From Actinomycetales bacterium (GTDB lineage: Bacteria; Actinomycetota; Actinomycetes; Actinomycetales; Dermatophilaceae): a stretch of DNA of 64,000 bases. The notes under the pieces were generated by a model. That model was given only the letters and a program-made list of their open reading frames with translations. It was not told where the DNA came from and searched no databases. The translations under genes were made by a program, and so were the position numbers. Positions within the stretch are counted from its first letter, which is position 1; each line of letters starts with the position of its first letter. Where the stretch lies: assembly GCA_038210185.1 (NCBI GenBank), contig JBBQWX010000002.1:10705-74704 (forward strand), read 5' to 3'. Shown piece by piece: positions 1 through 64,000 of this stretch.

Positions 1-1
1 A

Positions 2-2083
2 GTGCTGGGAGTACGTGGCCCGGGTCTGGCGAAGGTACTTCGCGACGGTGCGGAGCACCACGACCTGCCGCCAGGTCAGCTGGGCCGCCAGCACGAGCCG
101 GTTGAAACCGTCGCTCTCGGCGTGGCCGTCCCAGACGGCCGCCACGGCGCCCTCGAACAGGTCACGGAGCCGGTCGGCGGGGAACTCCTCCCACATGGCG
201 GCGTCGGGTACCCGCAGCCCGAAGTCGTAGACGTGCAGATGGGTGCCGTCGGCGCGAGCGACCTCGTAGGGCTGCTCGTCGACGACCTCGACGCCCATGT
301 GGGTGAAGATCGGCAGGATGTCGGTGAGGCTGAGTGGGTCGACGCGGAACAGCTTGAAACGGCGCACGTCGTCGTGGGCGTCGGCAGGGCGGTAGAGCAC
401 GACGCTCGTGCCGGTGCCGGCCCCGAGCCGGTCGAGGTGGCTGAGGTCGGCCACGCCCTGGTTGACGCTGAACGTCTCCTCGTAGGCGGTCGGGAAGGCG
501 CGTCCGAACCGGTCCATGAGCCGGTCGCCCGCTTCCTCGCCGTGGGCAGCACGCAGCGCGTCGCCGAGCCGGTCGCTCCACGTGCGACTGACCTCGACGA
601 GGCGGTGCTCGAGGGCGTCCTCCTCGGCGCGGCCGAGGGTGCGCACCCGCTGACCCTTGGGCAGGCGCACGACGAACTGCAGCCTGGACAGGGCCGACTC
701 GCTGACCCGCGCCGAGAACTCCACCGACTCGCCACCGAAGGTGTCCTTGAGGATGTCGGCCATCCGCAGCCGAACAGTGGTGTTGTAACGGTCGCGCGGA
801 ATGTAGACCAGGCACGACACGAAGCGGCCGAAGTCGTCCTCGCGGATGAACAGCTTGGTGCGGCGGCGCTCCTGCAGCTGGGTCACCGCTATCGACGTCT
901 CGTAGAGCTGCTCGACGCTGGCCTGGATCAGCTCGTCGCGCGGGTAGCTCTCGAGCACCCCGAGCAGGTCCTTGCCGGTGTGGCTGTCGGGAGCCACCCC
1001 CGACCGCTCGAGCACGGCGTGCACCTTCTCGGCCACCAGTGGCACCCGCATCACCGACTCGGTGTAGGCCGTCGACGCATACAGACCGAGGAACCGGCGC
1101 TCGCCGACCACCCGGCCCTGCTCGTCGTACTGCTTGACCCCGACGTAGTCCAGGTGGGTGACCCGGTGCACGGTGGAGCGGGTGTTGGCCTTGGTGAGCA
1201 CCAGGATGTTGGGCTCGTGCGCCTTCGCGGACGCCTGTGGGGTCAGCAGGGCGGGGTCCTGGCCGAGCGGCGGGTCCGAGCGCAGCAGCCCCAGCCCGGA
1301 CCCGGTGACCGGGGAGATGAACTCACCCTCGGCGGTCTGGCGCAGGGTGTAGTCCCGCAAGCCGAGGAATGTGAAGTGGTCATCGGCCATCCAGCGAAGG
1401 AAGCGGATGGCCAGCGCGGTCTCGTCGGCATCCACACTCTGCGGCGGCGACCCTTCGAGCTCGGCGGCCAGCACGAGGCACCTGCTGCGCATCTTCGGCC
1501 AGTCCTCGACGGACTGCCGTACGTCCTCGAGCACCAGGCGCACCGTGCGCTCGAGCTCGGCACGGCGGTCCTCGTCGCTCTCGCGGTCGATCGACAGCAG
1601 CATCCACGACTCGGCCAGCTCGCCCACCGCGACCTTGACCTTCCTGCCGGTGACGTCGCGGGCGACGACCTGCTCGAGCTCACCCGCGGCGTCGCGGCTG
1701 ACCACGAGCTGGGGGTGCACGATGAGGTGGATGTCGATGCCGGCGTTGACCAGGGCGCCGGTGACCGAGTCGACGAGGAAGGGCATGTCGTCGGTGACGA
1801 TCTGGATGATCGTGCGGGCGTTGGACCAGCCGTCGATGTCGGTGCTCGGGTTGTAGACCCGCACGTTGGCCACGCCGGGCAGCCGGTGCTGGGCGAGCTC
1901 GAGGTGGCTCGCGGCCGCGCCCGCGTAGATGTCCGGGGTCCGCGAGGTGAGCTCGTCCAGAGGCACGTGACGGAAGTAGCGTGCGACGAACTCGGCTCCC
2001 TCGCCGTCCGGCGCGGCCGCCTCGAACGCTGCAGTGATCGGCTCGAGCACGTCCTCGCGGGTGCGAACCTCAGGGGTCGACAT
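2..2083 (-). CDS. gdhB: Large NAD-specific glutamate dehydrogenase, N-terminal part (runs off left edge)
   Basis: Own translation from ATG at 2083 (GGAG upstream): MSTPEVRT...IQIVTDDMPFLVDSV...DDHFTFLG...TKANTRSTVHR...RRFLGLY...YPRDEL, typical of bacterial large GDH. It is absent from the ORF track because its stop lies outside the window. Confidence 0.93.
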   Translation of the reverse strand, partial: MSTPEVRTREDVLEPITAAFEAAAPDGEGAEFVARYFRHVPLDELTSRTPDIYAGAAASHLELAQHRLPGVANVRVYNPSTDIDGWSNARTIIQIVTDDMPFLVDSVTGALVNAGIDIHLIVHPQLVVSRDAAGELEQVVARDVTGRKVKVAVGELAESWMLLSIDRESDEDRRAELERTVRLVLEDVRQSVEDWPKMRSRCLVLAAELEGSPPQSVDADETALAIRFLRWMADDHFTFLGLRDYTLRQTAEGEFISPVTGSGLGLLRSDPPLGQDPALLTPQASAKAHEPNILVLTKANTRSTVHRVTHLDYVGVKQYDEQGRVVGERRFLGLYASTAYTESVMRVPLVAEKVHAVLERSGVAPDSHTGKDLLGVLESYPRDELIQASVEQLYETSIAVTQLQERRRTKLFIREDDFGRFVSCLVYIPRDRYNTTVRLRMADILKDTFGGESVEFSARVSESALSRLQFVVRLPKGQRVRTLGRAEEDALEHRLVEVSRTWSDRLGDALRAAHGEEAGDRLMDRFGRAFPTAYEETFSVNQGVADLSHLDRLGAGTGTSVVLYRPADAHDDVRRFKLFRVDPLSLTDILPIFTHMGVEVVDEQPYEVARADGTHLHVYDFGLRVPDAAMWEEFPADRLRDLFEGAVAAVWDGHAESDGFNRLVLAAQLTWRQVVVLRTVAKYLRQTRATYSQH

Positions 2084-2263
2084 GGTGCGGTGACACTCCT
2101 TCGTCGCTTCTCACCGGGTGCGGTGGGGCACGTCATCGTGTCCTTGGCCGAGCCTATCCACTCCCGGAGGATCTGCCGGGGGACGAAGCCCGCCATGTCT
2201 CGCGGACGGGACACCCGCGGGGGGGGCGGCGGTGCTCAGCCCGAGCCGATCCGACCGGCGAGC

Positions 2264-2434
2264 ATGCTGGTGACGATGACGGAGGTGATGGTCGGCGGCC
2301 TCCCGTGGGCCCACATCGACATCGCCGGCACGGGCCAGGCTGAGGCGAGCACCCGCTGGATCCCCAAGGGCCCCACGGCCTTCGGCTCACGACTGCTCGT
2401 GGAGCTCGCTGAGCACTTCGAGCCCGCCACCTGA
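2264..2434 (+). pseudogene. Remnant of M17 leucyl aminopeptidase (only last ~45 residues)
   Basis: GGLPWAHIDIAG...KGPTAFGSRLLVELAE matches the M17 C-terminal WAHLDIAG...G.G.RLL signature; the catalytic core is absent. Confidence 0.75.
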
Positions 2435-2482
2435 CCTGCGCGGAGTGAGGGCCGCCGACGAGGATCTCCGGCCGGGCTCCTC

Positions 2483-3904
2483 CTACTCGGCGATGACGTC
2501 GAGGGTGTGCACTGTCGGGTCGGCGGCATAGGCGATCCGACTGCCGGCCGCTCGGGCGGCCTGCAGCGCCTCCACTGCCTCGAGGGTGACCTCCTCCCCC
2601 GGCGCCAGCACCGGGATGCCGGGTGGGTAGGGCGCGACCAGCTCGGCGCTGACCCTGCCCACCGCCTGCGCGACGGCCACACTCTCGCGAGGTGCGAAGA
2701 ACGCCTCGCGCGGGCTCGTCACGGTGATCGGGTCGACCGCCCACATTCCCGAGGTGACGACCGCACGGGGGCGCCCACGGTGCCGGTCGACGGACTCGGC
2801 CAGCGCGATCGCGAGGTCGACCAGCCCCTCGTGCGTGTCGGCGAGGGTCACCATCGCGACGACGGTGTCGCGATCGGCCATCTCGACCGGCATCCTGCGG
2901 GCGAGCAGGTCGGCCTCCACGGCGTTGCCGTCGGCACCGGTGCCGGGCAGCACCAGGGTGAGCCTCATCGGGTCGACCCCCGGGCCGTCGAGCGCCACAA
3001 GGCCGGGCACGCGCGCCAGGCGCTTCCGCACCGTCGCCACGGCCTCGATCACCGGGCCGAGCAGGGCGGCACCGTCACGAGCGAGCAGGGCCCGGGCGGC
3101 GTCGATGCTCGCGAGGATCGCGCCGGACGGGCTGGTCGTGGCCGTGGCCTCGACCGCCGCGTCGAACCTGGCCCGGCCGAGGCGCCGGCTGCGGGCCAGC
3201 ACCAGAGCCCCCTGCGACCAGGCCGGCAGCGCCTTGTGCGCACTGGTCACCAGGGCGTCGGCGCCTGCTGCCAGTGCGTGGGGCGGCAGCGACGGGTGGA
3301 ACCCCAGGTGCGCACCCCACGCGGCGTCGACAACGAGCGGGATGCCGTGCCGGTGCGCCACCGTGGCCAGCCCTGCCACGTCGCCGACCGTGCCCACGTA
3401 GGACGGGTCGCCGACGAAGACCGCGTGGGCGTCGGGCGCGGCCGCCAGGGCGGCCTCGAGGGCCGTGGGGGTGACCCCGGTGGGCAGGCCGTGGCCCGGG
3501 TCGACCTCCGGGCGCAGCCACACCGGCTCCAGACCCGCGAGCACCAGCCCGAGCAGCATCGAGCGGTGCAGGGTACGAGCCACGACCACTCGGTCTCCCG
3601 GGGCCGCGACGGCCAGGGCCAGTGCCTGGTTGCCGTGCGTGGAGCCCCCCACCGAGAAGCGGCACAGGTCGGCGCCCCAGAGCCTGGCGGCTCGCAGCTC
3701 GGCCTCGGCGAGCACCCCCCGCGCCAGCTTCATCGTGTCGAGGCCGGCGTAGAGCGGCACGTCCCCGGCGACGACGTCGCCGACGAGGTCGTGGCGCTGC
3801 TTGTGTCCGGGGATCGTGAACGGGGACGACGCCTCCTCCTGGAAGCGCAGCCAGGCGTCGAGCAGCGGCGCGTCGCCGCGCAGGCGCCGGGGGTCAGTGG
3901 GCAT
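2483..3904 (-). CDS. Orn/Lys/Arg decarboxylase family PLP enzyme
   Basis: FTIPGHK, GGSTHGN, DAAWGAH, TSAHK (PLP lysine), TTSPS and C-terminal PYPPGIP motifs. Confidence 0.9.
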   Translation of the reverse strand: MPTDPRRLRGDAPLLDAWLRFQEEASSPFTIPGHKQRHDLVGDVVAGDVPLYAGLDTMKLARGVLAEAELRAARLWGADLCRFSVGGSTHGNQALALAVAAPGDRVVVARTLHRSMLLGLVLAGLEPVWLRPEVDPGHGLPTGVTPTALEAALAAAPDAHAVFVGDPSYVGTVGDVAGLATVAHRHGIPLVVDAAWGAHLGFHPSLPPHALAAGADALVTSAHKALPAWSQGALVLARSRRLGRARFDAAVEATATTSPSGAILASIDAARALLARDGAALLGPVIEAVATVRKRLARVPGLVALDGPGVDPMRLTLVLPGTGADGNAVEADLLARRMPVEMADRDTVVAMVTLADTHEGLVDLAIALAESVDRHRGRPRAVVTSGMWAVDPITVTSPREAFFAPRESVAVAQAVGRVSAELVAPYPPGIPVLAPGEEVTLEAVEALQAARAAGSRIAYAADPTVHTLDVIAE

Positions 3905-4130
3905 GCTCGGCCACCCAGCCCTCGACCACGGGGGTGAACGGCGACGGCATCCCCTCGACGCCGACGGTGTCGAGGTGACCGGTCAGCACCACGGTGGGGC
4001 CTGAGGGTGCCCCCGGGCCGATGGCGACCAGCTCTGCGGCGAGGGCTGTCGCGGCGGCACGAAGCACCTCGTCGCGAGGCGCGTCGGAGCCGACGTCCAG
4101 CAGGGCGTGGGGGCGGTCGTCGATGGCCAC
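3894..4130 (-). pseudogene. Collapsed M20/ArgE-family metallopeptidase remnant
   Basis: 78 aa retaining ELVAI and PTVVLTGHLDTVGVEGM..PF but lacking the following GRG/D/EE metal ligands; its stop overlaps the decarboxylase start. Confidence 0.7.
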
Positions 4131-4173
4131 CCGGCGACCCTACGCCGCGACTGGCGAGCCCTGCAGGTTCGGT

Positions 4174-4299
4174 CCGGTGTACCCACAGTGACCTATTGGT
4201 CGATCTCGGTACGGGCCGGTGTACCCACAGTGACCTATTGGTCGATCTCGGTACGGGCCGGTGTACCGGGAGTGACCTAATGGTCGATCTCGGTACGGC
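4174..4299. repeat. Tandem repeat, 3 x 42 bp, no spacers, containing a GACC-TATT-GGTC mini-hairpin
   Basis: CCGGTGTACCCACAGTGACCTATTGGTCGATCTCGGTACGGG starts at 4174, 4216 and 4258 (third copy slightly diverged). Confidence 0.95.
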
Positions 4300-4366
4300 T
4301 GCGCCTGCGGATCGGGGCTGTGGGTAACCCGGCCGTCCCGTCGCCCGGAGTCCCTAGAGTGGGCGG

Positions 4367-4657
4367 GTGCCCCTCGGACCCGACCCGGAGCGTGCCCGCA
4401 CCGCCCTCGCGGAGCTCGACACCCTGCGCGACACCGTGACCGTGGCCGAGGACGACGTGCTCGCCTGCCTCGTCGTCACCGGCGAGCCCGGGCCGCAGCG
4501 CGTGCTTGACGACTGGCTCGACCAGGTGGCCGACACGCTGCGGGCCCTCGGCGAGACGGCCGCCGACCTGTCCCCCGTGCTGGCGCGGTACACGGTGACC
4601 GGCCCGCCCGCGCCGACGCCGGTCGAGCGCCCGATCGACGCACCGAGGATGCCGTGA
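4367..4657 (+). CDS. Small helical hypothetical protein, possible WXG100-like partner
   Basis: 96 aa, central Trp (DDWLDQ), TAGAGT -10 six nt before GTG (leaderless), GTGA overlap with the next gene. Confidence 0.6.
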   Translation: MPLGPDPERARTALAELDTLRDTVTVAEDDVLACLVVTGEPGPQRVLDDWLDQVADTLRALGETAADLSPVLARYTVTGPPAPTPVERPIDAPRMP

Positions 4658-5175
4658 GCGTCGTGCCGGGTGACCCGGCATCCCTCTCGGCGTGCGCGAG
4701 CACGGCGCGCTCGGTGGCGCAGCGGCTGGGCGCGCACTCGACCCGCGTGCGCACGGCATCCGATGGCGTGGGCGATGGCTGGACCGGCCGCACCTCGACG
4801 GCCACCCGTCGGCGCGCTGCCCTGCTCGCGGAGTCGGCGGAGGCCACGGCGGCCCAGCTCGACCTGGTCGGCCGGGTGCTTCAGGACCACGCGACCGACC
4901 TCGCCGACCTCGTGGCGCGAGCCCGGACGCTCGAGGAGCGGGCCCGGGCCTCCGGGCTGGACGTGCGAGACGGGCGGGTCGAGATCGGCTGGGGCGTCAC
5001 CGGCACGGCCGACGCGGGCGCCGACCGGGCCCGCGAGCAGGCGCGCGCGGCGCTGCAGGCCGAGCTCGACCTCGTGCTGGCCCAGCACCGGCGGCGTCGC
5101 GACTGGGTGCTGGGCGAGCTGCGCACCTCGAGGACCACCCTGGCCGACCTCTCCCACCGGTTGCGCGGCGGGTGA
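4654..5175 (+). CDS. WXG100-like domain protein
   Basis: N-terminal VPGDPASL and W-T-G at about residue 43 flanked by Ala-rich amphipathic helices. Confidence 0.6.
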   Translation: MSVVPGDPASLSACASTARSVAQRLGAHSTRVRTASDGVGDGWTGRTSTATRRRAALLAESAEATAAQLDLVGRVLQDHATDLADLVARARTLEERARASGLDVRDGRVEIGWGVTGTADAGADRAREQARAALQAELDLVLAQHRRRRDWVLGELRTSRTTLADLSHRLRGG

Positions 5176-5211
5176 GAGGATCGCGTCACCGACCGAGCGA
5201 GAGGACGCCCA

Positions 5212-5706
5212 GTGCGACTGACGACGCGTGAGAAACTGAGCGGGAGCGTGGACGAGGTCCACGCCCTGCTCATCGACCCGGCCTTCCAGGAGGCCAAGTG
5301 CGCCGCAACGACGAACAACGGCGTCTACACCGTCGAGGTCGGCGGCGGCATCGACGGGCACCGGGTGCGCACCGAGCGGCAGCTCCCGTCCGACGGGCTT
5401 GCCGACATGGCGCGCTCGTTCGTCGGCGAGCACCTCACCGTCATCGAGGTGCTCGACTGGAGCGGGATGGGGCCCGACGGCTCGCGGGCCTCGATGTTCG
5501 ACATCCACATTAAGGGCGCGCCGCTCACGGTCAAGGGCACGGTGCGGCTCGAGCCCCACGGCGACGAGACCCTCGAGCTCATCGAGGCCGACCTCAAGGC
5601 GAACGTGCCGCTCATCGGCAGCAAGCTCGAGCGGGCGGCGGCCGACCCCATCAACGCGGCGATCCGCATCGAGATCGAGCTGATCCGGTCGTGGCTCGCC
5701 CGCTGA
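5212..5706 (+). CDS. DUF2505 (SRPBCC/START-like) protein
   Basis: 164 aa; VPLIGSKLE..AA pattern and size typical of DUF2505. Confidence 0.8.
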   Translation: MRLTTREKLSGSVDEVHALLIDPAFQEAKCAATTNNGVYTVEVGGGIDGHRVRTERQLPSDGLADMARSFVGEHLTVIEVLDWSGMGPDGSRASMFDIHIKGAPLTVKGTVRLEPHGDETLELIEADLKANVPLIGSKLERAAADPINAAIRIEIELIRSWLAR

Positions 5707-5731
5707 CCCCACCCGCGACCTCGTGCGAGGC

Positions 5732-7360
<1,629 letters not shown>

Positions 7361-7468
7361 GCGGTGAGGCTCCTCGGTTCCGGTCGCGACGTCGGGATCA
7401 CCCCCACTCTTGCGCCCCGCCTTCGCGAGATGCAAGCCGCGGCTGCGGGGCCCGCTCGGATGGAGCGG

Positions 7469-7900
7469 TCAGGGCCGGGCGACGATCGCTCGCACGTCGG
7501 CGAGCTCGGTGACGTCGTACCAGAGGAGGTCGGTCGGCTCGCAGCAGCCGGGGTCCTCGTCGACGTGGAACGAGACGATCCGGCGCCGCTCGACCGGCGC
7601 CGAGACCTCGACCCGTGACGGCACGTCGGGATCGGCCGGGAACGCGACGGCGGTCGCGTCGACGTCCGCCGCCGCGATGACCCGACGGCGGGGCGCGGCC
7701 CCGGGCGGTGCGATGGCCTCCTCGGTGGCCGCGACCCACGCCGCGTGCTCGAGCTCCTCCTCGTCGGTGACCAGCCCCGGCTTGCCCAGCGCCGGGGTCA
7801 CGGCGTGGGCCGGCCGCGGGATAGGGCGAAGAGCCATGCCATCGGCCAGTGCCCTGAGGTCGGCAGGGGTGATCGGGAGGTAGACCCGGGTGAGCGGCAT
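7469..7900 (-). CDS. Conserved actinobacterial hypothetical protein (DUF6912-like)
   Basis: RVYLP...HAVTPAL...DEEELEHAA...RRVIAAAD...SFHVDE...LLWYDVTEL; GGAGCAGGT RBS. Confidence 0.75.
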   Translation of the reverse strand: MPLTRVYLPITPADLRALADGMALRPIPRPAHAVTPALGKPGLVTDEEELEHAAWVAATEEAIAPPGAAPRRRVIAAADVDATAVAFPADPDVPSRVEVSAPVERRRIVSFHVDEDPGCCEPTDLLWYDVTELADVRAIVARP

Positions 7901-7946
7901 ACCTGCTCCTCTCTGTGGTCGATGAAGCCGGTCCTGGTGACCGTGG

Positions 7947-9377
7947 TCAGCGGGAGCCGACGCGCGGGGCGTCGAGCAGCTCGTGCAGGGCATCGACGAC
8001 GCCGCGGCCGAGCACGTCGGCGTCGGGCATGGCGTCGCGGTCTGCGTACAGACCGTAGTAGACGCCGCCGTCGTAGGAGGTCAGCCCGATCGAGAGGGCC
8101 TGCTCGCGGCCGAGCGGCGTCACCGGGTAGGTCGAGACCATCCTGGCGCCCGCCGCGTAGAGCGGTGTCTGCGGGCCGGGGACGTTGGTGATGACGACGT
8201 TGTAGAGGCGGCGCGACACCATGCCGCCGAGCCGGGCACCGAGGGCGTGCATCGTCGGCGGGGCGAACCCGCCCAGGCCCGACAGGGTGTCGGCCGACAC
8301 CGCCCGACTGGAGCCGCCCTCCATCTGCTGGCGCATCGAGAAGGCGATCTGGTGCAGGCGCATCGACGGTGCCGGCTCCCCCACGGGCAGGTCGACGAAG
8401 CACGCCGTGACCTGGGACCCCGTCGGCGGGTCGTTGCCGTCGTGCACTGACACGGGCACCATCGCGCGGATCGTCGTGCCGGGGTAGACCGACTCTCCGC
8501 GGGTGAGCAGCCACGACCGGAACGCCCCGGCGATGGTGGCGAGGATGACGTCGTTGACGGTCACCTCGTCGGCGAAGGAGCCGCGGCCCAGGCGAGTGCG
8601 AACCTTGCGGTAGTCCTCGAGGTCGGTGCCGATCATCACGTAGCGCCGGGCCCGGCCGACCGGCGCGTTGAGCGGCGACTCCGGCGCGGGCCGGGCCGAG
8701 AACCGGGCCAGCGTGGAGATGACGCCACCGGCAACCGAGGCCACCTTGCCGAAGGCCTTGGTGACGTCGGCGACCCCGTGCTGCACGGTCTCGACCACCT
8801 GGCTCGGGGTGCGCGCCGCCTCGCTGAGTGCAGCGACGACGAGCTCGGCCCCGCTGGGCTCGGCGCGGGCGCGCCAGGTCGTGAGCACGCCCTCGCTGGC
8901 CGTGGGGTTGCCGTCGACGAGCACGTTGCCGATGTCGACGGAGCTGACGCCGTCGACCAGGCTGTGGTGGGTCTTGGTGATGATCGCGAACCGGTTCTCG
9001 GCCAGGCCCTCGACGAGGTAGACCTCCCACATCGGGCGGGAACGGTCGAGCGGGCGCGGCTGGATGCGGGCGACGAGCTCCTCGAGCTGCTCGTCCGAAC
9101 CGGGCCGCGGGAGGGCGCTACGGCGCACGTGGTAGGTCATGTCGAAGTGCGTGTCGTCGACCCACACGGGGTTCGCGAGGCTGCCGGGCACCATCTTGAT
9201 CCGCTGTCGGTAGCGGGGAACATGGGCGATGCGCTGGCTGATCAGCGTCACGAGGCTCTCGTAGTCGAACCCTCCAGACGGGGCGTTGAAGACCATGACC
9301 GAGCCCACGTGCATCGGCGTCGCCGCGTCCTCGAGGTTCAGGAAGGAGGTGTCGAGGGAGCTGAGCCGTTCTGCCAC
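7947..9377 (-). CDS. Wax ester synthase/diacylglycerol acyltransferase (WS/DGAT)
   Basis: ERLSSLD..FL, PMHVG, PLDRSRPMWE, catalytic HHSLVDG, NVVITNVPGPQ. Confidence 0.95.
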   Translation of the reverse strand: MAERLSSLDTSFLNLEDAATPMHVGSVMVFNAPSGGFDYESLVTLISQRIAHVPRYRQRIKMVPGSLANPVWVDDTHFDMTYHVRRSALPRPGSDEQLEELVARIQPRPLDRSRPMWEVYLVEGLAENRFAIITKTHHSLVDGVSSVDIGNVLVDGNPTASEGVLTTWRARAEPSGAELVVAALSEAARTPSQVVETVQHGVADVTKAFGKVASVAGGVISTLARFSARPAPESPLNAPVGRARRYVMIGTDLEDYRKVRTRLGRGSFADEVTVNDVILATIAGAFRSWLLTRGESVYPGTTIRAMVPVSVHDGNDPPTGSQVTACFVDLPVGEPAPSMRLHQIAFSMRQQMEGGSSRAVSADTLSGLGGFAPPTMHALGARLGGMVSRRLYNVVITNVPGPQTPLYAAGARMVSTYPVTPLGREQALSIGLTSYDGGVYYGLYADRDAMPDADVLGRGVVDALHELLDAPRVGSR

Positions 9378-9389
9378 GGGCCCATCGTG

Positions 9390-10760
9390 TCAGACCGTGG
9401 GCCGGGTCAGAGGAACCGGGTGACGAGGGCGCGCCCCGGCACCCTCGTTTCCTCGCTGTCCGATCCCGGATGCCGTCCGCCGCCGGCCGCCGCTGGGCGC
9501 CGACGCGCGCGGGTCGAGCTCGGCAGCGAGCTCGGCCAGAGCCGTCGTGAGCTCGGCCCTCGGAGCCACCTCGACGAGCGAGCGCCCGGCGAGCAGGGCC
9601 GCGTCGCACTCGTGCGGCGCCCACGGGAGGAAACGCACGGCATCCATGCCGGCGAACCGGGCCAGGACATCGGCGATGGCACGCTCGGGCCGGCGGCCCG
9701 CCACCGAGGCACGCACCTTGGTGACCACGACCAGGGGTCGCGGAGAGGGCAGCACGGCGACGTCCTGGACCGCGCGGACGAGGCGCTGCAACCCCACGGG
9801 GTCGGCGGCTCCGACCACGACGAGGTGGTCGGCCGCCTCGAGCGCGGTGAGGGTGGCGGCGTTGCGGCGTGGTGCGGCGGTGTCGTAGCTCAGCTCCTCG
9901 TCGTCCTCGACGGCGAAGCCGACGTCGACGACCACGTGGTCGACGACCCCTCGGGCCAGGCGCAGCACGTCCTCGACCGCCGCACTGCGCAGCTCGGGCC
10001 ACCGGTCGGCCCGCGGCAGGCCGGTGAGCACCCGCAGGCCGGGCACCACCTCGGGTGCGAGGCGGGCCAACCCCGGCATGTCGAGGGTGCCCTGCTCGGA
10101 GGCCCGGGCCGCCGCTGCCACCCCCGGCGCCTCGTCGACCAGACCCAGCACCTGCGCCACGCTCGCTCCCCAGGTGTCGAGGTCCACGAGCAGGGTGCGC
10201 ACCCCCGCGGCGGCCAGCGATGCAGCGAGGGTCACGGCGACGGTGGTGCGGCCGGGGGCGCCGGTGGGCCCCCAGACGACCGTGAGCGGGGTGAGGACCG
10301 GCGCCTCGTCGTGCTGCTCGTGGACAGCGTCACCTCCCGGCGCCGCGTGGTCGGCCGTGGACGTCGGAACCGTAGCGGGCGCGTCGTTCGAGGGCAGCGC
10401 CGTGGTGCTGGCACCGGCGAGCGCCACGAGGGCGGTCGCCACGTGGGGCGCGGCATCGCCCGGGCGCAGGATCGTCGCGACCCCGAGCTGCCGCAGGCGG
10501 CGCTCGCCCTCGTCGTCACCGGTCGCCACGAGGCCGGCCACCCGCACGCCGTGACCCGCGAGGTGCCGCAGCGCGTCGCGGTCGAGGCCGCGCAGGTCCG
10601 GGGAGACCACCGCCACCCGGGCGACCCCGACCGCCCCCGCCGAGAGCAGCTCGGCGACGTCGGCGCAGCGCCGTACCAGCGTGACGTCGGGCGCGTCCTC
10701 GAGCACCCGCACGAACTGGGACTCCAGGCCATGGGTCACCGCGGTGAGGACGCTCGTCAC
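9390..10760 (-). CDS. Receiver-like + MinD/ParA/CpaE-like P-loop protein
   Basis: N-terminal receiver-like region, deviant Walker A GPTGAPGRTT, LLVDLD, VVVDVG; GTGA overlap with the SAF gene. Confidence 0.8.
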   Translation of the reverse strand: MTSVLTAVTHGLESQFVRVLEDAPDVTLVRRCADVAELLSAGAVGVARVAVVSPDLRGLDRDALRHLAGHGVRVAGLVATGDDEGERRLRQLGVATILRPGDAAPHVATALVALAGASTTALPSNDAPATVPTSTADHAAPGGDAVHEQHDEAPVLTPLTVVWGPTGAPGRTTVAVTLAASLAAAGVRTLLVDLDTWGASVAQVLGLVDEAPGVAAAARASEQGTLDMPGLARLAPEVVPGLRVLTGLPRADRWPELRSAAVEDVLRLARGVVDHVVVDVGFAVEDDEELSYDTAAPRRNAATLTALEAADHLVVVGAADPVGLQRLVRAVQDVAVLPSPRPLVVVTKVRASVAGRRPERAIADVLARFAGMDAVRFLPWAPHECDAALLAGRSLVEVAPRAELTTALAELAAELDPRASAPSGGRRRTASGIGQRGNEGAGARPRHPVPLTRPTV

Positions 10761-11428
10761 GACGAGGCCGCCGACACTCCACCAGGCACCGGAACCAGGG
10801 TGATCCGCGCGCCGACGTCGACGTCGGCGACCACGTCTCGCACCGCGTCGCGCGGCACCATGACGTGCACCGCCCTGGTCTGGGCGGACCCGCCGAGCAC
10901 GCCGTCCTCGTCGGCCACCCGCACGACCGAGACCGCCTCGAGGGCCCGCTCGGGGCCGGCGTAGCTGGGCAGGCCCACGGCAGTGCCCTCCTTCGGGCGG
11001 TTGACGTAGACGTCGACGACCGACCCGGCCGAGATGGCTGCCGCCGAGGTGGCGTCGACGAGCAGCGCGACCTGCTGCACGTCGACCGCCGCACCCGAGC
11101 CCACCCCGGACAGCGGGATGAGCTCGCCGGGGCGCATCGCGCGCAGCGACCACGTGTCGTCGGCCAGCGGCCGATCGGCGGGGAGGTAGCCCGCCGCTCC
11201 GTCGCCGAGCAGCACGTCGACCCGCACCACGTCGGCCTCGGTGACCCGCTGGCCGGGAGCGAGCACGCTCTTCGCGGCGTACACCGGCACCCGGTCGTCG
11301 GCGCGGGCGACGACGAGGGACCCCAGGACGGTGGAGACGAGCACGAGGAGCAGCCCGACGAGCAGCCTCGAGTCGCGCCAGGACGGGGCACGCAGCCGTG
11401 ACGCGGTGGGTGCGGGTAGGTCGCTCAT
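10757..11428 (-). CDS. SAF-domain (CpaB/FlgA-like) membrane protein
   Basis: RLRAPSWRDSRLLVG, one TM segment, VYAA...LAPG.RVT..D..V.V, R...GELIP. Confidence 0.8.
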   Translation of the reverse strand: MSDLPAPTASRLRAPSWRDSRLLVGLLLVLVSTVLGSLVVARADDRVPVYAAKSVLAPGQRVTEADVVRVDVLLGDGAAGYLPADRPLADDTWSLRAMRPGELIPLSGVGSGAAVDVQQVALLVDATSAAAISAGSVVDVYVNRPKEGTAVGLPSYAGPERALEAVSVVRVADEDGVLGGSAQTRAVHVMVPRDAVRDVVADVDVGARITLVPVPGGVSAASS

Positions 11429-11436
11429 GCCGCCCG

Positions 11437-11524
11437 ATTCTGGTCGAGGATGCCGTCCTCCGCCTCCGGAGGAGCGCCGGCTGTGGACGACCGAGGCCGG
11501 CGCCACGCCTGTGGATGGCACACT
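11437..11524. promoter_or_regulatory. Divergent promoter with two CTGTGGA(C/T) boxes
   Basis: -10 CAGAAT (minus strand, 11437-11442); boxes at 11481-11488 and 11509-11516; -10 CACACT (11519-11524) six nt before the HTH gene GTG. Confidence 0.6.
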
Positions 11525-11530
11525 GACGAC

Positions 11531-11773
11531 GTGGCCCGCCGCTTCATCCCGCTCACCGAGGTGTCCGAGATCCTCGACGTCTCCGCGGCCCAGGCGTACG
11601 CCCTCGTGCGAAGCGGCGAGCTGCCGGCGATCAAGGTGGGTGGGCGCGGCCAGTGGCGCGTCGAGACCGTCGAGCTCGAGGCCTACATCCAGCGGATGTA
11701 CGCCGAGACCCGCGACCTGGTCACGACCAGGTCGGAACCCGGCGACCAGGACGCCAAGGGAGCCGTCGGCTGA
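11531..11773 (+). CDS. Excisionase/BldC-like HTH_17 DNA-binding protein
   Basis: FIPLTEVSEILDVS..QAYALVRSGELPAIKVGGRGQWRV. Confidence 0.88.
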   Translation: MARRFIPLTEVSEILDVSAAQAYALVRSGELPAIKVGGRGQWRVETVELEAYIQRMYAETRDLVTTRSEPGDQDAKGAVG

Positions 11774-11918
11774 CCCGTGCCGTCGGTGTGGCCCGGCCGG
11801 GGGTGGAGACGCGACCCCGAGGTGGCGAGGATCGGGCGGTGCCTGGTTCCAGGGCCGGCTCCGACCGATAGGCACCCCTCGTCGGCCGTCCGCGCCCGGC
11901 TCTGGGCGCCTCGCGCCG

Positions 11919-12467
11919 TCAGCGTCGCGACTCGACCGTGACGACGGCCGCGAAGGGCACGGTGGCCACGGCCCGGACGTTCTCCCGTCGCCGAGGCAGT
12001 CCTTCCAGGTGCTCGGCGAGGTCGAGGTGGTCGGCCCCCACCGCGTCGATCGTCCCCAGCAGGCGCGGCCCACCCCCGGTCAGCGTCAACACCACGGTGG
12101 CCCGGTCACGGGACAGCGCGCGCAGCGCGTAGCCGAGTCCGAACCGGCGGGCGCTCCGTGCCGGCGCCGACTGCGGCGCGAGCGACCGCAACGTCACCAC
12201 GCGGGCCAACGGCACGAGCACTTCGTGACCGTCGCCGGCCCGCAGCAGCACCCAGTCCTCACCGAGGTCCGCGAGCTCCCCCTCGACCTGCCGCTCGCCG
12301 ACCAGGGCGAGCCGAAGGGGCGTACCGAGTGCCGCGGCGAGGCGTGCCGTGAGGGTGACCAGCGCCCGTTCCCGCCGGGTGCGCTCGGCCACCTCGTCGT
12401 CGCGCTCCCGGCGCAGCTCGGCGGCCAGCTGGCCCTCGAGGTCAGCGAAGAGCCCTTCCCACCTCAT
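11919..12467 (-). CDS. Conserved actinobacterial hypothetical protein
   Basis: MRWEGLFADLEGQ...G.DW...GTIDAVGADHLDLAEH; TAGGCT -10 six nt before ATG. Confidence 0.75.
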   Translation of the reverse strand: MRWEGLFADLEGQLAAELRRERDDEVAERTRRERALVTLTARLAAALGTPLRLALVGERQVEGELADLGEDWVLLRAGDGHEVLVPLARVVTLRSLAPQSAPARSARRFGLGYALRALSRDRATVVLTLTGGGPRLLGTIDAVGADHLDLAEHLEGLPRRRENVRAVATVPFAAVVTVESRR

Positions 12468-12559
12468 GTCCACAGCCTAGGCCGCTCTGGTTGCCGGCGT
12501 CGGGGCCACGGTCTAGGGTCAAACACATGCAAACGCCATCAAACGCCATCCAACGTGCC
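12468..12559 (+). promoter_or_regulatory. LysM promoter: GTCCACAG box, TAGGGT -10, and four 10-bp-period direct repeats
   Basis: GTCCACAG 12468-12475; TAGGGT 12514-12519; CAAACACATG/CAAACGCCAT/CAAACGCCAT/CCAACGTGCC from 12520. Confidence 0.6.
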
Positions 12560-13351
12560 CGACTGGTCGGGTGTGCAGGCCTGGTCCTGGGCGGCGTGGT
12601 GCTGCTCGTCCCGTTGTTGTGGCGGATCACGGACCAGGTCGGCGCCGCAGCCGGCGCGGGGGCTCCCGTGCGGCCCGACGAAGCGCTGTCGGCGGTCGTG
12701 GCCGCGGCTGCACTGGTGGGGGTCACGTGGCTGGCGGGAAGCGTCCTGCTCGAGGTGGTCAGCCTCGTGCCCGGCACCCTGGGCCGCAGCGCTGCTCGCG
12801 CCGCCGAGGTGGTCACCCCGCGGCTGGTCCGCCGCGCGGCCGGGGCCCTGCTCGGCATCGGGGTCGTCGCCGGCCTGGCTCCGGGAGCGTCGGTGGCCGC
12901 GCCGACGGTCTCGGTGGCGGCTGACGTGGCCACCGTCCGCCCGCCCCTGCCCGACCCCGGCCTCACCCCCCTCCCCGACCCCGGATGGGCGCCCGGCACG
13001 GGCACGGCGCCGGCGACCGCACCGGAACGACGGCCCGCCCCGGTGTCGTCGCCGGCTCCCGCCCCGGGATGGGTGCCCACCCGGCCCGCCGTCCGTACCC
13101 ATCCCGACGTGCGCGTGCTCAGCCCCTCACCCCGCTCGGGCCGGGCCGCACCCCCGACCGAGGTGGTCGTGCGTCGCGGGGACTCCCTGTGGTCCATCGC
13201 CGCACGACACCTCGGGCTGGACGCCTCGGAGGCCGAGGTCGCGCGCGCGTGGCCTGCCTGGTTCGACGCCAACCGCGAGGTCGTGGGCGACGACCCCGAC
13301 CTCCTGCTGCCCGGCCAGGTGCTGCATCCTCCCCCGAGGTCGGCGGCATGA
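12527..13351 (+). CDS. Membrane-anchored LysM peptidoglycan-binding protein
   Basis: N-terminal TM segments, Pro-rich linker, C-terminal VVVRRGDSLWSIA...NR.VVG.DPDLLLPGQVL. Confidence 0.9.
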   Translation: MQTPSNAIQRARLVGCAGLVLGGVVLLVPLLWRITDQVGAAAGAGAPVRPDEALSAVVAAAALVGVTWLAGSVLLEVVSLVPGTLGRSAARAAEVVTPRLVRRAAGALLGIGVVAGLAPGASVAAPTVSVAADVATVRPPLPDPGLTPLPDPGWAPGTGTAPATAPERRPAPVSSPAPAPGWVPTRPAVRTHPDVRVLSPSPRSGRAAPPTEVVVRRGDSLWSIAARHLGLDASEAEVARAWPAWFDANREVVGDDPDLLLPGQVLHPPPRSAA

Positions 13352-13893
13352 GCGGCGGCGTCCTGCACGTCGCGCCCCCCAGCCGGCCGTTGCCGCCGCC
13401 GATCTCCCTCGAAGAGGCCATTCGGGAGTCCAGGCAGGCGACTGCGGCCCGCGAGGGCCACGCCGCCGGCTACGTGCAGGACACGCTGGCCGTCGACTTC
13501 GCCGCCGCGTCCGACGAGCAGTACTTCGGCCCCCAGCGCACGCTGAGCAACGCCCTCCCCGACCCCGGCGTGTGGGCCGGCCGCATCACCCTGGCCCTGC
13601 TCGAGGTGATGATGGGCGTGCGCCCGGCTCCCCAGGTGCTGCGCTGGACCGCTCCTGAGGTGTATGCCGTCGTGGCCCGGCGCAGCGCGCTGGTCGCCCG
13701 CCGGGTGGCGGAGGGCCGCGCGCCACGCACCCGGCCACGGCTCCACGTCGTGCGCGTGCGCGTCTGCGAGCCCGCCGACGGGGTGGCCGAGGCCGCGGTC
13801 GTGGTTCGCGACGGGCCGCGGGTGCGCGCTGTCGCCGTGCGGCTCGTCGGGCAGGACGGCAAGTGGCGGGTCAGTGCCCTGCAGGTGGGCTGA
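13348..13893 (+). CDS. Rv3235-family (DUF6459) protein
   Basis: LLEVMMG.RP..Q..RW, VRVCEPADGVAEA, RAVAVRL...W; ATGA coupling to the LysM gene. Confidence 0.85.
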   Translation: MSGGVLHVAPPSRPLPPPISLEEAIRESRQATAAREGHAAGYVQDTLAVDFAAASDEQYFGPQRTLSNALPDPGVWAGRITLALLEVMMGVRPAPQVLRWTAPEVYAVVARRSALVARRVAEGRAPRTRPRLHVVRVRVCEPADGVAEAAVVVRDGPRVRAVAVRLVGQDGKWRVSALQVG

Positions 13894-15532
13894 GCGACGA
13901 GTCGGTTCCCGGCAAGGGCGCCGGCTCGGGCTCCGGGCTGCCCGGTTGTCGGGTCGGCAGGCCCCCGGAGGTGAAGAAGGCGACCAGTGCCAGCAGCGCC
14001 AGCACCGCCAGTGCGCTGCGCAGCCCGGACAGCCGCGACTGCGTGTTCTCCTCGACGACCGCCGTCGCCACGGCCGGGTCGACGTTCGCGTCCGCGAGCG
14101 CCGTCTCCAGCTGCGCGTCCGACACGAACGGGATGCCGCTGGCCAGCTCCACCTGGGCCTGCGAGGTCACCGAGGGTGGGATCGCCTCGTTGTCGGCGAT
14201 ACCGGTGAAGAACGACGACGACAGGGCCGAGATGAGCACGGCGCCCGCCAGCGCCGTACCGATCGAGGCGCCCAGGTTGGTGAAGGTGTTCTGGATGCCC
14301 CCCACTTCGCCACTCTGCTCGTCGGGCACCGCCGAAACGGTGACCGCCCCGAGCTGCGAGGCGAGCGCCCCGATACCCAGACCGGCCAGGAGCAGCGGGC
14401 CGGTGACGATCTCCGGCCCGACACCGACCTCCAGGGCGGCCAGCAGCGCCACGATTCCGGCGAGCAGCGCGAGGAAGCCCAGTCGCACCACCCGGCGGGG
14501 CGAGGCGTGGGGAAAGACCTTGGGCACCCCCACGGCGGCGAGCAACAGGGTCACCGAGAGGGGCATGACCCGCAGGCCGGTGTCGATGGCGCTGAGACCG
14601 AGCGCCACCGAGAGGTAGAGCGGCACGCAGAAGAACAGCCCCGCCTGGAGCAGGAACTGGAAGAAGAAGGCGATCAGGCCCTTCTGCAGCGGCGGGATCC
14701 GCAAGATGGCGGGGTCGAGCAGGGCCGAGCGACCCTCGGCGATCCGGCGCTGCTCCCATCCCATGAAGGCCCACAGCACCAGCGCGCCGCCGAGCACGAA
14801 CCACACCACGGGCGACAGTCCCAGCCACGAGGGGGCGTTCGGCTTGGGGTTGACGAAACCCCACGTGCCCGCCCGCAGGATGCCGAACACGACCAGCCCG
14901 AGACCCGACGCCGACAGCACCGTGCCGACGAGGTCGAGCGCAGCGTCGGGGTCGGCCTCTGCGTCGGCCATCCGTCGCGCGAGCACGAGGATGATCGCCA
15001 CGATCACCACCTCACCGGCGAAGACCCAGCGCCACGACGCGTAGGTCGTCAGCACTCCACCGATCAGCGGGCCCGCGGCGACCGCGATCGCACCGGATGC
15101 AGCGACCAGCCCGTAGGCCCGGGGCCGCTGCGGGGCATCGAAGTTCGTGGCGACGAGCGCGACGATCGCCGGCATGATCAACGCCGCCCCGATGCCCTCG
15201 AGCAGCGACCAGCCGAGGATGAGCACGGGCAGGCTGGGCGCCAGCGCGGTCGTGAAGGACCCGGCTCCGTAGATGACGCAGCCGATGGAGAACGCCCGCT
15301 TGCGGCCCAGGATGCCGCCGATCTTGCCTCCGGTGATCATCAGCGAGGCCATGACCAGGGTGTAGAGCGTGATCGCGGTCTGGATGCCGGTCACGTCGGT
15401 ACCGACGTCCTTGGCCACGGTGGCGATCGAGACGTTCATGACCGAGCTGTCCAGGGTCATCAGGAACTGGGCGGCCGCCAGGGTGGTCAGGACGGTGGCG
15501 CCCGCGGTGCGGGCGGCGGTCTGCGTGCTCAT
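13871..15532 (-). CDS. MFS transporter (DHA2/EmrB-like)
   Basis: FLMTLDSSVMNVS, GGKIGGILGRKR motif A, ~14 TM segments. Confidence 0.92.
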   Translation of the reverse strand: MSTQTAARTAGATVLTTLAAAQFLMTLDSSVMNVSIATVAKDVGTDVTGIQTAITLYTLVMASLMITGGKIGGILGRKRAFSIGCVIYGAGSFTTALAPSLPVLILGWSLLEGIGAALIMPAIVALVATNFDAPQRPRAYGLVAASGAIAVAAGPLIGGVLTTYASWRWVFAGEVVIVAIILVLARRMADAEADPDAALDLVGTVLSASGLGLVVFGILRAGTWGFVNPKPNAPSWLGLSPVVWFVLGGALVLWAFMGWEQRRIAEGRSALLDPAILRIPPLQKGLIAFFFQFLLQAGLFFCVPLYLSVALGLSAIDTGLRVMPLSVTLLLAAVGVPKVFPHASPRRVVRLGFLALLAGIVALLAALEVGVGPEIVTGPLLLAGLGIGALASQLGAVTVSAVPDEQSGEVGGIQNTFTNLGASIGTALAGAVLISALSSSFFTGIADNEAIPPSVTSQAQVELASGIPFVSDAQLETALADANVDPAVATAVVEENTQSRLSGLRSALAVLALLALVAFFTSGGLPTRQPGSPEPEPAPLPGTDSSLSPPAGH

Positions 15533-16290
15533 GGGGTCGGCCTGACGTCGGGACGGTTGGGACGGTCGGGGACGTCGGGGACGTCGGGGACGTCGGGATG
15601 GTCGGGGACGTCGGGATGGTCGGGGACGTCGGGATGGTCGGGGACGTCGGGATGGTCGGGGACGTCGGGGACGTCGTCAAGGTCCGTGCGCCGGTAGCGG
15701 CGCCGCACGCCGGCCGGCGCGTCCGGCTGGTTCACCCCGACGACCGGCGAACCCGGCGCCGCCGGCTCCATGGCCATCGGTGCGTCGCCGAGGAGGGTCT
15801 TGCGTTGGCTGGCACCCGGGCGCGGCAGCCAGTCGTAGACCACCCGGGTCCAGAGGGCGACGTCCTGCACCGACCGGCGCTCGGGGCTGACGATGCACCA
15901 GAAGAGACCGATGGGGAAGAAGACACAGAACAGCGCTCGCACCATCGCGCGCAGCGGGCCGAGCCGTCGTCCCCTGTGCCCCACCACCCGCAGCCCCATG
16001 ACGTGGTCGCCGTAGCTCCGGCCGACCAGCCACCACCCCAGGGCGAAGTACCACGTGGCGAGCACCAGGGCGGTGGTCAGGCTCGCCAGCAGGCTCGCGT
16101 CGGGCCACTGAAAGGTGCGCGGGTCGAGCAGGAACGTGAACGCGACCAGACCGAGGTAGCAGCCACCCAGCAGCACCCCCACGACCAGGGCGTCGATCGT
16201 GTTGGCCACGATCCGGGTCACCAGGCCGGCCGGCTCCCCCTGGTACGGCCGGGCCTCGCGCGGGATGGCGGAGATCTCCGGCCCCGTCAC
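15529..16290 (-). CDS. RDD-family membrane protein with C-terminal (PDVPDH)n tail
   Basis: AGLVTRIVANTID, G.SYG..VMGLRVV, R..QD....TRVVYD; coupled to both neighbours. Confidence 0.85.
   Translation of the reverse strand: MTGPEISAIPREARPYQGEPAGLVTRIVANTIDALVVGVLLGGCYLGLVAFTFLLDPRTFQWPDASLLASLTTALVLATWYFALGWWLVGRSYGDHVMGLRVVGHRGRRLGPLRAMVRALFCVFFPIGLFWCIVSPERRSVQDVALWTRVVYDWLPRPGASQRKTLLGDAPMAMEPAAPGSPVVGVNQPDAPAGVRRRYRRTDLDDVPDVPDHPDVPDHPDVPDHPDVPDHPDVPDVPDVPDRPNRPDVRPTP
15544..15676. repeat. In-frame 9-bp/18-bp tandem repeat (VNTR)
   Basis: Four exact GGGATGGTCGGGGACGTC units at 15595-15666, flanked by further 9-bp units. Confidence 0.95.
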
Positions 16291-17207
16291 GGGGTGCCCT
16301 CGGGCAAGGGTGGCCGCCGCCGCCGGAACAGCGCACGGTCGACGGCACGGGTGAGGGCGTCGTCGGCGGTGATGCCGGTCATGCGCACACCACGCACCGT
16401 CTCGGAGGCCATCGACCCGGTGGAGTCGCGGATGATGGCCGGCAGGTCGATGACCTCGAGCACCTCCTCGACGATGCCGATGACGTCGATCCGGTCGATG
16501 ACGGCGTCGAGGTCGGCGCGCGCCACCACGGCATCCACGTCGAGCCTGGCCGCCACCGCATCCAGGTCGACCCGGTCGAGCACCGCGTCGATGTCCACCC
16601 GCGCGACCGCCGCGTCGATGTCCACCCGCGCGACCGCCGCGTCGAGGTCGGCCCGCGCCACCACGGCATCCACGTCGAGCCTGGCCGCCACCGCATCCAG
16701 GTCGACCCGGTCGAGGATGGCCTCGATGTCCACTCGCGTGGTCACCGCATCCAGGTCGACCCGCAAGACCGCACCGTCGAGGTCCGCCCGGGCCATCGCC
16801 GCATCGAGGTCGACGGTCGAGACGAGCTGGTCCAGGTCGACGTTCTCCTCGACCAGCCGGGTGAGGTCGAGCCGCTCGACGACTGCAGCAACCAGCGCGG
16901 GCACCCAGGCGTCGAGCAGCACCACGGTCCGGCGGCGCAGCTCCCTACGGTCGGCGCCACCCCTGCGGGCCAGGTCGGCGGCGACCGTGGCGGGATGCAG
17001 ACGCGTGGGAAGCAGGGGCGGCCGCCACAGCAGCCGGGTCACCGGCGCGGCCACTCGGTGCACCGTGCGCACCGTGCGCACGGCGACGACCGCGGCCCCC
17101 AACGTCACGCCGGCCACCCCGAGGGCGACGTCGACTGCCAGCCGTGCCTCGGGCCCCAGCTGGGGCGCCGCGACCGGTCGTCCTGACGTCGTCAGCTCCT
17201 TGGACAC
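16287..17207 (-). CDS. Hypothetical protein with ~14 nine-residue repeats (xDLDAVVAR)
   Basis: Repeats visible in the translation; ~135-bp internal duplication (about 16505-16579 vs 16640-16714). Start uncertain. Confidence 0.8.
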   Translation of the reverse strand: MSKELTTSGRPVAAPQLGPEARLAVDVALGVAGVTLGAAVVAVRTVRTVHRVAAPVTRLLWRPPLLPTRLHPATVAADLARRGGADRRELRRRTVVLLDAWVPALVAAVVERLDLTRLVEENVDLDQLVSTVDLDAAMARADLDGAVLRVDLDAVTTRVDIEAILDRVDLDAVAARLDVDAVVARADLDAAVARVDIDAAVARVDIDAVLDRVDLDAVAARLDVDAVVARADLDAVIDRIDVIGIVEEVLEVIDLPAIIRDSTGSMASETVRGVRMTGITADDALTRAVDRALFRRRRPPLPEGTP

Positions 17208-17290
17208 CCGCGTCCCTGTCTGTCTCGGAGGCCTCCTGTCCCGGCACGGTACCGGTCGCGGGTCCGACGCGTCAGGGGCTGCCAGCAAAC

Positions 17291-17327
17291 AGGCCCGGGC
17301 TCACCCCATGCGGGTGAGCCCGGGCCT
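17291..17327 (-). terminator. Stem-loop downstream of secA
   Basis: AGGCCCGGGCTCACCC-CATGC-GGGTGAGCCCGGGCCT, 16-bp perfect stem. Confidence 0.85.
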
Positions 17328-17356
17328 CTCGGCTCAGTGCGGCGGCGTGAGCGGCG

Positions 17357-20257
<2,901 letters not shown>

Positions 20258-20434
20258 GAGTGGAACTCCCTTGGGGTGGCTGCATGGCGGTCGCTCGACC
20301 GGACCTGCCTAGGGTAGTCGAGCCCCGAGCGCCGCACGGAACCGACGGTCGGCCGGCAGGGGGGCACTCCACGGGCAACGCGGCACGCGGCGGCCCGAGT
20401 TCCCCACCACCGCGACAGGTGGTTGGGTGGAGGA

Positions 20435-21577
20435 ATGACCGGTTCGCCGTTCCCGGGCTGCGTGCCCGAGCTCACCGACGGGGTGGTGCTGCTGCGCGCG
20501 CACCGCCTCGACGACGCGCAGCGGATCGTCGAACAGTCCAACGACCCGGAGTCGATGCGCTGGACGACCGTGCCGCGCCCCTACGGCCTCGACGACGCGC
20601 GCGAGTTCCTGGCGACCATCGAGAGCGCGTGGAACAGCCCGGACGGGCTGCGGTACTGGGCGGTCACCGACGCATCGGACCCGCAGGGCCGCTACCTCGG
20701 CACGATCGACCTGCGCCCGCGGGGCGGCGGGGTCGGCGAGGTCGGGTTCGGGCTGCACCCGCAGGGGCGGGGGTCCGGGTTCATGGCGGGCGCGCTGAGG
20801 CTCCTGGCCCGCTGGTGGTTCGGCCAGGGCGGCGTGCGGGTGCACTGGTTGGCCATTCGCGGCAACTTCCCGTCGTGGCGGGTGGCGTGGTCGTGCGGTT
20901 TCACCCAGCACGGCACCACCCCCCAGGTGCACCCCGACCCCGACGACGCCGGGGCCCCGCCGCTGGACGTGTGGCGGGCCAGCCTGGGGGCCGACGACGT
21001 CCTGGAGCCGCACAGCCCATGGGACGACGTGCCGGTGCTGGAGGTGGCCGAGCACGGTATCCGGCTGCGGCCGTGGCGCGACGGCGACCTCGCCTCGCTC
21101 GACCCGCGCGACCAGCCCGATCACCACATGCCGGCGCGCGGCGTGCTCGACGCCGACACCTTCCCCGAGTGGCTGCTGATCCGTCGCGAGCAGATGTCGG
21201 TCGGCCGCGTCCTCAGCTGGTGCGTCGCCGACGCCACGACGGATGCCGCGCTGGGCGAGGTGCTCGTGTTCGTCACCGAGGGCACCCTCGACGACGACAC
21301 CGCCGAGCTGGGCTACCAGGTGGTGCCCAGCGCTCGGCGCCGCGGTGTGGCGACCACCGGGGCCCGCCGCCTCGTGGCGCACGCCCTCACCCCGCGCTCC
21401 GAGGGCGGGCTGGGGATGCGCCGGCTCGTCGCCCAGACCGCGGACGACAACGTGGCGAGCAACGCGGTGCTCGACCGCCTGGGGTTCACCATCTGGGGGC
21501 AGGAGACCGCGGCCGACGTGCTGCCGGACGGTCGGGCCGTCGACGCCCTGCACTGGGAGCTGCTCCGCGAGGGCTGA
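20435..21577 (+). CDS. Tandem RimJ/RimL-type GNAT acetyltransferase
   Basis: Two GNAT halves (GFGLHPQGRGSG; LGYQVVPSARRRG); GGAGG RBS before ATG 20435. Confidence 0.9.
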   Translation: MTGSPFPGCVPELTDGVVLLRAHRLDDAQRIVEQSNDPESMRWTTVPRPYGLDDAREFLATIESAWNSPDGLRYWAVTDASDPQGRYLGTIDLRPRGGGVGEVGFGLHPQGRGSGFMAGALRLLARWWFGQGGVRVHWLAIRGNFPSWRVAWSCGFTQHGTTPQVHPDPDDAGAPPLDVWRASLGADDVLEPHSPWDDVPVLEVAEHGIRLRPWRDGDLASLDPRDQPDHHMPARGVLDADTFPEWLLIRREQMSVGRVLSWCVADATTDAALGEVLVFVTEGTLDDDTAELGYQVVPSARRRGVATTGARRLVAHALTPRSEGGLGMRRLVAQTADDNVASNAVLDRLGFTIWGQETAADVLPDGRAVDALHWELLREG

Positions 21578-21620
21578 GCCGACGGCACCGGCCGGGCACC
21601 CGCCCGGCACCGTCACGGCA

Positions 21621-21726
21621 TCGACCACCGGGTCGACGCTGGGCACGATCGACCACTAGGTCGAAGTTGCCCCGACCAGCGGCAACCGAACCGGGACAAG
21701 ATCGACCTAGTGGTCGATCTTGTCCC
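21621..21726. repeat. Cluster of three REP-like TCGACC-N4-GGTCGA palindromes
   Basis: Palindromes at 21621-21636, 21649-21664 and 21702-21717; the last extends to a perfect 15-bp stem (21693-21726). Confidence 0.85.
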
Positions 21727-22921
21727 AGTTGACCGTTCGGAGGTCGAGCCAGGCCGCCATCAGGGCCAGCTCCTCGTCGAGCTCGCGCCGGTCTACGGGG
21801 CCGCCCTGCCCCGGTTCCCACGTGCACCGGCGCACCAGCAGCACCCCGGCGCCCCGGTCGGCCTTGAGGTCGAGCCGGGCGACGAGGTGCTCACCGAGGA
21901 GGAACGGCAGCACGTAGTAGCCGTGCACGCGCTGGGCCTGCGGCACGTAGATCTCCAGCCGGAAGTCGAACCCGAAGAGGGCCCGCGTGCGGTCTCGTTG
22001 CCAGATGAGCGAGTCGAACGGCGAGAGCAGGGCCCGCGCCTCGACCCGCCGGGGCCGGCGGGCGTCCCGGTGCAGGTACCCCGGGCGGTGCCAGCCCTCG
22101 ACCGTCGCCGGCAGCAGGATGCCGTCGCGCACCAGGCCGGCGATCGCCGGCCGCGCCTGGTCGGGCGAGAGCCGGAAGTAGTCGCGCAGGCACTGCTCGG
22201 ACCCCACCCCGTGGGCCCGGGCGGAGATCTCGACGAGCCGTCGAAAGGCCGCTTCCTCGGTCGGTCGGGACGCGGCGTCGAGCGCCTGCTCGCGCAGGGC
22301 CGGAGGAAGCACGCGTGCCGGCAGCGCATAACGACGCTCGAACTGGGGCGTGCGGCCCGAGCTCGACACCTCGCCCGACCAGAACAGGTGCTCGAGAGCG
22401 TTCTTGACGAGCGACCAGTTCCAGCCCCACTCGTCCCGCTGCCGGGGCAGGTCGTGGGCCAGGGCGACCTCGACCTCCCGGCTGGTCAGTGGTCCACGTC
22501 GAGCGACCTCGTCCAGCACGGCCTCGACCACCCCGGGGTGCTTGCGCGCGACGCTCCGCATGCCGCCCCAGGCGTCGGACCTCGCCCGGCGCATCCGGAA
22601 GTCGAGCAGCGGCCACGTCGACGGCGCGACGAGAGACGCCTCGTGTGCCCAGTACTCCACGACCCGGCGCGGGGCGGCGTCTCGGGCACGGTCGAGCAGG
22701 CGCCGGTCGTAGGGGCCGAGCCGTGAGTAGAACGGCAGGTAGTGGCTGCGCACCACGACGTTGACGCTGTCGATCTGCACGACACCCACGGTGTCGACGA
22801 CGCGCTGGACGTCACGCGTGCCCGGTTCAACCGGTCGTGGTCGCGCGAGGCCCTGGGCCGCGAGGGCGATCCGGCGGGCGGCCCCCGCCGAGAGGTGCAC
22901 GCCGACCGGCGCGTCAGTCAT
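21707..22921 (-). CDS. YcaQ/AlkZ-family winged-helix DNA glycosylase (crosslink repair)
   Basis: [14 protein letters not shown] (QxD motif), [24 protein letters not shown]...RVHGYYVLP; ATG overlaps the RR stop. Confidence 0.9.
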
Positions 22922-23630
22922 CCGTCGGGAGCAGGTGCTGCTGGTGCGCGTAGACGGCCGCCTCCACCCGCGAGTGCAGCTGCAGCTTCTCGAGGATGTT
23001 GCGGACGTGGTTCTTGACGGTGTTCTCGGAGATGACGAGCTGGCCGGCGATCTCGCGGTTCGCCCGCCCCCGAGCGACGAGCCGCAGCACCTCGACCTCG
23101 CGGTCGGTGAGCTGCGGGGCACTCCCGGTGACCGGCTCGGGCTCCTGGCTGAGCCGGGTGAACTCCGCCAGCAGGGTCGCGGCCATGCCCGGCGGGATGA
23201 TCGCCTGGCCGTCGTTGACCCTGCGGATCGCCGCGGCCACCTCCTCGCCGGGCAGGTCCTTGAGCAGGTACCCACTGGCGCCGGCCTTGATCGCCTCGAA
23301 CAGGTCGGACTCGTCGTCGGACATGGTCAGCATGAGGATCCGTGTCGACGGGACGACCTCGCGAACGCGGCGGCAGGCCTCGATGCCCCCGAGACCCGGC
23401 ATCCGCACGTCCATGAGCACGACGTCCGGCATCACCCTGCTGCACACGTCGACCGCGACCAAGCCGTTGCTCGCCTCGCCGACGACGAGCGCGGAGCCGT
23501 CGAGCTCGACCACCACCTGCATGCCGCGACGATAGAGGTCATGGTCGTCGACGATCACGACACGAATGGGCGACGGCACGTCAGACGGCACGTCAGCCGG
23601 TCCGCCACCGTTCACGTCGTCACCCCTCAC
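22914..23630 (-). CDS. Orphan NarL/LuxR response regulator (syntenic with the Streptomyces orphan RR OrrA)
   Basis: [29 protein letters not shown]...[13 protein letters not shown]; no adjacent kinase. The OrrA link rests on synteny recall. Confidence 0.9.
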
Positions 23631-23683
23631 GTGGCAATCGTGGCAGGTCTCTCAGGCGAAGGTCGGGCACAGTGCGAGATCTC

Positions 23684-24343
23684 TCAGGAAGCGGCAATCT
23701 CGACACCGGCTCCCTCGGCCCGCTCCTCGCCGTCGGTCGCGGAGCCGTCGAGGTCGAGATGCAGCACGCCGTAGCTCCAGCCGTGGCGGCGGTAGACGAC
23801 GCTGGCGCGGTCGGTGTCGATGTCGTGGAAGAGGTAGAAGTCGTGGCCGACGAGCTCCATCTCGCTCAGTGCGTCGGAGAGCGTCATCGGAGCGGAGCGG
23901 TGCACCTTCTCGCGAACCTCCACCGGGGAGCCGACGAACGGGTCGCCCTCGTCGGCGCCGGGGGTGACCTGGCCACCCTCGTCGGGGGTGACGATGCGGG
24001 CCGTCGCCCTCGCGACGGACTCGGGGGTACGTCGTCCGCGGTGGACCTGTCGCCGGTCCTTCTGGCGCCTGAGCCGCTCCATGAGCTTGTCGATCGCCAG
24101 GTCGAGGGCGGCGTACTTGTCCTCGACGCACGCCTCGGCCCGCACCACGGGCCCCTTGGCGTAACAGGTGATCTCGACCTTGTCACAGACCTCCGCCTGG
24201 CGACGGTTCGGCTCGTGACTCACCAGCACCTCGACCCGCCGGGTGCGCGGCTCGAGCTGGGTGATCTTCTCGAGCTTGTCCTCGATGTGCGCCCGGAAGC
24301 GGTCGGAGACGGTCAGGTGCCGTCCGGTGACGACGATGTCCAC
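23684..24343 (-). CDS. hpf: Ribosome hibernation promoting factor (long HPF/RaiA)
   Basis: MDIVVTGRH...DKYAALDLA...MELVGHDFYLF...VVYRR. Confidence 0.95.
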   Translation of the reverse strand: MDIVVTGRHLTVSDRFRAHIEDKLEKITQLEPRTRRVEVLVSHEPNRRQAEVCDKVEITCYAKGPVVRAEACVEDKYAALDLAIDKLMERLRRQKDRRQVHRGRRTPESVARATARIVTPDEGGQVTPGADEGDPFVGSPVEVREKVHRSAPMTLSDALSEMELVGHDFYLFHDIDTDRASVVYRRHGWSYGVLHLDLDGSATDGEERAEGAGVEIAAS

Positions 24344-24421
24344 GTGGTCCTCCTCGGTTTGGTGTTCTCGCTGCTCAGTGCCGAACCGGCGTCAGGGGCA
24401 CCACCTCCGGAGGATCGGGGC

Positions 24422-25234
24422 TCAGTACCTGACGCTAGTCGGAGGGCCGGTGGCCCACAATAGCGGGGCCGAGGTGTGGCGAGGGGTCGTGGAGCACGTG
24501 GCCGCGACCACGTGTGCGGCCCCGACGTCGCGCAGCGCACGGGCCCCCTCGATGAGGGTGGCACCGGTCGTGACGACGTCGTCGACGAGCACGCACGTGG
24601 CGCCACGGACCACCCCGCGCCACGGGGCCCCCACCGCCATCGCCCCCCTCAGGTTGGCGGCACGGGCCGCCCGGTCGAGGTGGGCCTGGTCGGCCACGCG
24701 GCGAACGTGGACCAGGGCAGGGACCACGGCCAGGCCACCCGTGGCCGGGCGCCCCCCGCCGACGGCCGCGGCAGCCCAGACGGCGAGGCCGAGAACCGGG
24801 TCGTCGCCCCGGCGCCGCAGCGAGGCCCTCGAGGTCGGGACCGGCACGACGAGCACCTCCTCGCGCAGCCGGAGGCGGCGGCGGAGCACCGGGTCACCGG
24901 CCACCGCCGCAGCCAGTGCCGTCGCCAGCGCAGCAGCCAGCACCGGTCGGAGGTCGCGACGCCCCTCGTCCTTGTAGGCGGTGACAGCATGCCGCAGCGC
25001 ACCCTCGAAGCGGGCGCCGGCCCAGCAGCACGGCATCCCGGGCGGCGCGGGCCGCGGCCCCACGGCATCGGAGGCGACCCCGTACGAGGACCGGCGCACG
25101 GCGTCGGCGCAGGCGCGGCACAACGGCCCCCCGGCACCGTGGCACGCGGCGCACCGTGCCGGCAGCACGAGGTCACCCGCCGCAGCCACCCCGCGCCGGC
25201 TCCTCGCCCACACCGTGCCCAGGACGCCAGCCAT
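24422..25234 (-). CDS. comF: ComF-family phosphoribosyltransferase-like protein
   Basis: CAAC...LCRAC zinc motif, YKDEGRR, RRRG, DQAHL....R..NL, LVDDVVTTGATL. Confidence 0.92.
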   Translation of the reverse strand: MAGVLGTVWARSRRGVAAAGDLVLPARCAACHGAGGPLCRACADAVRRSSYGVASDAVGPRPAPPGMPCCWAGARFEGALRHAVTAYKDEGRRDLRPVLAAALATALAAAVAGDPVLRRRLRLREEVLVVPVPTSRASLRRRGDDPVLGLAVWAAAAVGGGRPATGGLAVVPALVHVRRVADQAHLDRAARAANLRGAMAVGAPWRGVVRGATCVLVDDVVTTGATLIEGARALRDVGAAHVVAATCSTTPRHTSAPLLWATGPPTSVRY

Positions 25235-25240
25235 GGACAC

Positions 25241-25321
25241 AGGATGACCCGCACCCACGCGTGGACGCCGTGCCCCCTGCCGCGCTGTGGACGAGCATCG
25301 GGCGCAGGCGGGTCTGTGGAC
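25241..25321 (-). promoter_or_regulatory. comF promoter with two CTGTGGAC boxes
   Basis: -10 CATCCT (25241-25246) six nt before ATG; boxes at 25285-25292 and 25314-25321. Confidence 0.6.
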
Positions 25322-25324
25322 GGC

Positions 25325-27097
25325 TCAGCCGGCGGCGACGGCGAGGTCGGTGGCCTGACCGCTGTCGACCCACTGCGAGCCGGCGCGACTGTGCAGCCGG
25401 CCCGAGGAGGTGACGACCCGCAGGTCGCGCTCCCCGCCGGTGGACGCGATGCCCACGGCTCCGGGGACCGGGGTCAGCCCGCGCACGTTGCCGCCGACCG
25501 AGACGATGGCCGGCTGCACGGTCTTGCCGTCGATCACCCCGAGAACCGCCAGCGAGCGCTCGTCGAGCCACGCGATGCTGCTCGCCCTGGTCAGGGAGGC
25601 GCCGAGCCGCAACGGGTCGGCCAGCTGCTGCGGCAGGCCGTCACCGGCGCGCACGACGCCGGCGAGGTCCAGCCGCGTGCCCGAGCCGTCGAGCGCGGTC
25701 GAGAGCACCGCGACGCGGTCTCCGTCCGGGGCCACCCGGGCCTCGAGCACCCGCCGGCCGTCGAGCCACTGCGCCTGAACCGCGGTCGCCCTGGCACGCG
25801 GGTCGGCCGGGCTGGCCGTCAGGTCGACGACCCACAGCCGCGGCGAGGTCGCGCCCTTGCGGCCCACGCCGCCCATCCAGAGGAACCCGCGCCGGTCGTA
25901 CGAGGGGTTGCCGACGTCGGTGGCGTCGAGAGGCACCTCGTAGCGGTTGGTGCCGCGCCAGCGCGAGATGCCGTCCCCGTCCGGGTCGACACCGGCGAGC
26001 TCGACCCCGTCGGCCGACAGCGCGAGGCGCGCGAAGGTGCCCAGCACCGGCGGGTAGGTGCTGGAGGTGGCGGGCGGCTGGCGCGGCTCGGCGTCGCCGA
26101 GGGTGCTCGGGTCGAACACCATGACCTCGTCCCCGCGGCGGACCACGGGCCGGGCGAGGGCTGGGGCCGCCGGCGTGGTGAACCCGACCTCGGCGAGCGT
26201 GCCGGCCGAACCGTCGAGACCGGCGAGGTTGACGGGCACGCCACCGACCGACAGCTCGACCCTGCTGACGGCGGGGTCCTGTGTGAGGGTGCTGACGAAC
26301 TGGGCCCACAGGTTCTGCCGGGTGGTCTCCCCCGGGTCGAGCTTGCCCGAGATGAGGTTGACGGTCGCGACACCGGACTCGATCGACACGGCATCCCCGA
26401 GCAGCCTGGCGCCGACCGGCACGGCCGAGGCCGCAGCGCCCTCGAGGTGCGCGGGGAGCTGGACCAGCTGGGCCCGCGCAAGCCGGGTGGCGAGCCGGTC
26501 GACCGGGAACCACCGGGTGTCCGACACCAGGGCGCGTCGGCTGGTGGAGACGTAGTGCACGTCGTAGGGCTGCACCAGGCGGGACACGTCGACGCTGGGA
26601 ACCCACCGGCCGAACCACTGGGGGAGCTCGCTGATGCGCCACTGCCCACCGACGGAGGTCAGGCTGAAGTCGGCTGTGACGGTGCTGCCCGGGCGGGCCG
26701 CCGTGTAGCGGCCGTCGGCGTCGATCGTGCCAGCGGCCCGGGCGGCGAGCCGCACGGTCGCCGGGTCGAGCAGCGTCGCCGCCGGAGCGGTGTCGGCGGA
26801 CAGCAGGACCAGGCTGCGGTCGGGGTCCCACAGCTCGCTCGTCCTCGTCGTGAGGAAGGCCCGGGCGTTGTCGTACGCGGCGTCGCTGGCCGACCCCGCC
26901 TTCACGAAGCCCCGCACGATGCTCTCCTGCCCGGAGCCCGGGACCGGCCCCGGGGGGACGACCCCCAGGTTCGGCGGGTTGCCGCTGCCGAGGTCGAGGC
27001 CGGGCTCGACCGGCCCCCCGCTGGACAGGCCACCACAGCCGGTGAGCACGAGCGCCAGGAGGACCGCCAGGACTGCCCTGCCCCGGCGGCCGGTCAC
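25325..27097 (-). CDS. lpqB: Lipoprotein LpqB (GerMN + beta-propeller)
   Basis: Lipobox LTGC after a signal peptide; follows mtrB with GTGA overlap. Confidence 0.92.
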   Translation of the reverse strand: MTGRRGRAVLAVLLALVLTGCGGLSSGGPVEPGLDLGSGNPPNLGVVPPGPVPGSGQESIVRGFVKAGSASDAAYDNARAFLTTRTSELWDPDRSLVLLSADTAPAATLLDPATVRLAARAAGTIDADGRYTAARPGSTVTADFSLTSVGGQWRISELPQWFGRWVPSVDVSRLVQPYDVHYVSTSRRALVSDTRWFPVDRLATRLARAQLVQLPAHLEGAAASAVPVGARLLGDAVSIESGVATVNLISGKLDPGETTRQNLWAQFVSTLTQDPAVSRVELSVGGVPVNLAGLDGSAGTLAEVGFTTPAAPALARPVVRRGDEVMVFDPSTLGDAEPRQPPATSSTYPPVLGTFARLALSADGVELAGVDPDGDGISRWRGTNRYEVPLDATDVGNPSYDRRGFLWMGGVGRKGATSPRLWVVDLTASPADPRARATAVQAQWLDGRRVLEARVAPDGDRVAVLSTALDGSGTRLDLAGVVRAGDGLPQQLADPLRLGASLTRASSIAWLDERSLAVLGVIDGKTVQPAIVSVGGNVRGLTPVPGAVGIASTGGERDLRVVTSSGRLHSRAGSQWVDSGQATDLAVAAG

Positions 27098-28746
27098 GAC
27101 TCCTCCGTGGGGCTGAGCGGAAGCGGAGACCCGTGCAGGGTCTCCCCGGCGCGCTGGGGCAGGGTCAGGCGGAAGCGCGACCCGACACCGCGCTCGCCCC
27201 AAGCCTGGAGCCAGCCGCTGTGCAGGCGCGCGTCCTCGAGCGAGATCGACAGGCCGAGACCGGTACCGCCGGTCGTGCGGGCCCGGGCCGGGTCGGCCCG
27301 CCAGAACCGGGTGAAGACGTTGGCCGCCTCGCCGGGGCGCAGGCCCACGCCGTGGTCCTCGATGACGACCGCCACCGCGTCGTCGCCGACCGCGACGAAG
27401 ACGTCGACCGGGCGGCCGTCGCCGTGCTCGATGGCGTTGACGAGCAGGTTGCGCAGGATGCGCTCGACGCGGCGCTCGTCGACCTCCGCCTCGGCGGTGA
27501 CGTCGGGGTCGTACACGGTGACGACGCTGCCGCGGCGCTCGGCGAGCGGGCGGGCGGCCTCGACGACCTTGGCGATGGTGCCGCGCAGGTCGACCGGCTC
27601 CACGTCGAGCGCGGCGGCGCCGGCGTCGAAGCGACTGATCTCGAGCAGGTCGGACAGGAGGGCCTCGAAGCGGTCGAGCTCGCCGGCGAGCAGCTCGGCC
27701 GAGCGGGCGACCGAGGGGTCGAAGTCGACCCTGGACTCGTGGATGAGGTCGACCGCCATCCGGATCGTGGTGAGGGGGGTGCGCAGCTCGTGTGAGACGT
27801 CGGAGACGAACCGCTGCTGCACGGCGCTGAGTCCCTCGAGCTGCCGGATCTGCCGCTGCAGGCTGTCGGCCATGCCGTTGAACGACGTCGCGAGGAGGGC
27901 GAGGTCGTCCTCGCCGCGCGTCGGCATCCGCTCGTTGAGCTGGCCCGCCGACAACCGCTGGGCGACCTCACCCGCACGGCGCACGGGTGCGACGACCTGG
28001 CGCGTGACGACCCACGCCACCGCACCGACCAGGAGCGTCAGGATGACGCCCGCGATGACGAAGGAGTTGCCGATCAGGCCCATCGTCGCCACCTCCTGCG
28101 CCATCGGGTAGATGAAGTAGAGGTCGTACGCGCCGGCGTTGGGCACCTCGACGACGCTGCCGACGATGACCGCCGGCAGCTCGTCACGCTCGATGGTCAC
28201 CTCGCTCATCTGGGTCCGCTGGCGGTCCGGCGAGGCGGCGACGGCCGCCTGGAGCTCGCTGCTCACTGCCGTGAGGTCGAGGGCGCCGCTCGTGAGGCTG
28301 GTCAGCACGATGTCGCTCTCGTTGCCGGCGGAGCGGTTCATCACGACGTACCGGCTGGGCTGCGGGCCCGGCTCGGACAGGATGCCCGACATGATGTCGC
28401 GGGCGGCCTGGTCGAGCTCGTCGACGGAGGTGGACGTCGAGTTGTCCCACCGGTTCTGCGCCTGGCTGGTGAGGTCGAGCGACTCGTACTTCGCGGTGTC
28501 GACGCGGTCGCTCTCGAGGCCGTTCGCGATCTGCTCGTGCAGCACCCCGCCGAGGACGGAGATGACGAACAGGCCGAGCAGCATCGTGGTGGTGACCACC
28601 CGCAGCTGCAGGGACTGCCGCCAGCGGCGGCCGACGTACGCGACGGAGTGACGCACGGAGTGCGACACCTCGGCGAGGGTGCGGCGACCGTGGGCCCGCC
28701 CGGATGCCAACGCCGTGCGCACTCCGAGCTCGGCGGAACCGGACAC
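27094..28746 (-). CDS. mtrB: Sensor kinase MtrB
   Basis: HAMP, DVSHELRTPLTT, NAIEHG, DHGVG, RFWRADPARARTTGGTGLGL. Confidence 0.96.
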   Translation of the reverse strand: MSGSAELGVRTALASGRAHGRRTLAEVSHSVRHSVAYVGRRWRQSLQLRVVTTTMLLGLFVISVLGGVLHEQIANGLESDRVDTAKYESLDLTSQAQNRWDNSTSTSVDELDQAARDIMSGILSEPGPQPSRYVVMNRSAGNESDIVLTSLTSGALDLTAVSSELQAAVAASPDRQRTQMSEVTIERDELPAVIVGSVVEVPNAGAYDLYFIYPMAQEVATMGLIGNSFVIAGVILTLLVGAVAWVVTRQVVAPVRRAGEVAQRLSAGQLNERMPTRGEDDLALLATSFNGMADSLQRQIRQLEGLSAVQQRFVSDVSHELRTPLTTIRMAVDLIHESRVDFDPSVARSAELLAGELDRFEALLSDLLEISRFDAGAAALDVEPVDLRGTIAKVVEAARPLAERRGSVVTVYDPDVTAEAEVDERRVERILRNLLVNAIEHGDGRPVDVFVAVGDDAVAVVIEDHGVGLRPGEAANVFTRFWRADPARARTTGGTGLGLSISLEDARLHSGWLQAWGERGVGSRFRLTLPQRAGETLHGSPLPLSPTEES

Positions 28747-28748
28747 GG

Positions 28749-29426
28749 TCAGGCCCGACCTGCCTTGTACCCGACGCCCCGCACGGTGACCACGATCTCG
28801 GGGTGCTCCGGGTCGTGCTCGATCTTGGAGCGCAGCCGCTGTATGTGCACGTTGACCAGCCGGGTGTCACCCGCGTGGCGGTAACCCCACACCTGCTCCA
28901 GGAGCACCTCGCGGGTGAAGACCTGCCACGGCTTGCGGGCGAGAGCGACGAGGAGGTCGAACTCCAGCGGGGTGAGGCTCAGCGGGGCGTCGTCGCGGGT
29001 CACCGAGTGGCCGGCGACGTCGATGACCAGGTCGCCGATGGTGAGGCGCTCGGGTTCCGGCTCGTCACCCCGCCGCAACCGGGCGCGGACCCGGGCGATG
29101 AGCTCCTGCGGCTTGAACGGCTTCACGACGTAGTCGTCGGCGCCGGACTCGAGGCCGACGACGACGTCGACGGTGTCGGTCTTGGCCGTGAGCATGACGA
29201 TCGGCACCCCGGACTCCGCGCGGATCTGCCGGCAGACCTCCAGCCCGTCGATGCCGGGGAGCATGACGTCGAGGAGCACGACGTCGGGGCGATAGTCACG
29301 GAACGCACCGATGGCCGACGGGCCGTCGGCGACGTGGTCGACCTCGAGCCCCTCGTTGCGCAGCACGATGCCGAGCATCTCCGCCAGCGCAAGGTCGTCG
29401 TCGACGACCAGCACGCGACCCTTCAC
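28749..29426 (-). CDS. mtrA: Response regulator MtrA
   Basis: RVLVVDDDLALAEMLGIVL...DTRLVNVHIQRLRSKIEHDPEHPE.VVTVRGVGYKAG. Confidence 0.97.
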   Translation of the reverse strand: MKGRVLVVDDDLALAEMLGIVLRNEGLEVDHVADGPSAIGAFRDYRPDVVLLDVMLPGIDGLEVCRQIRAESGVPIVMLTAKTDTVDVVVGLESGADDYVVKPFKPQELIARVRARLRRGDEPEPERLTIGDLVIDVAGHSVTRDDAPLSLTPLEFDLLVALARKPWQVFTREVLLEQVWGYRHAGDTRLVNVHIQRLRSKIEHDPEHPEIVVTVRGVGYKAGRA

Positions 29427-29540
29427 GTCGGCCCCGTTCCCTTTCCCGGCAGTGCCACAAGTGGGCGTCATCCTCGCACAGCACTCTGGGAGAACCCTGC
29501 AAACACCGGAGACCGGGCACCCGGCAACTACGCTGTTCGG

Positions 29541-31139
29541 GTGACCTCCACCCGCCGCATCCCCGGGCTCGACGCCTCGGCCAAGATCCGGCTGGCCTTC
29601 GTGGTGCTGAGCGGGCTGCTGGCGTTCGACCAGGACTCCGTGCCGAGGGTGCTGCCGTGGATGCTGCTCGTCCTGGTGCTCGACCTGGTCATCGTCGGGC
29701 TCGACGGCCTGCCGGTCTCCCGACGCGGCGTCATGAACACGATGGTCCTCTCCCTGCTGTGCGTCGAAGCCGGCGCGGCCGGTGCCGGCTACGCGATCGC
29801 CGGGCCGGGCGCGGTCCTGCTCATCCTCGTCCCGACGTACCACGCAGGAACCAAGTACGGACGGTTCGGCTTCCTGCTCACGTGCGTCATCGCCGGCTTC
29901 GCCTTCTTCGTCTCGGTCTGGCTCTACCCCGTCCCCGACCAGAGCTGGCTCGGGATGCTCGCGTGGCTCGGGGCCGCCCTCACCCTGGGCATCCTCGGGG
30001 CCTGGAACCAACGGCTCACGGCAGAGCAGGAGGCCGACGCCGCCGACCCCGCCGCCCGTGAGGCGATCGAGCTGATCCAGCGCCTGCAGGACCTGGCCGG
30101 GCAGATGTCGACCGGCCTGGACGCCCCGGCGAGCGCGACCCTGGCCCTGGACCTGCTCTCCGCCGAGGTGCCCTCGACCCGCAGCGCCGTCCTCGTGACC
30201 CACGACGCCGAGCACCTGGTGCCCGTCGCCCTGCGCGGTTCGACGCGGGCGCCGTGGCACGTCGCCGAGCACGTCACCGAGCTGCTGCGCACCAACCCCG
30301 CCAGCTGGGTGCCCACCGAGGTCTCCTTCGTCGACGAGCTCGGCCACCGCTGCGCCCTCGTCGTGCCCTTCGCCCTGGGCAACGGGTCGACGACGGTCGT
30401 GGTCGCCGAGCGCCCCGAAGGACGCCCGTTCACCGACACCGAGCGGCGGATCGCCCGCGACGTGACGCGCCGCATCGCCCCCACGCTCCAGGCCGGCCTG
30501 CTGTTCGGCACGCTGCGCCAGTTCGCCAGCCTCGAGGAGCGCAACCGCATCGCCCGCGACATCCACGACGGCATCGCCCAGGAGCTGGCGGCGCTCGGCT
30601 ACCAGGTCGACGCGCTGCGCGCCCAGGCCGGCCCCCCCGGCATCCCGATGCGTGACGGGCTGGACGGGCTGCGCGAGCAGCTCAGCGAGGCGATGGCCGA
30701 CCTGCGCCTGCACATCACCGACCTGCGGGTGGCCGAACGCCCGGGCACCGGGCTGGGAGCGGTGCTCGGCGCCGCGGTCCAGAGCTTCGGCAGCGTGACC
30801 GGCGTGCGCACGACCGTGACGGTGAGCGAGGGCCAGCGACGCATGGACCCCCGGGTCGAGATCCTCATCCACCGCCTCGTCATGGACATCCTCGCCGACG
30901 CCCAGGCCTCCGGGGCCCGCAACGCCTGGGTCACCCTCACGACCTCCGTCGCCGGACCCGCGTGCGTCGACGTGTCGCACGACGGCGACCCGCGCACCGC
31001 TCGGCAGGTCTTCCAGGACCCGGCACTTCACGGGTTGGACGCGACACTCTTCGTACGCTCCGAGCCCAACGGCAGGACCACCGTTAACCTGACGGTGCAG
31101 GAACCCGCGGCGGTCGGGGCCTTCCGCTCGAAGACCTGA
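29541..31139 (+). CDS. Membrane HisKA_3 sensor kinase with GAF-like domain and degenerate HATPase
   Basis: ~5 TM segments; ERNRIARDIHDGIAQEL H-box; N/G boxes not canonical; TACGCT -10 six nt before GTG. Confidence 0.85.
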   Translation: MTSTRRIPGLDASAKIRLAFVVLSGLLAFDQDSVPRVLPWMLLVLVLDLVIVGLDGLPVSRRGVMNTMVLSLLCVEAGAAGAGYAIAGPGAVLLILVPTYHAGTKYGRFGFLLTCVIAGFAFFVSVWLYPVPDQSWLGMLAWLGAALTLGILGAWNQRLTAEQEADAADPAAREAIELIQRLQDLAGQMSTGLDAPASATLALDLLSAEVPSTRSAVLVTHDAEHLVPVALRGSTRAPWHVAEHVTELLRTNPASWVPTEVSFVDELGHRCALVVPFALGNGSTTVVVAERPEGRPFTDTERRIARDVTRRIAPTLQAGLLFGTLRQFASLEERNRIARDIHDGIAQELAALGYQVDALRAQAGPPGIPMRDGLDGLREQLSEAMADLRLHITDLRVAERPGTGLGAVLGAAVQSFGSVTGVRTTVTVSEGQRRMDPRVEILIHRLVMDILADAQASGARNAWVTLTTSVAGPACVDVSHDGDPRTARQVFQDPALHGLDATLFVRSEPNGRTTVNLTVQEPAAVGAFRSKT

Positions 31140-31153
31140 AGGAAGGGGAGCTC

Positions 31154-31807
31154 GTGGCCATCAGTGTCGCCCTCGTGGACGATCATGCCGTCGTGCGGGA
31201 AGCCGTGGCCGGGATGCTCAACGCCCAGGACGGCATCTGGGTCGTCGGCCAGGCCGGCTCGCTCGCCGAGGGCCACTCCCTGGTCGACCGCCTGCTGACG
31301 GTTCCCCCCGAGGGGCGGCTCGTGGCGGTCATCGACGTGACGATGCCCGACGGCAGCGGCCTGTCCCTGGTGCGGTCGGCCCGCGAGCGCTCCAAGGACA
31401 TCGGGCTGGTCGTGCTGACGATGCTCAACGACGACTCAACCCTGCTCGAGGCCCTGGACGCCGGAGCCTCTGCCCTCGTGCGCAAGAGCTCCCCCTCGGA
31501 GCAGGTGATCTCGGCGGTGCGGCGCGCGGCCGAGATGCCGGGCGAGTTCTCCGCGAGCGGCCTCGCGGAGGCCATGCGTCGGCAGGCCGAGACCCCGCAG
31601 ACCAACCTGACCGTTCGCGAGGCCGAGGTGCTGCGGCTGCTCGTCGAGGGGTCGTCGGTGGCGCAGGTGGGCCGTCAGCTGTTCATGAGCCCGTCGACCG
31701 TCAAGACCCACATCGGCAAGATCTACGAGAAGCTCGGCGCGCACAACCGGGCCAGCGCGGTGATCGCGGCGGTCCGGCTCGGGCTGGTCAGCGACATCGA
31801 CCGCTGA
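31154..31807 (+). CDS. NarL/LuxR response regulator
   Basis: LVDDH, VIDVTMPDGSG, LTVREAEVL...TVKTHIGKIYEKLG. Confidence 0.92.
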   Translation: MAISVALVDDHAVVREAVAGMLNAQDGIWVVGQAGSLAEGHSLVDRLLTVPPEGRLVAVIDVTMPDGSGLSLVRSARERSKDIGLVVLTMLNDDSTLLEALDAGASALVRKSSPSEQVISAVRRAAEMPGEFSASGLAEAMRRQAETPQTNLTVREAEVLRLLVEGSSVAQVGRQLFMSPSTVKTHIGKIYEKLGAHNRASAVIAAVRLGLVSDIDR

Positions 31808-31862
31808 GGAGTCCCCTCGGCGAAGCCCTCGGGCCCGACCTACGGGCCCGACCCCGCGGGCC

Positions 31863-32771
31863 TCACAGGCCGCTGAAAGCCTCCATGATGCGGATGCCAC
31901 CGGGGCCGATGATGACGATGAACAGGGCCGGGAAGATGCACAGCAGCAGCGGGAACAGGATCTTGACGGTGACCTTCTGGGCCTTCTCCTCCGCCCGCTG
32001 ACGTCGCGCGATGCGCATCTCACTGGTCTGCTCGCGCAGCACCGCCGCGATCGGCAGACCCATCCGGTCCGCCTGCACGAGGGCGCTGACGAAGTTCTTG
32101 ACCTCCGGGGTCGAGACCCGCTCCCCCAGGGCGGCGAAGGCCTCGCCACGGGACTTGCCGATCTGCATCTCCGAGAGGACCCGCGCGAATTCGCCGCCGA
32201 TCGGACCGGTCACGGTCTTGGCGACCTGCATGATGGCCGCGTCGAACCCCTGGCCGGCCTGGACGCAGACGGTGAGCATGTCGAGCGCGTCGGCCAGGCC
32301 CTTGATCAGCTCCTGCTGACGCTTGGCGCCCAGGTTGTAGACCAACAGGTCCGGCAGGAAGAAGGCGGCGAGACCCGCACCGGCCGCCACCAGGAGCCCA
32401 CGCAACCCGAACCCGAGCAGCACGACGGCCACGAACGCCGCCAGCACCATCGCGATGGCCTTGGCCGCCATGATCCGTTCGAGGTTCCAGCCCGTGGGGT
32501 TGCCCGCCCGATCGAGCGAGCGGGCGATGCGGGCACCGGCTCCGCTCGGGGACAGCCGCACCCCCACCCGCCGCATGGCCTCGACGGCGGGTGCGAGCAG
32601 CCGGTCGCGGGCCGCGAGCTCGTTCTTCGCGACCGACCGCGACGTGGGCTGGTAGTTGAGCAGTTCGAGGGACCGGGCGACTCCGGAGGTCCCACTGGGC
32701 TTGCCGGTGCCCAGGAGCACCACGACGCCGGCCGCCAGCACGATGATCGTGAGTCCCAGGAAGAGCAGCAC
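31863..32771 (-). CDS. tadC: Tad pilus platform protein TadC
   Basis: LADALDMLTVCVQAG, EFARVL.E...G..R..A, QAD..G.PI...LR.Q, RAEEKAQK..VKILFP. Confidence 0.93.
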   Translation of the reverse strand: MLLFLGLTIIVLAAGVVVLLGTGKPSGTSGVARSLELLNYQPTSRSVAKNELAARDRLLAPAVEAMRRVGVRLSPSGAGARIARSLDRAGNPTGWNLERIMAAKAIAMVLAAFVAVVLLGFGLRGLLVAAGAGLAAFFLPDLLVYNLGAKRQQELIKGLADALDMLTVCVQAGQGFDAAIMQVAKTVTGPIGGEFARVLSEMQIGKSRGEAFAALGERVSTPEVKNFVSALVQADRMGLPIAAVLREQTSEMRIARRQRAEEKAQKVTVKILFPLLLCIFPALFIVIIGPGGIRIMEAFSGL

Positions 32772-32772
32772 C

Positions 32773-34743
32773 TCACACCTCGATCGTGACGGTCTTGCGC
32801 ATCCACCAGATGCCGAACAGCATGGCGAGCAGGCCCATGACGGACATGACGAGCCCCGGCAGCGTGGTCCACAGGAGGCTGACGTAGTCGTAGTTGCTGT
32901 ACATCGAGAAGAGCAGGATGCCGACCGGCAGCGCGACGAGGATGTAGGCCGAGAGTCGACCCTCGGCCGACAAGGCCCGCACGTGCCGCTTGAGCATCTC
33001 GCGCTCGCGCAGCGTGGCCGCCGTCGTGCGCAGGGTGTCGGCGAGGTTGCCGCCCACCTCGCGCTGGATGCGGATGGCCATCACGGCCCAGCGCATGTTG
33101 TCGCTCTCCATCCGGACGGCGACGTGCTCCAGGGCGTCGGAGATGTCGGCGCCGATCCGGGCCTCGGCGAGGGCTCGGGAGAACTCCTTGGCGGCCGGCT
33201 CCGCAGCATCGCGAGCGACCGAGTCCAGGGCCTGGAGCAGCGAGAACCCGCTGGACAGGCTGGTGGCGACGAGCATCATGACGTCGGGGAGCACGGCCTC
33301 GAAGCGCTTGGCCCTGCGGTTCGCCAGGTGGCGCAGTGCGAGCACCGGGAACAGCAGGCCCAAGGCCACCCCGACCGGGATGGCCAGGAGAAGGGACTTG
33401 CCGCCGAGCAGAAGGGCCGACAGGGCGATGCCCACGACGAGACAGACGAAGCGGATGAGGAACCACTCACCGGCCCGCCACGGGAGGTCGGCACGCTCGA
33501 TGCGCTGCATGGTCTTGGTCGTGGACTCGCGACCGGACATCACCCGGTCGCCCATCTGGATCAGCTGCTCGCTGAGCTGGCTCGAGTTGGAGCCCTGGCC
33601 CTTGGCGGCCCCGCCGGCCCCCATCCCGTACTCGTCGATCTCGGCCAGGCGGGCGCGACGCCGCGAGCGGAAGGCCGGCGCGAAGAGGATGACGACCAGG
33701 ATGAAGATGCCCAGGAGCACCGTACCGACGGCGACCGGCAGGAAGGTGCCGGACACGGTGGCGAGCTGCGCCGCTCCGGCCTCACCGTCGAGCACCCCGC
33801 TCGTCAGCGGCCCGAGGGCCGATGTGTCGACGACCGGCTGGCTGGCGGTGACGTCGACCCTCTGCACGGTCTTGAAGCTCTGCCCGCCGGCCGTTCCCTC
33901 GAGCGAGATTTCATAGACCCCCGTCACCCCGGGGGGGACGACGAGGTCGAACCGCACCTGTGAGATCAGGGTCTCGGCGGCCGAGTCGAAGGCGGCCTTG
34001 ACGGCGCCACGGTCGGCGGCGCTGACCACGGTGCCACCGCCGGCCTTCGCGAAGGCGTTCAGCGCAGCCCGGCCGTTCTCGTTCTTGAACGCGATGACCT
34101 CGGCCCGCACCTTCGCGTCGGCCAGGGCTCGGGTGGTGGCGGTGCGGGCCGACTGCTCGTCGCCCGCCACGGTGTCCTCACCGTCGCTGAGCAGGACGAT
34201 GCTGCGCTCGCCGGTGGTGCCGAGCGCGGCGACCGACGTGCGGACGGCCTCGTAGAGCGAGGTCTCGCCGCGGGCCTTCAGCCCGTTGACCGCACGCTGG
34301 ACCTTGCGCCGGTCCGCAGTGGGCTTGACGTCGACGCCGGCGGTGTCGGCGAAGCTCACCACCCCGACCTTGACGTCCTTCGGGATGCCGGCGAGGAAGT
34401 CCTCGACCGCGGCCCGGGTGGTCGCCATCCCCGCCGGGCCCATGGAGCCGCTGGTGTCGATGACGAGCATCGTGGTGCGGGGCGCACTCGTCGCGGGCGA
34501 GATGTTGAACACCGCGGACTTGCTGTCGACCCGGGCGATGACCTGCGTCGTGTCGATCTTCGCGGGGTCGACCCCACGGATGACGAGGGAACCGGTCACG
34601 TGCCCGTCGCCGCTGCGCAGGTCGCTCATGGTCGCCGTCGCGTCGGCCGACGCCGAGGGGGCGGTCAGGGCGAGCGCCGTCAGGGCGAGGGCGGCCAGGC
34701 CCGCGACCCTGGCGAGCACTGGATGACCGGCGCGGAAGCTCAC
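32773..34743 (-). CDS. tadB: vWA domain-TadB fusion
   Basis: Signal peptide, vWA MIDAS DTSGS, TM segment, then the TadB domain (FE..LPD, SG.SL.QAL, IQREVGGNLA, LSAEGRLSA). Confidence 0.92.
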   Translation of the reverse strand: MSFRAGHPVLARVAGLAALALTALALTAPSASADATATMSDLRSGDGHVTGSLVIRGVDPAKIDTTQVIARVDSKSAVFNISPATSAPRTTMLVIDTSGSMGPAGMATTRAAVEDFLAGIPKDVKVGVVSFADTAGVDVKPTADRRKVQRAVNGLKARGETSLYEAVRTSVAALGTTGERSIVLLSDGEDTVAGDEQSARTATTRALADAKVRAEVIAFKNENGRAALNAFAKAGGGTVVSAADRGAVKAAFDSAAETLISQVRFDLVVPPGVTGVYEISLEGTAGGQSFKTVQRVDVTASQPVVDTSALGPLTSGVLDGEAGAAQLATVSGTFLPVAVGTVLLGIFILVVILFAPAFRSRRRARLAEIDEYGMGAGGAAKGQGSNSSQLSEQLIQMGDRVMSGRESTTKTMQRIERADLPWRAGEWFLIRFVCLVVGIALSALLLGGKSLLLAIPVGVALGLLFPVLALRHLANRRAKRFEAVLPDVMMLVATSLSSGFSLLQALDSVARDAAEPAAKEFSRALAEARIGADISDALEHVAVRMESDNMRWAVMAIRIQREVGGNLADTLRTTAATLREREMLKRHVRALSAEGRLSAYILVALPVGILLFSMYSNYDYVSLLWTTLPGLVMSVMGLLAMLFGIWWMRKTVTIEV

Positions 34744-36110
34744 AGACGCGCTCTGAACAACGCGAGCGGCAGGTCGATGCCCAGGTCGCTGAGCTCCTTG
34801 GTGAACTTCGGTCGCAGCCCCGTGCTGACCAGCTGGCCACGGAAACGGCCGTTGTCGTCGCGGCCGGCCGAGAAGTCGAAGGTGAACAGGTCCTGCATGG
34901 TGACGATGTCACCTTCCATGCCGACCACCTCGGTGATGGCGGTGATCCGCCGAGACCCGTCCTTGAGGCGGGCCTGCTGCACGACGAGGTCCAGCGCGCC
35001 GGTGACCTGCTCGCGGATGGCGCGCACGGGGAGGTTCACCCCCGCCATGAGCACCATCGTCTCGAGTCGGGCGAGTGAGTCGCGCGGGCTGTTCGCGTGC
35101 ACGGTCGTGATCGACCCGTCGTGACCGGTGTTCATCGCCTGGAGCATGTCGAGGGCGGCACCGTCACGGACCTCACCGACGACGATCCGGTCGGGGCGCA
35201 TGCGCAGCGAGTTCTTGACCAGGTCGCGGATGTCGATCTCGCCCCGTCCCTCGATGTTCGGCGGTCGCGACTCCAGGCGCAGCACGTGCTCCTGGTGCAG
35301 CTGCAGCTCGGCAGCGTCCTCGATCGTGATGATCCGCTCGTCGGCGGGGATGAAGGAGGAGATGACGTTGAGCGTCGTGGTCTTGCCCGAGCCGGTGCCG
35401 CCGGAGATGACGATGTTGCGACGACCGAGCACACAGGCCTTGAGGAAGTCGCGCACGGCCGGCGAGAACGTGCCGAACGCGATCAGGTCGGCGTCGTTGA
35501 ACGGGTCCTTGGAGAACTTGCGGATCGTGAGCATCGCGCCGTCGAGCGCGATCGGCGAGACGACGGCGTTGACCCGGGAGCCGTCGGGCAGTCGGGCGTC
35601 GACGAGCGGGCTCGCCTCGTCGACACGACGACCCACGCGCCCGACGATCTTGTCGATGACCCGACGCAGGTGCGCCTCGCTCGAGAACTGGGTCTCGACG
35701 GGGTAGAGCTTGCCGGCCCGCTCGACGTAGATCGAGTCCGGTCCGTTGACCATGATCTCGGTGATCTCCGCGTCACGCAGGAGGGGCTCGAGGGGCCCGT
35801 GGCCGAGGATCTCGTCCGACACCTCCTGCGCGATGCGGGTGCGGTCCGCGTGCGAGAGCGGGGTCTGCTCGGAGTCGATGGTGCTCTGCAGGGTCTGGCG
35901 CACCTGCGCTGCGAGCTCGGACTCGGGCAGGTGCGGGTCGTAGAGCCGGGGGCCCAGGCTCTCGATCAACGCCTGGTGCACGCGTTCCTTGACCTCGCCG
36001 AAGGGGTCGACCGTGCGTCGCTTGGTGGGGGAACCGGGCGGGCCGGTCGTGTCGCCGGCGGGTGCCGGTTGGGAACGCCGGGCACTGTCGAGTCGGTCAG
36101 CGAGACTCAT
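34740..36110 (-). CDS. cpaF: Tad secretion ATPase TadA/CpaF
   Basis: GGTGSGKTT, TIEDAAEL, LRMRPDRIVVGEVR, AMNTGHDG. Confidence 0.96.
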   Translation of the reverse strand: MSLADRLDSARRSQPAPAGDTTGPPGSPTKRRTVDPFGEVKERVHQALIESLGPRLYDPHLPESELAAQVRQTLQSTIDSEQTPLSHADRTRIAQEVSDEILGHGPLEPLLRDAEITEIMVNGPDSIYVERAGKLYPVETQFSSEAHLRRVIDKIVGRVGRRVDEASPLVDARLPDGSRVNAVVSPIALDGAMLTIRKFSKDPFNDADLIAFGTFSPAVRDFLKACVLGRRNIVISGGTGSGKTTTLNVISSFIPADERIITIEDAAELQLHQEHVLRLESRPPNIEGRGEIDIRDLVKNSLRMRPDRIVVGEVRDGAALDMLQAMNTGHDGSITTVHANSPRDSLARLETMVLMAGVNLPVRAIREQVTGALDLVVQQARLKDGSRRITAITEVVGMEGDIVTMQDLFTFDFSAGRDDNGRFRGQLVSTGLRPKFTKELSDLGIDLPLALFRARL

Positions 36111-37285
36111 CGCCGCCCCCTGAAGAGTGTCCTGCGGGTGGCCCGCACGGGTTCCTCAGTCGCCGCGAACTTCGCCGAACGCAGGTGGACGTCGGCGAGC
36201 GTGCGGATCGACGCGCAGACCGCCCCCTTGGGGTCGTCCAGGACGATCGGGACGCCACGGTTGACGGAGGCGGGCACCGTGAGGGAGTTCGGGATGTTGA
36301 CGGCGATGTCGCTCTTGATCGCCGCCACGACGTCCTCGGGCCGCAGCCCGACCTTGGCGTCGGCCTTGTTCAGCACGATGACCCGGGCGTCCTTGGGGCT
36401 GCCGAGCATGTCGAGCGTGTCGATCGCGACGCGCAGGTTCTTCACCGCCGGGATGTCGAGGGTCGCGATGAGGACCAGCTTGCTGCTGATGTCGCAGGCG
36501 GCGAGCACGTGCTCGGTGAAGGACGGCGGGGTGTCGACGATGATGTACTCGTAGTGGCCGCGGGCCACCTTCAGCAGCTCGCTCACGACGTTCACCGGGA
36601 TGCGGTCGGCCTCACCCGGGTCGTTGGGGGCGCAGATGACGTCGAGCCCGCTGGGCTCGTAGACCGTCACCAACGAGGCGAGGCCCTCCTCGTCGATGTG
36701 ACCGCTCATCGCGACCGCGTCGAAGATCGAGCTGGTGGGCCGCAGCTGGAGACTGATGGCGACATCGCCGAAGGCCAGGTCGAGGTCGACCAGGAGGGTC
36801 TTGGCCTTGGTCGAGGCGAGGTGCACCGCCACGTTGGTCGCGATGGTGGTCTTGCCCACCCCGCCCTTGGCCGAGAAGACGGTGACGATCTCCCCGCTCT
36901 CGCGGGCCGACGACCCGGCCTGGTGACCGAGGAGTCGCGTCGTGAGCTCACGGCTGCGTCGCAAAGCCTCCGCGAGGGCGGAGTGGTCGTCGGCGACGAC
37001 GACCTCGCGGATGCCGCTGCGCAGGGCCGAGCTCAGCGTCGTGACGTCGACCCGGAGGCGGAGCAGGATCACTCCCAGCTCCGGCCGGTCGAACCGCGCG
37101 GCCTCGGCCAGCTCACAGGCCTGCTCGAGGAGGACGTCGGGGCCGATGACGACCTGCTGCACGTTGACGTTGTCGTGCAGGACCCGGGCCACCATGGCGG
37201 GCGAGTCGAGGGCCTGCGTGTCGGCACCGAGCGCGAACCGGTAGCGCTCCAGTGCGTCAGGAGCGGGATCCCAGAGGATGTTCAT
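36107..37285 (-). CDS. cpaE: TadZ/CpaE receiver-like + MinD-type ATPase
   Basis: SAKGGVGKTT, DLDLAFGD, IIVDTP, KNLR. Confidence 0.92.
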   Translation of the reverse strand: MNILWDPAPDALERYRFALGADTQALDSPAMVARVLHDNVNVQQVVIGPDVLLEQACELAEAARFDRPELGVILLRLRVDVTTLSSALRSGIREVVVADDHSALAEALRRSRELTTRLLGHQAGSSARESGEIVTVFSAKGGVGKTTIATNVAVHLASTKAKTLLVDLDLAFGDVAISLQLRPTSSIFDAVAMSGHIDEEGLASLVTVYEPSGLDVICAPNDPGEADRIPVNVVSELLKVARGHYEYIIVDTPPSFTEHVLAACDISSKLVLIATLDIPAVKNLRVAIDTLDMLGSPKDARVIVLNKADAKVGLRPEDVVAAIKSDIAVNIPNSLTVPASVNRGVPIVLDDPKGAVCASIRTLADVHLRSAKFAATEEPVRATRRTLFRGRR

Positions 37286-37287
37286 GC

Positions 37288-38055
37288 TCAGCCTCCGAAG
37301 ACGTTCTGGTCGGTCGTCTCGAGGTTGGGGTCGACCTTGACCTCTTCACCGCGCAAAGCGGCATACAGCGTGTACTGGTTCACTGCGTGGACGAGCTTGG
37401 TCGCCTGCTCGGGGGTGACCGCGAGCGTCACCAGGAAGCTGGCGGCCTGCTGTTCCGTGGCCTCCCCCTCGGCCGGCGCGGTCTGGGCGACACCGCTCTG
37501 GAGGGGCTGGGCTCCCAGGCCGATCACCTGGATGTTGTCGAGGAGCACCGAGGTGGCCATGGTGCTCGCGGCGCCTTCCGCCGCCTTGGCGGCGGCGGTG
37601 GGGTGGGTGGCGAAGATGGTGAGGAAGCTGCCCGGGGTGACGAAGCTGCCGACGCGAGCGGGGTCGGACAGGGCCACGGAGACCGCGAGCTTTCCGGTGG
37701 GCACCTGGATCAGCCGCTGCCCCAGCGGGGTGTCACCGAAGGCCGCCGCGAGCACGTACTGGCCCGGCGGGATGTCGGTCAGCGCCAGCAGTGAGGCGTT
37801 CTCCTCGGTGACCTTGGTCAGCGCACCCGCGGGAACTCCGCTGGCGGGGATCCTGGTCTCGGTGAGCATCTGCAGGCGCAGCGCGTCGCGGATGCTGGTG
37901 CCCGCAGGGACCTGCAGGGACGACGTGTAGACCGTCGTGGGGCTGTTGGCGGCGACCGCACGTGCGTCGGCGTTGCGTGCGTAGAGGAGCACCATCACGC
38001 CCCCCACCAGGGCGAGCACGGCGGCCACGACGATGGCAAGGATCCGACGACCCAT
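37288..38055 (-). CDS. cpaB: Flp pilus assembly protein CpaB/RcpC
   Basis: N-terminal TM segment, SAF, G..V.PG..., LLDNIQVIG, VTLAVTPEQA.KLV. Confidence 0.9.
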   Translation of the reverse strand: MGRRILAIVVAAVLALVGGVMVLLYARNADARAVAANSPTTVYTSSLQVPAGTSIRDALRLQMLTETRIPASGVPAGALTKVTEENASLLALTDIPPGQYVLAAAFGDTPLGQRLIQVPTGKLAVSVALSDPARVGSFVTPGSFLTIFATHPTAAAKAAEGAASTMATSVLLDNIQVIGLGAQPLQSGVAQTAPAEGEATEQQAASFLVTLAVTPEQATKLVHAVNQYTLYAALRGEEVKVDPNLETTDQNVFGG

Positions 38056-38107
38056 CACAATTCCTTCAACAATGGTTGTTCGAGTGGTGCGCAGGCGCTG
38101 TGCACAG

Positions 38108-38278
38108 TCAGATCTTGACCCCGGCGTCGGCGAAGATGGCTGAGAGGTTACCCCCGAGAAGAACGACGGCCGCGATGATCACGAGAGCGATGAACGTGAC
38201 CATCAGGGCGTATTCTACGGCCGTCGCGCCGGCCTCACTCTTGAGGCGATGGCGCGCACGCGCCAGCCTTTGGCTCAT
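38108..38278 (-). CDS. flp: Flp pilin 2 (56 aa, not in ORF track)
   Basis: MSQRLARARHRLKSEAG/ATAVEYALMVTFIALVIIAAVVLLGGNLSAIFADAGVKI; class IVb G/xxxxEY motif. Confidence 0.92.
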   Translation of the reverse strand: MSQRLARARHRLKSEAGATAVEYALMVTFIALVIIAAVVLLGGNLSAIFADAGVKI

Positions 38279-38381
38279 GAGGGTCTCCTAGCTGTCCAGT
38301 GCGAGGACGCTGAGTAGTGCCGAACGGAGTTTGGCGCCGACTGCGCGGGTGTCCCTGCAGCCGGCGCCCACGAGATAGCCC

Positions 38382-38561
38382 TCAGATGCTGGTGCCGACC
38401 TGGTTGAACAAGCTGCTGAGGCGGGTGCCCAACAGGATCACGGCGGCGATGATGACGATCGCGATGAGGGCAACCATCAGGCCGTACTCGACGGCGGTCG
38501 CACCCTCCTCGGAACGACGGGTGGTGGCGTAGGTCTGGATCTTGGCGATGGCCTTGGTCAT
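38382..38561 (-). CDS. flp: Flp pilin 1 (59 aa, not in ORF track)
   Basis: MTKAIAKIQTYATTRRSEEG/ATAVEYGLMVALIAIVIIAAVILLGTRLSSLFNQVGTSI; GAAAGG RBS. Confidence 0.95.
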   Translation of the reverse strand: MTKAIAKIQTYATTRRSEEGATAVEYGLMVALIAIVIIAAVILLGTRLSSLFNQVGTSI

Positions 38562-38663
38562 GGTGCGAGCCTTTCAGGACGTTCCGGGGGGTTTGGTGGT
38601 GCGCTATCAACACTGGCAGGTCGGACGGCACCGCACGATCGCCCGATGGGCCCTACGTAAGAG

Positions 38664-38702
38664 CCGAACGGTCGAATGACATCGGCCGTTCGGCCGATGT
38701 CA
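38664..38702. promoter_or_regulatory. Palindrome upstream of flp (operator or terminator)
   Basis: TGACATCGGCCG-TT-CGGCCGATGTCA at 38677-38702 plus a related CCGAACGGTCGA at 38664-38675. Confidence 0.6.
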
Positions 38703-38747
38703 GTAGGCGTCCGGTGCCCTGGGCACGCTGGCCAGGCGCGGCCACGA

Positions 38748-40118
38748 TCAGGACGTCTTCGTGACGATGCTGATTTCCCCAGAGCGCTGCACGACCACCC
38801 AGCCGGCCTCCGACAGCCGATCAGCACAGCCCTGGTCCACGACAGCGACGGACAGCCCTGGGTCAGGGACGCGGCAGTCGTGCAGGAAGTCGAGGAACCC
38901 CGCCTGCACCTCGCGGGGGAAGGCGTCGACTGGGTTGGCCGCCCAGACCGTGATCCCGGCCTGGGCGAAGGTCTCCGCCTCCGGCTCTCGGGCCAGCACC
39001 GGCCGGGTTCCCGCCACCCGCTTCAGCGGGGCCACGGCGTCGTGCCCCGGCGGACGCACCTGCGCCGACCGGGCGACCAGCACCGCACCCACGAGTGCCG
39101 CCGCCACTGCACCGACCGCCACGAGGGCGGTCGTGCGGCGCGCAGCCGCCGGGAGCGTGCCGTCGCCGGCGTCTGCGCCGAGGGGTCGGGCTCGACCCGC
39201 CGCAGCGACGGGGGCGAGCAGGAGCAGCAACCACACCCCGTGCCGGGCGGCCGTCACGGTGGCCACCGCCAGGCCCACGGCCGCGAGCCACTCCCACCGC
39301 ACCAGCGAGCGGGCTGCCAGGGCGAGCAGCGCCCCTGCGACCACCACCATCGCCGCGTCGAGCGGGTGGGTCAGGTCCGGTGCGGCCCACAGGTCGGTTC
39401 CGCGGACCGCTGCCTCGTTGCCCAGGGCGCCGACGTAGTAGGCCGGCGTGCGCAGCCCGGCCGAGGTGAGCACCAGGGCTGCCAGGGACATGACGCCCAC
39501 CAAACCTCGGCGGACGAGGGTGTGGGAGCGGCCGGCCAGCACCCAGACACCCAGCACGGCGATCCCCACCAGGACCGCTCCGTGCAGGTTGCCCCACACG
39601 ATCATCAGGGGCGGGACCAGCCACACCGCACGGCTCGCCCTCTCCTCCTGACGCCGCAGGAGCCACACGAGGCCGACGAACGGGACCAGCGACAACGAGG
39701 GGAACCGGGCGACGACGAACGGGCTGGCGCACCCCACGACCACCAGGCTCACCACGGCGGCGGACCGGGCGGGCCGCGCGCCCAGCCGCACGGCATCCGC
39801 ACCCACGATCAGCAGGGTCGTCGCCACCAGCGCGAGGTGCAGGGCGGGCAGCGCCCACCAGCCCAGCGCGTGGACCACCGAGAAGAGCACCTGCGCCGGC
39901 ACCGTCGGGTTGGGCCAGTCGAGCTGGGGTGCCGACGCGAACGGCACGCCCGAGGGCACACCCCCCTCACGCCGTATGACGTCTCCCATGGCGACGACCC
40001 ACATCAGGTCGGCACCGATGATGACGAAGGCGGCCAGCACGACGGCCCACGCCCCCACGACGACCTCGGCGAGCGGGAACCGGGTTCCACGATGGCCGCT
40101 CGGCTCGGGTCGGGCCAC
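38748..40118 (-). CDS. Polytopic GT-C-like membrane protein, paralog 1
   Basis: GADLMW..G in the first loop, VWGNLHG, T.AG...P.YY, C-terminal soluble domain. Start inferred. Confidence 0.7.
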   Translation of the reverse strand: MARPEPSGHRGTRFPLAEVVVGAWAVVLAAFVIIGADLMWVVAMGDVIRREGGVPSGVPFASAPQLDWPNPTVPAQVLFSVVHALGWWALPALHLALVATTLLIVGADAVRLGARPARSAAVVSLVVVGCASPFVVARFPSLSLVPFVGLVWLLRRQEERASRAVWLVPPLMIVWGNLHGAVLVGIAVLGVWVLAGRSHTLVRRGLVGVMSLAALVLTSAGLRTPAYYVGALGNEAAVRGTDLWAAPDLTHPLDAAMVVVAGALLALAARSLVRWEWLAAVGLAVATVTAARHGVWLLLLLAPVAAAGRARPLGADAGDGTLPAAARRTTALVAVGAVAAALVGAVLVARSAQVRPPGHDAVAPLKRVAGTRPVLAREPEAETFAQAGITVWAANPVDAFPREVQAGFLDFLHDCRVPDPGLSVAVVDQGCADRLSEAGWVVVQRSGEISIVTKTS

Positions 40119-40171
40119 GCCACATCCTCGAAATCGGCTCGGACGAAGGGTGGCACGACCATAATCCACAG

Positions 40172-41686
40172 GTGAGGTCGGGGCAGCGGGATTGGGTGGT
40201 CGTGTACCTGTGGCTCGGCTCGCTCGCTCTCGTCCGGGCGGGGTCGGTCGAGGAGCGCGACCCCTACTGGCAGGCGCGGGCCGGGCTGGAATGGCTGGAG
40301 GGCGCGGCGCTGCAGCGACCCGACTCCTGGAGCTGGGCCCCGGTCGGTGGCGACGTCCGGTGGACCTCGCCACTGTGGAACGCCGCGCTGGGAGCCGGTT
40401 ACGAGGCCATCGGCTTCGCCGGCATCTTCCTCGTCGGGCTGGCCGCGATCGCCGCCCTGCTGGCGTCGATGGTGCTGCTGGCTCGCCGCCTGGGGGCCCG
40501 ACCCCTGCCCACGTTGGCGGCCACCGTGCCCATCCTGCTCGTCGGGCTCCCCTTCCTGTCACCGCGGGCCACCGTGCCCGCCCTCGCGCTCGCCTTCTTC
40601 ACGATCGCGGCGGCCGACGCGTGGCGTTCTCGCGGCAGCCGGGTCCCGGCGGCGGCCGGGGCCGCAGCCGCCGGCGTGACCGCGCTCGCCGTGACGGCGT
40701 CGGGCCTGTGGCTGCACCTGTCGTGGCTGGGGCTCGGGCCGGCCACGGCGGTGGCGTGCTCGGTGCTGTGGTGGGTCGCGCCCGGGCTGGACACCGCCCG
40801 CCGGATGTCACTGACGCTCGCCGTCGGGATCGGCACGGTCCTCGGCATCCTGCTCGGCCCCTACGGAACGGACGCCTTCGCTCTCACCCGGGCAGTGCAA
40901 CGGGCGTGCGCGGGGCTCATCACTGAGTGGTTCGGCATGCTCGACCCGGCGGTGGCCTCGCGGTGGGCCGCCGTCGGCATCTTGGCCGTCGTCGGTGCGT
41001 CGGCAGCTCTGGCATGGTGCGTTCGTCGGTGGAGGACGACGCGGTCCGACGACTGCCTCGGTCTCGTCTCGGCGCTGACAGTTCTGGCGTTCCCGGCAGC
41101 CCTCGCCGGCTTCACCGCCGTCCGATTCATCGGTGTCGCCTCTTTTGCCCTGGCGCCGGTGGCCGCCCTGGGGATGACCGCCGTGGGGGCGAGGGTGGCG
41201 CGCCGAGCCGCCGAGACGCCGCCGCGTGGGGCCTTCCGCAGTGCCCGGGTGCGCTTCTGGTCGCACGGGCGGCACTGCCGCCCCGTGCTGCTCATGGTGT
41301 GGGTGGTGCTGCTGCCCGGCGTGGTGCTGCTCACCCTCCCCCTCGCGCGCCCTCTCGACGACGCCGCCGTGCTCGAGCGGCTCCCCTCGGGGTGTCGCTT
41401 GCTCTCCGACCCCGGAACGGGTGGTTCCGCGGTGCTGCTGCGCCCCGACGTCCCGGTCTGGTACGACGGCCGGTTCGACTACTGGGGGCGTGAGCGCAAC
41501 GCCCAGGCGGTGGGGGTCCTTTCCTCGGACCGCGTCGACGCAGCACCGTTCACCGAGGCGACCTGTGTCGTGCTGCGGGTCGACGAGTCCGGGCCGGCGC
41601 GGTTGGCGGCGGCGCTGGACACCAGCGAGGACTGGCGGCAGATCGCCCGCTCGGGTGACGTCGTCGGATGGGTGCGTGCCACGTGA
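40172..41686 (+). CDS. Polytopic GT-C-like membrane protein, paralog 2
   Basis: EERDPYWQARAG, LSPR, LGPYG, ITEW, C-terminal VPVWYDGRFDYWG; CATAAT six nt before GTG. Confidence 0.7.
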   Translation: MRSGQRDWVVVYLWLGSLALVRAGSVEERDPYWQARAGLEWLEGAALQRPDSWSWAPVGGDVRWTSPLWNAALGAGYEAIGFAGIFLVGLAAIAALLASMVLLARRLGARPLPTLAATVPILLVGLPFLSPRATVPALALAFFTIAAADAWRSRGSRVPAAAGAAAAGVTALAVTASGLWLHLSWLGLGPATAVACSVLWWVAPGLDTARRMSLTLAVGIGTVLGILLGPYGTDAFALTRAVQRACAGLITEWFGMLDPAVASRWAAVGILAVVGASAALAWCVRRWRTTRSDDCLGLVSALTVLAFPAALAGFTAVRFIGVASFALAPVAALGMTAVGARVARRAAETPPRGAFRSARVRFWSHGRHCRPVLLMVWVVLLPGVVLLTLPLARPLDDAAVLERLPSGCRLLSDPGTGGSAVLLRPDVPVWYDGRFDYWGRERNAQAVGVLSSDRVDAAPFTEATCVVLRVDESGPARLAAALDTSEDWRQIARSGDVVGWVRAT

Positions 41687-43101
41687 GCGCCGCACCAGCT
41701 GCCGGCCGAGTGCGGGCCGCCTCGGTAGTTGGCCTGGTCGCCATCGCCACGATGCCGTTCGTGATCCTGCGGCTGAAGCTGGTGCCCGTCGACGACGCCG
41801 ACGCCTTCTGGCACGTGCTCTCGGGTCGGAACGTGTGGGGCACGCACGACGTCGTCGTCGACGACCCGTTTGGTCGCTTCAGCACGAACACCTGGGTGCA
41901 GCTGGACTGGCTGAGCGACCTCGTGATGGCCGGGCTGCATGCCGTGGGCAGCTTCCCGGCGCTGGCCTGGCTCTACGCCTCCCTCGGGGTGCTGCTCTTC
42001 GCCGCCCTCTACGCCCTGGCGAGGTCGCGGTCCGGGGTGCTCGTGGCCGGGTTCGTCGCAGTCGCGTCGTGGATCGGCACCTTCGCCAGCCAGGCGTTTC
42101 GCCCCCAGACGATCTCGTTCGTCCTGCTGGCGGTGACCCTGCTGGTCTGGCAACGGGTGGCGCGCGGCCGGGCCGGCACCCCGTGGTGGCTCGTCGCGCT
42201 CACCTGGGTGTGGGCCGGCGCGCACGGGCTGTGGTTCATGGGCCCGCTCGTCGGGTTGGTGGTGGTGGCCGGTCTGGCCCTGGACCACGCCCGGCCTCGG
42301 GGCGAGCTCGTGCGACTCCTCGCGGTCCCACTCCTGGGGGTCGCGGTGGCGGCGCTCACCCCAGTCGGGCCCCGCCTGCTCGCGCTCCCGTTCACGGTCA
42401 ACGCCTATGCGCGCTTCGTGACCGAGTGGCGATCACCGGACGTGCATGAGCCTTACGTTGCCGTCACCGTCGGCCTGCTGGCCCTCACTGTGGTCGGCTG
42501 GGTCCGGACGGGTCGGCAAGTTCCCTGGGTCGACGTGCTGCTCTGGGTCATGGCCCTGGGGTGGGCGCTGCTGTACGCACGCACGGTGGCCCTCGGGGCG
42601 GTGGTGGTGGCCCCCCTTGCGGCTGGAGCGCTCGAGGAGCTCCTGGCACCCCCGGCGGACCGCGCGGCCGCCGCGGTCGAGCGGTGGCTGGTCCCGGCAT
42701 CCGCGGTCGTGGCCGTCGCCCTGGCGGCCGTTCTCGCGCCCTCCGTCGCCGCTCGCCCTGGCGGGGTCCCGCTGGCGCTCGACGAGGCGATCGACGCGCT
42801 CCCCCGCGGCACCGTCGTGCTGAACGACGACGCGCTGGGCGGGTGGCTGCTCCTGGAGCACCCGCGGGTCTCCCCCGTCATCGACACCCGCACCTACCTG
42901 TTCGACATCCCCTACATCGAGGACTACATCGAGGCCCGTGGCGCCGTGGGCGACTGGCAGGGCTTTCTCGAGCGAACGGGCGCCACGGCGGCGCTCCTGC
43001 CTGCCGGCGCTCCTCTCGCGACCGCGCTCCGGAGCGAACCGGGCTGGACGGAGTCGGGCCGAGGTGACGGTTACGTGTTGCTGACTGCGCCGGAGTCGTG
43101 A
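41683..43101 (+). CDS. Polytopic GT-C-like membrane protein, paralog 3
   Basis: DDADAFWHVLSG..DPF..W..LDWL, RPQ, WAGAHG, LTPVG, VTEW, DALGGWL..PVIDTR; GTGA coupling to paralog 2. Confidence 0.75.
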   Translation: MSAAPAAGRVRAASVVGLVAIATMPFVILRLKLVPVDDADAFWHVLSGRNVWGTHDVVVDDPFGRFSTNTWVQLDWLSDLVMAGLHAVGSFPALAWLYASLGVLLFAALYALARSRSGVLVAGFVAVASWIGTFASQAFRPQTISFVLLAVTLLVWQRVARGRAGTPWWLVALTWVWAGAHGLWFMGPLVGLVVVAGLALDHARPRGELVRLLAVPLLGVAVAALTPVGPRLLALPFTVNAYARFVTEWRSPDVHEPYVAVTVGLLALTVVGWVRTGRQVPWVDVLLWVMALGWALLYARTVALGAVVVAPLAAGALEELLAPPADRAAAAVERWLVPASAVVAVALAAVLAPSVAARPGGVPLALDEAIDALPRGTVVLNDDALGGWLLLEHPRVSPVIDTRTYLFDIPYIEDYIEARGAVGDWQGFLERTGATAALLPAGAPLATALRSEPGWTESGRGDGYVLLTAPES

Positions 43102-44294
43102 GGGCGGATCGCCCTCCACCACAGGGCGATCAACACCAGCACGACCCACGGCGCCGCGAGGACCGACAGAGATGGCACCTCGCGCGCCACGACCTGCAGC
43201 AGGGGTGACAGGAAGAGCAGCAGGTAGCCGAGGGCGACGAGCCCACGAACGTCCGGTCCCGCTCGCCGGGTGAGCAGCCACGCGACCCCCGGGTAGGTCA
43301 GCACCAGGTCGTAGACCATCGCGTGGGGACTCAGCAGCACCGTCACGAGCGGCACCACGGTCACCAGCAGGACGGGGAGTGCGAGGTCGCGCAGCGCCCC
43401 CCGGTGGCGCACCGTGAGGGCGACGACCACGGCAACCCCGGCGAGCCACAGTGCCGTGGCCAGTGCCCCCGAGCCGGGCGTGAGATGCTCTACCAGCCCG
43501 TTGATGCTGGTGTTCTTGGCCGTCTGGCCCACGACCACCTCGTCCCGGTACAGCGGGGACGTGAGCGCGTCGAGCCACGCCGTCCACGCGCCCACTCCCA
43601 GCACCGCGAAAGAGGCGGCCACCAAGGCGACAGCACCGGCAACGAACCCGGCCAGCGCCGCGACGGCGCCACGGAGGAGGAGCACCAGCGGGACGAGCCA
43701 CACCAGGTGGGGCTTGATCAGGGCGATCGACAGCACCGCGCCGGCCCACGGGTCGTGACCGGCCACGAGCAGCCGGGCGCCGAGTGCGAAGGCGGCCAGC
43801 ACGACCGCTGAGTCCTGACCGGCGCCGAGCAGCTCGAGCACGACCTGGCACGAGCCCGCCACGAGCATCCCCCGCCACCCGGCGACACGGGCGAACGCCG
43901 GGTCGAGGTCGGCGAGGGTGTGGACCGAGAACCACAGCAGGCCGAAGGTCAGCGCCGTCCACAATGCGGCCGCGACGGCGTAGGGCAGCAGCCCCAACGG
44001 GACCATGAGCACCGCGACGAAGGGGGGCGACACGAACCATGAAAGGGCATCGGACCCGAGACCTGCCTGCAGTGCCGCCTGCACGGTGGGGTCGTACAGC
44101 TCGGCGCCGCGGCCGTCCGCCACGAGCCGCCCTGCCGTCCACCGGGCGAGGAAGTCGGGCAGGGCGACGACGAAGAAGAGCGACGAGACCCAGAAGACGG
44201 CGAACAGCACCGCGATCGCTGCGGGGTAGACGACCAGCCGGTCGCGCGTCAGGTAGCGGTCCACCCTCGACCACCTGGTGGTGGGTGCGTCCAT
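43071..44294 (-). CDS. GT87/DUF2029 polyprenyl-sugar-dependent glycosyltransferase
   Basis: PDF.A.WTAG..V..G...LYD, FVSPP, GQDS, IKPHL, PH...YDL. Confidence 0.88.
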   Translation of the reverse strand: MDAPTTRWSRVDRYLTRDRLVVYPAAIAVLFAVFWVSSLFFVVALPDFLARWTAGRLVADGRGAELYDPTVQAALQAGLGSDALSWFVSPPFVAVLMVPLGLLPYAVAAALWTALTFGLLWFSVHTLADLDPAFARVAGWRGMLVAGSCQVVLELLGAGQDSAVVLAAFALGARLLVAGHDPWAGAVLSIALIKPHLVWLVPLVLLLRGAVAALAGFVAGAVALVAASFAVLGVGAWTAWLDALTSPLYRDEVVVGQTAKNTSINGLVEHLTPGSGALATALWLAGVAVVVALTVRHRGALRDLALPVLLVTVVPLVTVLLSPHAMVYDLVLTYPGVAWLLTRRAGPDVRGLVALGYLLLFLSPLLQVVAREVPSLSVLAAPWVVLVLIALWWRAIRPHDSGAVSNT

Positions 44295-44459
44295 CACGCG
44301 TGGCACGGTACCCGTCGCAGGCCAGACACGTCGCTGATCCGAGGGATGGGCGCCCGTCGGCCGTTCGGTTCGTTTCAGCGGAGTCGGCGTGAGCACGCGC
44401 GCCCGGGAGGCGTCCTCAACTAGCGTCGAGGGGTCCAGAGCCGTCCCGAGGAGCCAGCC

Positions 44460-46400
44460 GTGGTCCGAAGCCTTCGTGCGCGCGACACCGCGCCGTCGCT
44501 GGCGACGTCCGACCCTGCCGACAGGAGGTGGCGACGCGTGGCCGCGGGCATCCTCACCGGCGTCGCCACGGTCGCGGTCCTCCTCGTGGCCTCCTCACCG
44601 GCCCTCACGAGCCTGCTCGCCGTGGTCCTCGTGGTCCTGGCCCCGACGGCCGCTCGCCTCGACCGGCGCCTCGCCCTCAACCTCGCGCTCGTGTTCGGCT
44701 GGGTGCCGGCAGCGCTCTACCTGCCGCCGGCGCTCGGGCCGCGCACGGCCGCTGTTGCAGCACTGTCCGCGGGGGCGGGCCTGACGGCCGCCGCCCTCGC
44801 CCGGGGCACCCGGCTGGTGCCGACGTGGCGGCGTCGCGACGTCGCCCTCCCCGTGGGCGGCGTGCTCGCCGCCCTGGTGGCCCTGCCGCTGGCGTCACCG
44901 GGCGACCCGGGACGTGCCCTGGCGATGTTGTCGACCGGCATCGACAACGCGTTCCACTTCTCGATGTTCCTGGAGAAGCGGCTGACGGGGGCCGGCGCCG
45001 GCCTCCTTCCGGGCATGGACACCACGGGATTCGCGAACTACCCGAAGGGTTTCCACTCGTTCCTCGCAGTCGTGGCCCAGACCCGGTACGGCGACGTGGG
45101 CGCGTCCACGGTCGAGCTCGAGCGGTATGCCGGTTCGCAGTGGGTGGTGTTCGTGCTGCTGACCCTGCTCGTGACCGCCGGCTTCGTGCAGGCACTCCCC
45201 GACCGCACGACTGCCGGCGTGACCGTGCCGGGGCTGGTCATCGTCTGGAGCCTCGTCCTCGGCATCCCCGGCGGGCTCAACCTCGTCCAGGGACATCTGC
45301 CCTTCCTGGTTGCGGCGTGGGTGATCACGGTCGCGGTGCTGCTGACGGTGACCGCTGACCGGGTGACCGTGCTGAGCGTCGTCGCCGTGCTCGGGCTGGT
45401 GCTCACAGCAACGTCCTGGACCCTGCTCCTGCCGTTCGCCGCCGTCGCCGCCGCCTACCCGGTGGTCGTGCTCTGGCGTCGCCAGCGGGCGGGCGTGCGC
45501 TGGGTGGTGGCCCTCGCCTTCGGACTGGTCGCACTCGGGGCTGCTGCCCTCGTCGTGCCCCTCGCGGCCTCCTCGGCGATCCGAGACCTCACGCGCGATG
45601 GGACGGTCTCTCGCGTCTCCCCGATCGTGCTCGTGCTGCTGATCGTCGCGCCCCTCCTCATCGTCCTGGACCTGCGGCGGCGGCTCGGCGAGCGGATGCC
45701 GCTGCTCCCCCACCTGACCGTCCTCGCCGCCGGCGTGGCGCAGCTCGCTGTGCTGGCGGCCTACCTGCTCTCGGCCACGGGAACGCTGACCTACTACTTC
45801 TGGAAGCTCGCCATCGCGACGCTGATCGTCACGCTCCCCCTCACGGCCCAGGTCGTCGCCGTTGCCGTGAGTCGGACCGCACCGTCCGAACGGGCCCGGC
45901 CCACGACCCGCGTCCTGGTGGCGACGATCGTGTCGGTCGTGGCCCTTGTGGGGCTCGGCAGTGCCCTACAAAAGTTCGCGGCCCCGTCGGCGGCCTGGGC
46001 GGCCGGCATCCCGACGCTCCTCGCCGACCGGGCGTCGTCGGACTCGGCCGGCGATGTGGATGCAGTGATCTCGCTCGCCACCACGACGACCCTGCGCGAC
46101 GCCGAGCGCACGACCCTCATCGCGACGCGCGAGGAGGACATGCTCGCCGGCCACGCCTCGGTGTGGTTCCATGCGCTGGGCCCGACGACGTCCGGGCGCG
46201 CCATGTCGACGAACGACCAGCTGTTCGAGATCGGGGAGCACCCGAACGACTTCGCCCTCGTCGTGGCGCTCGCCCGCTCGGCGCTGGAGGCGCCCGACGG
46301 GCGCGTCGTCGTGACGGACCCCACGACCTTCGCGGAGATCACCCGACTGGTGGAGCCGGGCGGGGCCGACCGTGTGGTGCTCGTGACACCCACCCCCTGA
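44460..46400 (+). CDS. Large GT-C-like membrane glycosyltransferase (Rv3779-like pattern)
   Basis: 646 aa with many TM segments; GIDNAFH and NYPKGFH loop motifs; directly upstream of the GT2/DUF2304 pair. Confidence 0.65.
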   Translation: MVRSLRARDTAPSLATSDPADRRWRRVAAGILTGVATVAVLLVASSPALTSLLAVVLVVLAPTAARLDRRLALNLALVFGWVPAALYLPPALGPRTAAVAALSAGAGLTAAALARGTRLVPTWRRRDVALPVGGVLAALVALPLASPGDPGRALAMLSTGIDNAFHFSMFLEKRLTGAGAGLLPGMDTTGFANYPKGFHSFLAVVAQTRYGDVGASTVELERYAGSQWVVFVLLTLLVTAGFVQALPDRTTAGVTVPGLVIVWSLVLGIPGGLNLVQGHLPFLVAAWVITVAVLLTVTADRVTVLSVVAVLGLVLTATSWTLLLPFAAVAAAYPVVVLWRRQRAGVRWVVALAFGLVALGAAALVVPLAASSAIRDLTRDGTVSRVSPIVLVLLIVAPLLIVLDLRRRLGERMPLLPHLTVLAAGVAQLAVLAAYLLSATGTLTYYFWKLAIATLIVTLPLTAQVVAVAVSRTAPSERARPTTRVLVATIVSVVALVGLGSALQKFAAPSAAWAAGIPTLLADRASSDSAGDVDAVISLATTTTLRDAERTTLIATREEDMLAGHASVWFHALGPTTSGRAMSTNDQLFEIGEHPNDFALVVALARSALEAPDGRVVVTDPTTFAEITRLVEPGGADRVVLVTPTP

Positions 46401-46469
46401 GCCGCGACAATGCCTTCACCCCCGCACCACAGGCACCACCGGGCACAATCGTGCGGGAAAGGGGTTCCC

Positions 46470-47243
46470 ATGGACGCAGCACGACGCACCGCGGTGGGTC
46501 ACCGCACCCTTGCGAACCCCCGAAAGCTGCTCGTCGTCGTGCCCGCGCTGAATGAGGGCCCCAGTGTCGGGGCGGTCGTCAGCGCCGTGCGGACCCGTGT
46601 GCCGGGGGCCAAGGTGCTCGTGGTCGACGACCATTCGACCGACGACACGGCTGCGGTCGCTGCCGCTGCCGGGGCGGCCGTGGTCTCGCTGCCCTTCACC
46701 CTCGGCGTCGGCGGGGCGATGCGCACCGGCTACGGCTACGCACTCCGGCACGGCTACGACGTGGTGGTCCAGGTCGACGGAGACGGCCAGCACGAGGTAC
46801 GCGACCTGCCCGAACTCGTCGCCGCGCTCGACGACGCCGACATCGTGATCGGGGCCCGGTTCGCCGACGACACCCCCTACGAGGTCGGTGGCACCCGGCG
46901 CTTTGCGATGCGCCTGCTGGCTGCCGTGATGTCCTTGGTCGTCGGCACCCGGCTCACCGACAGCACCTCCGGCTACCGGGCGCTCGGCCCGCGCGCCATC
47001 GCCCTGTTCGCCGAGGACTATCCGGTCGAGTACCTCGGCGACACCGTCGAGGCCCTGGTGATCGCGCGCAAGTGCCGGCTGGTCATCACGCAGGTGCCGG
47101 TGCGCATGACGGCCCGCGAGCACGGCCGTCCCTCCCAGGGCGTCGTGCGCTCCTTGGCCTACCTCGTTCGTGCGCTCGTCGCCATCGGCCTCGGGCTGGT
47201 GCGCCGCTGGCGCTGCCCCTCGGCCGCGGGGACGGCACGGTGA
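46470..47243 (+). CDS. DPM1/PpgS-like GT2 (polyprenyl-phosphate sugar synthase)
   Basis: VPALNE, VVDD.STD.T, LGVGGA.RTG, QVDGDGQH, GARF, DSTSGYR. Confidence 0.88.
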   Translation: MDAARRTAVGHRTLANPRKLLVVVPALNEGPSVGAVVSAVRTRVPGAKVLVVDDHSTDDTAAVAAAAGAAVVSLPFTLGVGGAMRTGYGYALRHGYDVVVQVDGDGQHEVRDLPELVAALDDADIVIGARFADDTPYEVGGTRRFAMRLLAAVMSLVVGTRLTDSTSGYRALGPRAIALFAEDYPVEYLGDTVEALVIARKCRLVITQVPVRMTAREHGRPSQGVVRSLAYLVRALVAIGLGLVRRWRCPSAAGTAR

Positions 47244-47638
47244 GGCCCGACGGCTACTGGCTCGGCCTCGTCGGCGGCCTCGTCGTGCTCGCGATGTCGC
47301 TCGAGCTGGTGCGGCGACGCCACGTGCGGGGCCGCCTCGCGATCGCGTGGCTCGTCCTCGGTTCCGTCGCCGTCGTCTTCGCCATCTTCCCGTCGGCGCT
47401 GGGGTGGGTGACCGCGACCCTGCACGTCCAGATCCCCCTGAACCTCATCCTGTTCACCGGGGTGCTCTTCCTCCTCGTCATCTCGATGCAGCTGGCCTCG
47501 GAGGTCGGCCGCCTCGAGTCGCGCACCCGTCGGCTGGCCGAGGAGGTCGCCATCCTGCGCGCCGACCTCGACGCGGCCGACGAAGACCGCCGGGCGGACG
47601 GCGGGAACCCGGACGCCACGGGCGGCGCACCGTCGTGA
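47240..47638 (+). CDS. DUF2304 membrane protein (Rv3632-like)
   Basis: 3 TM segments, LVRRR, W, FP, N, RLE.R.RRLAEEVA.L; coupled to the GT2. Confidence 0.88.
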   Translation: MRPDGYWLGLVGGLVVLAMSLELVRRRHVRGRLAIAWLVLGSVAVVFAIFPSALGWVTATLHVQIPLNLILFTGVLFLLVISMQLASEVGRLESRTRRLAEEVAILRADLDAADEDRRADGGNPDATGGAPS

Positions 47639-48630
47639 CGACCTCCGTCATCGTCGTGGCGCACGGGGACGAGCCACTGCTCACCGCCTGCCTGTCCGCG
47701 ATCCTGACCGACCTGCCCGATGGCGGGGAGGTGCTCGTCGTCGACAACGGGGTCTCCGCCCCTCCCACCGTCCCGGGCGTGCGAGTGGTGACCCGCGGTC
47801 GCAACCTCGGTTTCGGCGGCGGTTGCCGGGCCGGGGTCGAGGAGGCACGCGGTGACGTGCTCGTCTTCGTCAACTCGGATGCCGTCGTGCGGGCGGGCGC
47901 GGTGGCCGCCCTCGCGGAGGCGCTGGGCGACCCCGGCACCGGCCTGGTGTGCGGCTGCGTCGTTCTGACCGAGCGGCCCGACCGCATCAACTCCGTCGGC
48001 AACCCGGTGCACGTGACCGGGCTCAGCTGGGCCGGTGGGTACCTCGACCCCGTCGAGGAGCACGCCGTTGCCGGTGACGTCGTGGCCGTCACCGGAGCAC
48101 TGTTCGCGACCCGCCGTTCGGTGTGGGACCAGCTGGGTGGGATGCACGACGACTTCTTCCTCTACTACGAGGACACCGACCTGAGCCTGCGCTGCTGGCT
48201 CGCGGGCCTGCGGGTCCGCTATGTTCCCTCGGCTGTGGCCGAGCACTCCTACGAGTTCGCGCGCAACCCGCACAAGATGCACCTGCTCGAGCGGAACCGG
48301 CTCCACAGCCTCCTGACCGCCTACCCGGGTCACCTGCTCCGGCGGGCCCTCCCCGTCGTCGTGGTGACCGAGCCGCTGCTCCTCGTCCTCGCGCTGCGTG
48401 ACGGATGGGGGCGCGAGAAGGTGGCGGCCTGGTGGTGGCTCCTGCGACACGCCCCGCAGCTCGCCGCGCGTCGCCGCACGGTCACCCGTGCCGCACCACA
48501 CGCCCTCGACGGTCTGCTCACCACCCGAATGTCCACGCGACAGGTCACGGCGCCCCCCGGCATCCCCCTGCTCGACCGCCTCGTCACAGCCTACTGGGGC
48601 GCGGTCCTGTCCCCACGGGCGCCGGCGTGA
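47635..48630 (+). CDS. GT2 glycosyltransferase (WbbL-like)
   Basis: VVDNG, NLGFGGG, FVNSD, VTGA, FFLYYEDTDL.LR, H.Y, LERNR. Confidence 0.9.
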   Translation: MTTSVIVVAHGDEPLLTACLSAILTDLPDGGEVLVVDNGVSAPPTVPGVRVVTRGRNLGFGGGCRAGVEEARGDVLVFVNSDAVVRAGAVAALAEALGDPGTGLVCGCVVLTERPDRINSVGNPVHVTGLSWAGGYLDPVEEHAVAGDVVAVTGALFATRRSVWDQLGGMHDDFFLYYEDTDLSLRCWLAGLRVRYVPSAVAEHSYEFARNPHKMHLLERNRLHSLLTAYPGHLLRRALPVVVVTEPLLLVLALRDGWGREKVAAWWWLLRHAPQLAARRRTVTRAAPHALDGLLTTRMSTRQVTAPPGIPLLDRLVTAYWGAVLSPRAPA

Positions 48631-49643
48631 GGCCGTCGCAGGGGCACGGCGTCGTCGTCCTAGCCGCCTACCACCCCGATCCCGAGCTCTTCGCGGTGCA
48701 GCTGCGATCGATCCGCGACCAGTCCCGGCCCGACTTCCGCTGCCTGATCGGCGCTGACGGCGGGCAGGCCGAGGTGCGAGCGCTCGTCGCCGAGGTGGTC
48801 GGGGGTGATGACCGCTTCGAGGTCGTCGGGTGGGACGACAACCTCGGCTTCTACCTGAACTTCGAGCGCCTGCTCGCCCTCGTGCCCGAGGACGTCTCGT
48901 GGGTCGCGCTGAGCGACCAGGACGACCGCTGGTACCCCGACAAGCTCCAGCGCCTGGTGCCTCTGCTTGATGATGTGACGCTGGCCACGGGGCAGGCGCG
49001 GGTCGTCGAGTGGCCGGGAGACCGCATCGTGCTGGAGCGGACGGACCGAAGGGTGGTCCCGGCGGAAGACCTCCTCATTCAGAACCAGGTGACGGGGGCG
49101 CTGAGCGTTCTGCGGCGCGAGCTGCTCGACCTTGCGCTGCCGTTCCCCAGGCTGCACACCGTGACCCAGCTGCACGACCATTGGCTGGCCATGTGCGCGG
49201 TCGTGGGCGGTGGCTACGACGTGCTGGACGAGACCGTTCAGGACTACGTCCAGCACGATGGCAACCAAGTGGGTGAGGTTGCCCTCCACCGCGGGTGGAC
49301 GCCCGCGGGTTTCATCCGGCGGACCCTGGAGCTTGGCGACACCTACGAAGGCGCTCGCGATGTGGCAGCCTGTGCCCGCGCATGCCAGACGCAGAGCTTC
49401 GAATGGCGCCGTCTCGTCCTCGCCACGTTGGTAGGCAGGACCGGTCGGCTCCCGACCTCGCTCGCCCGAGAGCATGGACGATTGCGACGGGACGCCCCAG
49501 CGCGGACCATCGTGCCGCTGCTCTGGCGAGCCACTCGTTCCCCCAACAGCTCGCCGTGGGTCGTGGCGACTTTCGTCCCGGGAATCCCCTACGAGGTCAT
49601 CGTGCGTCACCGGACGCGGCAGGGGCGCCCGCGGAAAGGCTGA
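48627..49643 (+). CDS. GT2 glycosyltransferase (rhamnosyltransferase-like)
   Basis: QL.SI..Q, NLGFY.NFER, LSDQDD.WYPDKL, NQVTGA, HDHW, YVQH.GN. Confidence 0.9.
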   Translation: MRPSQGHGVVVLAAYHPDPELFAVQLRSIRDQSRPDFRCLIGADGGQAEVRALVAEVVGGDDRFEVVGWDDNLGFYLNFERLLALVPEDVSWVALSDQDDRWYPDKLQRLVPLLDDVTLATGQARVVEWPGDRIVLERTDRRVVPAEDLLIQNQVTGALSVLRRELLDLALPFPRLHTVTQLHDHWLAMCAVVGGGYDVLDETVQDYVQHDGNQVGEVALHRGWTPAGFIRRTLELGDTYEGARDVAACARACQTQSFEWRRLVLATLVGRTGRLPTSLAREHGRLRRDAPARTIVPLLWRATRSPNSSPWVVATFVPGIPYEVIVRHRTRQGRPRKG

Positions 49644-49647
49644 CCGC

Positions 49648-50904
49648 TCAGGGCGCCCCCGGATGGCGAGTGCGCAGGACGGTTGTGATCTGCACGCCGA
49701 GGATGCCGGCCTCCACGGCGAGGACAGTCCACACCACGCCGATGGGCCCAAAAAGTCGGCCTGCAACGAGGCCGCCTACGACTAGGAGGATGGCTCCGGC
49801 GGCGGTCGACCGCGCCAACTCATTGCGCCCACCGAAGGGGACAAGAACAGCGAGCGCGTTGACCTGCGTGACAAGCAGCACCCCCACAAGCAGGGAAAAG
49901 ACCAGGACCTGGCTGGAGTCCACCGTGACCGTACCCGCGGACAGCAGCGTGGCCGCCGGGGCAGCGAGGAGCCCGAAGCACAGCGCCGCCGTAAGACCCC
50001 CGACAACCGCACCACCCAAAGCGCGAAGCCCTCGCGACCGAAGACCTTCGGGCGAGCCGGCCGGAACCCAGCGCTGGACGACCTGGAGTATCGGGGCCGC
50101 CCCGGCGATCACGTACTTGACCATCCGGTCGAGCAACAGGAACGACGGCACCTGGGGCGAGCCGGTCGCCGCGAGCAGCAGTGATGATCCGTAACTGTTC
50201 ACTCCGCCGGCCAGACCCGCGGCCAGCAGAGTCGAATTCTCGCGCAGGTACGTTCGGACTGCGAGCTCGCCAACCGGCGACTGCTCGACGTCCAGGTCGC
50301 AACGCACGGCCCGCAACACGCGGATCGCCGCCACGGCGGCGCCGGCGAAGAACGGCAGAGCAAAAGCGAGCGCGGCTCCCGTCCCGAGCGCAGCAGCCAC
50401 TCCTACGAGTGTCCCCACCGCGAGCGGAAGCACTTCAATCATGAGCCACCGCCCGGGCTGACCCCGGCCGACGAAGTACCACGCCCCACCGAGTCCAGCG
50501 AGAAGGGCTCCGCACGCCACGACGGCAGCTGCCGCGCCGTCACGGGGCGCAAGCAGCCACGCCAAAGGCCCGATGACGATCGCTACGATCCCAAACAGTC
50601 GAGTCCGCGCGCCCACCGAGGAGAGGTAGAGCGCGGGCTGGCCACCGGACGGAGTCAGGGCCACCACGGAGGCACCGAAGCTGCCGAGCCCCGCGGTCAC
50701 GATCGTCGTGCAGAGCAGCCCCGCGGCCTGAGCGACGTTGAGCGTGCCCCACGAGGCAGGCCCCAGTGCCTTTAGCAGGCCCGCGGTCTGCACAAGGCCG
50801 ACGATGGTCTGGACGACGAGAATGAGACCGAAACCGGATAGGTCCCACCCTCCGCGGCCCCGACGCGAAGCGGCACCCAAGCCCGGCAGCCCCGCGCCAC
50901 CCAC
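49648..50904 (-). CDS. Wzx/MATE-like oligosaccharide flippase
   Basis: ~12 TM segments, LGP..WG, W...G.G; start uncertain. Confidence 0.7.
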   Translation of the reverse strand: MGGAGLPGLGAASRRGRGGWDLSGFGLILVVQTIVGLVQTAGLLKALGPASWGTLNVAQAAGLLCTTIVTAGLGSFGASVVALTPSGGQPALYLSSVGARTRLFGIVAIVIGPLAWLLAPRDGAAAAVVACGALLAGLGGAWYFVGRGQPGRWLMIEVLPLAVGTLVGVAAALGTGAALAFALPFFAGAAVAAIRVLRAVRCDLDVEQSPVGELAVRTYLRENSTLLAAGLAGGVNSYGSSLLLAATGSPQVPSFLLLDRMVKYVIAGAAPILQVVQRWVPAGSPEGLRSRGLRALGGAVVGGLTAALCFGLLAAPAATLLSAGTVTVDSSQVLVFSLLVGVLLVTQVNALAVLVPFGGRNELARSTAAGAILLVVGGLVAGRLFGPIGVVWTVLAVEAGILGVQITTVLRTRHPGAP

Positions 50905-50906
50905 CG

Positions 50907-51677
50907 TCAGCGCCGACCGCGCGCACGAGCGATCGATCCGGCAGCCGCGACGAGCACGACGACGCACCTCCAGTAGCGGATCGCTACCTGCTGGAACGCA
51001 TCCTCGTTGCCTACCACTCGGGCAAGAGCCCGCACGGGCGCGCGGAGTGCCTTTTCGCGCGGTGGCATCAGGTCGGCCAAGTCGTCGACCACAGTTGGCT
51101 CCGGCAGGGTTGCGCACGGCGCGGACGGCGCTGACGTCACGGGCGTCCTGACGCCCACGAAGTACAGGTCCGCCGCCACAGGGGCGTAGTGCAGCCTCCA
51201 GGACGAGAACCACTCGTCGAGCGGCAGCGCGCGCACCTCTGCGGGCGAGATGTTCCGGTAGTGGTCAAGTCCCACAGACTGCGTCCCGGGCGACTCCCTT
51301 GCGGTGGTCCGGCTCGTCCCATGCTCGATTCGCCCTCGTGATGCACAGGTGAACGCCACAAGTCCTCCGGGGCGGGTCACTCTCACCATCGTCGCGAAGG
51401 TCCGACGCCAGTGCGGGTCGTGCTCGAAGCATTCGCCCGAGACTGTGACGTCCCACGAGCCGTCCGGGTCATCGATGATGCTTCCGTCCCCTACCCGGTC
51501 AACGCCCGGACCTTCCACAAGGTCGACACCCACATACTCATCGGCCCCCGAAAAGAGCCGGCGCACACTCCCGTTGACGTCATAGGAACCGACCTCAAGT
51601 ACTCGCGATCCATTCACCAGCGGGCGGTTTGCCGACACGCACGCTGCGATGAAGCCCAACTGCTCGGGATGGCTCAC
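50907..51677 (-). CDS. Class I SAM-dependent methyltransferase (glycan-associated type)
   Basis: VLEVGSYDVNGSVR, YVGVD...GPGVD, ECFEH, RVTRPGG. Confidence 0.88.
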   Translation of the reverse strand: MSHPEQLGFIAACVSANRPLVNGSRVLEVGSYDVNGSVRRLFSGADEYVGVDLVEGPGVDRVGDGSIIDDPDGSWDVTVSGECFEHDPHWRRTFATMVRVTRPGGLVAFTCASRGRIEHGTSRTTARESPGTQSVGLDHYRNISPAEVRALPLDEWFSSWRLHYAPVAADLYFVGVRTPVTSAPSAPCATLPEPTVVDDLADLMPPREKALRAPVRALARVVGNEDAFQQVAIRYWRCVVVLVAAAGSIARARGRR

Positions 51678-51987
51678 TGGTCAGTCACCCCGGCGGGGCC
51701 CGAGACGGACCTATGCCTTCTCACGACCACCTCTCGCTGTTGGAGGCCGCCCGCCCGGAAAGCGCGGCCGCCTGCGGCGCCATCGTAGGCACCTGCGACC
51801 GATCCCACCGGCATCCAAGTCTGATGCCCCACCTTGCGTCGCCCGATGCACGACCACTGAGGAGAGGGCGCAGCAGTGGACCCCAGACGTTCCCAGCCCT
51901 CATTGCGCGCCTGAGCACCGCCGTGCACGGCGTCGATGACCCGCTGAGGCGACTGGGAGTCGTTCGGCCCTAGGCGTCCCCTCAGGG

Positions 51988-53727
51988 TCATCTGACGCAT
52001 GACGAAAGAACACCTGACCTCGTGGTGTCCGCCACGACGAGGGAGCTCGCACCAGGAGCAACCGACCGCACCTGGTAAAGCCCTGCCGGCAGCCGCGGGG
52101 CCCGGACGCCGGACACGCCGCCGAACTCGTCGTGGAGAGACAGCCCGATGCTCGAAGTGCGGGACACCTTGAACACCGGTGATGGGGAAGCCAGTGGAAC
52201 GGCCAGCTCCTGGATGCCGGTGCCTGAGCACTGGACCGCACTTGGCGGCAGTGCTTCGAGCACCACCTGACCAGCGAGCCTCGCGCTCATCTGGTCTGCC
52301 TGCGTCACTTCGCTCGTGACTTGGGACAGGTCGAGGGAGGCCAGGTCCGCGGGCGACAGGAAGGCGAACTCGGCGGTCGCTGCCATCTCGTCGAGCAGGG
52401 GCTCTCCGGAACGCTGCATCTGTTGCCCTGCTGCGAGGGTCCGGGCGGTGGTGCGAGTCAGGTCGGACCACTCCTCGGCGACTGGCCACCAGGTGATGGC
52501 ATTGGCCGCTGCCAGGACACCCACCGCGGTGAGCGTAGCCGTCCGCGCTCGCCGGTGCCCCGCCACGAGTCGGGTGAGGAAGCAGATCAGGAACGGCAGG
52601 AGGAAAGCGGTGCCGACGTAGGTGTACCGGGACAGCATCGCGTAGCCCAGTCCGTACTCCACCCGCCAGATGCTGCTCAGCACCACGACCGCGGGCAGTC
52701 CGAGCAGGAACACGGTCACCATGCGATCCGGCCGCAGTCCGCGCTCTCGTTCCGTGGCCAAGAGGATGACGAGCAGGAGCGCCACACCGGCGCAGGCCAG
52801 GAGGGCCGCCGCCGGATCGAGCCCTGTCGTGACGGCATCCTCAGCCGACCGCCACGGCACGACCGAGACCATCGCGTTGCCAACCCCCATCGCCCAGTAC
52901 AGCGGCAGCAGGAGCAGCTGCTCGACGGAACGGGGCTCGCCCGCGGCTGCCGGAGTCTGCACCGCGTACCACGCGAGGAAGACCATAGTGGGCGGGGCGA
53001 GCATCCACAGCTCACGGTTGCGCCGTTGAACGGCGAGCAACAGGCACGAGAGGGAGAGGAACACCGGCGCCAGCCCGAAGGTCATGACGTTGAGCACCGA
53101 GAGCACGATGACGATCGCGGGGCGGGGCCGGGGGCTGTTCAGCTCGAGAATGGTCGCCGTTCCGAGAACCATGCTCCCGACCAGGCCCATCTGGACCGAG
53201 AACAGGATGTCCTCGACCCCCGCGCCGTACAGCGCGAACCCGGCGGCCGCGATCGTGGCGAACCACAGGTCACTGCCTCCGCGGACTGCCACCCGCCACA
53301 GGAGATGGCACAGGACCAGGTGCAGGAGGATGGTCACTGCGACGTAGGGCCATACGGAGCCGGCGCCCGCAGTGAAGCCGAGCAGCGAGAACACGAGCTT
53401 GGGTAACAGGATCCAGTGTTCGTTGTGCGGCGCCAAGAGCCAGGACACCGAGAAGTCACCGCGATTCAGCGCGGCGATCAGTGCCCAGTCGTCGTAGTAG
53501 AACTGGAGCCCGCGCGCGGGCCACGCGATCACTCCGGCGGCCAGCAACAGCGATGACACGTGGACGGCCAGAGCCGCGCCTGTGAACCCGGTTCCTGCCG
53601 TCCCGTTCATGGCCTCCGGAAAGGCTCCGTCGTCAGGACGTTGCGCCTGCGCCGGGGACGCCCCCAGCGGCTCGGAACCCACCGACGGCTGACCCAGCGT
53701 GACCTCGTCGTTCCTCGGCACCGACAA
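51988..53727 (-). CDS. Polytopic GT-C-like membrane protein
   Basis: YYDDWAL..PHNEHW...PK loop, ~11 TM segments, SRY.Y, C-terminal soluble domain. Confidence 0.65.
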   Translation of the reverse strand: MSVPRNDEVTLGQPSVGSEPLGASPAQAQRPDDGAFPEAMNGTAGTGFTGAALAVHVSSLLLAAGVIAWPARGLQFYYDDWALIAALNRGDFSVSWLLAPHNEHWILLPKLVFSLLGFTAGAGSVWPYVAVTILLHLVLCHLLWRVAVRGGSDLWFATIAAAGFALYGAGVEDILFSVQMGLVGSMVLGTATILELNSPRPRPAIVIVLSVLNVMTFGLAPVFLSLSCLLLAVQRRNRELWMLAPPTMVFLAWYAVQTPAAAGEPRSVEQLLLLPLYWAMGVGNAMVSVVPWRSAEDAVTTGLDPAAALLACAGVALLLVILLATERERGLRPDRMVTVFLLGLPAVVVLSSIWRVEYGLGYAMLSRYTYVGTAFLLPFLICFLTRLVAGHRRARTATLTAVGVLAAANAITWWPVAEEWSDLTRTTARTLAAGQQMQRSGEPLLDEMAATAEFAFLSPADLASLDLSQVTSEVTQADQMSARLAGQVVLEALPPSAVQCSGTGIQELAVPLASPSPVFKVSRTSSIGLSLHDEFGGVSGVRAPRLPAGLYQVRSVAPGASSLVVADTTRSGVLSSCVR

Positions 53728-53932
53728 CCCCCACTGACACAGCCTTGAGTTCTCTCGTCAACCATCGTCGGCCAGAGGGCGAACGCTCGATATCCCCCGT
53801 TCGGACACAAGCATCGGCGCCGTGGCGGTTACGGACCGTTCGAGCCGAGTGCGTCGGCCTGCGATCCGGCTGGTGCTCGGGCACCATGGGCGTGCCCCGT
53901 CACAGCAGCTCGACCGACCCACGAAGGCCGGC

Positions 53933-54987
53933 ATGACCGCAACGACCTCGACTACGCCCGAGGGCCCCCTGCGCACGGGGCGCGGCGGCCGGTGACCGGA
54001 TGGCGATGGATCGCCGTGCCCCTGGCCATCTACGTCGCCACCGCGTCGTCACCAGCTTGTTCCTCGCGTGGGCCGCCCGTGCCCAGGCGGCGCTACCTCT
54101 CGACTCGTCGATCTGGTTGACCGAGCCCCTGCCCGCTGCGCCGTCTCTGCTCGAGGTCAGCACCAACTGGGACGGCCAGTGGCAATGGCAGATCGTGCAG
54201 TACGGCTATCCGGGCAACCCACCTCCCGCCGGCTCGCGCATCCCGCAGTCTCCCTTAGCTTCTACCCCGGCTATCCCACCATCGTCGACGGCTTCATGAG
54301 CGTCACCGGCGCCGCCTTCCCACTCGCTGCGGTGATGGTGTCGCTCGTAGCGGGCGCGTCGCAGAGGCGTTGTTCCACCAGCTCCTGCTCCGAACCGTGT
54401 CGCCGTTCGTCGCGACGGCCAACATCACGCTGCTGTGTGCCTGGCCGGGCGCGGTCGTCATGCAGACCGGCTATCCCGAGTCATCGGCCCTGCTCCTCAT
54501 CGTTCTGGCAGTGCGCTGGATGATGCTGCGGCACAGGCCCTGGCGGGCGTAGCCGTTGTCCCCCTCGGTTTCGTGCGACCTCTCACCGTGCCGGTCGCAG
54601 TTGTGGTCGTCGCGCACGCGGTCACCCGGTGGCGTGAGTCGGGCGACCTGGACGCTTGCACCTGCGGGCGCCTCGCTCTACCTCTGCTGGCGTGCGGCGT
54701 CGGTACGGTCACCTGGCCTTTCGAGGCCGCGTGTGGTCAGGCTCCTACGTCTCTTGATCGTTCTAGTGACGGCAATGCCGACCATCGGGATCGTCCGCTA
54801 CTCGCTCTTGGCCCTCGTGCCGTTCTGGCCGTTCCCCGATGACAGTCGCCCGGAACGTGCGAGCGACCGGCGTGCCCGTTGGGTCGCGATTGCCGTGCTT
54901 GTTGCCCTGGCGCTCGCCGGGCAGTACTGGTGGGTGGCGGACGTCTTCACCATCGACCAGTCACCGCTGCTGCAGTCCTACCCGTGA
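53933..54987 (+). pseudogene. Frameshifted PIG-V/GT76-like mannosyltransferase
   Basis: Motifs NWDGQW..I.QYGYP, FYPGYP, Y.ES and RY.L lie in successive different frames; in-frame TAG at 54550-54552. Confidence 0.8.
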
Positions 54988-55051
54988 CTCGGCGCCACCA
55001 GGCGACAGCCCGGAGCCGAATGCCGTGGGCGCACCACGGCATCTGGCCGCC

Positions 55052-55212
55052 GTCCGTCTTCCCGAAAAGGTTCGATCTGCGCGATCGCCAGGTGCGAGAA
55101 GGAGTTCGACATGACGAACGACGAGTGCCCGGCGGCGGTGCTCAGGTTCATCGGTCGGGCCTCGGACGGCACGATGAGCGAGTCATCGTTGTCGCAAATC
55201 CACGCGTGCCCC
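55052..55212 (-). pseudogene. Decayed duplicate of the ahcY 3' region
   Basis: Translates [46 protein letters not shown] vs Ahc[47 protein letters not shown] (about 56125-56285). Confidence 0.92.
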
Positions 55213-55262
55213 TCGTGCTCGGCAACCGGCGCCGCTCTTGAGGCAGCTCGAGCAGCGGGTGA

Positions 55263-55775
55263 TCAGACGGACTGGTTGGCGTCGGGTCGCCCGGCCGCGG
55301 TCGGCGGTGGCAGGGTCCCGAGGATCGCGTCTAGCCGCGTGCCCGCAGCACGATAGGCGTCGCCCATCCGGCCGAGGAGGACCAGTCCGAGGAGGGCGAG
55401 AACCGCCCCCAGCTGCGCGCGCTCCAGGTCCATGCCGTGGATGCCGTGCAGCCACATGACGGCGGCCACGCTCACGAGGGCCCCCACCCCCCAGACCTGA
55501 AGGATGCGCGAGGTCGCAGAGTCGTCTGGCCACAGGGCCCGCACGACGAGAGAGACGGTCAGTGCGGCCGCGACCTGCGCGGCGAGGATGGCGGCACGCG
55601 CCGAGACCGGAAACAGCGATGACGCGGTCACGACGCCCAAGCACCCCACCTGCACGAGAAGGCGCGACGACCGCGGCGTGAGGAGAGGGCCGCGCACAGC
55701 CGCCGTGACCTGGACGAGGGGCCCCGACACGAGCGAGTCGGCACCGGCGGTGCGGACGTCAGCGTCGCGCATCAT
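55263..55775 (-). CDS. Hypothetical membrane protein (~4 TM)
   Basis: AAGGAGG RBS, 170 aa, hydrophobic segments; no family recognised. Confidence 0.6.
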   Translation of the reverse strand: MMRDADVRTAGADSLVSGPLVQVTAAVRGPLLTPRSSRLLVQVGCLGVVTASSLFPVSARAAILAAQVAAALTVSLVVRALWPDDSATSRILQVWGVGALVSVAAVMWLHGIHGMDLERAQLGAVLALLGLVLLGRMGDAYRAAGTRLDAILGTLPPPTAAGRPDANQSV

Positions 55776-55815
55776 GGCAGACCCCTCCTTGACCCCAAGA
55801 ACTGCAAAACCCCCG

Positions 55816-55840
55816 CCTGAGGAAAGTATGACCCCTCAGG
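55816..55840. promoter_or_regulatory. Inverted repeat over the putative -10 of the 170-aa gene
   Basis: CCTGAGG-N11-CCTCAGG enclosing TACTTT/CATACT on the minus strand. Confidence 0.4.
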
Positions 55841-55878
55841 AGCGCGTTGGTAAGCGATTGCGGGAATGCCGACACGAC

Positions 55879-55910
55879 GAGGCGCCGCCGGACAGGTCCG
55901 GCGGCGCCTC
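55879..55910 (-). terminator. Stem-loop downstream of ahcY
   Basis: GAGGCGCCGCCGGAC-AG-GTCCGGCGGCGCCTC, 15-bp perfect stem. Confidence 0.85.
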
Positions 55911-55942
55911 CCACGCGGTCCTGCAAAGGACGCGCAGTGGGG

Positions 55943-57394
<1,452 letters not shown>

Positions 57395-57500
57395 GCGGAA
57401 GCTCCTTGGGAGTTCTGACGGTCGTGGTTGACCCGGCGTCGCCCTTCAGGGCCGCACGTTCGTGGAGGGTTATCACCCGCGCCGGCAGGGAAGCAGTCTA
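57395..57500 (-). promoter_or_regulatory. ahcY promoter (TAGACT -10) and structured 5' leader
   Basis: -10 at 57495-57500; CCGGCG/CGCCGG outer stem (57433-57485) enclosing three small hairpins. Confidence 0.45.
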
Positions 57501-57509
57501 TCGCAGCGC

Positions 57510-58357
57510 TCACGCAGCGGGTCGCTCCACCGCGGCAGCCGCGGCACCGTCGGCTCTCTGCCCTTGGTCGCCGTCACGGTCGGCCAGGATGCGGGGCAGG
57601 GCGAGCAGCACCATGAAGGAGCCGAACGCGATCACCGGCGTCCCCACCGCCATCGCGGCAGGCACCGTCCACCGTCGCCCGGTCAGTGCACCCCACACGA
57701 GCAGCGCCAGCGCGACCGGCAGGCGCACGAGCAGCGGGGGGAACAACGCACCTCCGGTGCGCCCGGTCGTCATCGATGCGTTCGTGAGGAGGAAGTGCAC
57801 CCAGTCGTACCAGTCCCCGGGCTCGATGGCGTAGCTCACGGCGGCGATCACGGCGGTGACGCCGAGTGCCACCGCCAGGGCCCGCCACTCACGACGCACG
57901 AGGAACCAGACGGGCCCTACGAAGGGCGTGACCTTCGTGAGTGCGGCGAACGCCCAGGCTCCCGGGTGTCGGAAGCCGACGACGGCCACGACGGCCAGGA
58001 GCAGGTACACGTTTCCCGCGGCCACCTCGTTGAGCCCGATCAGGCCCAGGGGCAACCACCAGGTCGGCGAGAGCGGCCGCAACAGCCAGACGAGCGCGAC
58101 CAACAGCCCCAGGGCGAACAGCGCGGCGAAGCCGGCCAGGGCAGCAGGGCGAACGGACGCAGCACCTGGGCGAAGGCGGGGCTGTACAGGTAGGCATCCG
58201 GCACCCCCGGCACGGCGCCGTACATCGACCCCTGCCACGCCATCCAGTAGGCGTGCGAGTCGTACCCGATCCGCTGCACGATGATGACGGCGACGGCCTC
58301 GATGGTGAGGACGGCGGCGAGGAGCCAGGCCGCGGTCAGGCTCAGGAAGCGACGCAC
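57510..58357 (-). pseudogene. GT87/DUF2029 glycosyltransferase with a single frameshift
   Basis: N-part D.HAYW...AYLYSPAFAQ in one frame, C-part GNV..L...LTKVTP in another; the switch is at LLPWP/GFAA near 58135. Confidence 0.8.
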
Positions 58358-58813
58358 CCCCCTGAGGGTAGGCACCCCGGCGATCGCGGGTGCCTGATCG
58401 CGGGAGTTCGCGGCGTGTCCCGCCGCACCGCCAGCGCCTGCTTCTGCCGGTGCGGGTGGGGGTCACGCGGCGCAATCGACGATCTGGCGAGCCGGCACCT
58501 GACCCCCGTCCGCGGACGAATCCGCAGGTCAGGAACCTATCGGAAGGCCGTCGCATGTGGTCTGATAGAGGGAATTGCCGTGCTGCCAGCACAAGGCGGG
58601 CGCGGTGAGGCGCGCTGAAGAAGCCGGCGCACCCACGACGAGGTCGCGACCCCCTACCCGGGGAAGGGGCATGTCGTCGGTCGCGCTCGCGATGCGCCGG
58701 AGGGGACGTACGCGCGGTGGGTGACCTCAGGATCCGTGAACAGACCGGGTCTGCCCGGAACGCCGGGCCGTCTCACCCGAAGGGGATGCGCGGCTCGGCT
58801 CCGGGCCCGGAGC

Positions 58814-59658
58814 TCAGTGCCCGCTCGGTTCCCGAGGCTGCGGCCGCTCGGCGGGCTCGTGGGCCGAGCCGCGGTCGATGTCGGGCTCGAGCACGGCGTC
58901 ACCACCCCGTATGGGATGCCCTCGGGAGCCGCCAGCGCGTTGAGGATGGCCTTGTGATGGGCGGTGGTGGCGCTCTCGCCCACGAGCAGTGAGTTCATCT
59001 CGACGGCAAGGAACGCGGCGATGAGTACCAGCAGCCCGCCGATGCTGCCCGAGCCCAGCACGTCGAAGATCGGGTTGCCGGTGATCAACATCAGGCCGAC
59101 GCCGAGTAGGGCAACCGTGAGGCCGATCAGGGCGCCGAAGTCCTCGAGCAGGATCACGGGCAGCTCGGGCGCCTTGGAGCTGCGCACGATCGCAGCCAGG
59201 AGCGCTTCCCGCGCAGTGTGTTCGACTCTCGCGCACGGCGGTGCGGAAGCTGAAGCCCTCCATCGCGATCGCCACGAAGAGCACGACCACCGGCACCCAC
59301 CATCACTGCGACTCGAACGGGTCATGGTCGGCGTCGCCACGGGTCTCCTGGAACGGTGCCACCCCTCGTACAGCGCGAAGCAGCCACCGACCGTGAACAG
59401 CACGATCGACACGAGAAGGAGTAGACGTAGCGCTCCCGGTCGAAGCCGAACGGGTGCTTCGCGGTCGCCTCCTGCCGCGAGCGTTTGCCCCCGATCAGCA
59501 ACAGGATCTGGTTGCCGGGGTCGGCCACCGAGTGGATCGCCTCGGCGAGCATCGAGGAGAACCCGGTGAGGAAGAAACGCGATGAACTTGGCGACCGCGA
59601 TCCCGAGGTTCGCGAGGAGTGCGGCGATGACGGCCTTGGTCCCTCCTTCGCTCGACAT
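58814..59658 (-). pseudogene. Cation diffusion facilitator with multiple frameshifts and an internal deletion
   Basis: KAVIAALLANLGIAVAKF, LAEAIHSVAD.GNQ, HPFG..RERY, ILLED.GAL.G, SLLVGE and terminal LEPDI lie in different frames; most of the C-terminal domain is missing. Confidence 0.85.
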
Positions 59659-59730
59659 GCCCGCGATCCTGGGGCGCTCGCCGCGGACCACCGACCGGTC
59701 GCCCCTGCCCCGCTGGTCTAACGTCGGCGT

Positions 59731-60267
59731 ATGTCGTCTGCTCGCGGAACCCTGGCGTGGTCATCTCCCGCGTCCCACCCCGACCTGCTCGCCGTGCCGG
59801 TCGCCGCCGCGGTGGCCGCCGTTCCCGGGGCGCTGGTGGCGCCCATCGACCCGACGCACGCCGACACGGCTGCGTTCTGCGCGGCCTACGACGTGGCCCT
59901 GGAGGCGAGCGCGAACTGCGTGGTCGTCGCGGGCCGACGGGGCGACCTGACGACCTACGCGGCCGTCATGGTGCTGGCCACGCACCGGGCCGACGTCAAC
60001 GGGGTGGTGCGCCGCCACCTGGGGGCCCGGAAGATCTCGTTCGCCCCGATGGATGACGCCGTGGGCCTGACCGGGATGGAGTTCGGCGGCATCACGCCGG
60101 TGGGGTTGCCGCCCGGGTGGCCGGTGCTCGTCGACGAGGCCGTGGTGGCCGCCGGTGAGGTGGTGGTCGGCAGCGGGCTGCGCCGCAGCAAGCTGCTGAT
60201 CGACGGCGCGGACCTGCTCACGCTGCCGGGGGCCGAGCGACTCACCCTGGCCCAACCCGTCGGCTGA
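59731..60267 (+). CDS. YbaK/EbsC aminoacyl-tRNA editing protein
   Basis: ID...ADTA.F, SANCVVV, GMEFGGITPVG, GSG.R.SK; TAACGT -10 six nt before ATG. Confidence 0.92.
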   Translation: MSSARGTLAWSSPASHPDLLAVPVAAAVAAVPGALVAPIDPTHADTAAFCAAYDVALEASANCVVVAGRRGDLTTYAAVMVLATHRADVNGVVRRHLGARKISFAPMDDAVGLTGMEFGGITPVGLPPGWPVLVDEAVVAAGEVVVGSGLRRSKLLIDGADLLTLPGAERLTLAQPVG

Positions 60268-60318
60268 CCGACCGACGTTCGCGCTGACCCGCCGGCGGCC
60301 GTGTCGGTGCCGGTCGCG

Positions 60319-61473
60319 TCAGCCGGTGCGGTCGCGCAGCTCGACCACGTGGCGCGACACGGCCGGGTCGAGCCCCAGTCCGAGCGCGAGGTAGGTCGCG
60401 GCGAAGTCGGTGAGGGCCACGAGCGACGCCAGGCGCTCGATCGGCTCGCCGGCGCGCGCCTCCTGCTCGATCACCGTCGCACCGGCCTGGCGCGCCGAGG
60501 CGACCACGGCATCGGCGAGGTCGCGCCCGCGACGGTCGAGCGCGGGGTCGCGCAGGGCGAGCAGGCCCAGCCTGGGCGCCGCCGGACCGTCGAGGTAGGG
60601 GTCGGCGAAGAGGTCGCCACCGCCCGCGGGGCGCTGCAGCCCGGCACCGGAGCCGTAGGGACCGTCGAGGCACGCCACGACCTGGGATGCCGCGTCGGGC
60701 AGCTCGCCGTGCGTGGCCGGGACCCGCGCCGTGCGGGCCAGCATCGAGGCCGCTCGGGAGGCGGCCACTCCCGTGAGGGCTCCGTCACCGAGCACGACCG
60801 GCACGCTCTCGCCCAACCCGACGGCGATCACCTTGGCGGGGTTGACGAAAGACTCCGAGCTCGGCCGGCACTCCTCGGCGACCTGGTCGAGGACATCGGC
60901 GACCCGCTCGAGCACGGGGCGGGTGCACGGCGCGAGACCGAGGAGGTCGGCGGCGACGAGCACCGGCGTGAGGATCGACCACAGCGCGGTGCGCGAGGAG
61001 GGCGTGGCGATCGCGACCTCGACGTGCACGCCGCGGGCACGGGCACTGACCTCAGCCAGCGGGGACCCGGCTGCCCCCACGGTGAGCAGCGAGGCGCCGC
61101 GCCGGGCGGCCTCCGCGGCCAGGGCCAGCGGGCCGGCAGCGCGACCGGACTGGGACACGGCGATGACGAGGTCGAGCGGGCCGACCCAGCCGGGAAGTGG
61201 GGCGCCGCGCCGGGTCATCACCGGCACGGGCGACCCGGGCTCGGCGAGCAGGTCGAGGACGTCGCAGACCAGGGCGGACCCGCCGAGCGCCGCGACGAGC
61301 ACCGACCGCGGACGCTCACCGCCGCTGACCCGGGCGATGCCCGCCTCGTCGGCGGAGACGAGGGCCCGGCGCACCTGGGCACCGGCGGACGCCAGCGAGC
61401 GGAGCGACTCGCGGCTGTCGAGGGCGAGCAGGGCGTCCGGGTCGTCCAGCAGCTTCTCGTCGACCCACGGCAT
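60319..61473 (-). CDS. SIS-domain bifunctional phosphoglucose/phosphomannose isomerase-like protein
   Basis: LGGSA, LPGWVGPLDLV.AVS.SG, SFVNPAK, DFAA.YLA..GLDP. Confidence 0.85.
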   Translation of the reverse strand: MPWVDEKLLDDPDALLALDSRESLRSLASAGAQVRRALVSADEAGIARVSGGERPRSVLVAALGGSALVCDVLDLLAEPGSPVPVMTRRGAPLPGWVGPLDLVIAVSQSGRAAGPLALAAEAARRGASLLTVGAAGSPLAEVSARARGVHVEVAIATPSSRTALWSILTPVLVAADLLGLAPCTRPVLERVADVLDQVAEECRPSSESFVNPAKVIAVGLGESVPVVLGDGALTGVAASRAASMLARTARVPATHGELPDAASQVVACLDGPYGSGAGLQRPAGGGDLFADPYLDGPAAPRLGLLALRDPALDRRGRDLADAVVASARQAGATVIEQEARAGEPIERLASLVALTDFAATYLALGLGLDPAVSRHVVELRDRTG

Positions 61474-61497
61474 CGAGGGTGTCCTCTCGTCGGCCGG

Positions 61498-61704
61498 TCA
61501 GGCCGGCCGGCGGGCCTCGTCGACGAGCAGGACCGGCACGCCGTCGTCGATGCGGTAGGCGAGCCCGCAGGAGGCCGAGGTGCAGACCAGCTCGGGACCC
61601 GTCTCGCCGGTCTCGTCACGAAGCTCGCTGCGGCAGGCCGGGCAGCGCAGGATCTCGCGCAGCCACGGCTCGATCGGCGACGCGGGGGTGGCCTGCTCGG
61701 TCAT
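61498..61704 (-). CDS. Trm112-family small protein
   Basis: L.EILRCPAC..EL...CGLAYRIDDGVPVLLVDEAR. Confidence 0.9.
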   Translation of the reverse strand: MTEQATPASPIEPWLREILRCPACRSELRDETGETGPELVCTSASCGLAYRIDDGVPVLLVDEARRPA

Positions 61705-61763
61705 GGGGGTCCTTCCGACAGGGGTTCTCGAGGTCGGTGCCGATCCTCCCACACGGCCCTCGT

Positions 61764-63212
61764 TCAGCCGTCGCCGCGCACGATGGCGAGCACCTCGTCA
61801 CGCACCCGGGCCATCGTGGCCGCGTCGGCCGCCTCGACGTTGAGCCGCAGCAGTGGCTCGGTGTTCGAGGCGCGCAGGTTGAGCCACCACATCGGGTCGC
61901 CGTCACCGTCGCCGGCATGGGTCAGCGTGAGCCCGTCGAGCTCGTCGGTGTCGACACCCTGCGGCTGCGCCCAGGTCCGCACCTGCTCGGTCGCGGCCGC
62001 CGCGTCGGTGACGGTCGAGTTGAGCTCGCCCGACGCGGCATACCGGGCGAGGTCGGCCATGACGGTGCTCAGCGGGGCGGCCTGCTCGCCGAGGGCGGCC
62101 AGGGTGTGCATCGCGGCGAGCATGCCGGTGTCGGCGAACCAGAAGTCGCGGAAGTAGTAGTGGGCGCTGTGCTCGCCACCGAACACCGCGTCGTGGCGGG
62201 CCATCTCGCCCTTGATGAAGGAGTGGCCCACCCGGGTGCGCACCGCACGGGCGCCGGTGGCGGCGATGACCTCGGGGACCTGCGCGGAGCAGATGACGTT
62301 GTAGACCACGGTGACGTCTGCGGCATCCGCCCCCTCGGCGACCGCCCTGGCGACCTCGCGGCGGGCGATCAGCGCGGTGATCGCACTGGGGCTCACCGGT
62401 TCGCCGCGCTCGTCGATGACGAAGCAGCGGTCGGCGTCGCCGTCGAAGGCCAGGCCGAGGTCGGCCTGGTGCTCGCGGACGGCGGCCTGGAGGTCGACGA
62501 GGTTCCTCGGGTCGAGGGGGTTGGCCTCGTGGTTGGGGAAGGTGCCGTCGAGCTCGAAGTACAGCGGGATGACGGTGAGCGGCAGGGCGGGGAGGCCGGC
62601 GCCGGTGCCCAGCACGGCCGGCACGGTGTGCCCTCCCATGCCGTTGCCGGCATCGACGACGACGGTGAGCGGGCGGATGCCGCTCAGGTCGACCAGGCCG
62701 CGCAGGAAGGTGGCGTAGTCGGCGAGGACGTCGCGCTCCTCGACGGCACCGACGGGGTTCTCGGGAGGGTCGGGGTCGGCGACGTCGCCGGACAGGAGGC
62801 GTTCGGCGGTGACGCGCACGTCGGCGAGGCCGGTGTCCTGGCCGACCGGGCGGGCCCCGGCGTGGCACAGCTTGATGCCGTTGTAGGCGGCGGGGTTGTG
62901 GCTGGCCGTGAACATCGCCCCGGGCAGGTCGAGGGCCCCACTGGCGTAGTACAGGCCGTCGGTGCTCGCCAGGCCGATCAGGGTGACGTCGACGCCGCGG
63001 CTGCGGGCGCCGTCGGCGAAGGCGGTGCTGAGCTCGGGGCTGGAGGCGCGCATGTCGTGGGCGACGACGCAGCCGGTGGCCCCGTCGGCGCGGACGACGA
63101 CCTCGGCGAAGGCGGCACCGAGCGCACGCGTCACCCGGGCGTCGAGCTGGTCGGGCACGGTGCCACGCACGTCATAGGCCTTGACGACATCGGACAGGGA
63201 GAACGAGGTCAC
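61764..63212 (-). CDS. manB: Phosphomannomutase/phosphoglucomutase
   Basis: KAYDVRG, TASHNP, DGDADR, GGEHSAH, RASNTEP.LR. Confidence 0.96.
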   Translation of the reverse strand: MTSFSLSDVVKAYDVRGTVPDQLDARVTRALGAAFAEVVVRADGATGCVVAHDMRASSPELSTAFADGARSRGVDVTLIGLASTDGLYYASGALDLPGAMFTASHNPAAYNGIKLCHAGARPVGQDTGLADVRVTAERLLSGDVADPDPPENPVGAVEERDVLADYATFLRGLVDLSGIRPLTVVVDAGNGMGGHTVPAVLGTGAGLPALPLTVIPLYFELDGTFPNHEANPLDPRNLVDLQAAVREHQADLGLAFDGDADRCFVIDERGEPVSPSAITALIARREVARAVAEGADAADVTVVYNVICSAQVPEVIAATGARAVRTRVGHSFIKGEMARHDAVFGGEHSAHYYFRDFWFADTGMLAAMHTLAALGEQAAPLSTVMADLARYAASGELNSTVTDAAAATEQVRTWAQPQGVDTDELDGLTLTHAGDGDGDPMWWLNLRASNTEPLLRLNVEAADAATMARVRDEVLAIVRGDG

Positions 63213-63267
63213 GGGTGGCGAGCCTACGTGAGCGCGAGAATCGCCCCGCTCACCGGGATACTCCTCC

Positions 63268-63999
63268 TCATTCCACGAGGCGGATGGGGTCGCCCTCGAC
63301 CGAGGCCTGCCACGACGTGGTGTCGGACGGGTTCGACCCGCTGCCGTAGTAGAACTCCAAGCGCACCCAGCAGCCCGTGGGCGAGGAGTCGGTGCAGCTG
63401 TAGCTCACGGGGATCGGGACGCTGATCGTCTGCCACTTGCCGTTGTAGGACCCGCTGACCGAGATCTTGCAGTCCGTCAGGTTGCCGGTCTTAACGCCAT
63501 TGCCCTTGCACCCCGCAAAGCTGCCGCCGATCTCCGACGGTGGCAGGACCGTGATGGTACTGCCGCTCGTGGCACCGTCACCGATGTCGAAGAGGCTGAC
63601 GTTGAAGATCTGCCCGTTCGAGGACGACGGGATGCGGGCCAGGAAGAACTTCGTCCTGGCGCCGCCGGGGGTGTTGGCGTAGAGGACCATCTTGCCGAAC
63701 CCCGCGATGGAGATGTTGTCCTTGTCGCCCGTGGCGGAGCCCGAAGCGCGCAGGCCGTACCGGTTGTGGCCGCCCTGGCTGTCGGCGAGCAGTCCGTTGG
63801 TCTTCACCTGGATGGCGTACGTGCCCGGAAGGGTCGTGCCGGGGAAGTCGCACAGGGTGACCCACCGGCGGAAGTTCGCCGCGACGTCCGGGCGGGCGGT
63901 GTACTGCGACGTGGTCGTGTCAAGGACCTTGGACAGGTCGCCGCTGAAGGGCTCATACAACTTGGTGCAGGTGTTGACGATGGGCCAGGTCGTCGGGTC
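63268..63999 (-). CDS. C-terminus of TadG-like pilus-associated protein (runs off right edge)
   Basis: Frame open to the edge; GGHNRYGLRA, FFLARIP, FDIGD, NGKWQT..VPIP..Y.C...GCW, W...EGDP.RLVE resemble actinobacterial TadG-related C-termini (recalled, not searched). Confidence 0.65.
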   Translation of the reverse strand, partial: DPTTWPIVNTCTKLYEPFSGDLSKVLDTTTSQYTARPDVAANFRRWVTLCDFPGTTLPGTYAIQVKTNGLLADSQGGHNRYGLRASGSATGDKDNISIAGFGKMVLYANTPGGARTKFFLARIPSSSNGQIFNVSLFDIGDGATSGSTITVLPPSEIGGSFAGCKGNGVKTGNLTDCKISVSGSYNGKWQTISVPIPVSYSCTDSSPTGCWVRLEFYYGSGSNPSDTTSWQASVEGDPIRLVE

Positions 64000-64000
64000 C

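Follow-up and report, generated by a model that had tools for sequence, protein, structure and literature searches.

The 64-kb window, by which we mean the whole stretch of DNA analyzed, comes from a MAG of a Phycicoccus-like member of the Dermatophilaceae, and promoters at three of its loci carry boxes built on the 8-mer GTCCACAG (Table 1). At the first locus, a two-gene operon diverges from an HTH_17 gene. The ATPase of this operon matches CbiA/ParA, and CpaE_hom_Actino only below the cut-off. Its 223-aa partner had no match in an HMM search, and we call it SAF-like provisionally, by gene order alone, which matches that of Micrococcus luteus Mlut_14650/14640 (PMC8467076). The HTH_17 protein (Pfam HTH_17, 1e-12; also TIGR01764) shows 70-94% identity in family relatives, corresponds by gene order to M. 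luteus Mlut_14660, and has an apparently leaderless start at GTG 11531. At the second locus, genes for LysM-domain and DUF6459 proteins diverge from a gene for a 182-aa protein, which is syntenic in 9/9 relatives and has no Pfam or NCBIfam match. At the third, mtrA-mtrB-lpqB is followed directly by a comF-like gene, whose product scores below the cut-offs of the ComF/GntX models that it matches.

Table 1. Promoter elements and genes of the three box-bearing loci in the window
Feature	Position	Strand	Details
SAF-like/CpaE-like operon	9390..11428	-	SAF-like 223-aa gene 10757-11428; CpaE/Ssd-like ParA-type ATPase 9390-10760
SAF operon -10-like CAGAAT (predicted)	11437..11442	-	38 nt past proximal box, 8 nt before ATG 11428
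SAF proximal box gGTCGTCCACAGcc	11481..11488	-	exact match; PWM score 19.5
SAF distal box ATCCACAG	11509..11516	-	one mismatch; 28 bp above proximal box; PWM 15.2
HTH_17 (excisionase/BldC-type) gene and -10-like CACACT	11519..11773	+	gene 11531-11773; -10 11519-11524
Conserved 182-aa gene, divergent from LysM	11919..12479	-	ATG 12467; -10-like TAGGCT 12474-12479
LysM-DUF6459 operon promoter, single box	12468..12475	+	exact core; weak flanks, PWM <10
LysM core promoter	12499..12519	+	-26 variant GTCGGGG (12499-12505), N8, -10 TAGGGT (12514-12519)
LysM-domain and DUF6459/Rv3235-like proteins	12527..13893	+	12527-13351, 13348-13893; Pfam LysM, DUF6459
comF-like gene	24422..25234	-	double zinc ribbon and phosphoribosyltransferase domain; Pfam Pribosyltran, DZR_2
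comF -10-like CATCCT (predicted)	25241..25246	-	38 nt past proximal box, 6 nt before ATG 25234
Degenerate third box-like element cGTCCACg	25260..25267	-	~26 bp downstream of proximal box, comF -35 region
comF proximal box	25285..25292	-	exact; PWM 16.7
comF distal box	25314..25321	-	exact; 29 bp upstream of proximal box, 3 nt past lpqB stop codon

The initial annotation had described a box 38 nt from a -10 hexamer at SAF, comF and LysM, second boxes at SAF and comF, and a 10-mer, CTGTGGACGA, common to those two promoters. We recovered all of these elements, including the spacing of exactly 38 nt at LysM, where a search for a partner box found none. It had also read the three promoters as leaderless, which holds as a prediction apart from the LysM start; this one is uncertain, with the ATG conserved in 4/6 relatives and the N-terminal 44 residues failing to align. 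A-rich 10-bp repeats are present at the LysM start.

All three sets of boxes are retained at orthologous promoters, as the annotation's reading implied. The proximal SAF box is kept in relatives L001-L004 with diverging flanks, the distal one is retained as ATCCACAG in L001, L002 and L004, and the -10 position reads CA(G/C)AAT or GACGAT. The LysM box is kept in L001, L002 and L004 and shifted in L003 to 28 nt from the -10. The -26 element of the LysM promoter is a variant of the PafBC type, the canonical form of which, TGTCGGTG-N8-TA(G/C)GGT, is found in L002 and L004. Across 14 comF orthologues of the genus, column identity is 96% in the proximal box and 98% in the distal box, compared with ~60% in the spacers; CATCGT, CACCGT or CAGGCT occupies the -10 position, and GGC(A/G)TCC(A/G/C) at the place of the third element in several orthologues is a weak hint that this element matters.

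A switch between divergent genes had also been suggested, and the arrangement is present in the sequence. The -10 of the HTH_17 gene lies immediately next to the distal SAF box, which is on the opposite strand, and the 182-aa gene has its -10 and discriminator overlapped by the LysM box. At both divergent pairs, bound boxes would cover the core promoter of the facing gene, and therefore activating one direction should repress the other.

Within the window alone, the count of the 8-mer (7 found versus 3.6 expected) is not significant, because 7 of 100 shuffles also reach 7. Genome-wide, 74 of 186 copies are non-coding, compared with an intergenic share of 16% of the DNA (p=2e-14). Same-strand pairs show a single sharp spacing peak at 29 bp, and exact pairs at 28-30 bp number 10 where 0.011 are expected (p~1e-26). 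Two direct boxes with this 29-bp period, of consensus (G/C)GT(C/T)GTCCACAG(G/C), stand at ~23 promoters of the genome. They are separated by 20-21 nt, and the proximal box is followed, over 37-38 nt without a -35 hexamer, by a weak -10 ([C/T]ANNNT; CANNNT in most), itself usually 6-8 nt before a putatively leaderless ATG. Distances from boxes to [C/T]ANNNT-N5-8-ATG/GTG accordingly peak at 37-38 nt for the proximal box and 66-67 nt for the distal one, and at least 12 promoters have their ATG 49-52 nt downstream of the proximal box. Box centers thus fall at about -54 and -83 from the predicted starts.

This fixed layout precedes nearly all predicted DNA-uptake and recombination genes of the genome. 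The annotation had proposed a scan for enrichment at comEA/comEC/dprA/tad genes, and we found the same module at the same distance before comEA-comEC, yraN-comM(-dprA) and tad operons, as well as before comF. Pilus genes with the module comprise a cpaE-tadABC operon, a DUF4244 flp-like pilin operon and a second tadA-like gene; the replication and recombination genes are recA, ssb (twice) and priA. Further members are an M23 peptidase gene, two SAF-like genes, one of them paired with CpaE, and DNA-damage-type genes (DUF222-HNH, SprT and DUF4192). Pfam confirmed ComEA (SLBB and HHH_3), ComEC, YraN, ComM, TadA (T2SSE), the DUF4244 pilin, SAF, M23, DUF4192, SSB twice, PriA, SprT and DUF222; RecA was identified by reading its sequence. 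The canonical competence operons are enriched among the targets (rough hypergeometric p~2e-20), although a PWM search of the window's own canonical flp-cpaBEF-tadBC operon (31863-38561) found no boxes.

The competence/Tad scope that the annotation had assigned was therefore right as far as it went and too narrow, as the set extends to recombination, replication-restart and DNA-damage genes and beyond this genome. Given that some boxed genes have no obvious role in transformation (AbiEi/DUF559-like, DUF222-HNH, DUF4192, nrdR), the set may be better described as a wider DNA-stress or DNA-processing regulon. Because only ~7 of ~20 RecA-NDp promoters of this genome carry boxes (~13 do not), the module is evidently independent of PafBC, and the PafBC-type -26 element is missing from most box promoters.

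Across the genus, boxes and spacing are kept at orthologous promoters while spacers diverge. Exact pairs occur in all 24 congeners, 119/301 genomes of the order and 76/201 of the class, and a reversed-pattern control gave close to zero in more than 500 genomes. The two-box module is present in many other families of Actinomycetes, the boxes upstream of comF are retained in four further families, and in a genome of another genus, G045, the same gene set lies behind box pairs. Pair scans did not detect the module in Streptomyces-like, Mycobacterium-like, Micrococcaceae-like and several other families. Micrococcaceae-like genomes, whose family includes the experimental model M. luteus, have no genome-wide pairs and keep only single boxes at the SAF locus; in those of lower GC this box has the low-GC DnaA consensus sequence, TTATCCACAG. 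The HTH_17/SAF locus also occurs in families without the genome-wide module, and elements in the middle of the spacer are lineage specific (GGATGCCG in this genus, CGATGCAC in family f19, cGTCCCACC in family f9). The GTCCACAG boxes are genuine regulatory sites and are conserved.

We think it very probable that, from these upstream sites, an activator drives a conserved competence regulon for DNA uptake and recombination; the position of the boxes and the weakness of the core promoters are what suggest activation. The genome-wide module and its conservation likewise support the earlier proposal, drawn from three promoters, that one factor co-regulates comF, SAF/CpaE and LysM as a competence/Tad regulon. 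The standard promoter would consist of a distal box, a 21-nt spacer, a proximal box, 37-38 nt, a weak -10, 6-8 nt and, usually, a leaderless ATG. A sequence-specific protein on both boxes would recruit or stabilize RNA polymerase at these otherwise poor promoters, jointly switching on comEA-comEC, comF, yraN-comM(-dprA), the Tad/Flp pilus genes and the SAF-like/CpaE pair, along with the M23 peptidase, the LysM operon, recA, ssb and priA. Where the module overlies a PafBC-type -26 promoter, as it does at recA, SprT, DUF222-HNH genes and probably LysM, competence and DNA-damage inputs would converge.

We know of no demonstration of natural transformation in this genus. Transformation and comEA/EC promoter activity in M. 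luteus are governed by the HTH_17/SAF/CpaE locus (PMC8467076). [quoted passage not shown] Actinobacteria have no known master regulator of competence (PMC8467076, PMC12849477, PMC13660472), and our literature search found no paper describing a cis-element for these competence genes. The boxes may thus offer a route to the master regulator of natural transformation in Actinobacteria.

Which protein binds them? The resemblance to the actinobacterial DnaA box that the initial annotation had noted proved stronger than claimed, as it extends to the genome's own oriC boxes and their flanks. Because the box is indistinguishable from these oriC DnaA boxes, we favor DnaA or a mimic of it as the binder. 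The mimic would be an as yet unrecognized competence regulator, dedicated to that role and with DnaA-box-like specificity, and we rate it somewhat short of an even chance. The rigid pairing of the sites and their constant spacing from the -10 are what a dedicated class-I-type activator typically shows, the module is patchy among families where DnaA is universal, the spacer elements are family specific, and the lack of a known master regulator fits this reading. However, no candidate emerged, with no transcription-factor gene consistently behind box pairs in G000 or G045, and an unrelated protein sharing the DnaA optimum over 11-12 bp, with the flanks counted in, would be a large coincidence unless mimicry were selected. 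Such a mimic might also bind oriC, linking competence to a halt in replication.

DnaA itself is a tentative candidate; through modules acting as DnaA-box operators, genes for competence and recombination would then respond to the status of the replication initiator, be it the level of DnaA-ATP or replication stress. In sequence the box is identical to T(T/C)GTCCACA, the DnaA box of actinobacteria. Among the highest-scoring PWM sites of the genome are five on contig C94, in the dnaA-dnaN and dnaA-upstream regions; these five have the same flanks, GTTGTCCACAGG, and 8 of the 11 TCCACA cores in the oriC region are followed by G. The low-GC consensus at the Micrococcaceae-like SAF locus agrees, and we found no second DnaA domain-IV gene in the genome. 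The E. coli DnaA regulon likewise spans replication, repair and nucleotide genes (PMC11317965), and the present one contains priA, ssb, recA and nrdR. Against this, binding in vivo in E. coli is almost confined to double boxes 2-3 bp apart and is disrupted by changed spacing (PMC11317965), whereas the regulon period is strict, lineage specific and 27-31 bp; pairs with a 10-12-bp period occur in this genome at oriC/dnaA and at no regulon promoter. Most regulon boxes also have C at position 2 of the DnaA box (TCGTCCACA), the module is missing from whole families despite the universality of DnaA, and the spacer elements hint at another partner.

The remaining binders that had been suggested fared worse, and no orphan response regulator could be linked to the boxes. 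It is improbable that the HTH_17 protein binds them to control the com genes and its own expression, whether by repression or in a dual role. In its favor are its high conservation, the position of the distal SAF box over its core promoter, which looks like autoregulation, and the finding that missense changes in M. luteus Mlut_14660, a seemingly essential gene, raise comEA/EC promoter activity (PMC8467076). Yet its structurally characterized relative BldC binds head-to-tail 9-bp repeats, AATTNNNN(C), via an AT-rich minor groove (PMC5859096), which seems a poor fit to a GC-rich 12-mer repeated at 29 bp and is better matched by the A-rich repeats at the LysM start. Moreover, the genetic data from M. 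luteus indicate negative regulation, whereas sites fixed at -54/-83 of weak promoters suggest an activator, and the HTH_17/SAF locus persists in families without the module. MtrA is very unlikely, despite being encoded three genes upstream of comF, having cell-wall enzymes (M23, LysM) among the putative targets, and having an older Mycobacterium tuberculosis footprint motif, GTCACAgcg, that superficially resembles GTCCACAGcg. Its published motifs are direct repeats G-T-n-A-C-c with an 11-bp period (PMC5650626, PMC6265350), the box contains one base more and lacks a second half-site at that distance, and MtrA is universal in Actinobacteria where the module is patchy. Finally, that the 8-mer is shared by chance, or marks a dispersed repeat or mobile element without regulatory role, is close to inconceivable: the window count and the 112 of 186 genomic copies inside coding DNA would suit it, but spacing peaks, intergenic enrichment and gene content (p = 1e-14 to 1e-26) and the reversed-pattern controls oppose it, and since boxes are conserved among copies and orthologues and spacers are not, a repeat element is ruled out.

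Several known systems invite comparison with a box-bound activator of this kind. The K-boxes of Bacillus subtilis are A4-N5-T4 AT-boxes spaced 8, 18 or 31 bp. ComK promoters similarly have a pair of helically phased boxes ahead of the core promoter and, as proposed here, switch on the uptake machinery with recA and ssb; their sequence is unrelated, whereas ours are GC-rich direct repeats with a 29-bp period at predicted leaderless promoters without a -35, and we know of no ComK homologue in Actinobacteria. Mycobacterial PafBC/RecA-NDp promoters, with the -26 element TGTCRGTG-N8-TAnnnT, are leaderless, activator dependent and without a -35, as predicted for the box promoters, and share the targets recA, DUF222-HNH (REP13E12-like) and SprT, although the -26 element is a module separate from the boxes. 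If DnaA is the binder, the system would resemble CRP-S/Sxy(TfoX) of Gammaproteobacteria, which drives its competence regulon by re-using a general DNA-binding protein at special sites, but the protein family differs, and so does the site, CRP-S being one palindrome at about -61 to -70.

DnaA-regulated promoters include dnaA, nrdAB, polA and purH in E. coli and the DnaA regulon of B. subtilis. The likeness lies in a recognition sequence that equals the organism's oriC boxes and in replication and repair targets. Here, however, the boxes are 20-21 bp apart, unlike the E. coli double boxes (2-3 bp; PMC11317965), and stand at a fixed -10 distance before competence genes, and the literature we searched describes no DnaA regulon of this kind. 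For M. luteus 'cluster 13' (Mlut_14660 HTH_17/Mlut_14650 SAF/Mlut_14640 CpaE), transcriptional interference was proposed and no cis-element defined, and its operon has a PAS histidine kinase missing from the window locus (PMC8467076); related Micrococcaceae-like genomes also differ in their single boxes. Nevertheless, its divergent arrangement is that of window positions 9390-11773, genetics show that it controls comEA/EC expression and transformation, and its two transcription units were proposed to be expressed reciprocally (PMC8467076).

Within the window, copies of the 8-mer GTCCACAG (hereafter, the box) number 7 against 3.6 expected, an excess that is not significant, and a test across the whole genome and its relatives was therefore needed. 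The window spans C2:10705-74704 of an assembly that comprises 4.63 Mb in 293 contigs at 71% GC. Phycicoccus and Pedococcus, of the family Dermatophilaceae/Intrasporangiaceae, are named relatives, and genes were predicted with our own GC3-based caller. Across this genome, 74 of the 186 box copies are non-coding, compared with 16% of the DNA being intergenic (p = 2e-14), and the spacing between same-strand boxes has a single sharp peak at 29 bp. Nine pairs of the exact 8-mer lie 29 bp apart and one lies 30 bp apart, where about 0.011 would be expected, and the 7-mer TCCACAG forms 15 pairs at 29 bp. A position weight matrix (PWM) built from box pairs has the consensus (G/C)GT(C/T)GTCCACAG(G/C) and keeps the spacing peak (18 pairs at 29 bp and 6 at 30 bp); TCC.CA is present in all 42 of its training boxes and TCCACAG in 40 of the 42.

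The boxes also hold a preferred position relative to predicted promoters. Genome-wide, a [C/T]ANNNT-N5-8-ATG/GTG pattern most often lies 37-38 nt from a box, distal boxes give a secondary peak at 66-67 nt, and at least 12 promoters have an ATG 49-52 nt past the proximal box. The module is thus laid out as a distal box, 21 nt, a proximal box, a stretch of 37-38 nt lacking a -35, a -10 that is weak and often CANNNT, 6-8 nt and a predicted leaderless start. The initial annotation had described boxes exactly 38 nt from -10-like hexamers at three window promoters, those of comF, the SAF operon (a SAF-like gene with a CpaE-like ATPase) and the LysM-DUF6459 operon. We located all of these boxes and hexamers and confirmed the distance at each, and the genome-wide peak makes it a rule for the whole promoter class. 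A dispersed repeat or MITE was rejected as the source of the pairs, as only the 12-bp boxes are common to copies; the box spacers show no relation from one locus to the next and about 60% identity among orthologues. Two exact GTCCACAG copies also lie on the antisense strand of the window's secA gene (17814-17821 and 18135-18142; PWM scores 18.1 and 14.1), 321 bp apart, and are most likely chance matches in coding sequence.

Boxes, -10-like hexamers and genes at the three window promoters (window coordinates)
Feature	Position	Strand	Remark
SAF proximal box GTCCACAG	11481-88	-	exact match
SAF distal box ATCCACAG	11509-16	-	
LysM box GTCCACAG	12468-75	+	exact match
comF boxes GTCCACAG	25285-92 and 25314-21	-	exact match
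SAF hexamer CAGAAT	11437-42		38 nt from box
comF hexamer CATCCT	25241-46		38 nt from box
LysM hexamer TAGGGT	12514-19		38 nt from box
HTH_17 gene	11531-11773		
SAF-like gene	10757-11428		
CpaE-like gene	9390-10760		

Pfam helped to identify the genes behind box pairs. Those for DNA uptake are comEA-comEC, the window's comF and yraN-comM, where dprA would fall beyond the contig end, and those for pili are a cpaE-like-tadA-tadB-tadC operon, a DUF4244 flp-like pilin-tadE operon and, some 10 kb ahead of the window, a second tadA-like gene. Pairs also precede two SAF-type genes, namely the SAF-like gene that stands with CpaE in the window and a paralogue on contig C46, as well as genes of recombination and replication (recA, a full-length ssb, a small SSB-like gene and priA); a uvrD-like helicase has a single box and no pair. 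The remaining genes are nrdR and those for an M23 peptidase, an EEP nuclease, a WXG-like 95-aa protein, a DUF4192 protein, a SprT-like protein, several DUF222-HNH endonucleases and several AbiEi/DUF559-like proteins. A rough hypergeometric estimate puts at 2e-20 the probability that 23 pairs would match at least 10 of about 12 operons assigned to competence a priori. The enrichment at comEA/comEC/dprA/tad genes that the initial annotation had raised is thus seen at comEA-comEC, yraN-comM and Tad operons, and its competence/Tad regulon is greatly extended by this genome-wide gene set and its conservation. These results support the prediction that the one cis-element common to comEA/comEC, comF, yraN-comM, the Tad pilus, recA and ssb genes marks a competence regulon.

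The window's canonical flp-cpaB-cpaE-cpaF-tadB-tadC operon (31863-38561), beside a LuxR-type two-component pair, has no GTCCACAG boxes, and boxes are present at the genome's other Tad loci (contig C6, 15.3-20.4 kb; contig C2, 1-884). The box-less operon probably encodes a separately regulated pilus, and the division between boxed and box-less loci suggests two functionally separate pilus systems. At nrdR, a weaker box pair lies 70 nt upstream of the gene (contig C29, 33512-33560) and would tie the module to ribonucleotide reductase control; in many actinobacteria, lexA is divergent from nrdR.

The module is retained among relatives. Across 14 same-genus orthologues of comF, column identity is 96-98% in the two boxes against 55-63% in the spacers and flanks, with neither the 29-bp spacing nor the distance to the ATG changed, and boxes precede comF in four other families too (loci L030, L031, L033 and L034). 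At SAF, both boxes are kept in relatives' loci L001, L002 and L004 despite a rewritten spacer, only the proximal box is kept in L003, and the boxes are rearranged or inverted in more distant relatives. The single LysM box is likewise kept in L001, L002 and L004, and in L003 it is displaced to 28 nt from the -10, one helical turn less. A genome from another genus of the family (G045) has pairs upstream of ssb, comF, cpaE-like, DUF4192, comEA, M23, yraN and small SSB genes, with three boxes each at comF and the M23 peptidase (L052 and L059). In the M23 promoter, the box with its 21-nt spacer forms an exact 29-bp tandem duplication, suggesting that modules grow by duplication of the whole unit.

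Scanning for exact GTCCACAG-N19-23-GTCCACAG, we found pairs in all 24 congeners (2-16 each), and 119 of 301 genomes from the order and 76 of 201 from the class also have them, while the reversed pattern, used as a control, yielded almost none. Their distribution is patchy, being rich in the home family and several others, and among the scanned genomes of the order and class the module is absent from families that resemble Micrococcaceae, Microbacteriaceae, Bifidobacteriaceae, Streptomyces and Mycobacterium in genome size and GC. Spacing is tight within each lineage (27-31 bp), and the mid-spacer element is lineage-specific.

Judging from their position, we infer that the boxes are upstream activator sites, since locations near -54/-83, the absence of a -35 and weak -10s fit such an activator. 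The switch that the initial annotation suggested also has the expected geometry: 2 nt separate the end of the distal SAF box from the -10 (CACACT) of the divergent, predicted-leaderless HTH_17 gene, and the LysM box overlaps the -10/discriminator (TAGGCT-N6-ATG) of a divergent 182-aa gene. Given these positions on both core promoters, occupied boxes should repress the HTH_17 and 182-aa genes, and at the same time SAF-CpaE and LysM-DUF6459 would be activated. Leaderless starts are predicted at 11428(-) for SAF, 25234(-) for comF, about 12526(+) for LysM, 11531(+) for HTH_17 and 12467(-) for the 182-aa gene.

Two further elements are confined to these loci. A perfect palindrome, CCTCCGGAGG (window 11463-11472, core of CTCCGG(A/T)GGCG), lies in the -35 region between the proximal SAF box and the -10 and is conserved in L001-L004 and L009; other box promoters do not have it, and we rejected it as a regulon-wide second motif because it is locus-specific, although it may be a second, SAF-specific operator. 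Right after the LysM -10 are three to four A-rich 10-bp direct repeats (window 12520-12559; CAAACacatg CAAACGCCAT CAAACGCCAT CCAAC) whose DNA sequence is conserved family-wide. If translated, they read MQTxSNxIx, with A-ending codons that are highly atypical where GC3 of the genome exceeds 90%. These CAAAC repeats are unique to the LysM locus, which excludes a genome-wide motif, and they may be an operator (possibly a BldC-type HTH_17 site) or a leaderless-translation element.

About 20 promoters of the genome have a PafBC-type RecA-NDp element (TGTCRGTG-N8-TAnnnT at -26/-10), and boxes occur at only about 7 of them. The element lies downstream of boxes at recA, SprT, DUF222-HNH and promoters on contigs C13 and C17, is degenerate at comEA, and is absent at comF, SAF, cpaE, DUF4192 and M23. 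We therefore rejected the boxes as part of the PafBC -26 element and consider the two to be separate modules, whose co-occurrence at recA, SprT, DUF222-HNH and probably LysM suggests that two inputs converge there. The LysM promoter (window 12499-12519) has the variant GTCGGGG, with the canonical TGTCGGTG-N8-TAnGGT in L002 and L004, and this cell-wall operon is thus predicted to be DNA-damage responsive. The genome has at least seven DUF222-HNH paralogues (C152 2025, C242 2972, C36 18783, C53 7813, C17 3063, C56 and C178), which resemble the mycobacterial REP13E12 family. Five have boxes in the standard orientation, several also have the -26 element, and at the C56 and C178 copies the only box is inverted and lies about 10-11 nt upstream of the -26 element.

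Several proteins are candidate binders of the boxes. A dedicated factor, not yet recognised, has slightly less than an even chance, and a smaller one if the residual is kept apart. Behind box pairs in the source genome and G045, we found no autoregulated transcription-factor gene except the HTH_17 overlap, nrdR and AbiEi-like wHTH proteins.

A reading with a chance well below even is that DnaA itself is the binder and, as master activator, controls natural competence across much of the Actinomycetes. The likeness to a DnaA box pointed out in the initial annotation is real, as the PWM consensus GT(C/T)GTCCACAG agrees with the 9-mer TT(G/A)TCCACA or its relaxed actinobacterial form (T/C)(T/C)(G/A/C)TCCACA, and the SAF-locus box reads TTATCCACAG in lower-GC relatives. 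The box is also this genome's own DnaA box, as the dnaA-dnaN and dnaA-upstream regions on contig C94 contain five of the best PWM sites (scores 16.5-20.8, among the genome's highest). No second DnaA domain-IV gene was found in the genome (92% complete), which favors DnaA itself and led us to reject a second such protein. Paired medium-affinity boxes, 29 bp apart and locked at -54/-83, would then allow the replication initiator to switch on the uptake pilus, ComEA/EC, ComF, DprA/ComM, RecA, SSB and PriA. However, Escherichia coli DnaA requires double boxes 2-3 bp apart in vivo (PMC11317965), unlike the regulon boxes, which are 20-21 bp apart. The oriC (dnaA-dnaN spacer) and dnaA-upstream regions (C94, 8130-8520 and 10154-10184) contain at least 11 TCCACA boxes, including five pairs with the 10-12-bp period of the classical double DnaA box, and pairs with this period occur at oriC/dnaA, on C187 and in two tandem arrays, but at none of the regulon promoters. 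Moreover, the module is patchy whereas DnaA is universal, and the lineage-specific spacer elements suggest another component besides DnaA. Our literature search found no DnaA ChIP-seq in Actinobacteria.

Two other binders proposed in the initial annotation fare worse. The HTH_17 protein is improbable, because the boxes are GC-rich with a 29-bp period, unlike the BldC operator of head-to-tail 9-bp repeats, AATTNNNN(C), with an AT-rich minor groove (PMC5859096), and because M. luteus genetics make HTH_17 a negative regulator. MtrA can be dismissed almost entirely, since its operator is two direct G-T-n-A-C-c repeats about 11 bp apart (PMC5650626, PMC6265350), and the GTCCAC in the box has an extra base and no conserved partner 11 bp away.

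The module would provide a sharply defined promoter mark for the whole uptake machinery in hundreds of genomes, and it makes competence control in high-GC Gram-positive bacteria a bench question, approachable by pulldown, EMSA or ChIP with a 60-bp probe. The module could also point to potentially transformable species among actinobacteria that are uncultured or genetically intractable, and it nominates new competence-associated genes: the SAF-like/CpaE pair, the M23 peptidase, LysM-DUF6459, DUF4192 and the small SSB-like protein. If the binder is DnaA or a DnaA mimic, DNA uptake would be tied to replication-initiation control; DnaA itself would couple uptake and recombination directly to replication status, through a binding mode and a regulon of a kind not described before.

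Transformation in Actinobacteria needs Tad pili, ComEA/EC and DprA-ComM-YraN, as found in Micrococcus and recently in Bifidobacterium. [quoted passage not shown] The competence papers on M. luteus and Bifidobacterium report neither a cis-element nor a master regulator (PMC8467076, PMC12849477, PMC13660472), and a full-text search for GTCCACAG returned primer matches only. The predicted module thus appears to be a new, defined cis-regulatory element for an actinobacterial competence regulon, with no description in the literature we searched.

The window's HTH_17/SAF-like/CpaE-like locus matches M. luteus Mlut_14660/14650/14640 in gene order, an arrangement kept across the order. For the 223-aa SAF-like protein, we found no SAF-domain or other Pfam/NCBIfam match at E<0.01, nor did BLASTP reveal any similarity with the true SAF paralogue (C46); it is SAF-like only by position and a short PVxxAxxxLxxGxxVTxADV stretch. 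In an EMS mutagenesis screen of M. luteus for altered comEA/EC-lacZ expression, almost every up-mutant was mutated in one 550-bp region containing Mlut_14660 (HTH_17, probably essential), the divergent Mlut_14650 (SAF/RcpC-CpaB-like) and Mlut_14640 (CpaE), and deletion of Mlut_14650 lowered transformation 10^4-fold (PMC8467076). The published M. luteus SNPs include G1607117A and G1607081A, and the latter (13-M89) lowers transformation 100-1000-fold. The Mlut_14660 and Mlut_14650 transcription units are divergent and overlapping, and reciprocal expression of the HTH_17 and SAF units was proposed (PMC8467076). The predicted switch geometry gives a concrete basis for that reciprocal expression.

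What the first reader, a model, noticed from the sequence alone, without database searches (positions are those of the whole stretch)
29541..55910. Tad/Flp pilus operon embedded in a GT-C-rich glycosylation island between ahcY and mtrA
Seen: flp-flp-cpaB-cpaE-cpaF-tadB-tadC directly adjoins at least seven GT-C-like genes (one decayed), three GT2s, DUF2304, a flippase and a methyltransferase. No recognisable Wzy, Wzz or LCP ligase is present. Established: ahcY-(tmk)-mtrA is normally near-contiguous in Actinobacteria, GT-C enzymes use lipid-linked sugars outside the membrane, and Aggregatibacter Flp1 is glycosylated. Inference: a dedicated pathway that builds a short, possibly O-methylated, lipid-linked glycan and attaches it to pilins or other surface proteins in a monoderm. 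I do not recognise this as a described system.
Basis: partly seen in the sequence, partly recalled or inferred. Interest (0 to 1): 0.8.

Follow-up and report, generated by a model that had tools for sequence, protein, structure and literature searches.

The report
Tad pilus locus with glycosyltransferases
A soil actinobacterium's adhesive Tad/Flp pilus genes sit beside membrane sugar-transferring enzymes from an unannotated family that occurs almost only in relatives with this pilus and usually next to the pilin genes, so it probably sugar-coats the pilus, though no experiment shows this.

Summary
Window 31863-38561 (-) encodes a complete Tad operon: flp, flp, cpaB, cpaE, cpaF, VWA-tadB, tadC. 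It lies between mtrA and ahcY in a Dermatophilaceae MAG. Next to it are polytopic membrane genes, three GT2s, DUF2304, a methyltransferase and a Wzx-like gene.

Only four genes inside the span are demonstrably GT-C. A has a confident AF2 model that matches STT3, ArnT, Aft and PglB. B and C are its paralogs. D is GT87. Protein E gave a confident model with no PDB match, and H is unassignable.

The key result is comparative:
- In 78 loci from many genera, flp is the Tad gene nearest A in 68, across four orientation classes.
- In an unbiased sample of 101 family genomes, A occurs in 21 of 45 Tad+ genomes and 0 of 56 Tad- genomes.
- A or C occurs in 34 of 45 Tad+ versus 3 of 56 Tad- genomes.
- The GT2a/GT2b/GT2c/MT/flippase block also travels with A in distant genera.

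The glycosylation genes are therefore functionally tied to the Tad pilus. That Flp pilin is the acceptor is the most economical inference but is untested. The closest precedent is TfpW. No paper describing this for Tad pili was found.

The parts
28749..29429 (-). mtrA (OmpR-type response regulator), left conserved flank
   Evidence: Pfam Response_reg 4e-31 and Trans_reg_C 5e-27. 88-97% identical in congeners.
29598..31139 (+). Sensor kinase (GAF + HisKA_3) that travels with the Tad locus. No HATPase_c domain detected. Start approximate.
   Evidence: Pfam. Conserved next to tadC in type I loci and inside the Nocardioides Tad loci.
31154..31807 (+). LuxR-type response regulator paired with that kinase
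   Evidence: Pfam Response_reg and GerE. Synteny.
31863..32771 (-). tadC (T2SSF platform protein)
   Evidence: Pfam T2SSF 9e-19.
32773..34743 (-). tadB with an N-terminal VWA domain fused
   Evidence: Pfam VWA_2 3e-18 and T2SSF 1e-19. The fusion is conserved across the family.
34740..36110 (-). cpaF/tadA secretion ATPase
   Evidence: Pfam T2SSE 1e-64.
36107..37285 (-). cpaE/tadZ ParA-like ATPase
   Evidence: Pfam AAA_31, ParA, CbiA.
37288..38058 (-). cpaB/rcpC
   Evidence: Pfam RcpC 3e-18.
38108..38278 (-). flp2 pilin. Mature form is 38-39 aa after G|ATAVEY and contains N-L-S.
   Evidence: Pfam Flp_Fap 1e-10. Sequence. Start codon.
38382..38561 (-). flp1 pilin. Mature form is 39 aa after G|ATAVEY.
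   Evidence: Pfam Flp_Fap 3e-15. Sequence. Start codon.
38748..40118 (-). Protein A: 456-aa GT-C-fold glycosyltransferase of a family not covered by Pfam. It lies directly upstream of flp1 on the same strand.
   Evidence: No Pfam or NCBIfam hit for A or for 40 homologs. AF2 pLDDT 93. Foldseek hits STT3, ArnT, AftB, AftD, AftA, DPY19 and PglB. Invariant D37 after TM1. Linkage statistics.
40172..41686 (+). Protein B: paralog of A and C, divergent from A with 53 bp between the start codons
   Evidence: hhalign B vs C probability 99.1%, E 5.5e-19, full length. Start codons.
41668..43101 (+). Protein C: paralog of A, overlapping the end of B
   Evidence: hhalign A vs C probability 99.6%, E 1.3e-24. 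The C family is found in 28 of 45 Tad+ and 3 of 56 Tad- family genomes.
43071..44396 (-). Protein D: GT87 (GT-C, PimE-type) glycosyltransferase. Start uncertain (44294-44396).
   Evidence: Pfam GT87 2e-24, above the cut-off.
44538..46400 (+). Protein E: rare polytopic protein of at least 14 helices plus a C-terminal domain. It is the first gene of the E-GT2a-DUF2304-GT2b-GT2c operon. GT-C status is not supported.
   Evidence: 11 homologs in 5.8e9 proteins. AF2 pLDDT 79, pTM 0.85. Best PDB match E 0.17, TM about 0.1.
46410..47243 (+). GT2a: DPM1/GtrB/PpgS-like GT2, candidate polyprenyl-phosphate-sugar synthase
   Evidence: Pfam Glycos_transf_2 1e-15. Paired with DUF2304 here and in about 24 of the 78 A loci.
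47240..47638 (+). DUF2304 small membrane protein. Its start overlaps the GT2a stop by 4 nt.
   Evidence: Pfam DUF2304 1.6e-22. Start codon.
47635..48630 (+). GT2b glycosyltransferase with a 4-nt overlap with DUF2304
   Evidence: Pfam GT2 families. NCBIfam weak MftF-like hit. Start codon.
48627..49643 (+). GT2c glycosyltransferase with a 4-nt overlap with GT2b
   Evidence: Pfam Glycos_transf_2 1e-9. Start codon.
49648..50904 (-). Protein F: polytopic, Wzx/RfbX-like candidate flippase. Start could be 50793-50904.
   Evidence: No Pfam hit. JGI names three homologs 'O-antigen/teichoic acid export membrane protein'. Co-travels with MT and the GT2s in L025 and L055.
50907..51677 (-). SAM-dependent methyltransferase, abutting F
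   Evidence: Pfam Methyltransf_23 and Methyltransf_11, E 2.5e-6 and 1.4e-5.
51988..53727 (-). Protein H: 8-11 TM segments plus a C-terminal domain of about 190 aa. Family unknown.
   Evidence: No Pfam, NCBIfam or PDB sequence hit. No homolog in any fetched locus.
54024..54984 (+). Decayed polytopic gene, as two out-of-frame fragments
   Evidence: blastx to a 445-aa 7-TM protein of congener G023: 34-41% identity, E 6e-7 and 4e-9. That protein has no Pfam hit.
55020..55230 (-). Relic of the ahcY 3' end, a recombination scar at the island border
   Evidence: 53-64% identical to ahcY residues about 406-474. Similar relics in G002 and G010.
55263..55775 (-). Protein K: 170-aa, roughly 4-TM protein of unknown function
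   Evidence: Hydropathy. 48% homolog at the same place in G012. No Pfam hit.
55943..57394 (-). ahcY, right conserved flank
   Evidence: Pfam AdoHcyase 6e-145.
57510..58592 (-). Second GT87-like gene, outside the stated span. Its N-terminus looks degenerate.
   Evidence: Pfam GT87 9e-9, 35.8 bits against a cut-off of 25.

Best explanation
This is a Tad (type IVc) pilus locus of a monoderm actinobacterium (Dermatophilaceae). It carries its own extracytoplasmic glycosylation machinery.

Shown:
- The core enzyme is protein A, an 11-helix GT-C-fold transferase with an invariant Asp in the first outer loop.
- A is encoded immediately upstream of the pilin genes.
- B and C are its paralogs, and D is a GT87.

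Inferred mechanism:
1. GT2a with DUF2304 makes a polyprenyl-phosphate sugar on the cytoplasmic face.
2. GT2b, GT2c and the methyltransferase may extend and methylate a lipid-linked glycan.
3. F, the Wzx-like protein, flips that glycan across the membrane.
4. At the outer face, A transfers sugar to the short exposed C-terminal tail of membrane-anchored Flp pilin before assembly. The tail is about 15 residues long, with conserved S29 and S/T30 and often N27-x-S29.
5. B, C and D then elongate the glycan.

The gene set differs between species. This would give each species a different pilus glycan.
For: Identity of the parts:
- Tad genes and glycosylation domains come from Pfam.
- A's model has pLDDT 93. 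It matches only GT-C enzymes: STT3, ArnT, AftA/B/D, DPY19 and PglB, with E 1e-4 to 7e-3.
- D37 is invariant in 40 homologs.
- A, B and C are homologous to one another.

Linkage in loci found through A (78 loci):
- 67 of 78 loci have an Flp motif within 7 kb of A, and 30 of these lie within 400 bp.
- flp is the Tad gene nearest A in 68 loci, and tadC in 3.
- The orientation classes are co-directional (30), divergent (28) and convergent (9).
- Five gene orders occur, spanning Dermatophilaceae and Nocardioides.
- In 13 loci a C/B paralog also follows tadC on the same strand.

Unbiased family sample of 101 genomes:
- A occurs in 21 of 45 Tad+ and 0 of 56 Tad- genomes, Fisher p 1.5e-9.
- A or C occurs in 34 of 45 Tad+ versus 3 of 56 Tad- genomes, p 5e-14.

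Other observations:
- No paralog of A-E or H lies elsewhere in this genome.
- The GT2a-GT2b-GT2c-MT-F block recurs beside A in other gene orders (L022, L025, L055, L073, L079).
- The G020 congener lost Tad and island together, leaving a tadC remnant.
- Start/stop overlaps of 4 nt link GT2a, DUF2304, GT2b and GT2c.

Precedent from the literature:
- Flp1 of A. actinomycetemcomitans is reported as glycosylated (PMC6182317).
- TfpW is a pilin-adjacent GT-C that glycosylates a type IVa pilin (bioRxiv 10.1101/2020.04.19.049825).
Against: - There is no direct evidence that any Flp here is modified.
- The Caulobacter Tad pilus shows no glycan density by cryo-EM (PMC10710030).
- The conserved S/T/N positions in the Flp tail are also typical of Flp pilins in general. 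They do not discriminate.
- The N-x-S/T sequon is present in only 54% of the pilins and is absent from Flp1 of this window.
- 11 of 45 Tad+ family genomes lack A and C, and congener G009 has Tad without any such gene. The modification is therefore dispensable.
- Some C paralogs lie far from Tad (G136, G087).
- In gene order III, mtrAB-lpqB separates A from flp.
- A hairpin lies between A and flp1, so co-transcription is not assured.
- No priming enzyme for a lipid-linked oligosaccharide was found in the window.
- E and H are unassigned.
- Loci from related genomes are not phylogenetically independent.
Confidence: 0.55

Rival explanations
1. The enzymes are Tad-linked but do not act on pilin. 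They might glycosylate another extracytoplasmic Tad component, such as CpaB/RcpC, the VWA domain of TadB, or TadE/TadG-type minor pilins in relatives. They might instead build a pilus-associated adhesive glycan, or locally modify the wall so the pilus can pass.
For: The co-occurrence and adjacency data show a tie to the Tad locus, not to a particular acceptor. Three loci have A after tadC, and 13 have a C/B paralog after tadC. RcpC has been implicated in Flp glycosylation in the literature (PMC12307814), so Tad parts and glycosylation do interact. GT-C enzymes can act on lipids, polysaccharides or proteins (one search hits include ArnT and Aft enzymes).
Against: flp is the nearest Tad gene to A in 68 of 71 informative loci, across four orientation classes. 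This window has no tadE, tadF or tadG genes. Pilin-adjacent placement is what is seen for the known pilin glycosyltransferase TfpW.
Confidence: 0.25
2. This is a general cell-envelope glycan locus, for a lipoglycan or wall polysaccharide, or for decoration of one. It occupies a recombination hot spot next to ahcY and merely neighbours or hitch-hikes with the Tad operon.
For: The region between flp and ahcY is hypervariable among congeners, ranging from 2 to 29 kb with different gene sets, like O-antigen or capsule loci. ahcY 3' relics mark repeated recombination. GC3 is lower across 47-55.9 kb. GT2+DUF2304+GT-C modules decorate arabinogalactan in mycobacteria (my own knowledge; not checked here). 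GT87 enzymes make lipomannan-type glycans. A sits between ahcY and mtrA without an adjacent flp in gene order III.
Against: A is absent from all 56 Tad-negative family genomes. A or C is present in only 3 of them. A stays beside flp in Terrabacter/Intrasporangium and in Nocardioides, where the locus is not at ahcY. Tad and island were lost together in G020 and are both absent in G017. A housekeeping envelope polymer would not be expected to track one pilus operon.
Confidence: 0.15

Closest known systems
TfpW of Pseudomonas aeruginosa/paraeruginosa group IV strains (pilA-tfpW-tfpX)
   Same: Both are polytopic GT-C-type glycosyltransferases encoded directly next to the major pilin gene. TfpW uses a polyprenyl-phosphate sugar to modify pilin outside the cytoplasm (bioRxiv 10.1101/2020.04.19.049825). 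In both cases the accessory genes vary between strains.
   Different: TfpW serves a type IVa pilin with a globular head in a diderm. Here the partner is a 39-aa Flp pilin of a Tad (IVc) system in a monoderm. There are several paralogous GT-Cs plus a GT2/MT/flippase branch. Sequence relatedness to TfpW was not tested, and activity is unproven.
STT3/AglB/PglB oligosaccharyltransferases and the Haloferax Agl pathway
   Same: A's best structural matches include STT3 and PglB. The island's inventory mirrors AglJ/G/I/E, AglP, AglR, AglS and AglB as reviewed in PMC3871713. That inventory is a DPM1-like GT2, further GT2s, a methyltransferase, a Wzx-like protein and extra GT-Cs. Archaeal type IV pilins are AglB substrates (my own knowledge).
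   Different: There is no PF02516 hit and no WWDYG motif. A has only a roughly 100-residue C-terminal domain with its own motif, W-x-x-[ND]-P-x-D-A-F. TM-scores of about 0.5 fit ArnT and Aft enzymes equally well. A sequon is not conserved in all the pilins.
Three-component lipid-carrier glycosylation systems (GtrA/B/C; CsbB/GtcA/YfhO; mycobacterial PpgS-Rv3632-Rv3779)
   Same: A GT2 of the DPM1/GtrB type is coupled to a small membrane protein (DUF2304), with polytopic transferases next door.
   Different: Those systems decorate O-antigen, teichoic acids or arabinogalactan and are not tied to a pilus. Here the adjacent large protein E did not show a GT-C fold. The verified GT-Cs (A, B, C) belong to a different, unannotated family.
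Actinobacterial GT-C mannosyl/arabinosyltransferases (PimE/GT87, AftA-D, Emb)
   Same: D is a GT87 member. A's fold matches AftA, AftB, AftD and PimE.
   Different: Those enzymes build PIM, LM, LAM and arabinogalactan and are housekeeping genes in Mycobacteriales. Here A, B and C are accessory genes restricted to genomes with this Tad locus.

Membership tests
Tad/Flp (type IVc) pilus system | Flp-family prepilin with a G/XXXXEY processing site | tested here: met
   Two PF04964 hits above the cut-off. Both read ...G|ATAVEY....
Tad/Flp (type IVc) pilus system | CpaF/TadA ATPase, TadB and TadC platform proteins, and CpaE/TadZ | tested here: met
   T2SSE 1e-64, two T2SSF proteins and a ParA-like ATPase, contiguous on one strand.
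Tad/Flp (type IVc) pilus system | Dedicated prepilin peptidase (TadV/CpaA, Peptidase_A24) | tested here: met
   Not in the locus. One PF01478 match above the cut-off lies elsewhere in the genome, at G000:C100:9951-10283.
GT-C glycosyltransferase superfamily (protein A) | Polytopic GT-C fold | tested here: met
   AF2 pLDDT 93, pTM 0.92. The top 20 Foldseek PDB hits are all GT-C enzymes, with probability about 1.0 and TMq 0.4-0.54.
GT-C glycosyltransferase superfamily (protein A) | Conserved acidic residue in the first extracytoplasmic loop | tested here: met
   D37 lies in the G-A-D-L-x-W motif just after TM1 and is invariant in 40 homologs. That the loop faces outward is inferred from the positively charged N-terminus.
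GT-C glycosyltransferase superfamily (protein A) | Uses a polyprenyl-phosphate-linked sugar donor | not testable with these tools
   Supported only by context: GT2a and DUF2304 are nearby.
GT-C glycosyltransferase superfamily (proteins B, C) | Homology to a verified GT-C | tested here: met
   hhalign A vs C 99.6% and B vs C 99.1%, over the full length.
GT-C glycosyltransferase superfamily (protein E) | Polytopic GT-C fold or GT-C family profile | tested here: not met
   No Pfam, NCBIfam or PDB sequence hit. The model (pLDDT 79, pTM 0.85) has no PDB fold match; the best has E 0.17.
GT87 (protein D) | Pfam PF09594 above the gathering score | tested here: met
   86.9 bits against a cut-off of 25, covering the full profile 1-237.
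STT3/AglB/PglB oligosaccharyltransferase (GT66) | PF02516 match and a WWDYG motif in a C-terminal domain | tested here: not met
   No Pfam hit for A or for 40 homologs, even at E 0.1. The conserved C-terminal motif is W-x-x-[ND]-P-x-D-A-F, not WWDYG.
TfpW-type pilin glycosyltransferase | GT-C enzyme encoded adjacent to the major pilin gene | tested here: met
   A is 186 nt upstream of flp1. flp is the nearest Tad gene in 68 of 78 loci.
TfpW-type pilin glycosylstransferase | Sequence homology to TfpW and demonstrated pilin glycosylation | not tested
Activity needs experiments.
Gtr-type three-component glycosylation system | GtrB/DPM1-like GT2 plus a small membrane partner plus a GT-C transferase | tested here: inconclusive
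   GT2a and DUF2304 are present and translationally coupled. The adjacent E is not a recognisable GT-C. A, B or C could be the transferase. No GtrA-family flippase was found.
Wzx/Wzy-dependent polysaccharide pathway | Priming phosphoglycosyltransferase, Wzx, Wzy, and a chain-length regulator or ligase | tested here: not met
   There is only a Wzx-like candidate, named as such by a source for homologs. No PGT, Wzy_C, Wzz or LCP domain was found in the ORFs scanned. A divergent Wzy among E and H cannot be excluded.

The most novel reading that the evidence does not exclude
A is the transferring enzyme of a bacterial, archaeal-style protein glycosylation route dedicated to Tad pilins. In this reading a glycan is built on a polyprenyl monophosphate by a DPM1-like GT2 plus further GT2s and is methylated. 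A Wzx-like protein flips it. An OST-like GT-C then transfers it to the Flp tail, and paralogous GT-Cs finish it outside the membrane. The step order would parallel AglJ/G/I/E, AglP, AglR, AglB and AglS of Haloferax. The unannotated A/B/C superfamily has about 10,300 clusters at 50% identity. It would then be a major, overlooked class of pilin glycosyltransferases accompanying the archaeal-derived Tad machinery.
Probability: 0.15. Interest if true: 0.85.

Novelty: new variant of a known kind. Interest (0 to 1): 0.66.

Why it matters
Tad/Flp pili drive adhesion, biofilm formation and, in Micrococcus, DNA uptake. They are usually treated as bare filaments of a roughly 40-residue pilin. Flp glycosylation has been reported in Aggregatibacter, but I know of no identified enzyme, and my literature searches found none. 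A GT-C family that tracks the Tad locus this tightly gives a concrete candidate enzyme and several cultured strains in which to test it. If confirmed, it would explain how such tiny pilins acquire surface diversity, for example against phages or for adhesion specificity. It would also assign a function to a superfamily of about 10,300 clusters with no Pfam model.

Tried and rejected
- Pfam and NCBIfam scans of A, B, C, E, F, H and K gave nothing usable, even at E up to 5. The same held for 40 A homologs and for nine large polytopic proteins in congeners' islands.
- Sequence searches of PDB with the A profile, E, H and F gave nothing.
- E as an Rv3779-like GT-C is rejected for now. The model is confident but has no GT-C match.
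- I looked for a pilin sequence signature of glycosylation. N27-x-S/T29 occurs in 54% of 112 distinct 39-aa pilins. It exceeds shuffles (66 versus 41±4.6), but shared ancestry at one position explains that, so I treat it as inconclusive.
- Profile searches of genomes with alignment A1 failed twice on the server. I used single proteins instead.
- An hhalign sweep of all polytopic ORFs timed out and was replaced by hmmsearch.
- One exact-sequence look-up (P0095) found no record.
- I did not look for RNA-seq runs to test co-transcription, so that question stays open.

Full report
**What is in the window**

The DNA is about 72% G+C. I called genes by codon-position G+C and then by Pfam and NCBIfam. 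On the minus strand the conserved actinobacterial backbone reads secA, hpf, comF, lpqB, mtrB, mtrA (about 28749-29429). ahcY (55943-57394) follows about 26 kb further on. Beyond it lie a weak GT87 gene, a CDF-like transporter, ybaK, a PGI-like gene and PMM.

Between mtrA and ahcY lie, in order:
- A GAF/HisKA_3 kinase and a LuxR-type regulator (+).
- A complete Tad operon on the minus strand: flp1 38382-38561, flp2 38108-38278, cpaB, cpaE, cpaF, a VWA-tadB fusion and tadC.
- Protein A (38748-40118, -).
- B and C (+).
- D, a GT87 (-).
- E, GT2a, DUF2304, GT2b and GT2c (+), with 4-nt start/stop overlaps from GT2a onward.
- Methyltransferase then F on the minus strand.
- H (-).
- Fragments of a decayed polytopic gene.
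- A relic of the ahcY 3' end (55020-55230).
- A small membrane gene, K.

A prepilin peptidase is encoded on another contig. The best-named relatives are Ornithinibacter and Oryzobacter, in the Dermatophilaceae/Intrasporangiaceae.

**How many genes are really GT-C**

A has no Pfam or NCBIfam match, and neither do 40 of its homologs. An AlphaFold2 model built on a 40-sequence alignment is very confident (pLDDT 93, pTM 0.92). Its significant Foldseek matches in the PDB are exclusively GT-C enzymes: STT3, ArnT, AftB, AftD, AftA, DPY19 and PglB, followed by PimE, Pmt and Emb. An Asp just after the first helix (D37) is invariant. So are a W-x-N-x-H-G motif and a C-terminal W-x-x-[ND]-P-x-D-A-F motif.

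Profile-profile comparison shows that A, B and C are full-length paralogs: A vs C 99.6% (E 1e-24) and B vs C 99.1% (E 5e-19). D is a bona fide GT87.

E belongs to a very rare family, with 11 homologs among 5.8 billion proteins. It folds confidently (pLDDT 79, pTM 0.85) but has no structural match at all. I therefore do not count it as GT-C. H has no relatives in any locus I fetched and no family hit. F is called a flippase only because JGI names three homologs as O-antigen/teichoic acid exporters.

That leaves four verified GT-C genes inside the span and a fifth, weak GT87 just outside it.

**Is the adjacency to Tad meaningful? Within the genus**

The order ahcY, variable island, flp...tadC, regulator, kinase, mtrA is conserved. 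The island itself ranges from about 2 kb to about 29 kb, and its gene sets mostly differ.
- G017 has ahcY directly next to the regulator/kinase/mtrA, with neither Tad nor island.
- G020 retains only a tadC remnant and no island.
- G009 has Tad without any A/B/C-type gene.
- Every other Tad-bearing congener has an A/B/C-family gene beside flp.
- Relics of the ahcY 3' end here and in G002 and G010 mark repeated recombination at that border.

**Is the adjacency to Tad meaningful? Across genera**

A scan of one genome per species with the A profile found 268 relatives and returned 78 loci.
- In 67 of the 78 loci an Flp motif lies within 7 kb of A, and in 30 within 400 bp. CpaF is present in 63.
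- flp is the Tad gene nearest A in 68 loci, tadC in 3, and none was seen in 7, several of which are short contigs.

The link holds through at least five gene orders:
1. C<B<A>flp>...tadC> (Oryzobacter, Phycicoccus, Nostocoides).
2. C<tadC<...<flp<flp< A> GT2a>DUF2304> (Terrabacter, Intrasporangium; not at ahcY).
3. ahcY>A>mtrA>mtrB>lpqB>flp>... (Pedococcus and others).
4. C<A>flp<flp<RR<HK<tadC<... (Nocardioides, a different order).
5. ...tadC>A> (Flexivirga).

An annotated example, Nostocoides sp. Soil756, shows two unknown genes, GT87, A, Flp, Flp, TadE, TadG, RcpC, CpaE, CpaF, VWA-TadB and TadC all on one strand, with the A start overlapping the GT87 stop. The GT2a-GT2b-GT2c(-MT-F) block of this window also recurs beside A in other gene orders: L022, L025, L055, L073, L078 and L079.

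**An unbiased test**

I sampled 101 genomes of the family at 90% completeness or better, without conditioning on A.
- An orthologous CpaF (E ≤ 1e-120) is present in 45 genomes.
- A is present in 21, all of them Tad+, and in none of the 56 Tad- genomes. Fisher p = 1.5e-9.
- In 15 of the 21, A lies within 7 kb of cpaF. In 18 it is on the same contig within 18 kb.
- The C family occurs in 28 Tad+ and 3 Tad- genomes. One of the three is a fragment and one is weak.
- A or C is present in 34 of 45 Tad+ versus 3 of 56 Tad- genomes, p = 5e-14.
- Of 16 A-negative Tad loci that I fetched, 9 still carry a B/C-family or GT87 gene within 10 kb.
- In this genome A-E and H have no paralogs elsewhere.

These counts are not phylogenetically independent. 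Even so, the variety of arrangements and the complete absence from Tad-less genomes argue for a functional tie, not chance adjacency.

**Mechanism**

Shown:
- A Tad operon.
- A GT-C enzyme with a conserved first-loop Asp next to the pilin genes.
- Paralogs B and C, plus a GT87.
- A DPM1/GtrB-type GT2 translationally coupled to DUF2304.
- Two further GT2s, a methyltransferase and a Wzx-like protein.

Inferred:
- The GT2a/DUF2304 pair supplies a polyprenyl-phosphate sugar.
- The GT-C enzymes act on the outer face of the membrane.
- The acceptor is the exposed C-terminal tail of Flp, which sits in the membrane before assembly.

The pilins of A-linked loci are almost all 39 residues long, with G25 invariant, F32 nearly so (110 of 112), S29 in 76% and S/T30 in 68%. 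N27-x-S/T29 occurs in 54%. These positions also resemble Flp pilins in general, so they prove nothing.

Literature:
- Flp1 of A. actinomycetemcomitans is described as glycosylated (PMC6182317).
- RcpC has been implicated in that process (PMC12307814).
- Large glycans were once proposed to explain Flp pilus diameter (PMC6370729).
- The Caulobacter Tad pilus shows no glycan density (PMC10710030).
- TfpW is a GT-C next to pilA that arabinosylates a type IVa pilin (bioRxiv 10.1101/2020.04.19.049825).
- I found no paper that links GT-C enzymes to Tad loci.

**Rivals**

1. The enzymes are Tad-linked but act on another Tad component, or they make a pilus-associated glycan. The data tie them to the locus, not to an acceptor. 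The strong bias toward the flp end favours pilin.
2. This is a general envelope-glycan locus at a recombination hot spot. Hypervariability, the ahcY relics and the lower GC3 of 47-55.9 kb fit this. The absence of A from every Tad-less genome does not, nor does the retention of A beside flp away from ahcY.

**Comparison and novelty**

In function the closest known system is TfpW. In fold A resembles STT3, PglB, ArnT and Aft enzymes, but it fails the GT66 membership test: no PF02516 hit and no WWDYG motif. The island's inventory resembles the Haloferax Agl pathway (PMC3871713). This motivates the boldest reading, an OST-like en bloc transfer, to which I give 15%.

The A profile recovers about 10,300 clusters at 50% identity, 2,798 of them at E ≤ 1e-10. 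The superfamily is therefore large and unannotated. Earlier notes of this scan report similar GT-C/Tad pairings in other phyla. I did not test those, and they are not independent evidence.

I classify the finding as a new variant of a known kind: pilin-linked GT-C glycosylation, here for Tad pili in monoderm Actinobacteria. The tie to Tad is well supported. Pilin as the acceptor is inference only.

Noticed in passing
window 55020-55230 (-); also G002:C20:241732-242062 and G010:C7:748468-748951: Decayed second copies of the ahcY 3' end lie just inside the island border in three congeners. This suggests that the island is exchanged by recombination anchored in ahcY.
   Followed up: partly
window 32773-34743 (-): TadB carries an N-terminal VWA domain (residues about 81-250) fused to the T2SSF platform domain. 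The fusion is conserved across Dermatophilaceae Tad loci, for example Nostocoides L020. Its role is unknown.
   Followed up: no
window 44538-46400 (+): Protein E is a polytopic protein of at least 14 helices with many invariant charged and aromatic residues (DRR, YPxxFH, QGH, YYFxK). It has only 11 homologs in 5.8 billion proteins. Its model is confident (pTM 0.85) with no PDB fold match. It may be a new membrane-enzyme fold.
   Followed up: partly
window 38678-38701 (-): A perfect 10-bp stem hairpin (GACATCGGCC-GAAC-GGCCGATGTC) lies in the 186-nt gap between the A stop and the flp1 start. It could be a terminator or a regulatory element separating A from the pilin genes.
   Followed up: no
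window 29598-31139 (+): The kinase that travels with the Tad locus shows GAF and HisKA_3 domains but no HATPase_c hit at E<0.01. This agrees with another first-reader note that it may lack ATP-binding motifs.
   Followed up: no
window 47000-55900: GC3 (0.75-0.84) and overall G+C (0.685-0.70) are lower here than in the rest of the window (GC3 about 0.9). This suggests that the ahcY-proximal half of the island was acquired more recently.
   Followed up: no
L009:3297-6065 (G006, next to ahcY): In one congener the island begins with a GAF-GGDEF-EAL protein, a c-di-GMP enzyme placed beside a pilus/adhesion locus.
   Followed up: no
G000:C2:6-710, C6:16171-17028, C224:3-554, C54:2-2255: The genome holds several further CpaF-like ATPases and a second TadB/TadC pair. 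None has A/B/C-family genes detectable nearby by tblastn.
   Followed up: partly
L001:7413-8984 (G009) and L004:7230-8666 (G002): Some congeners have a single-TM protein of about 480-520 aa between flp and cpaB that this window lacks. It is probably TadG-like, as in Nostocoides.
   Followed up: no
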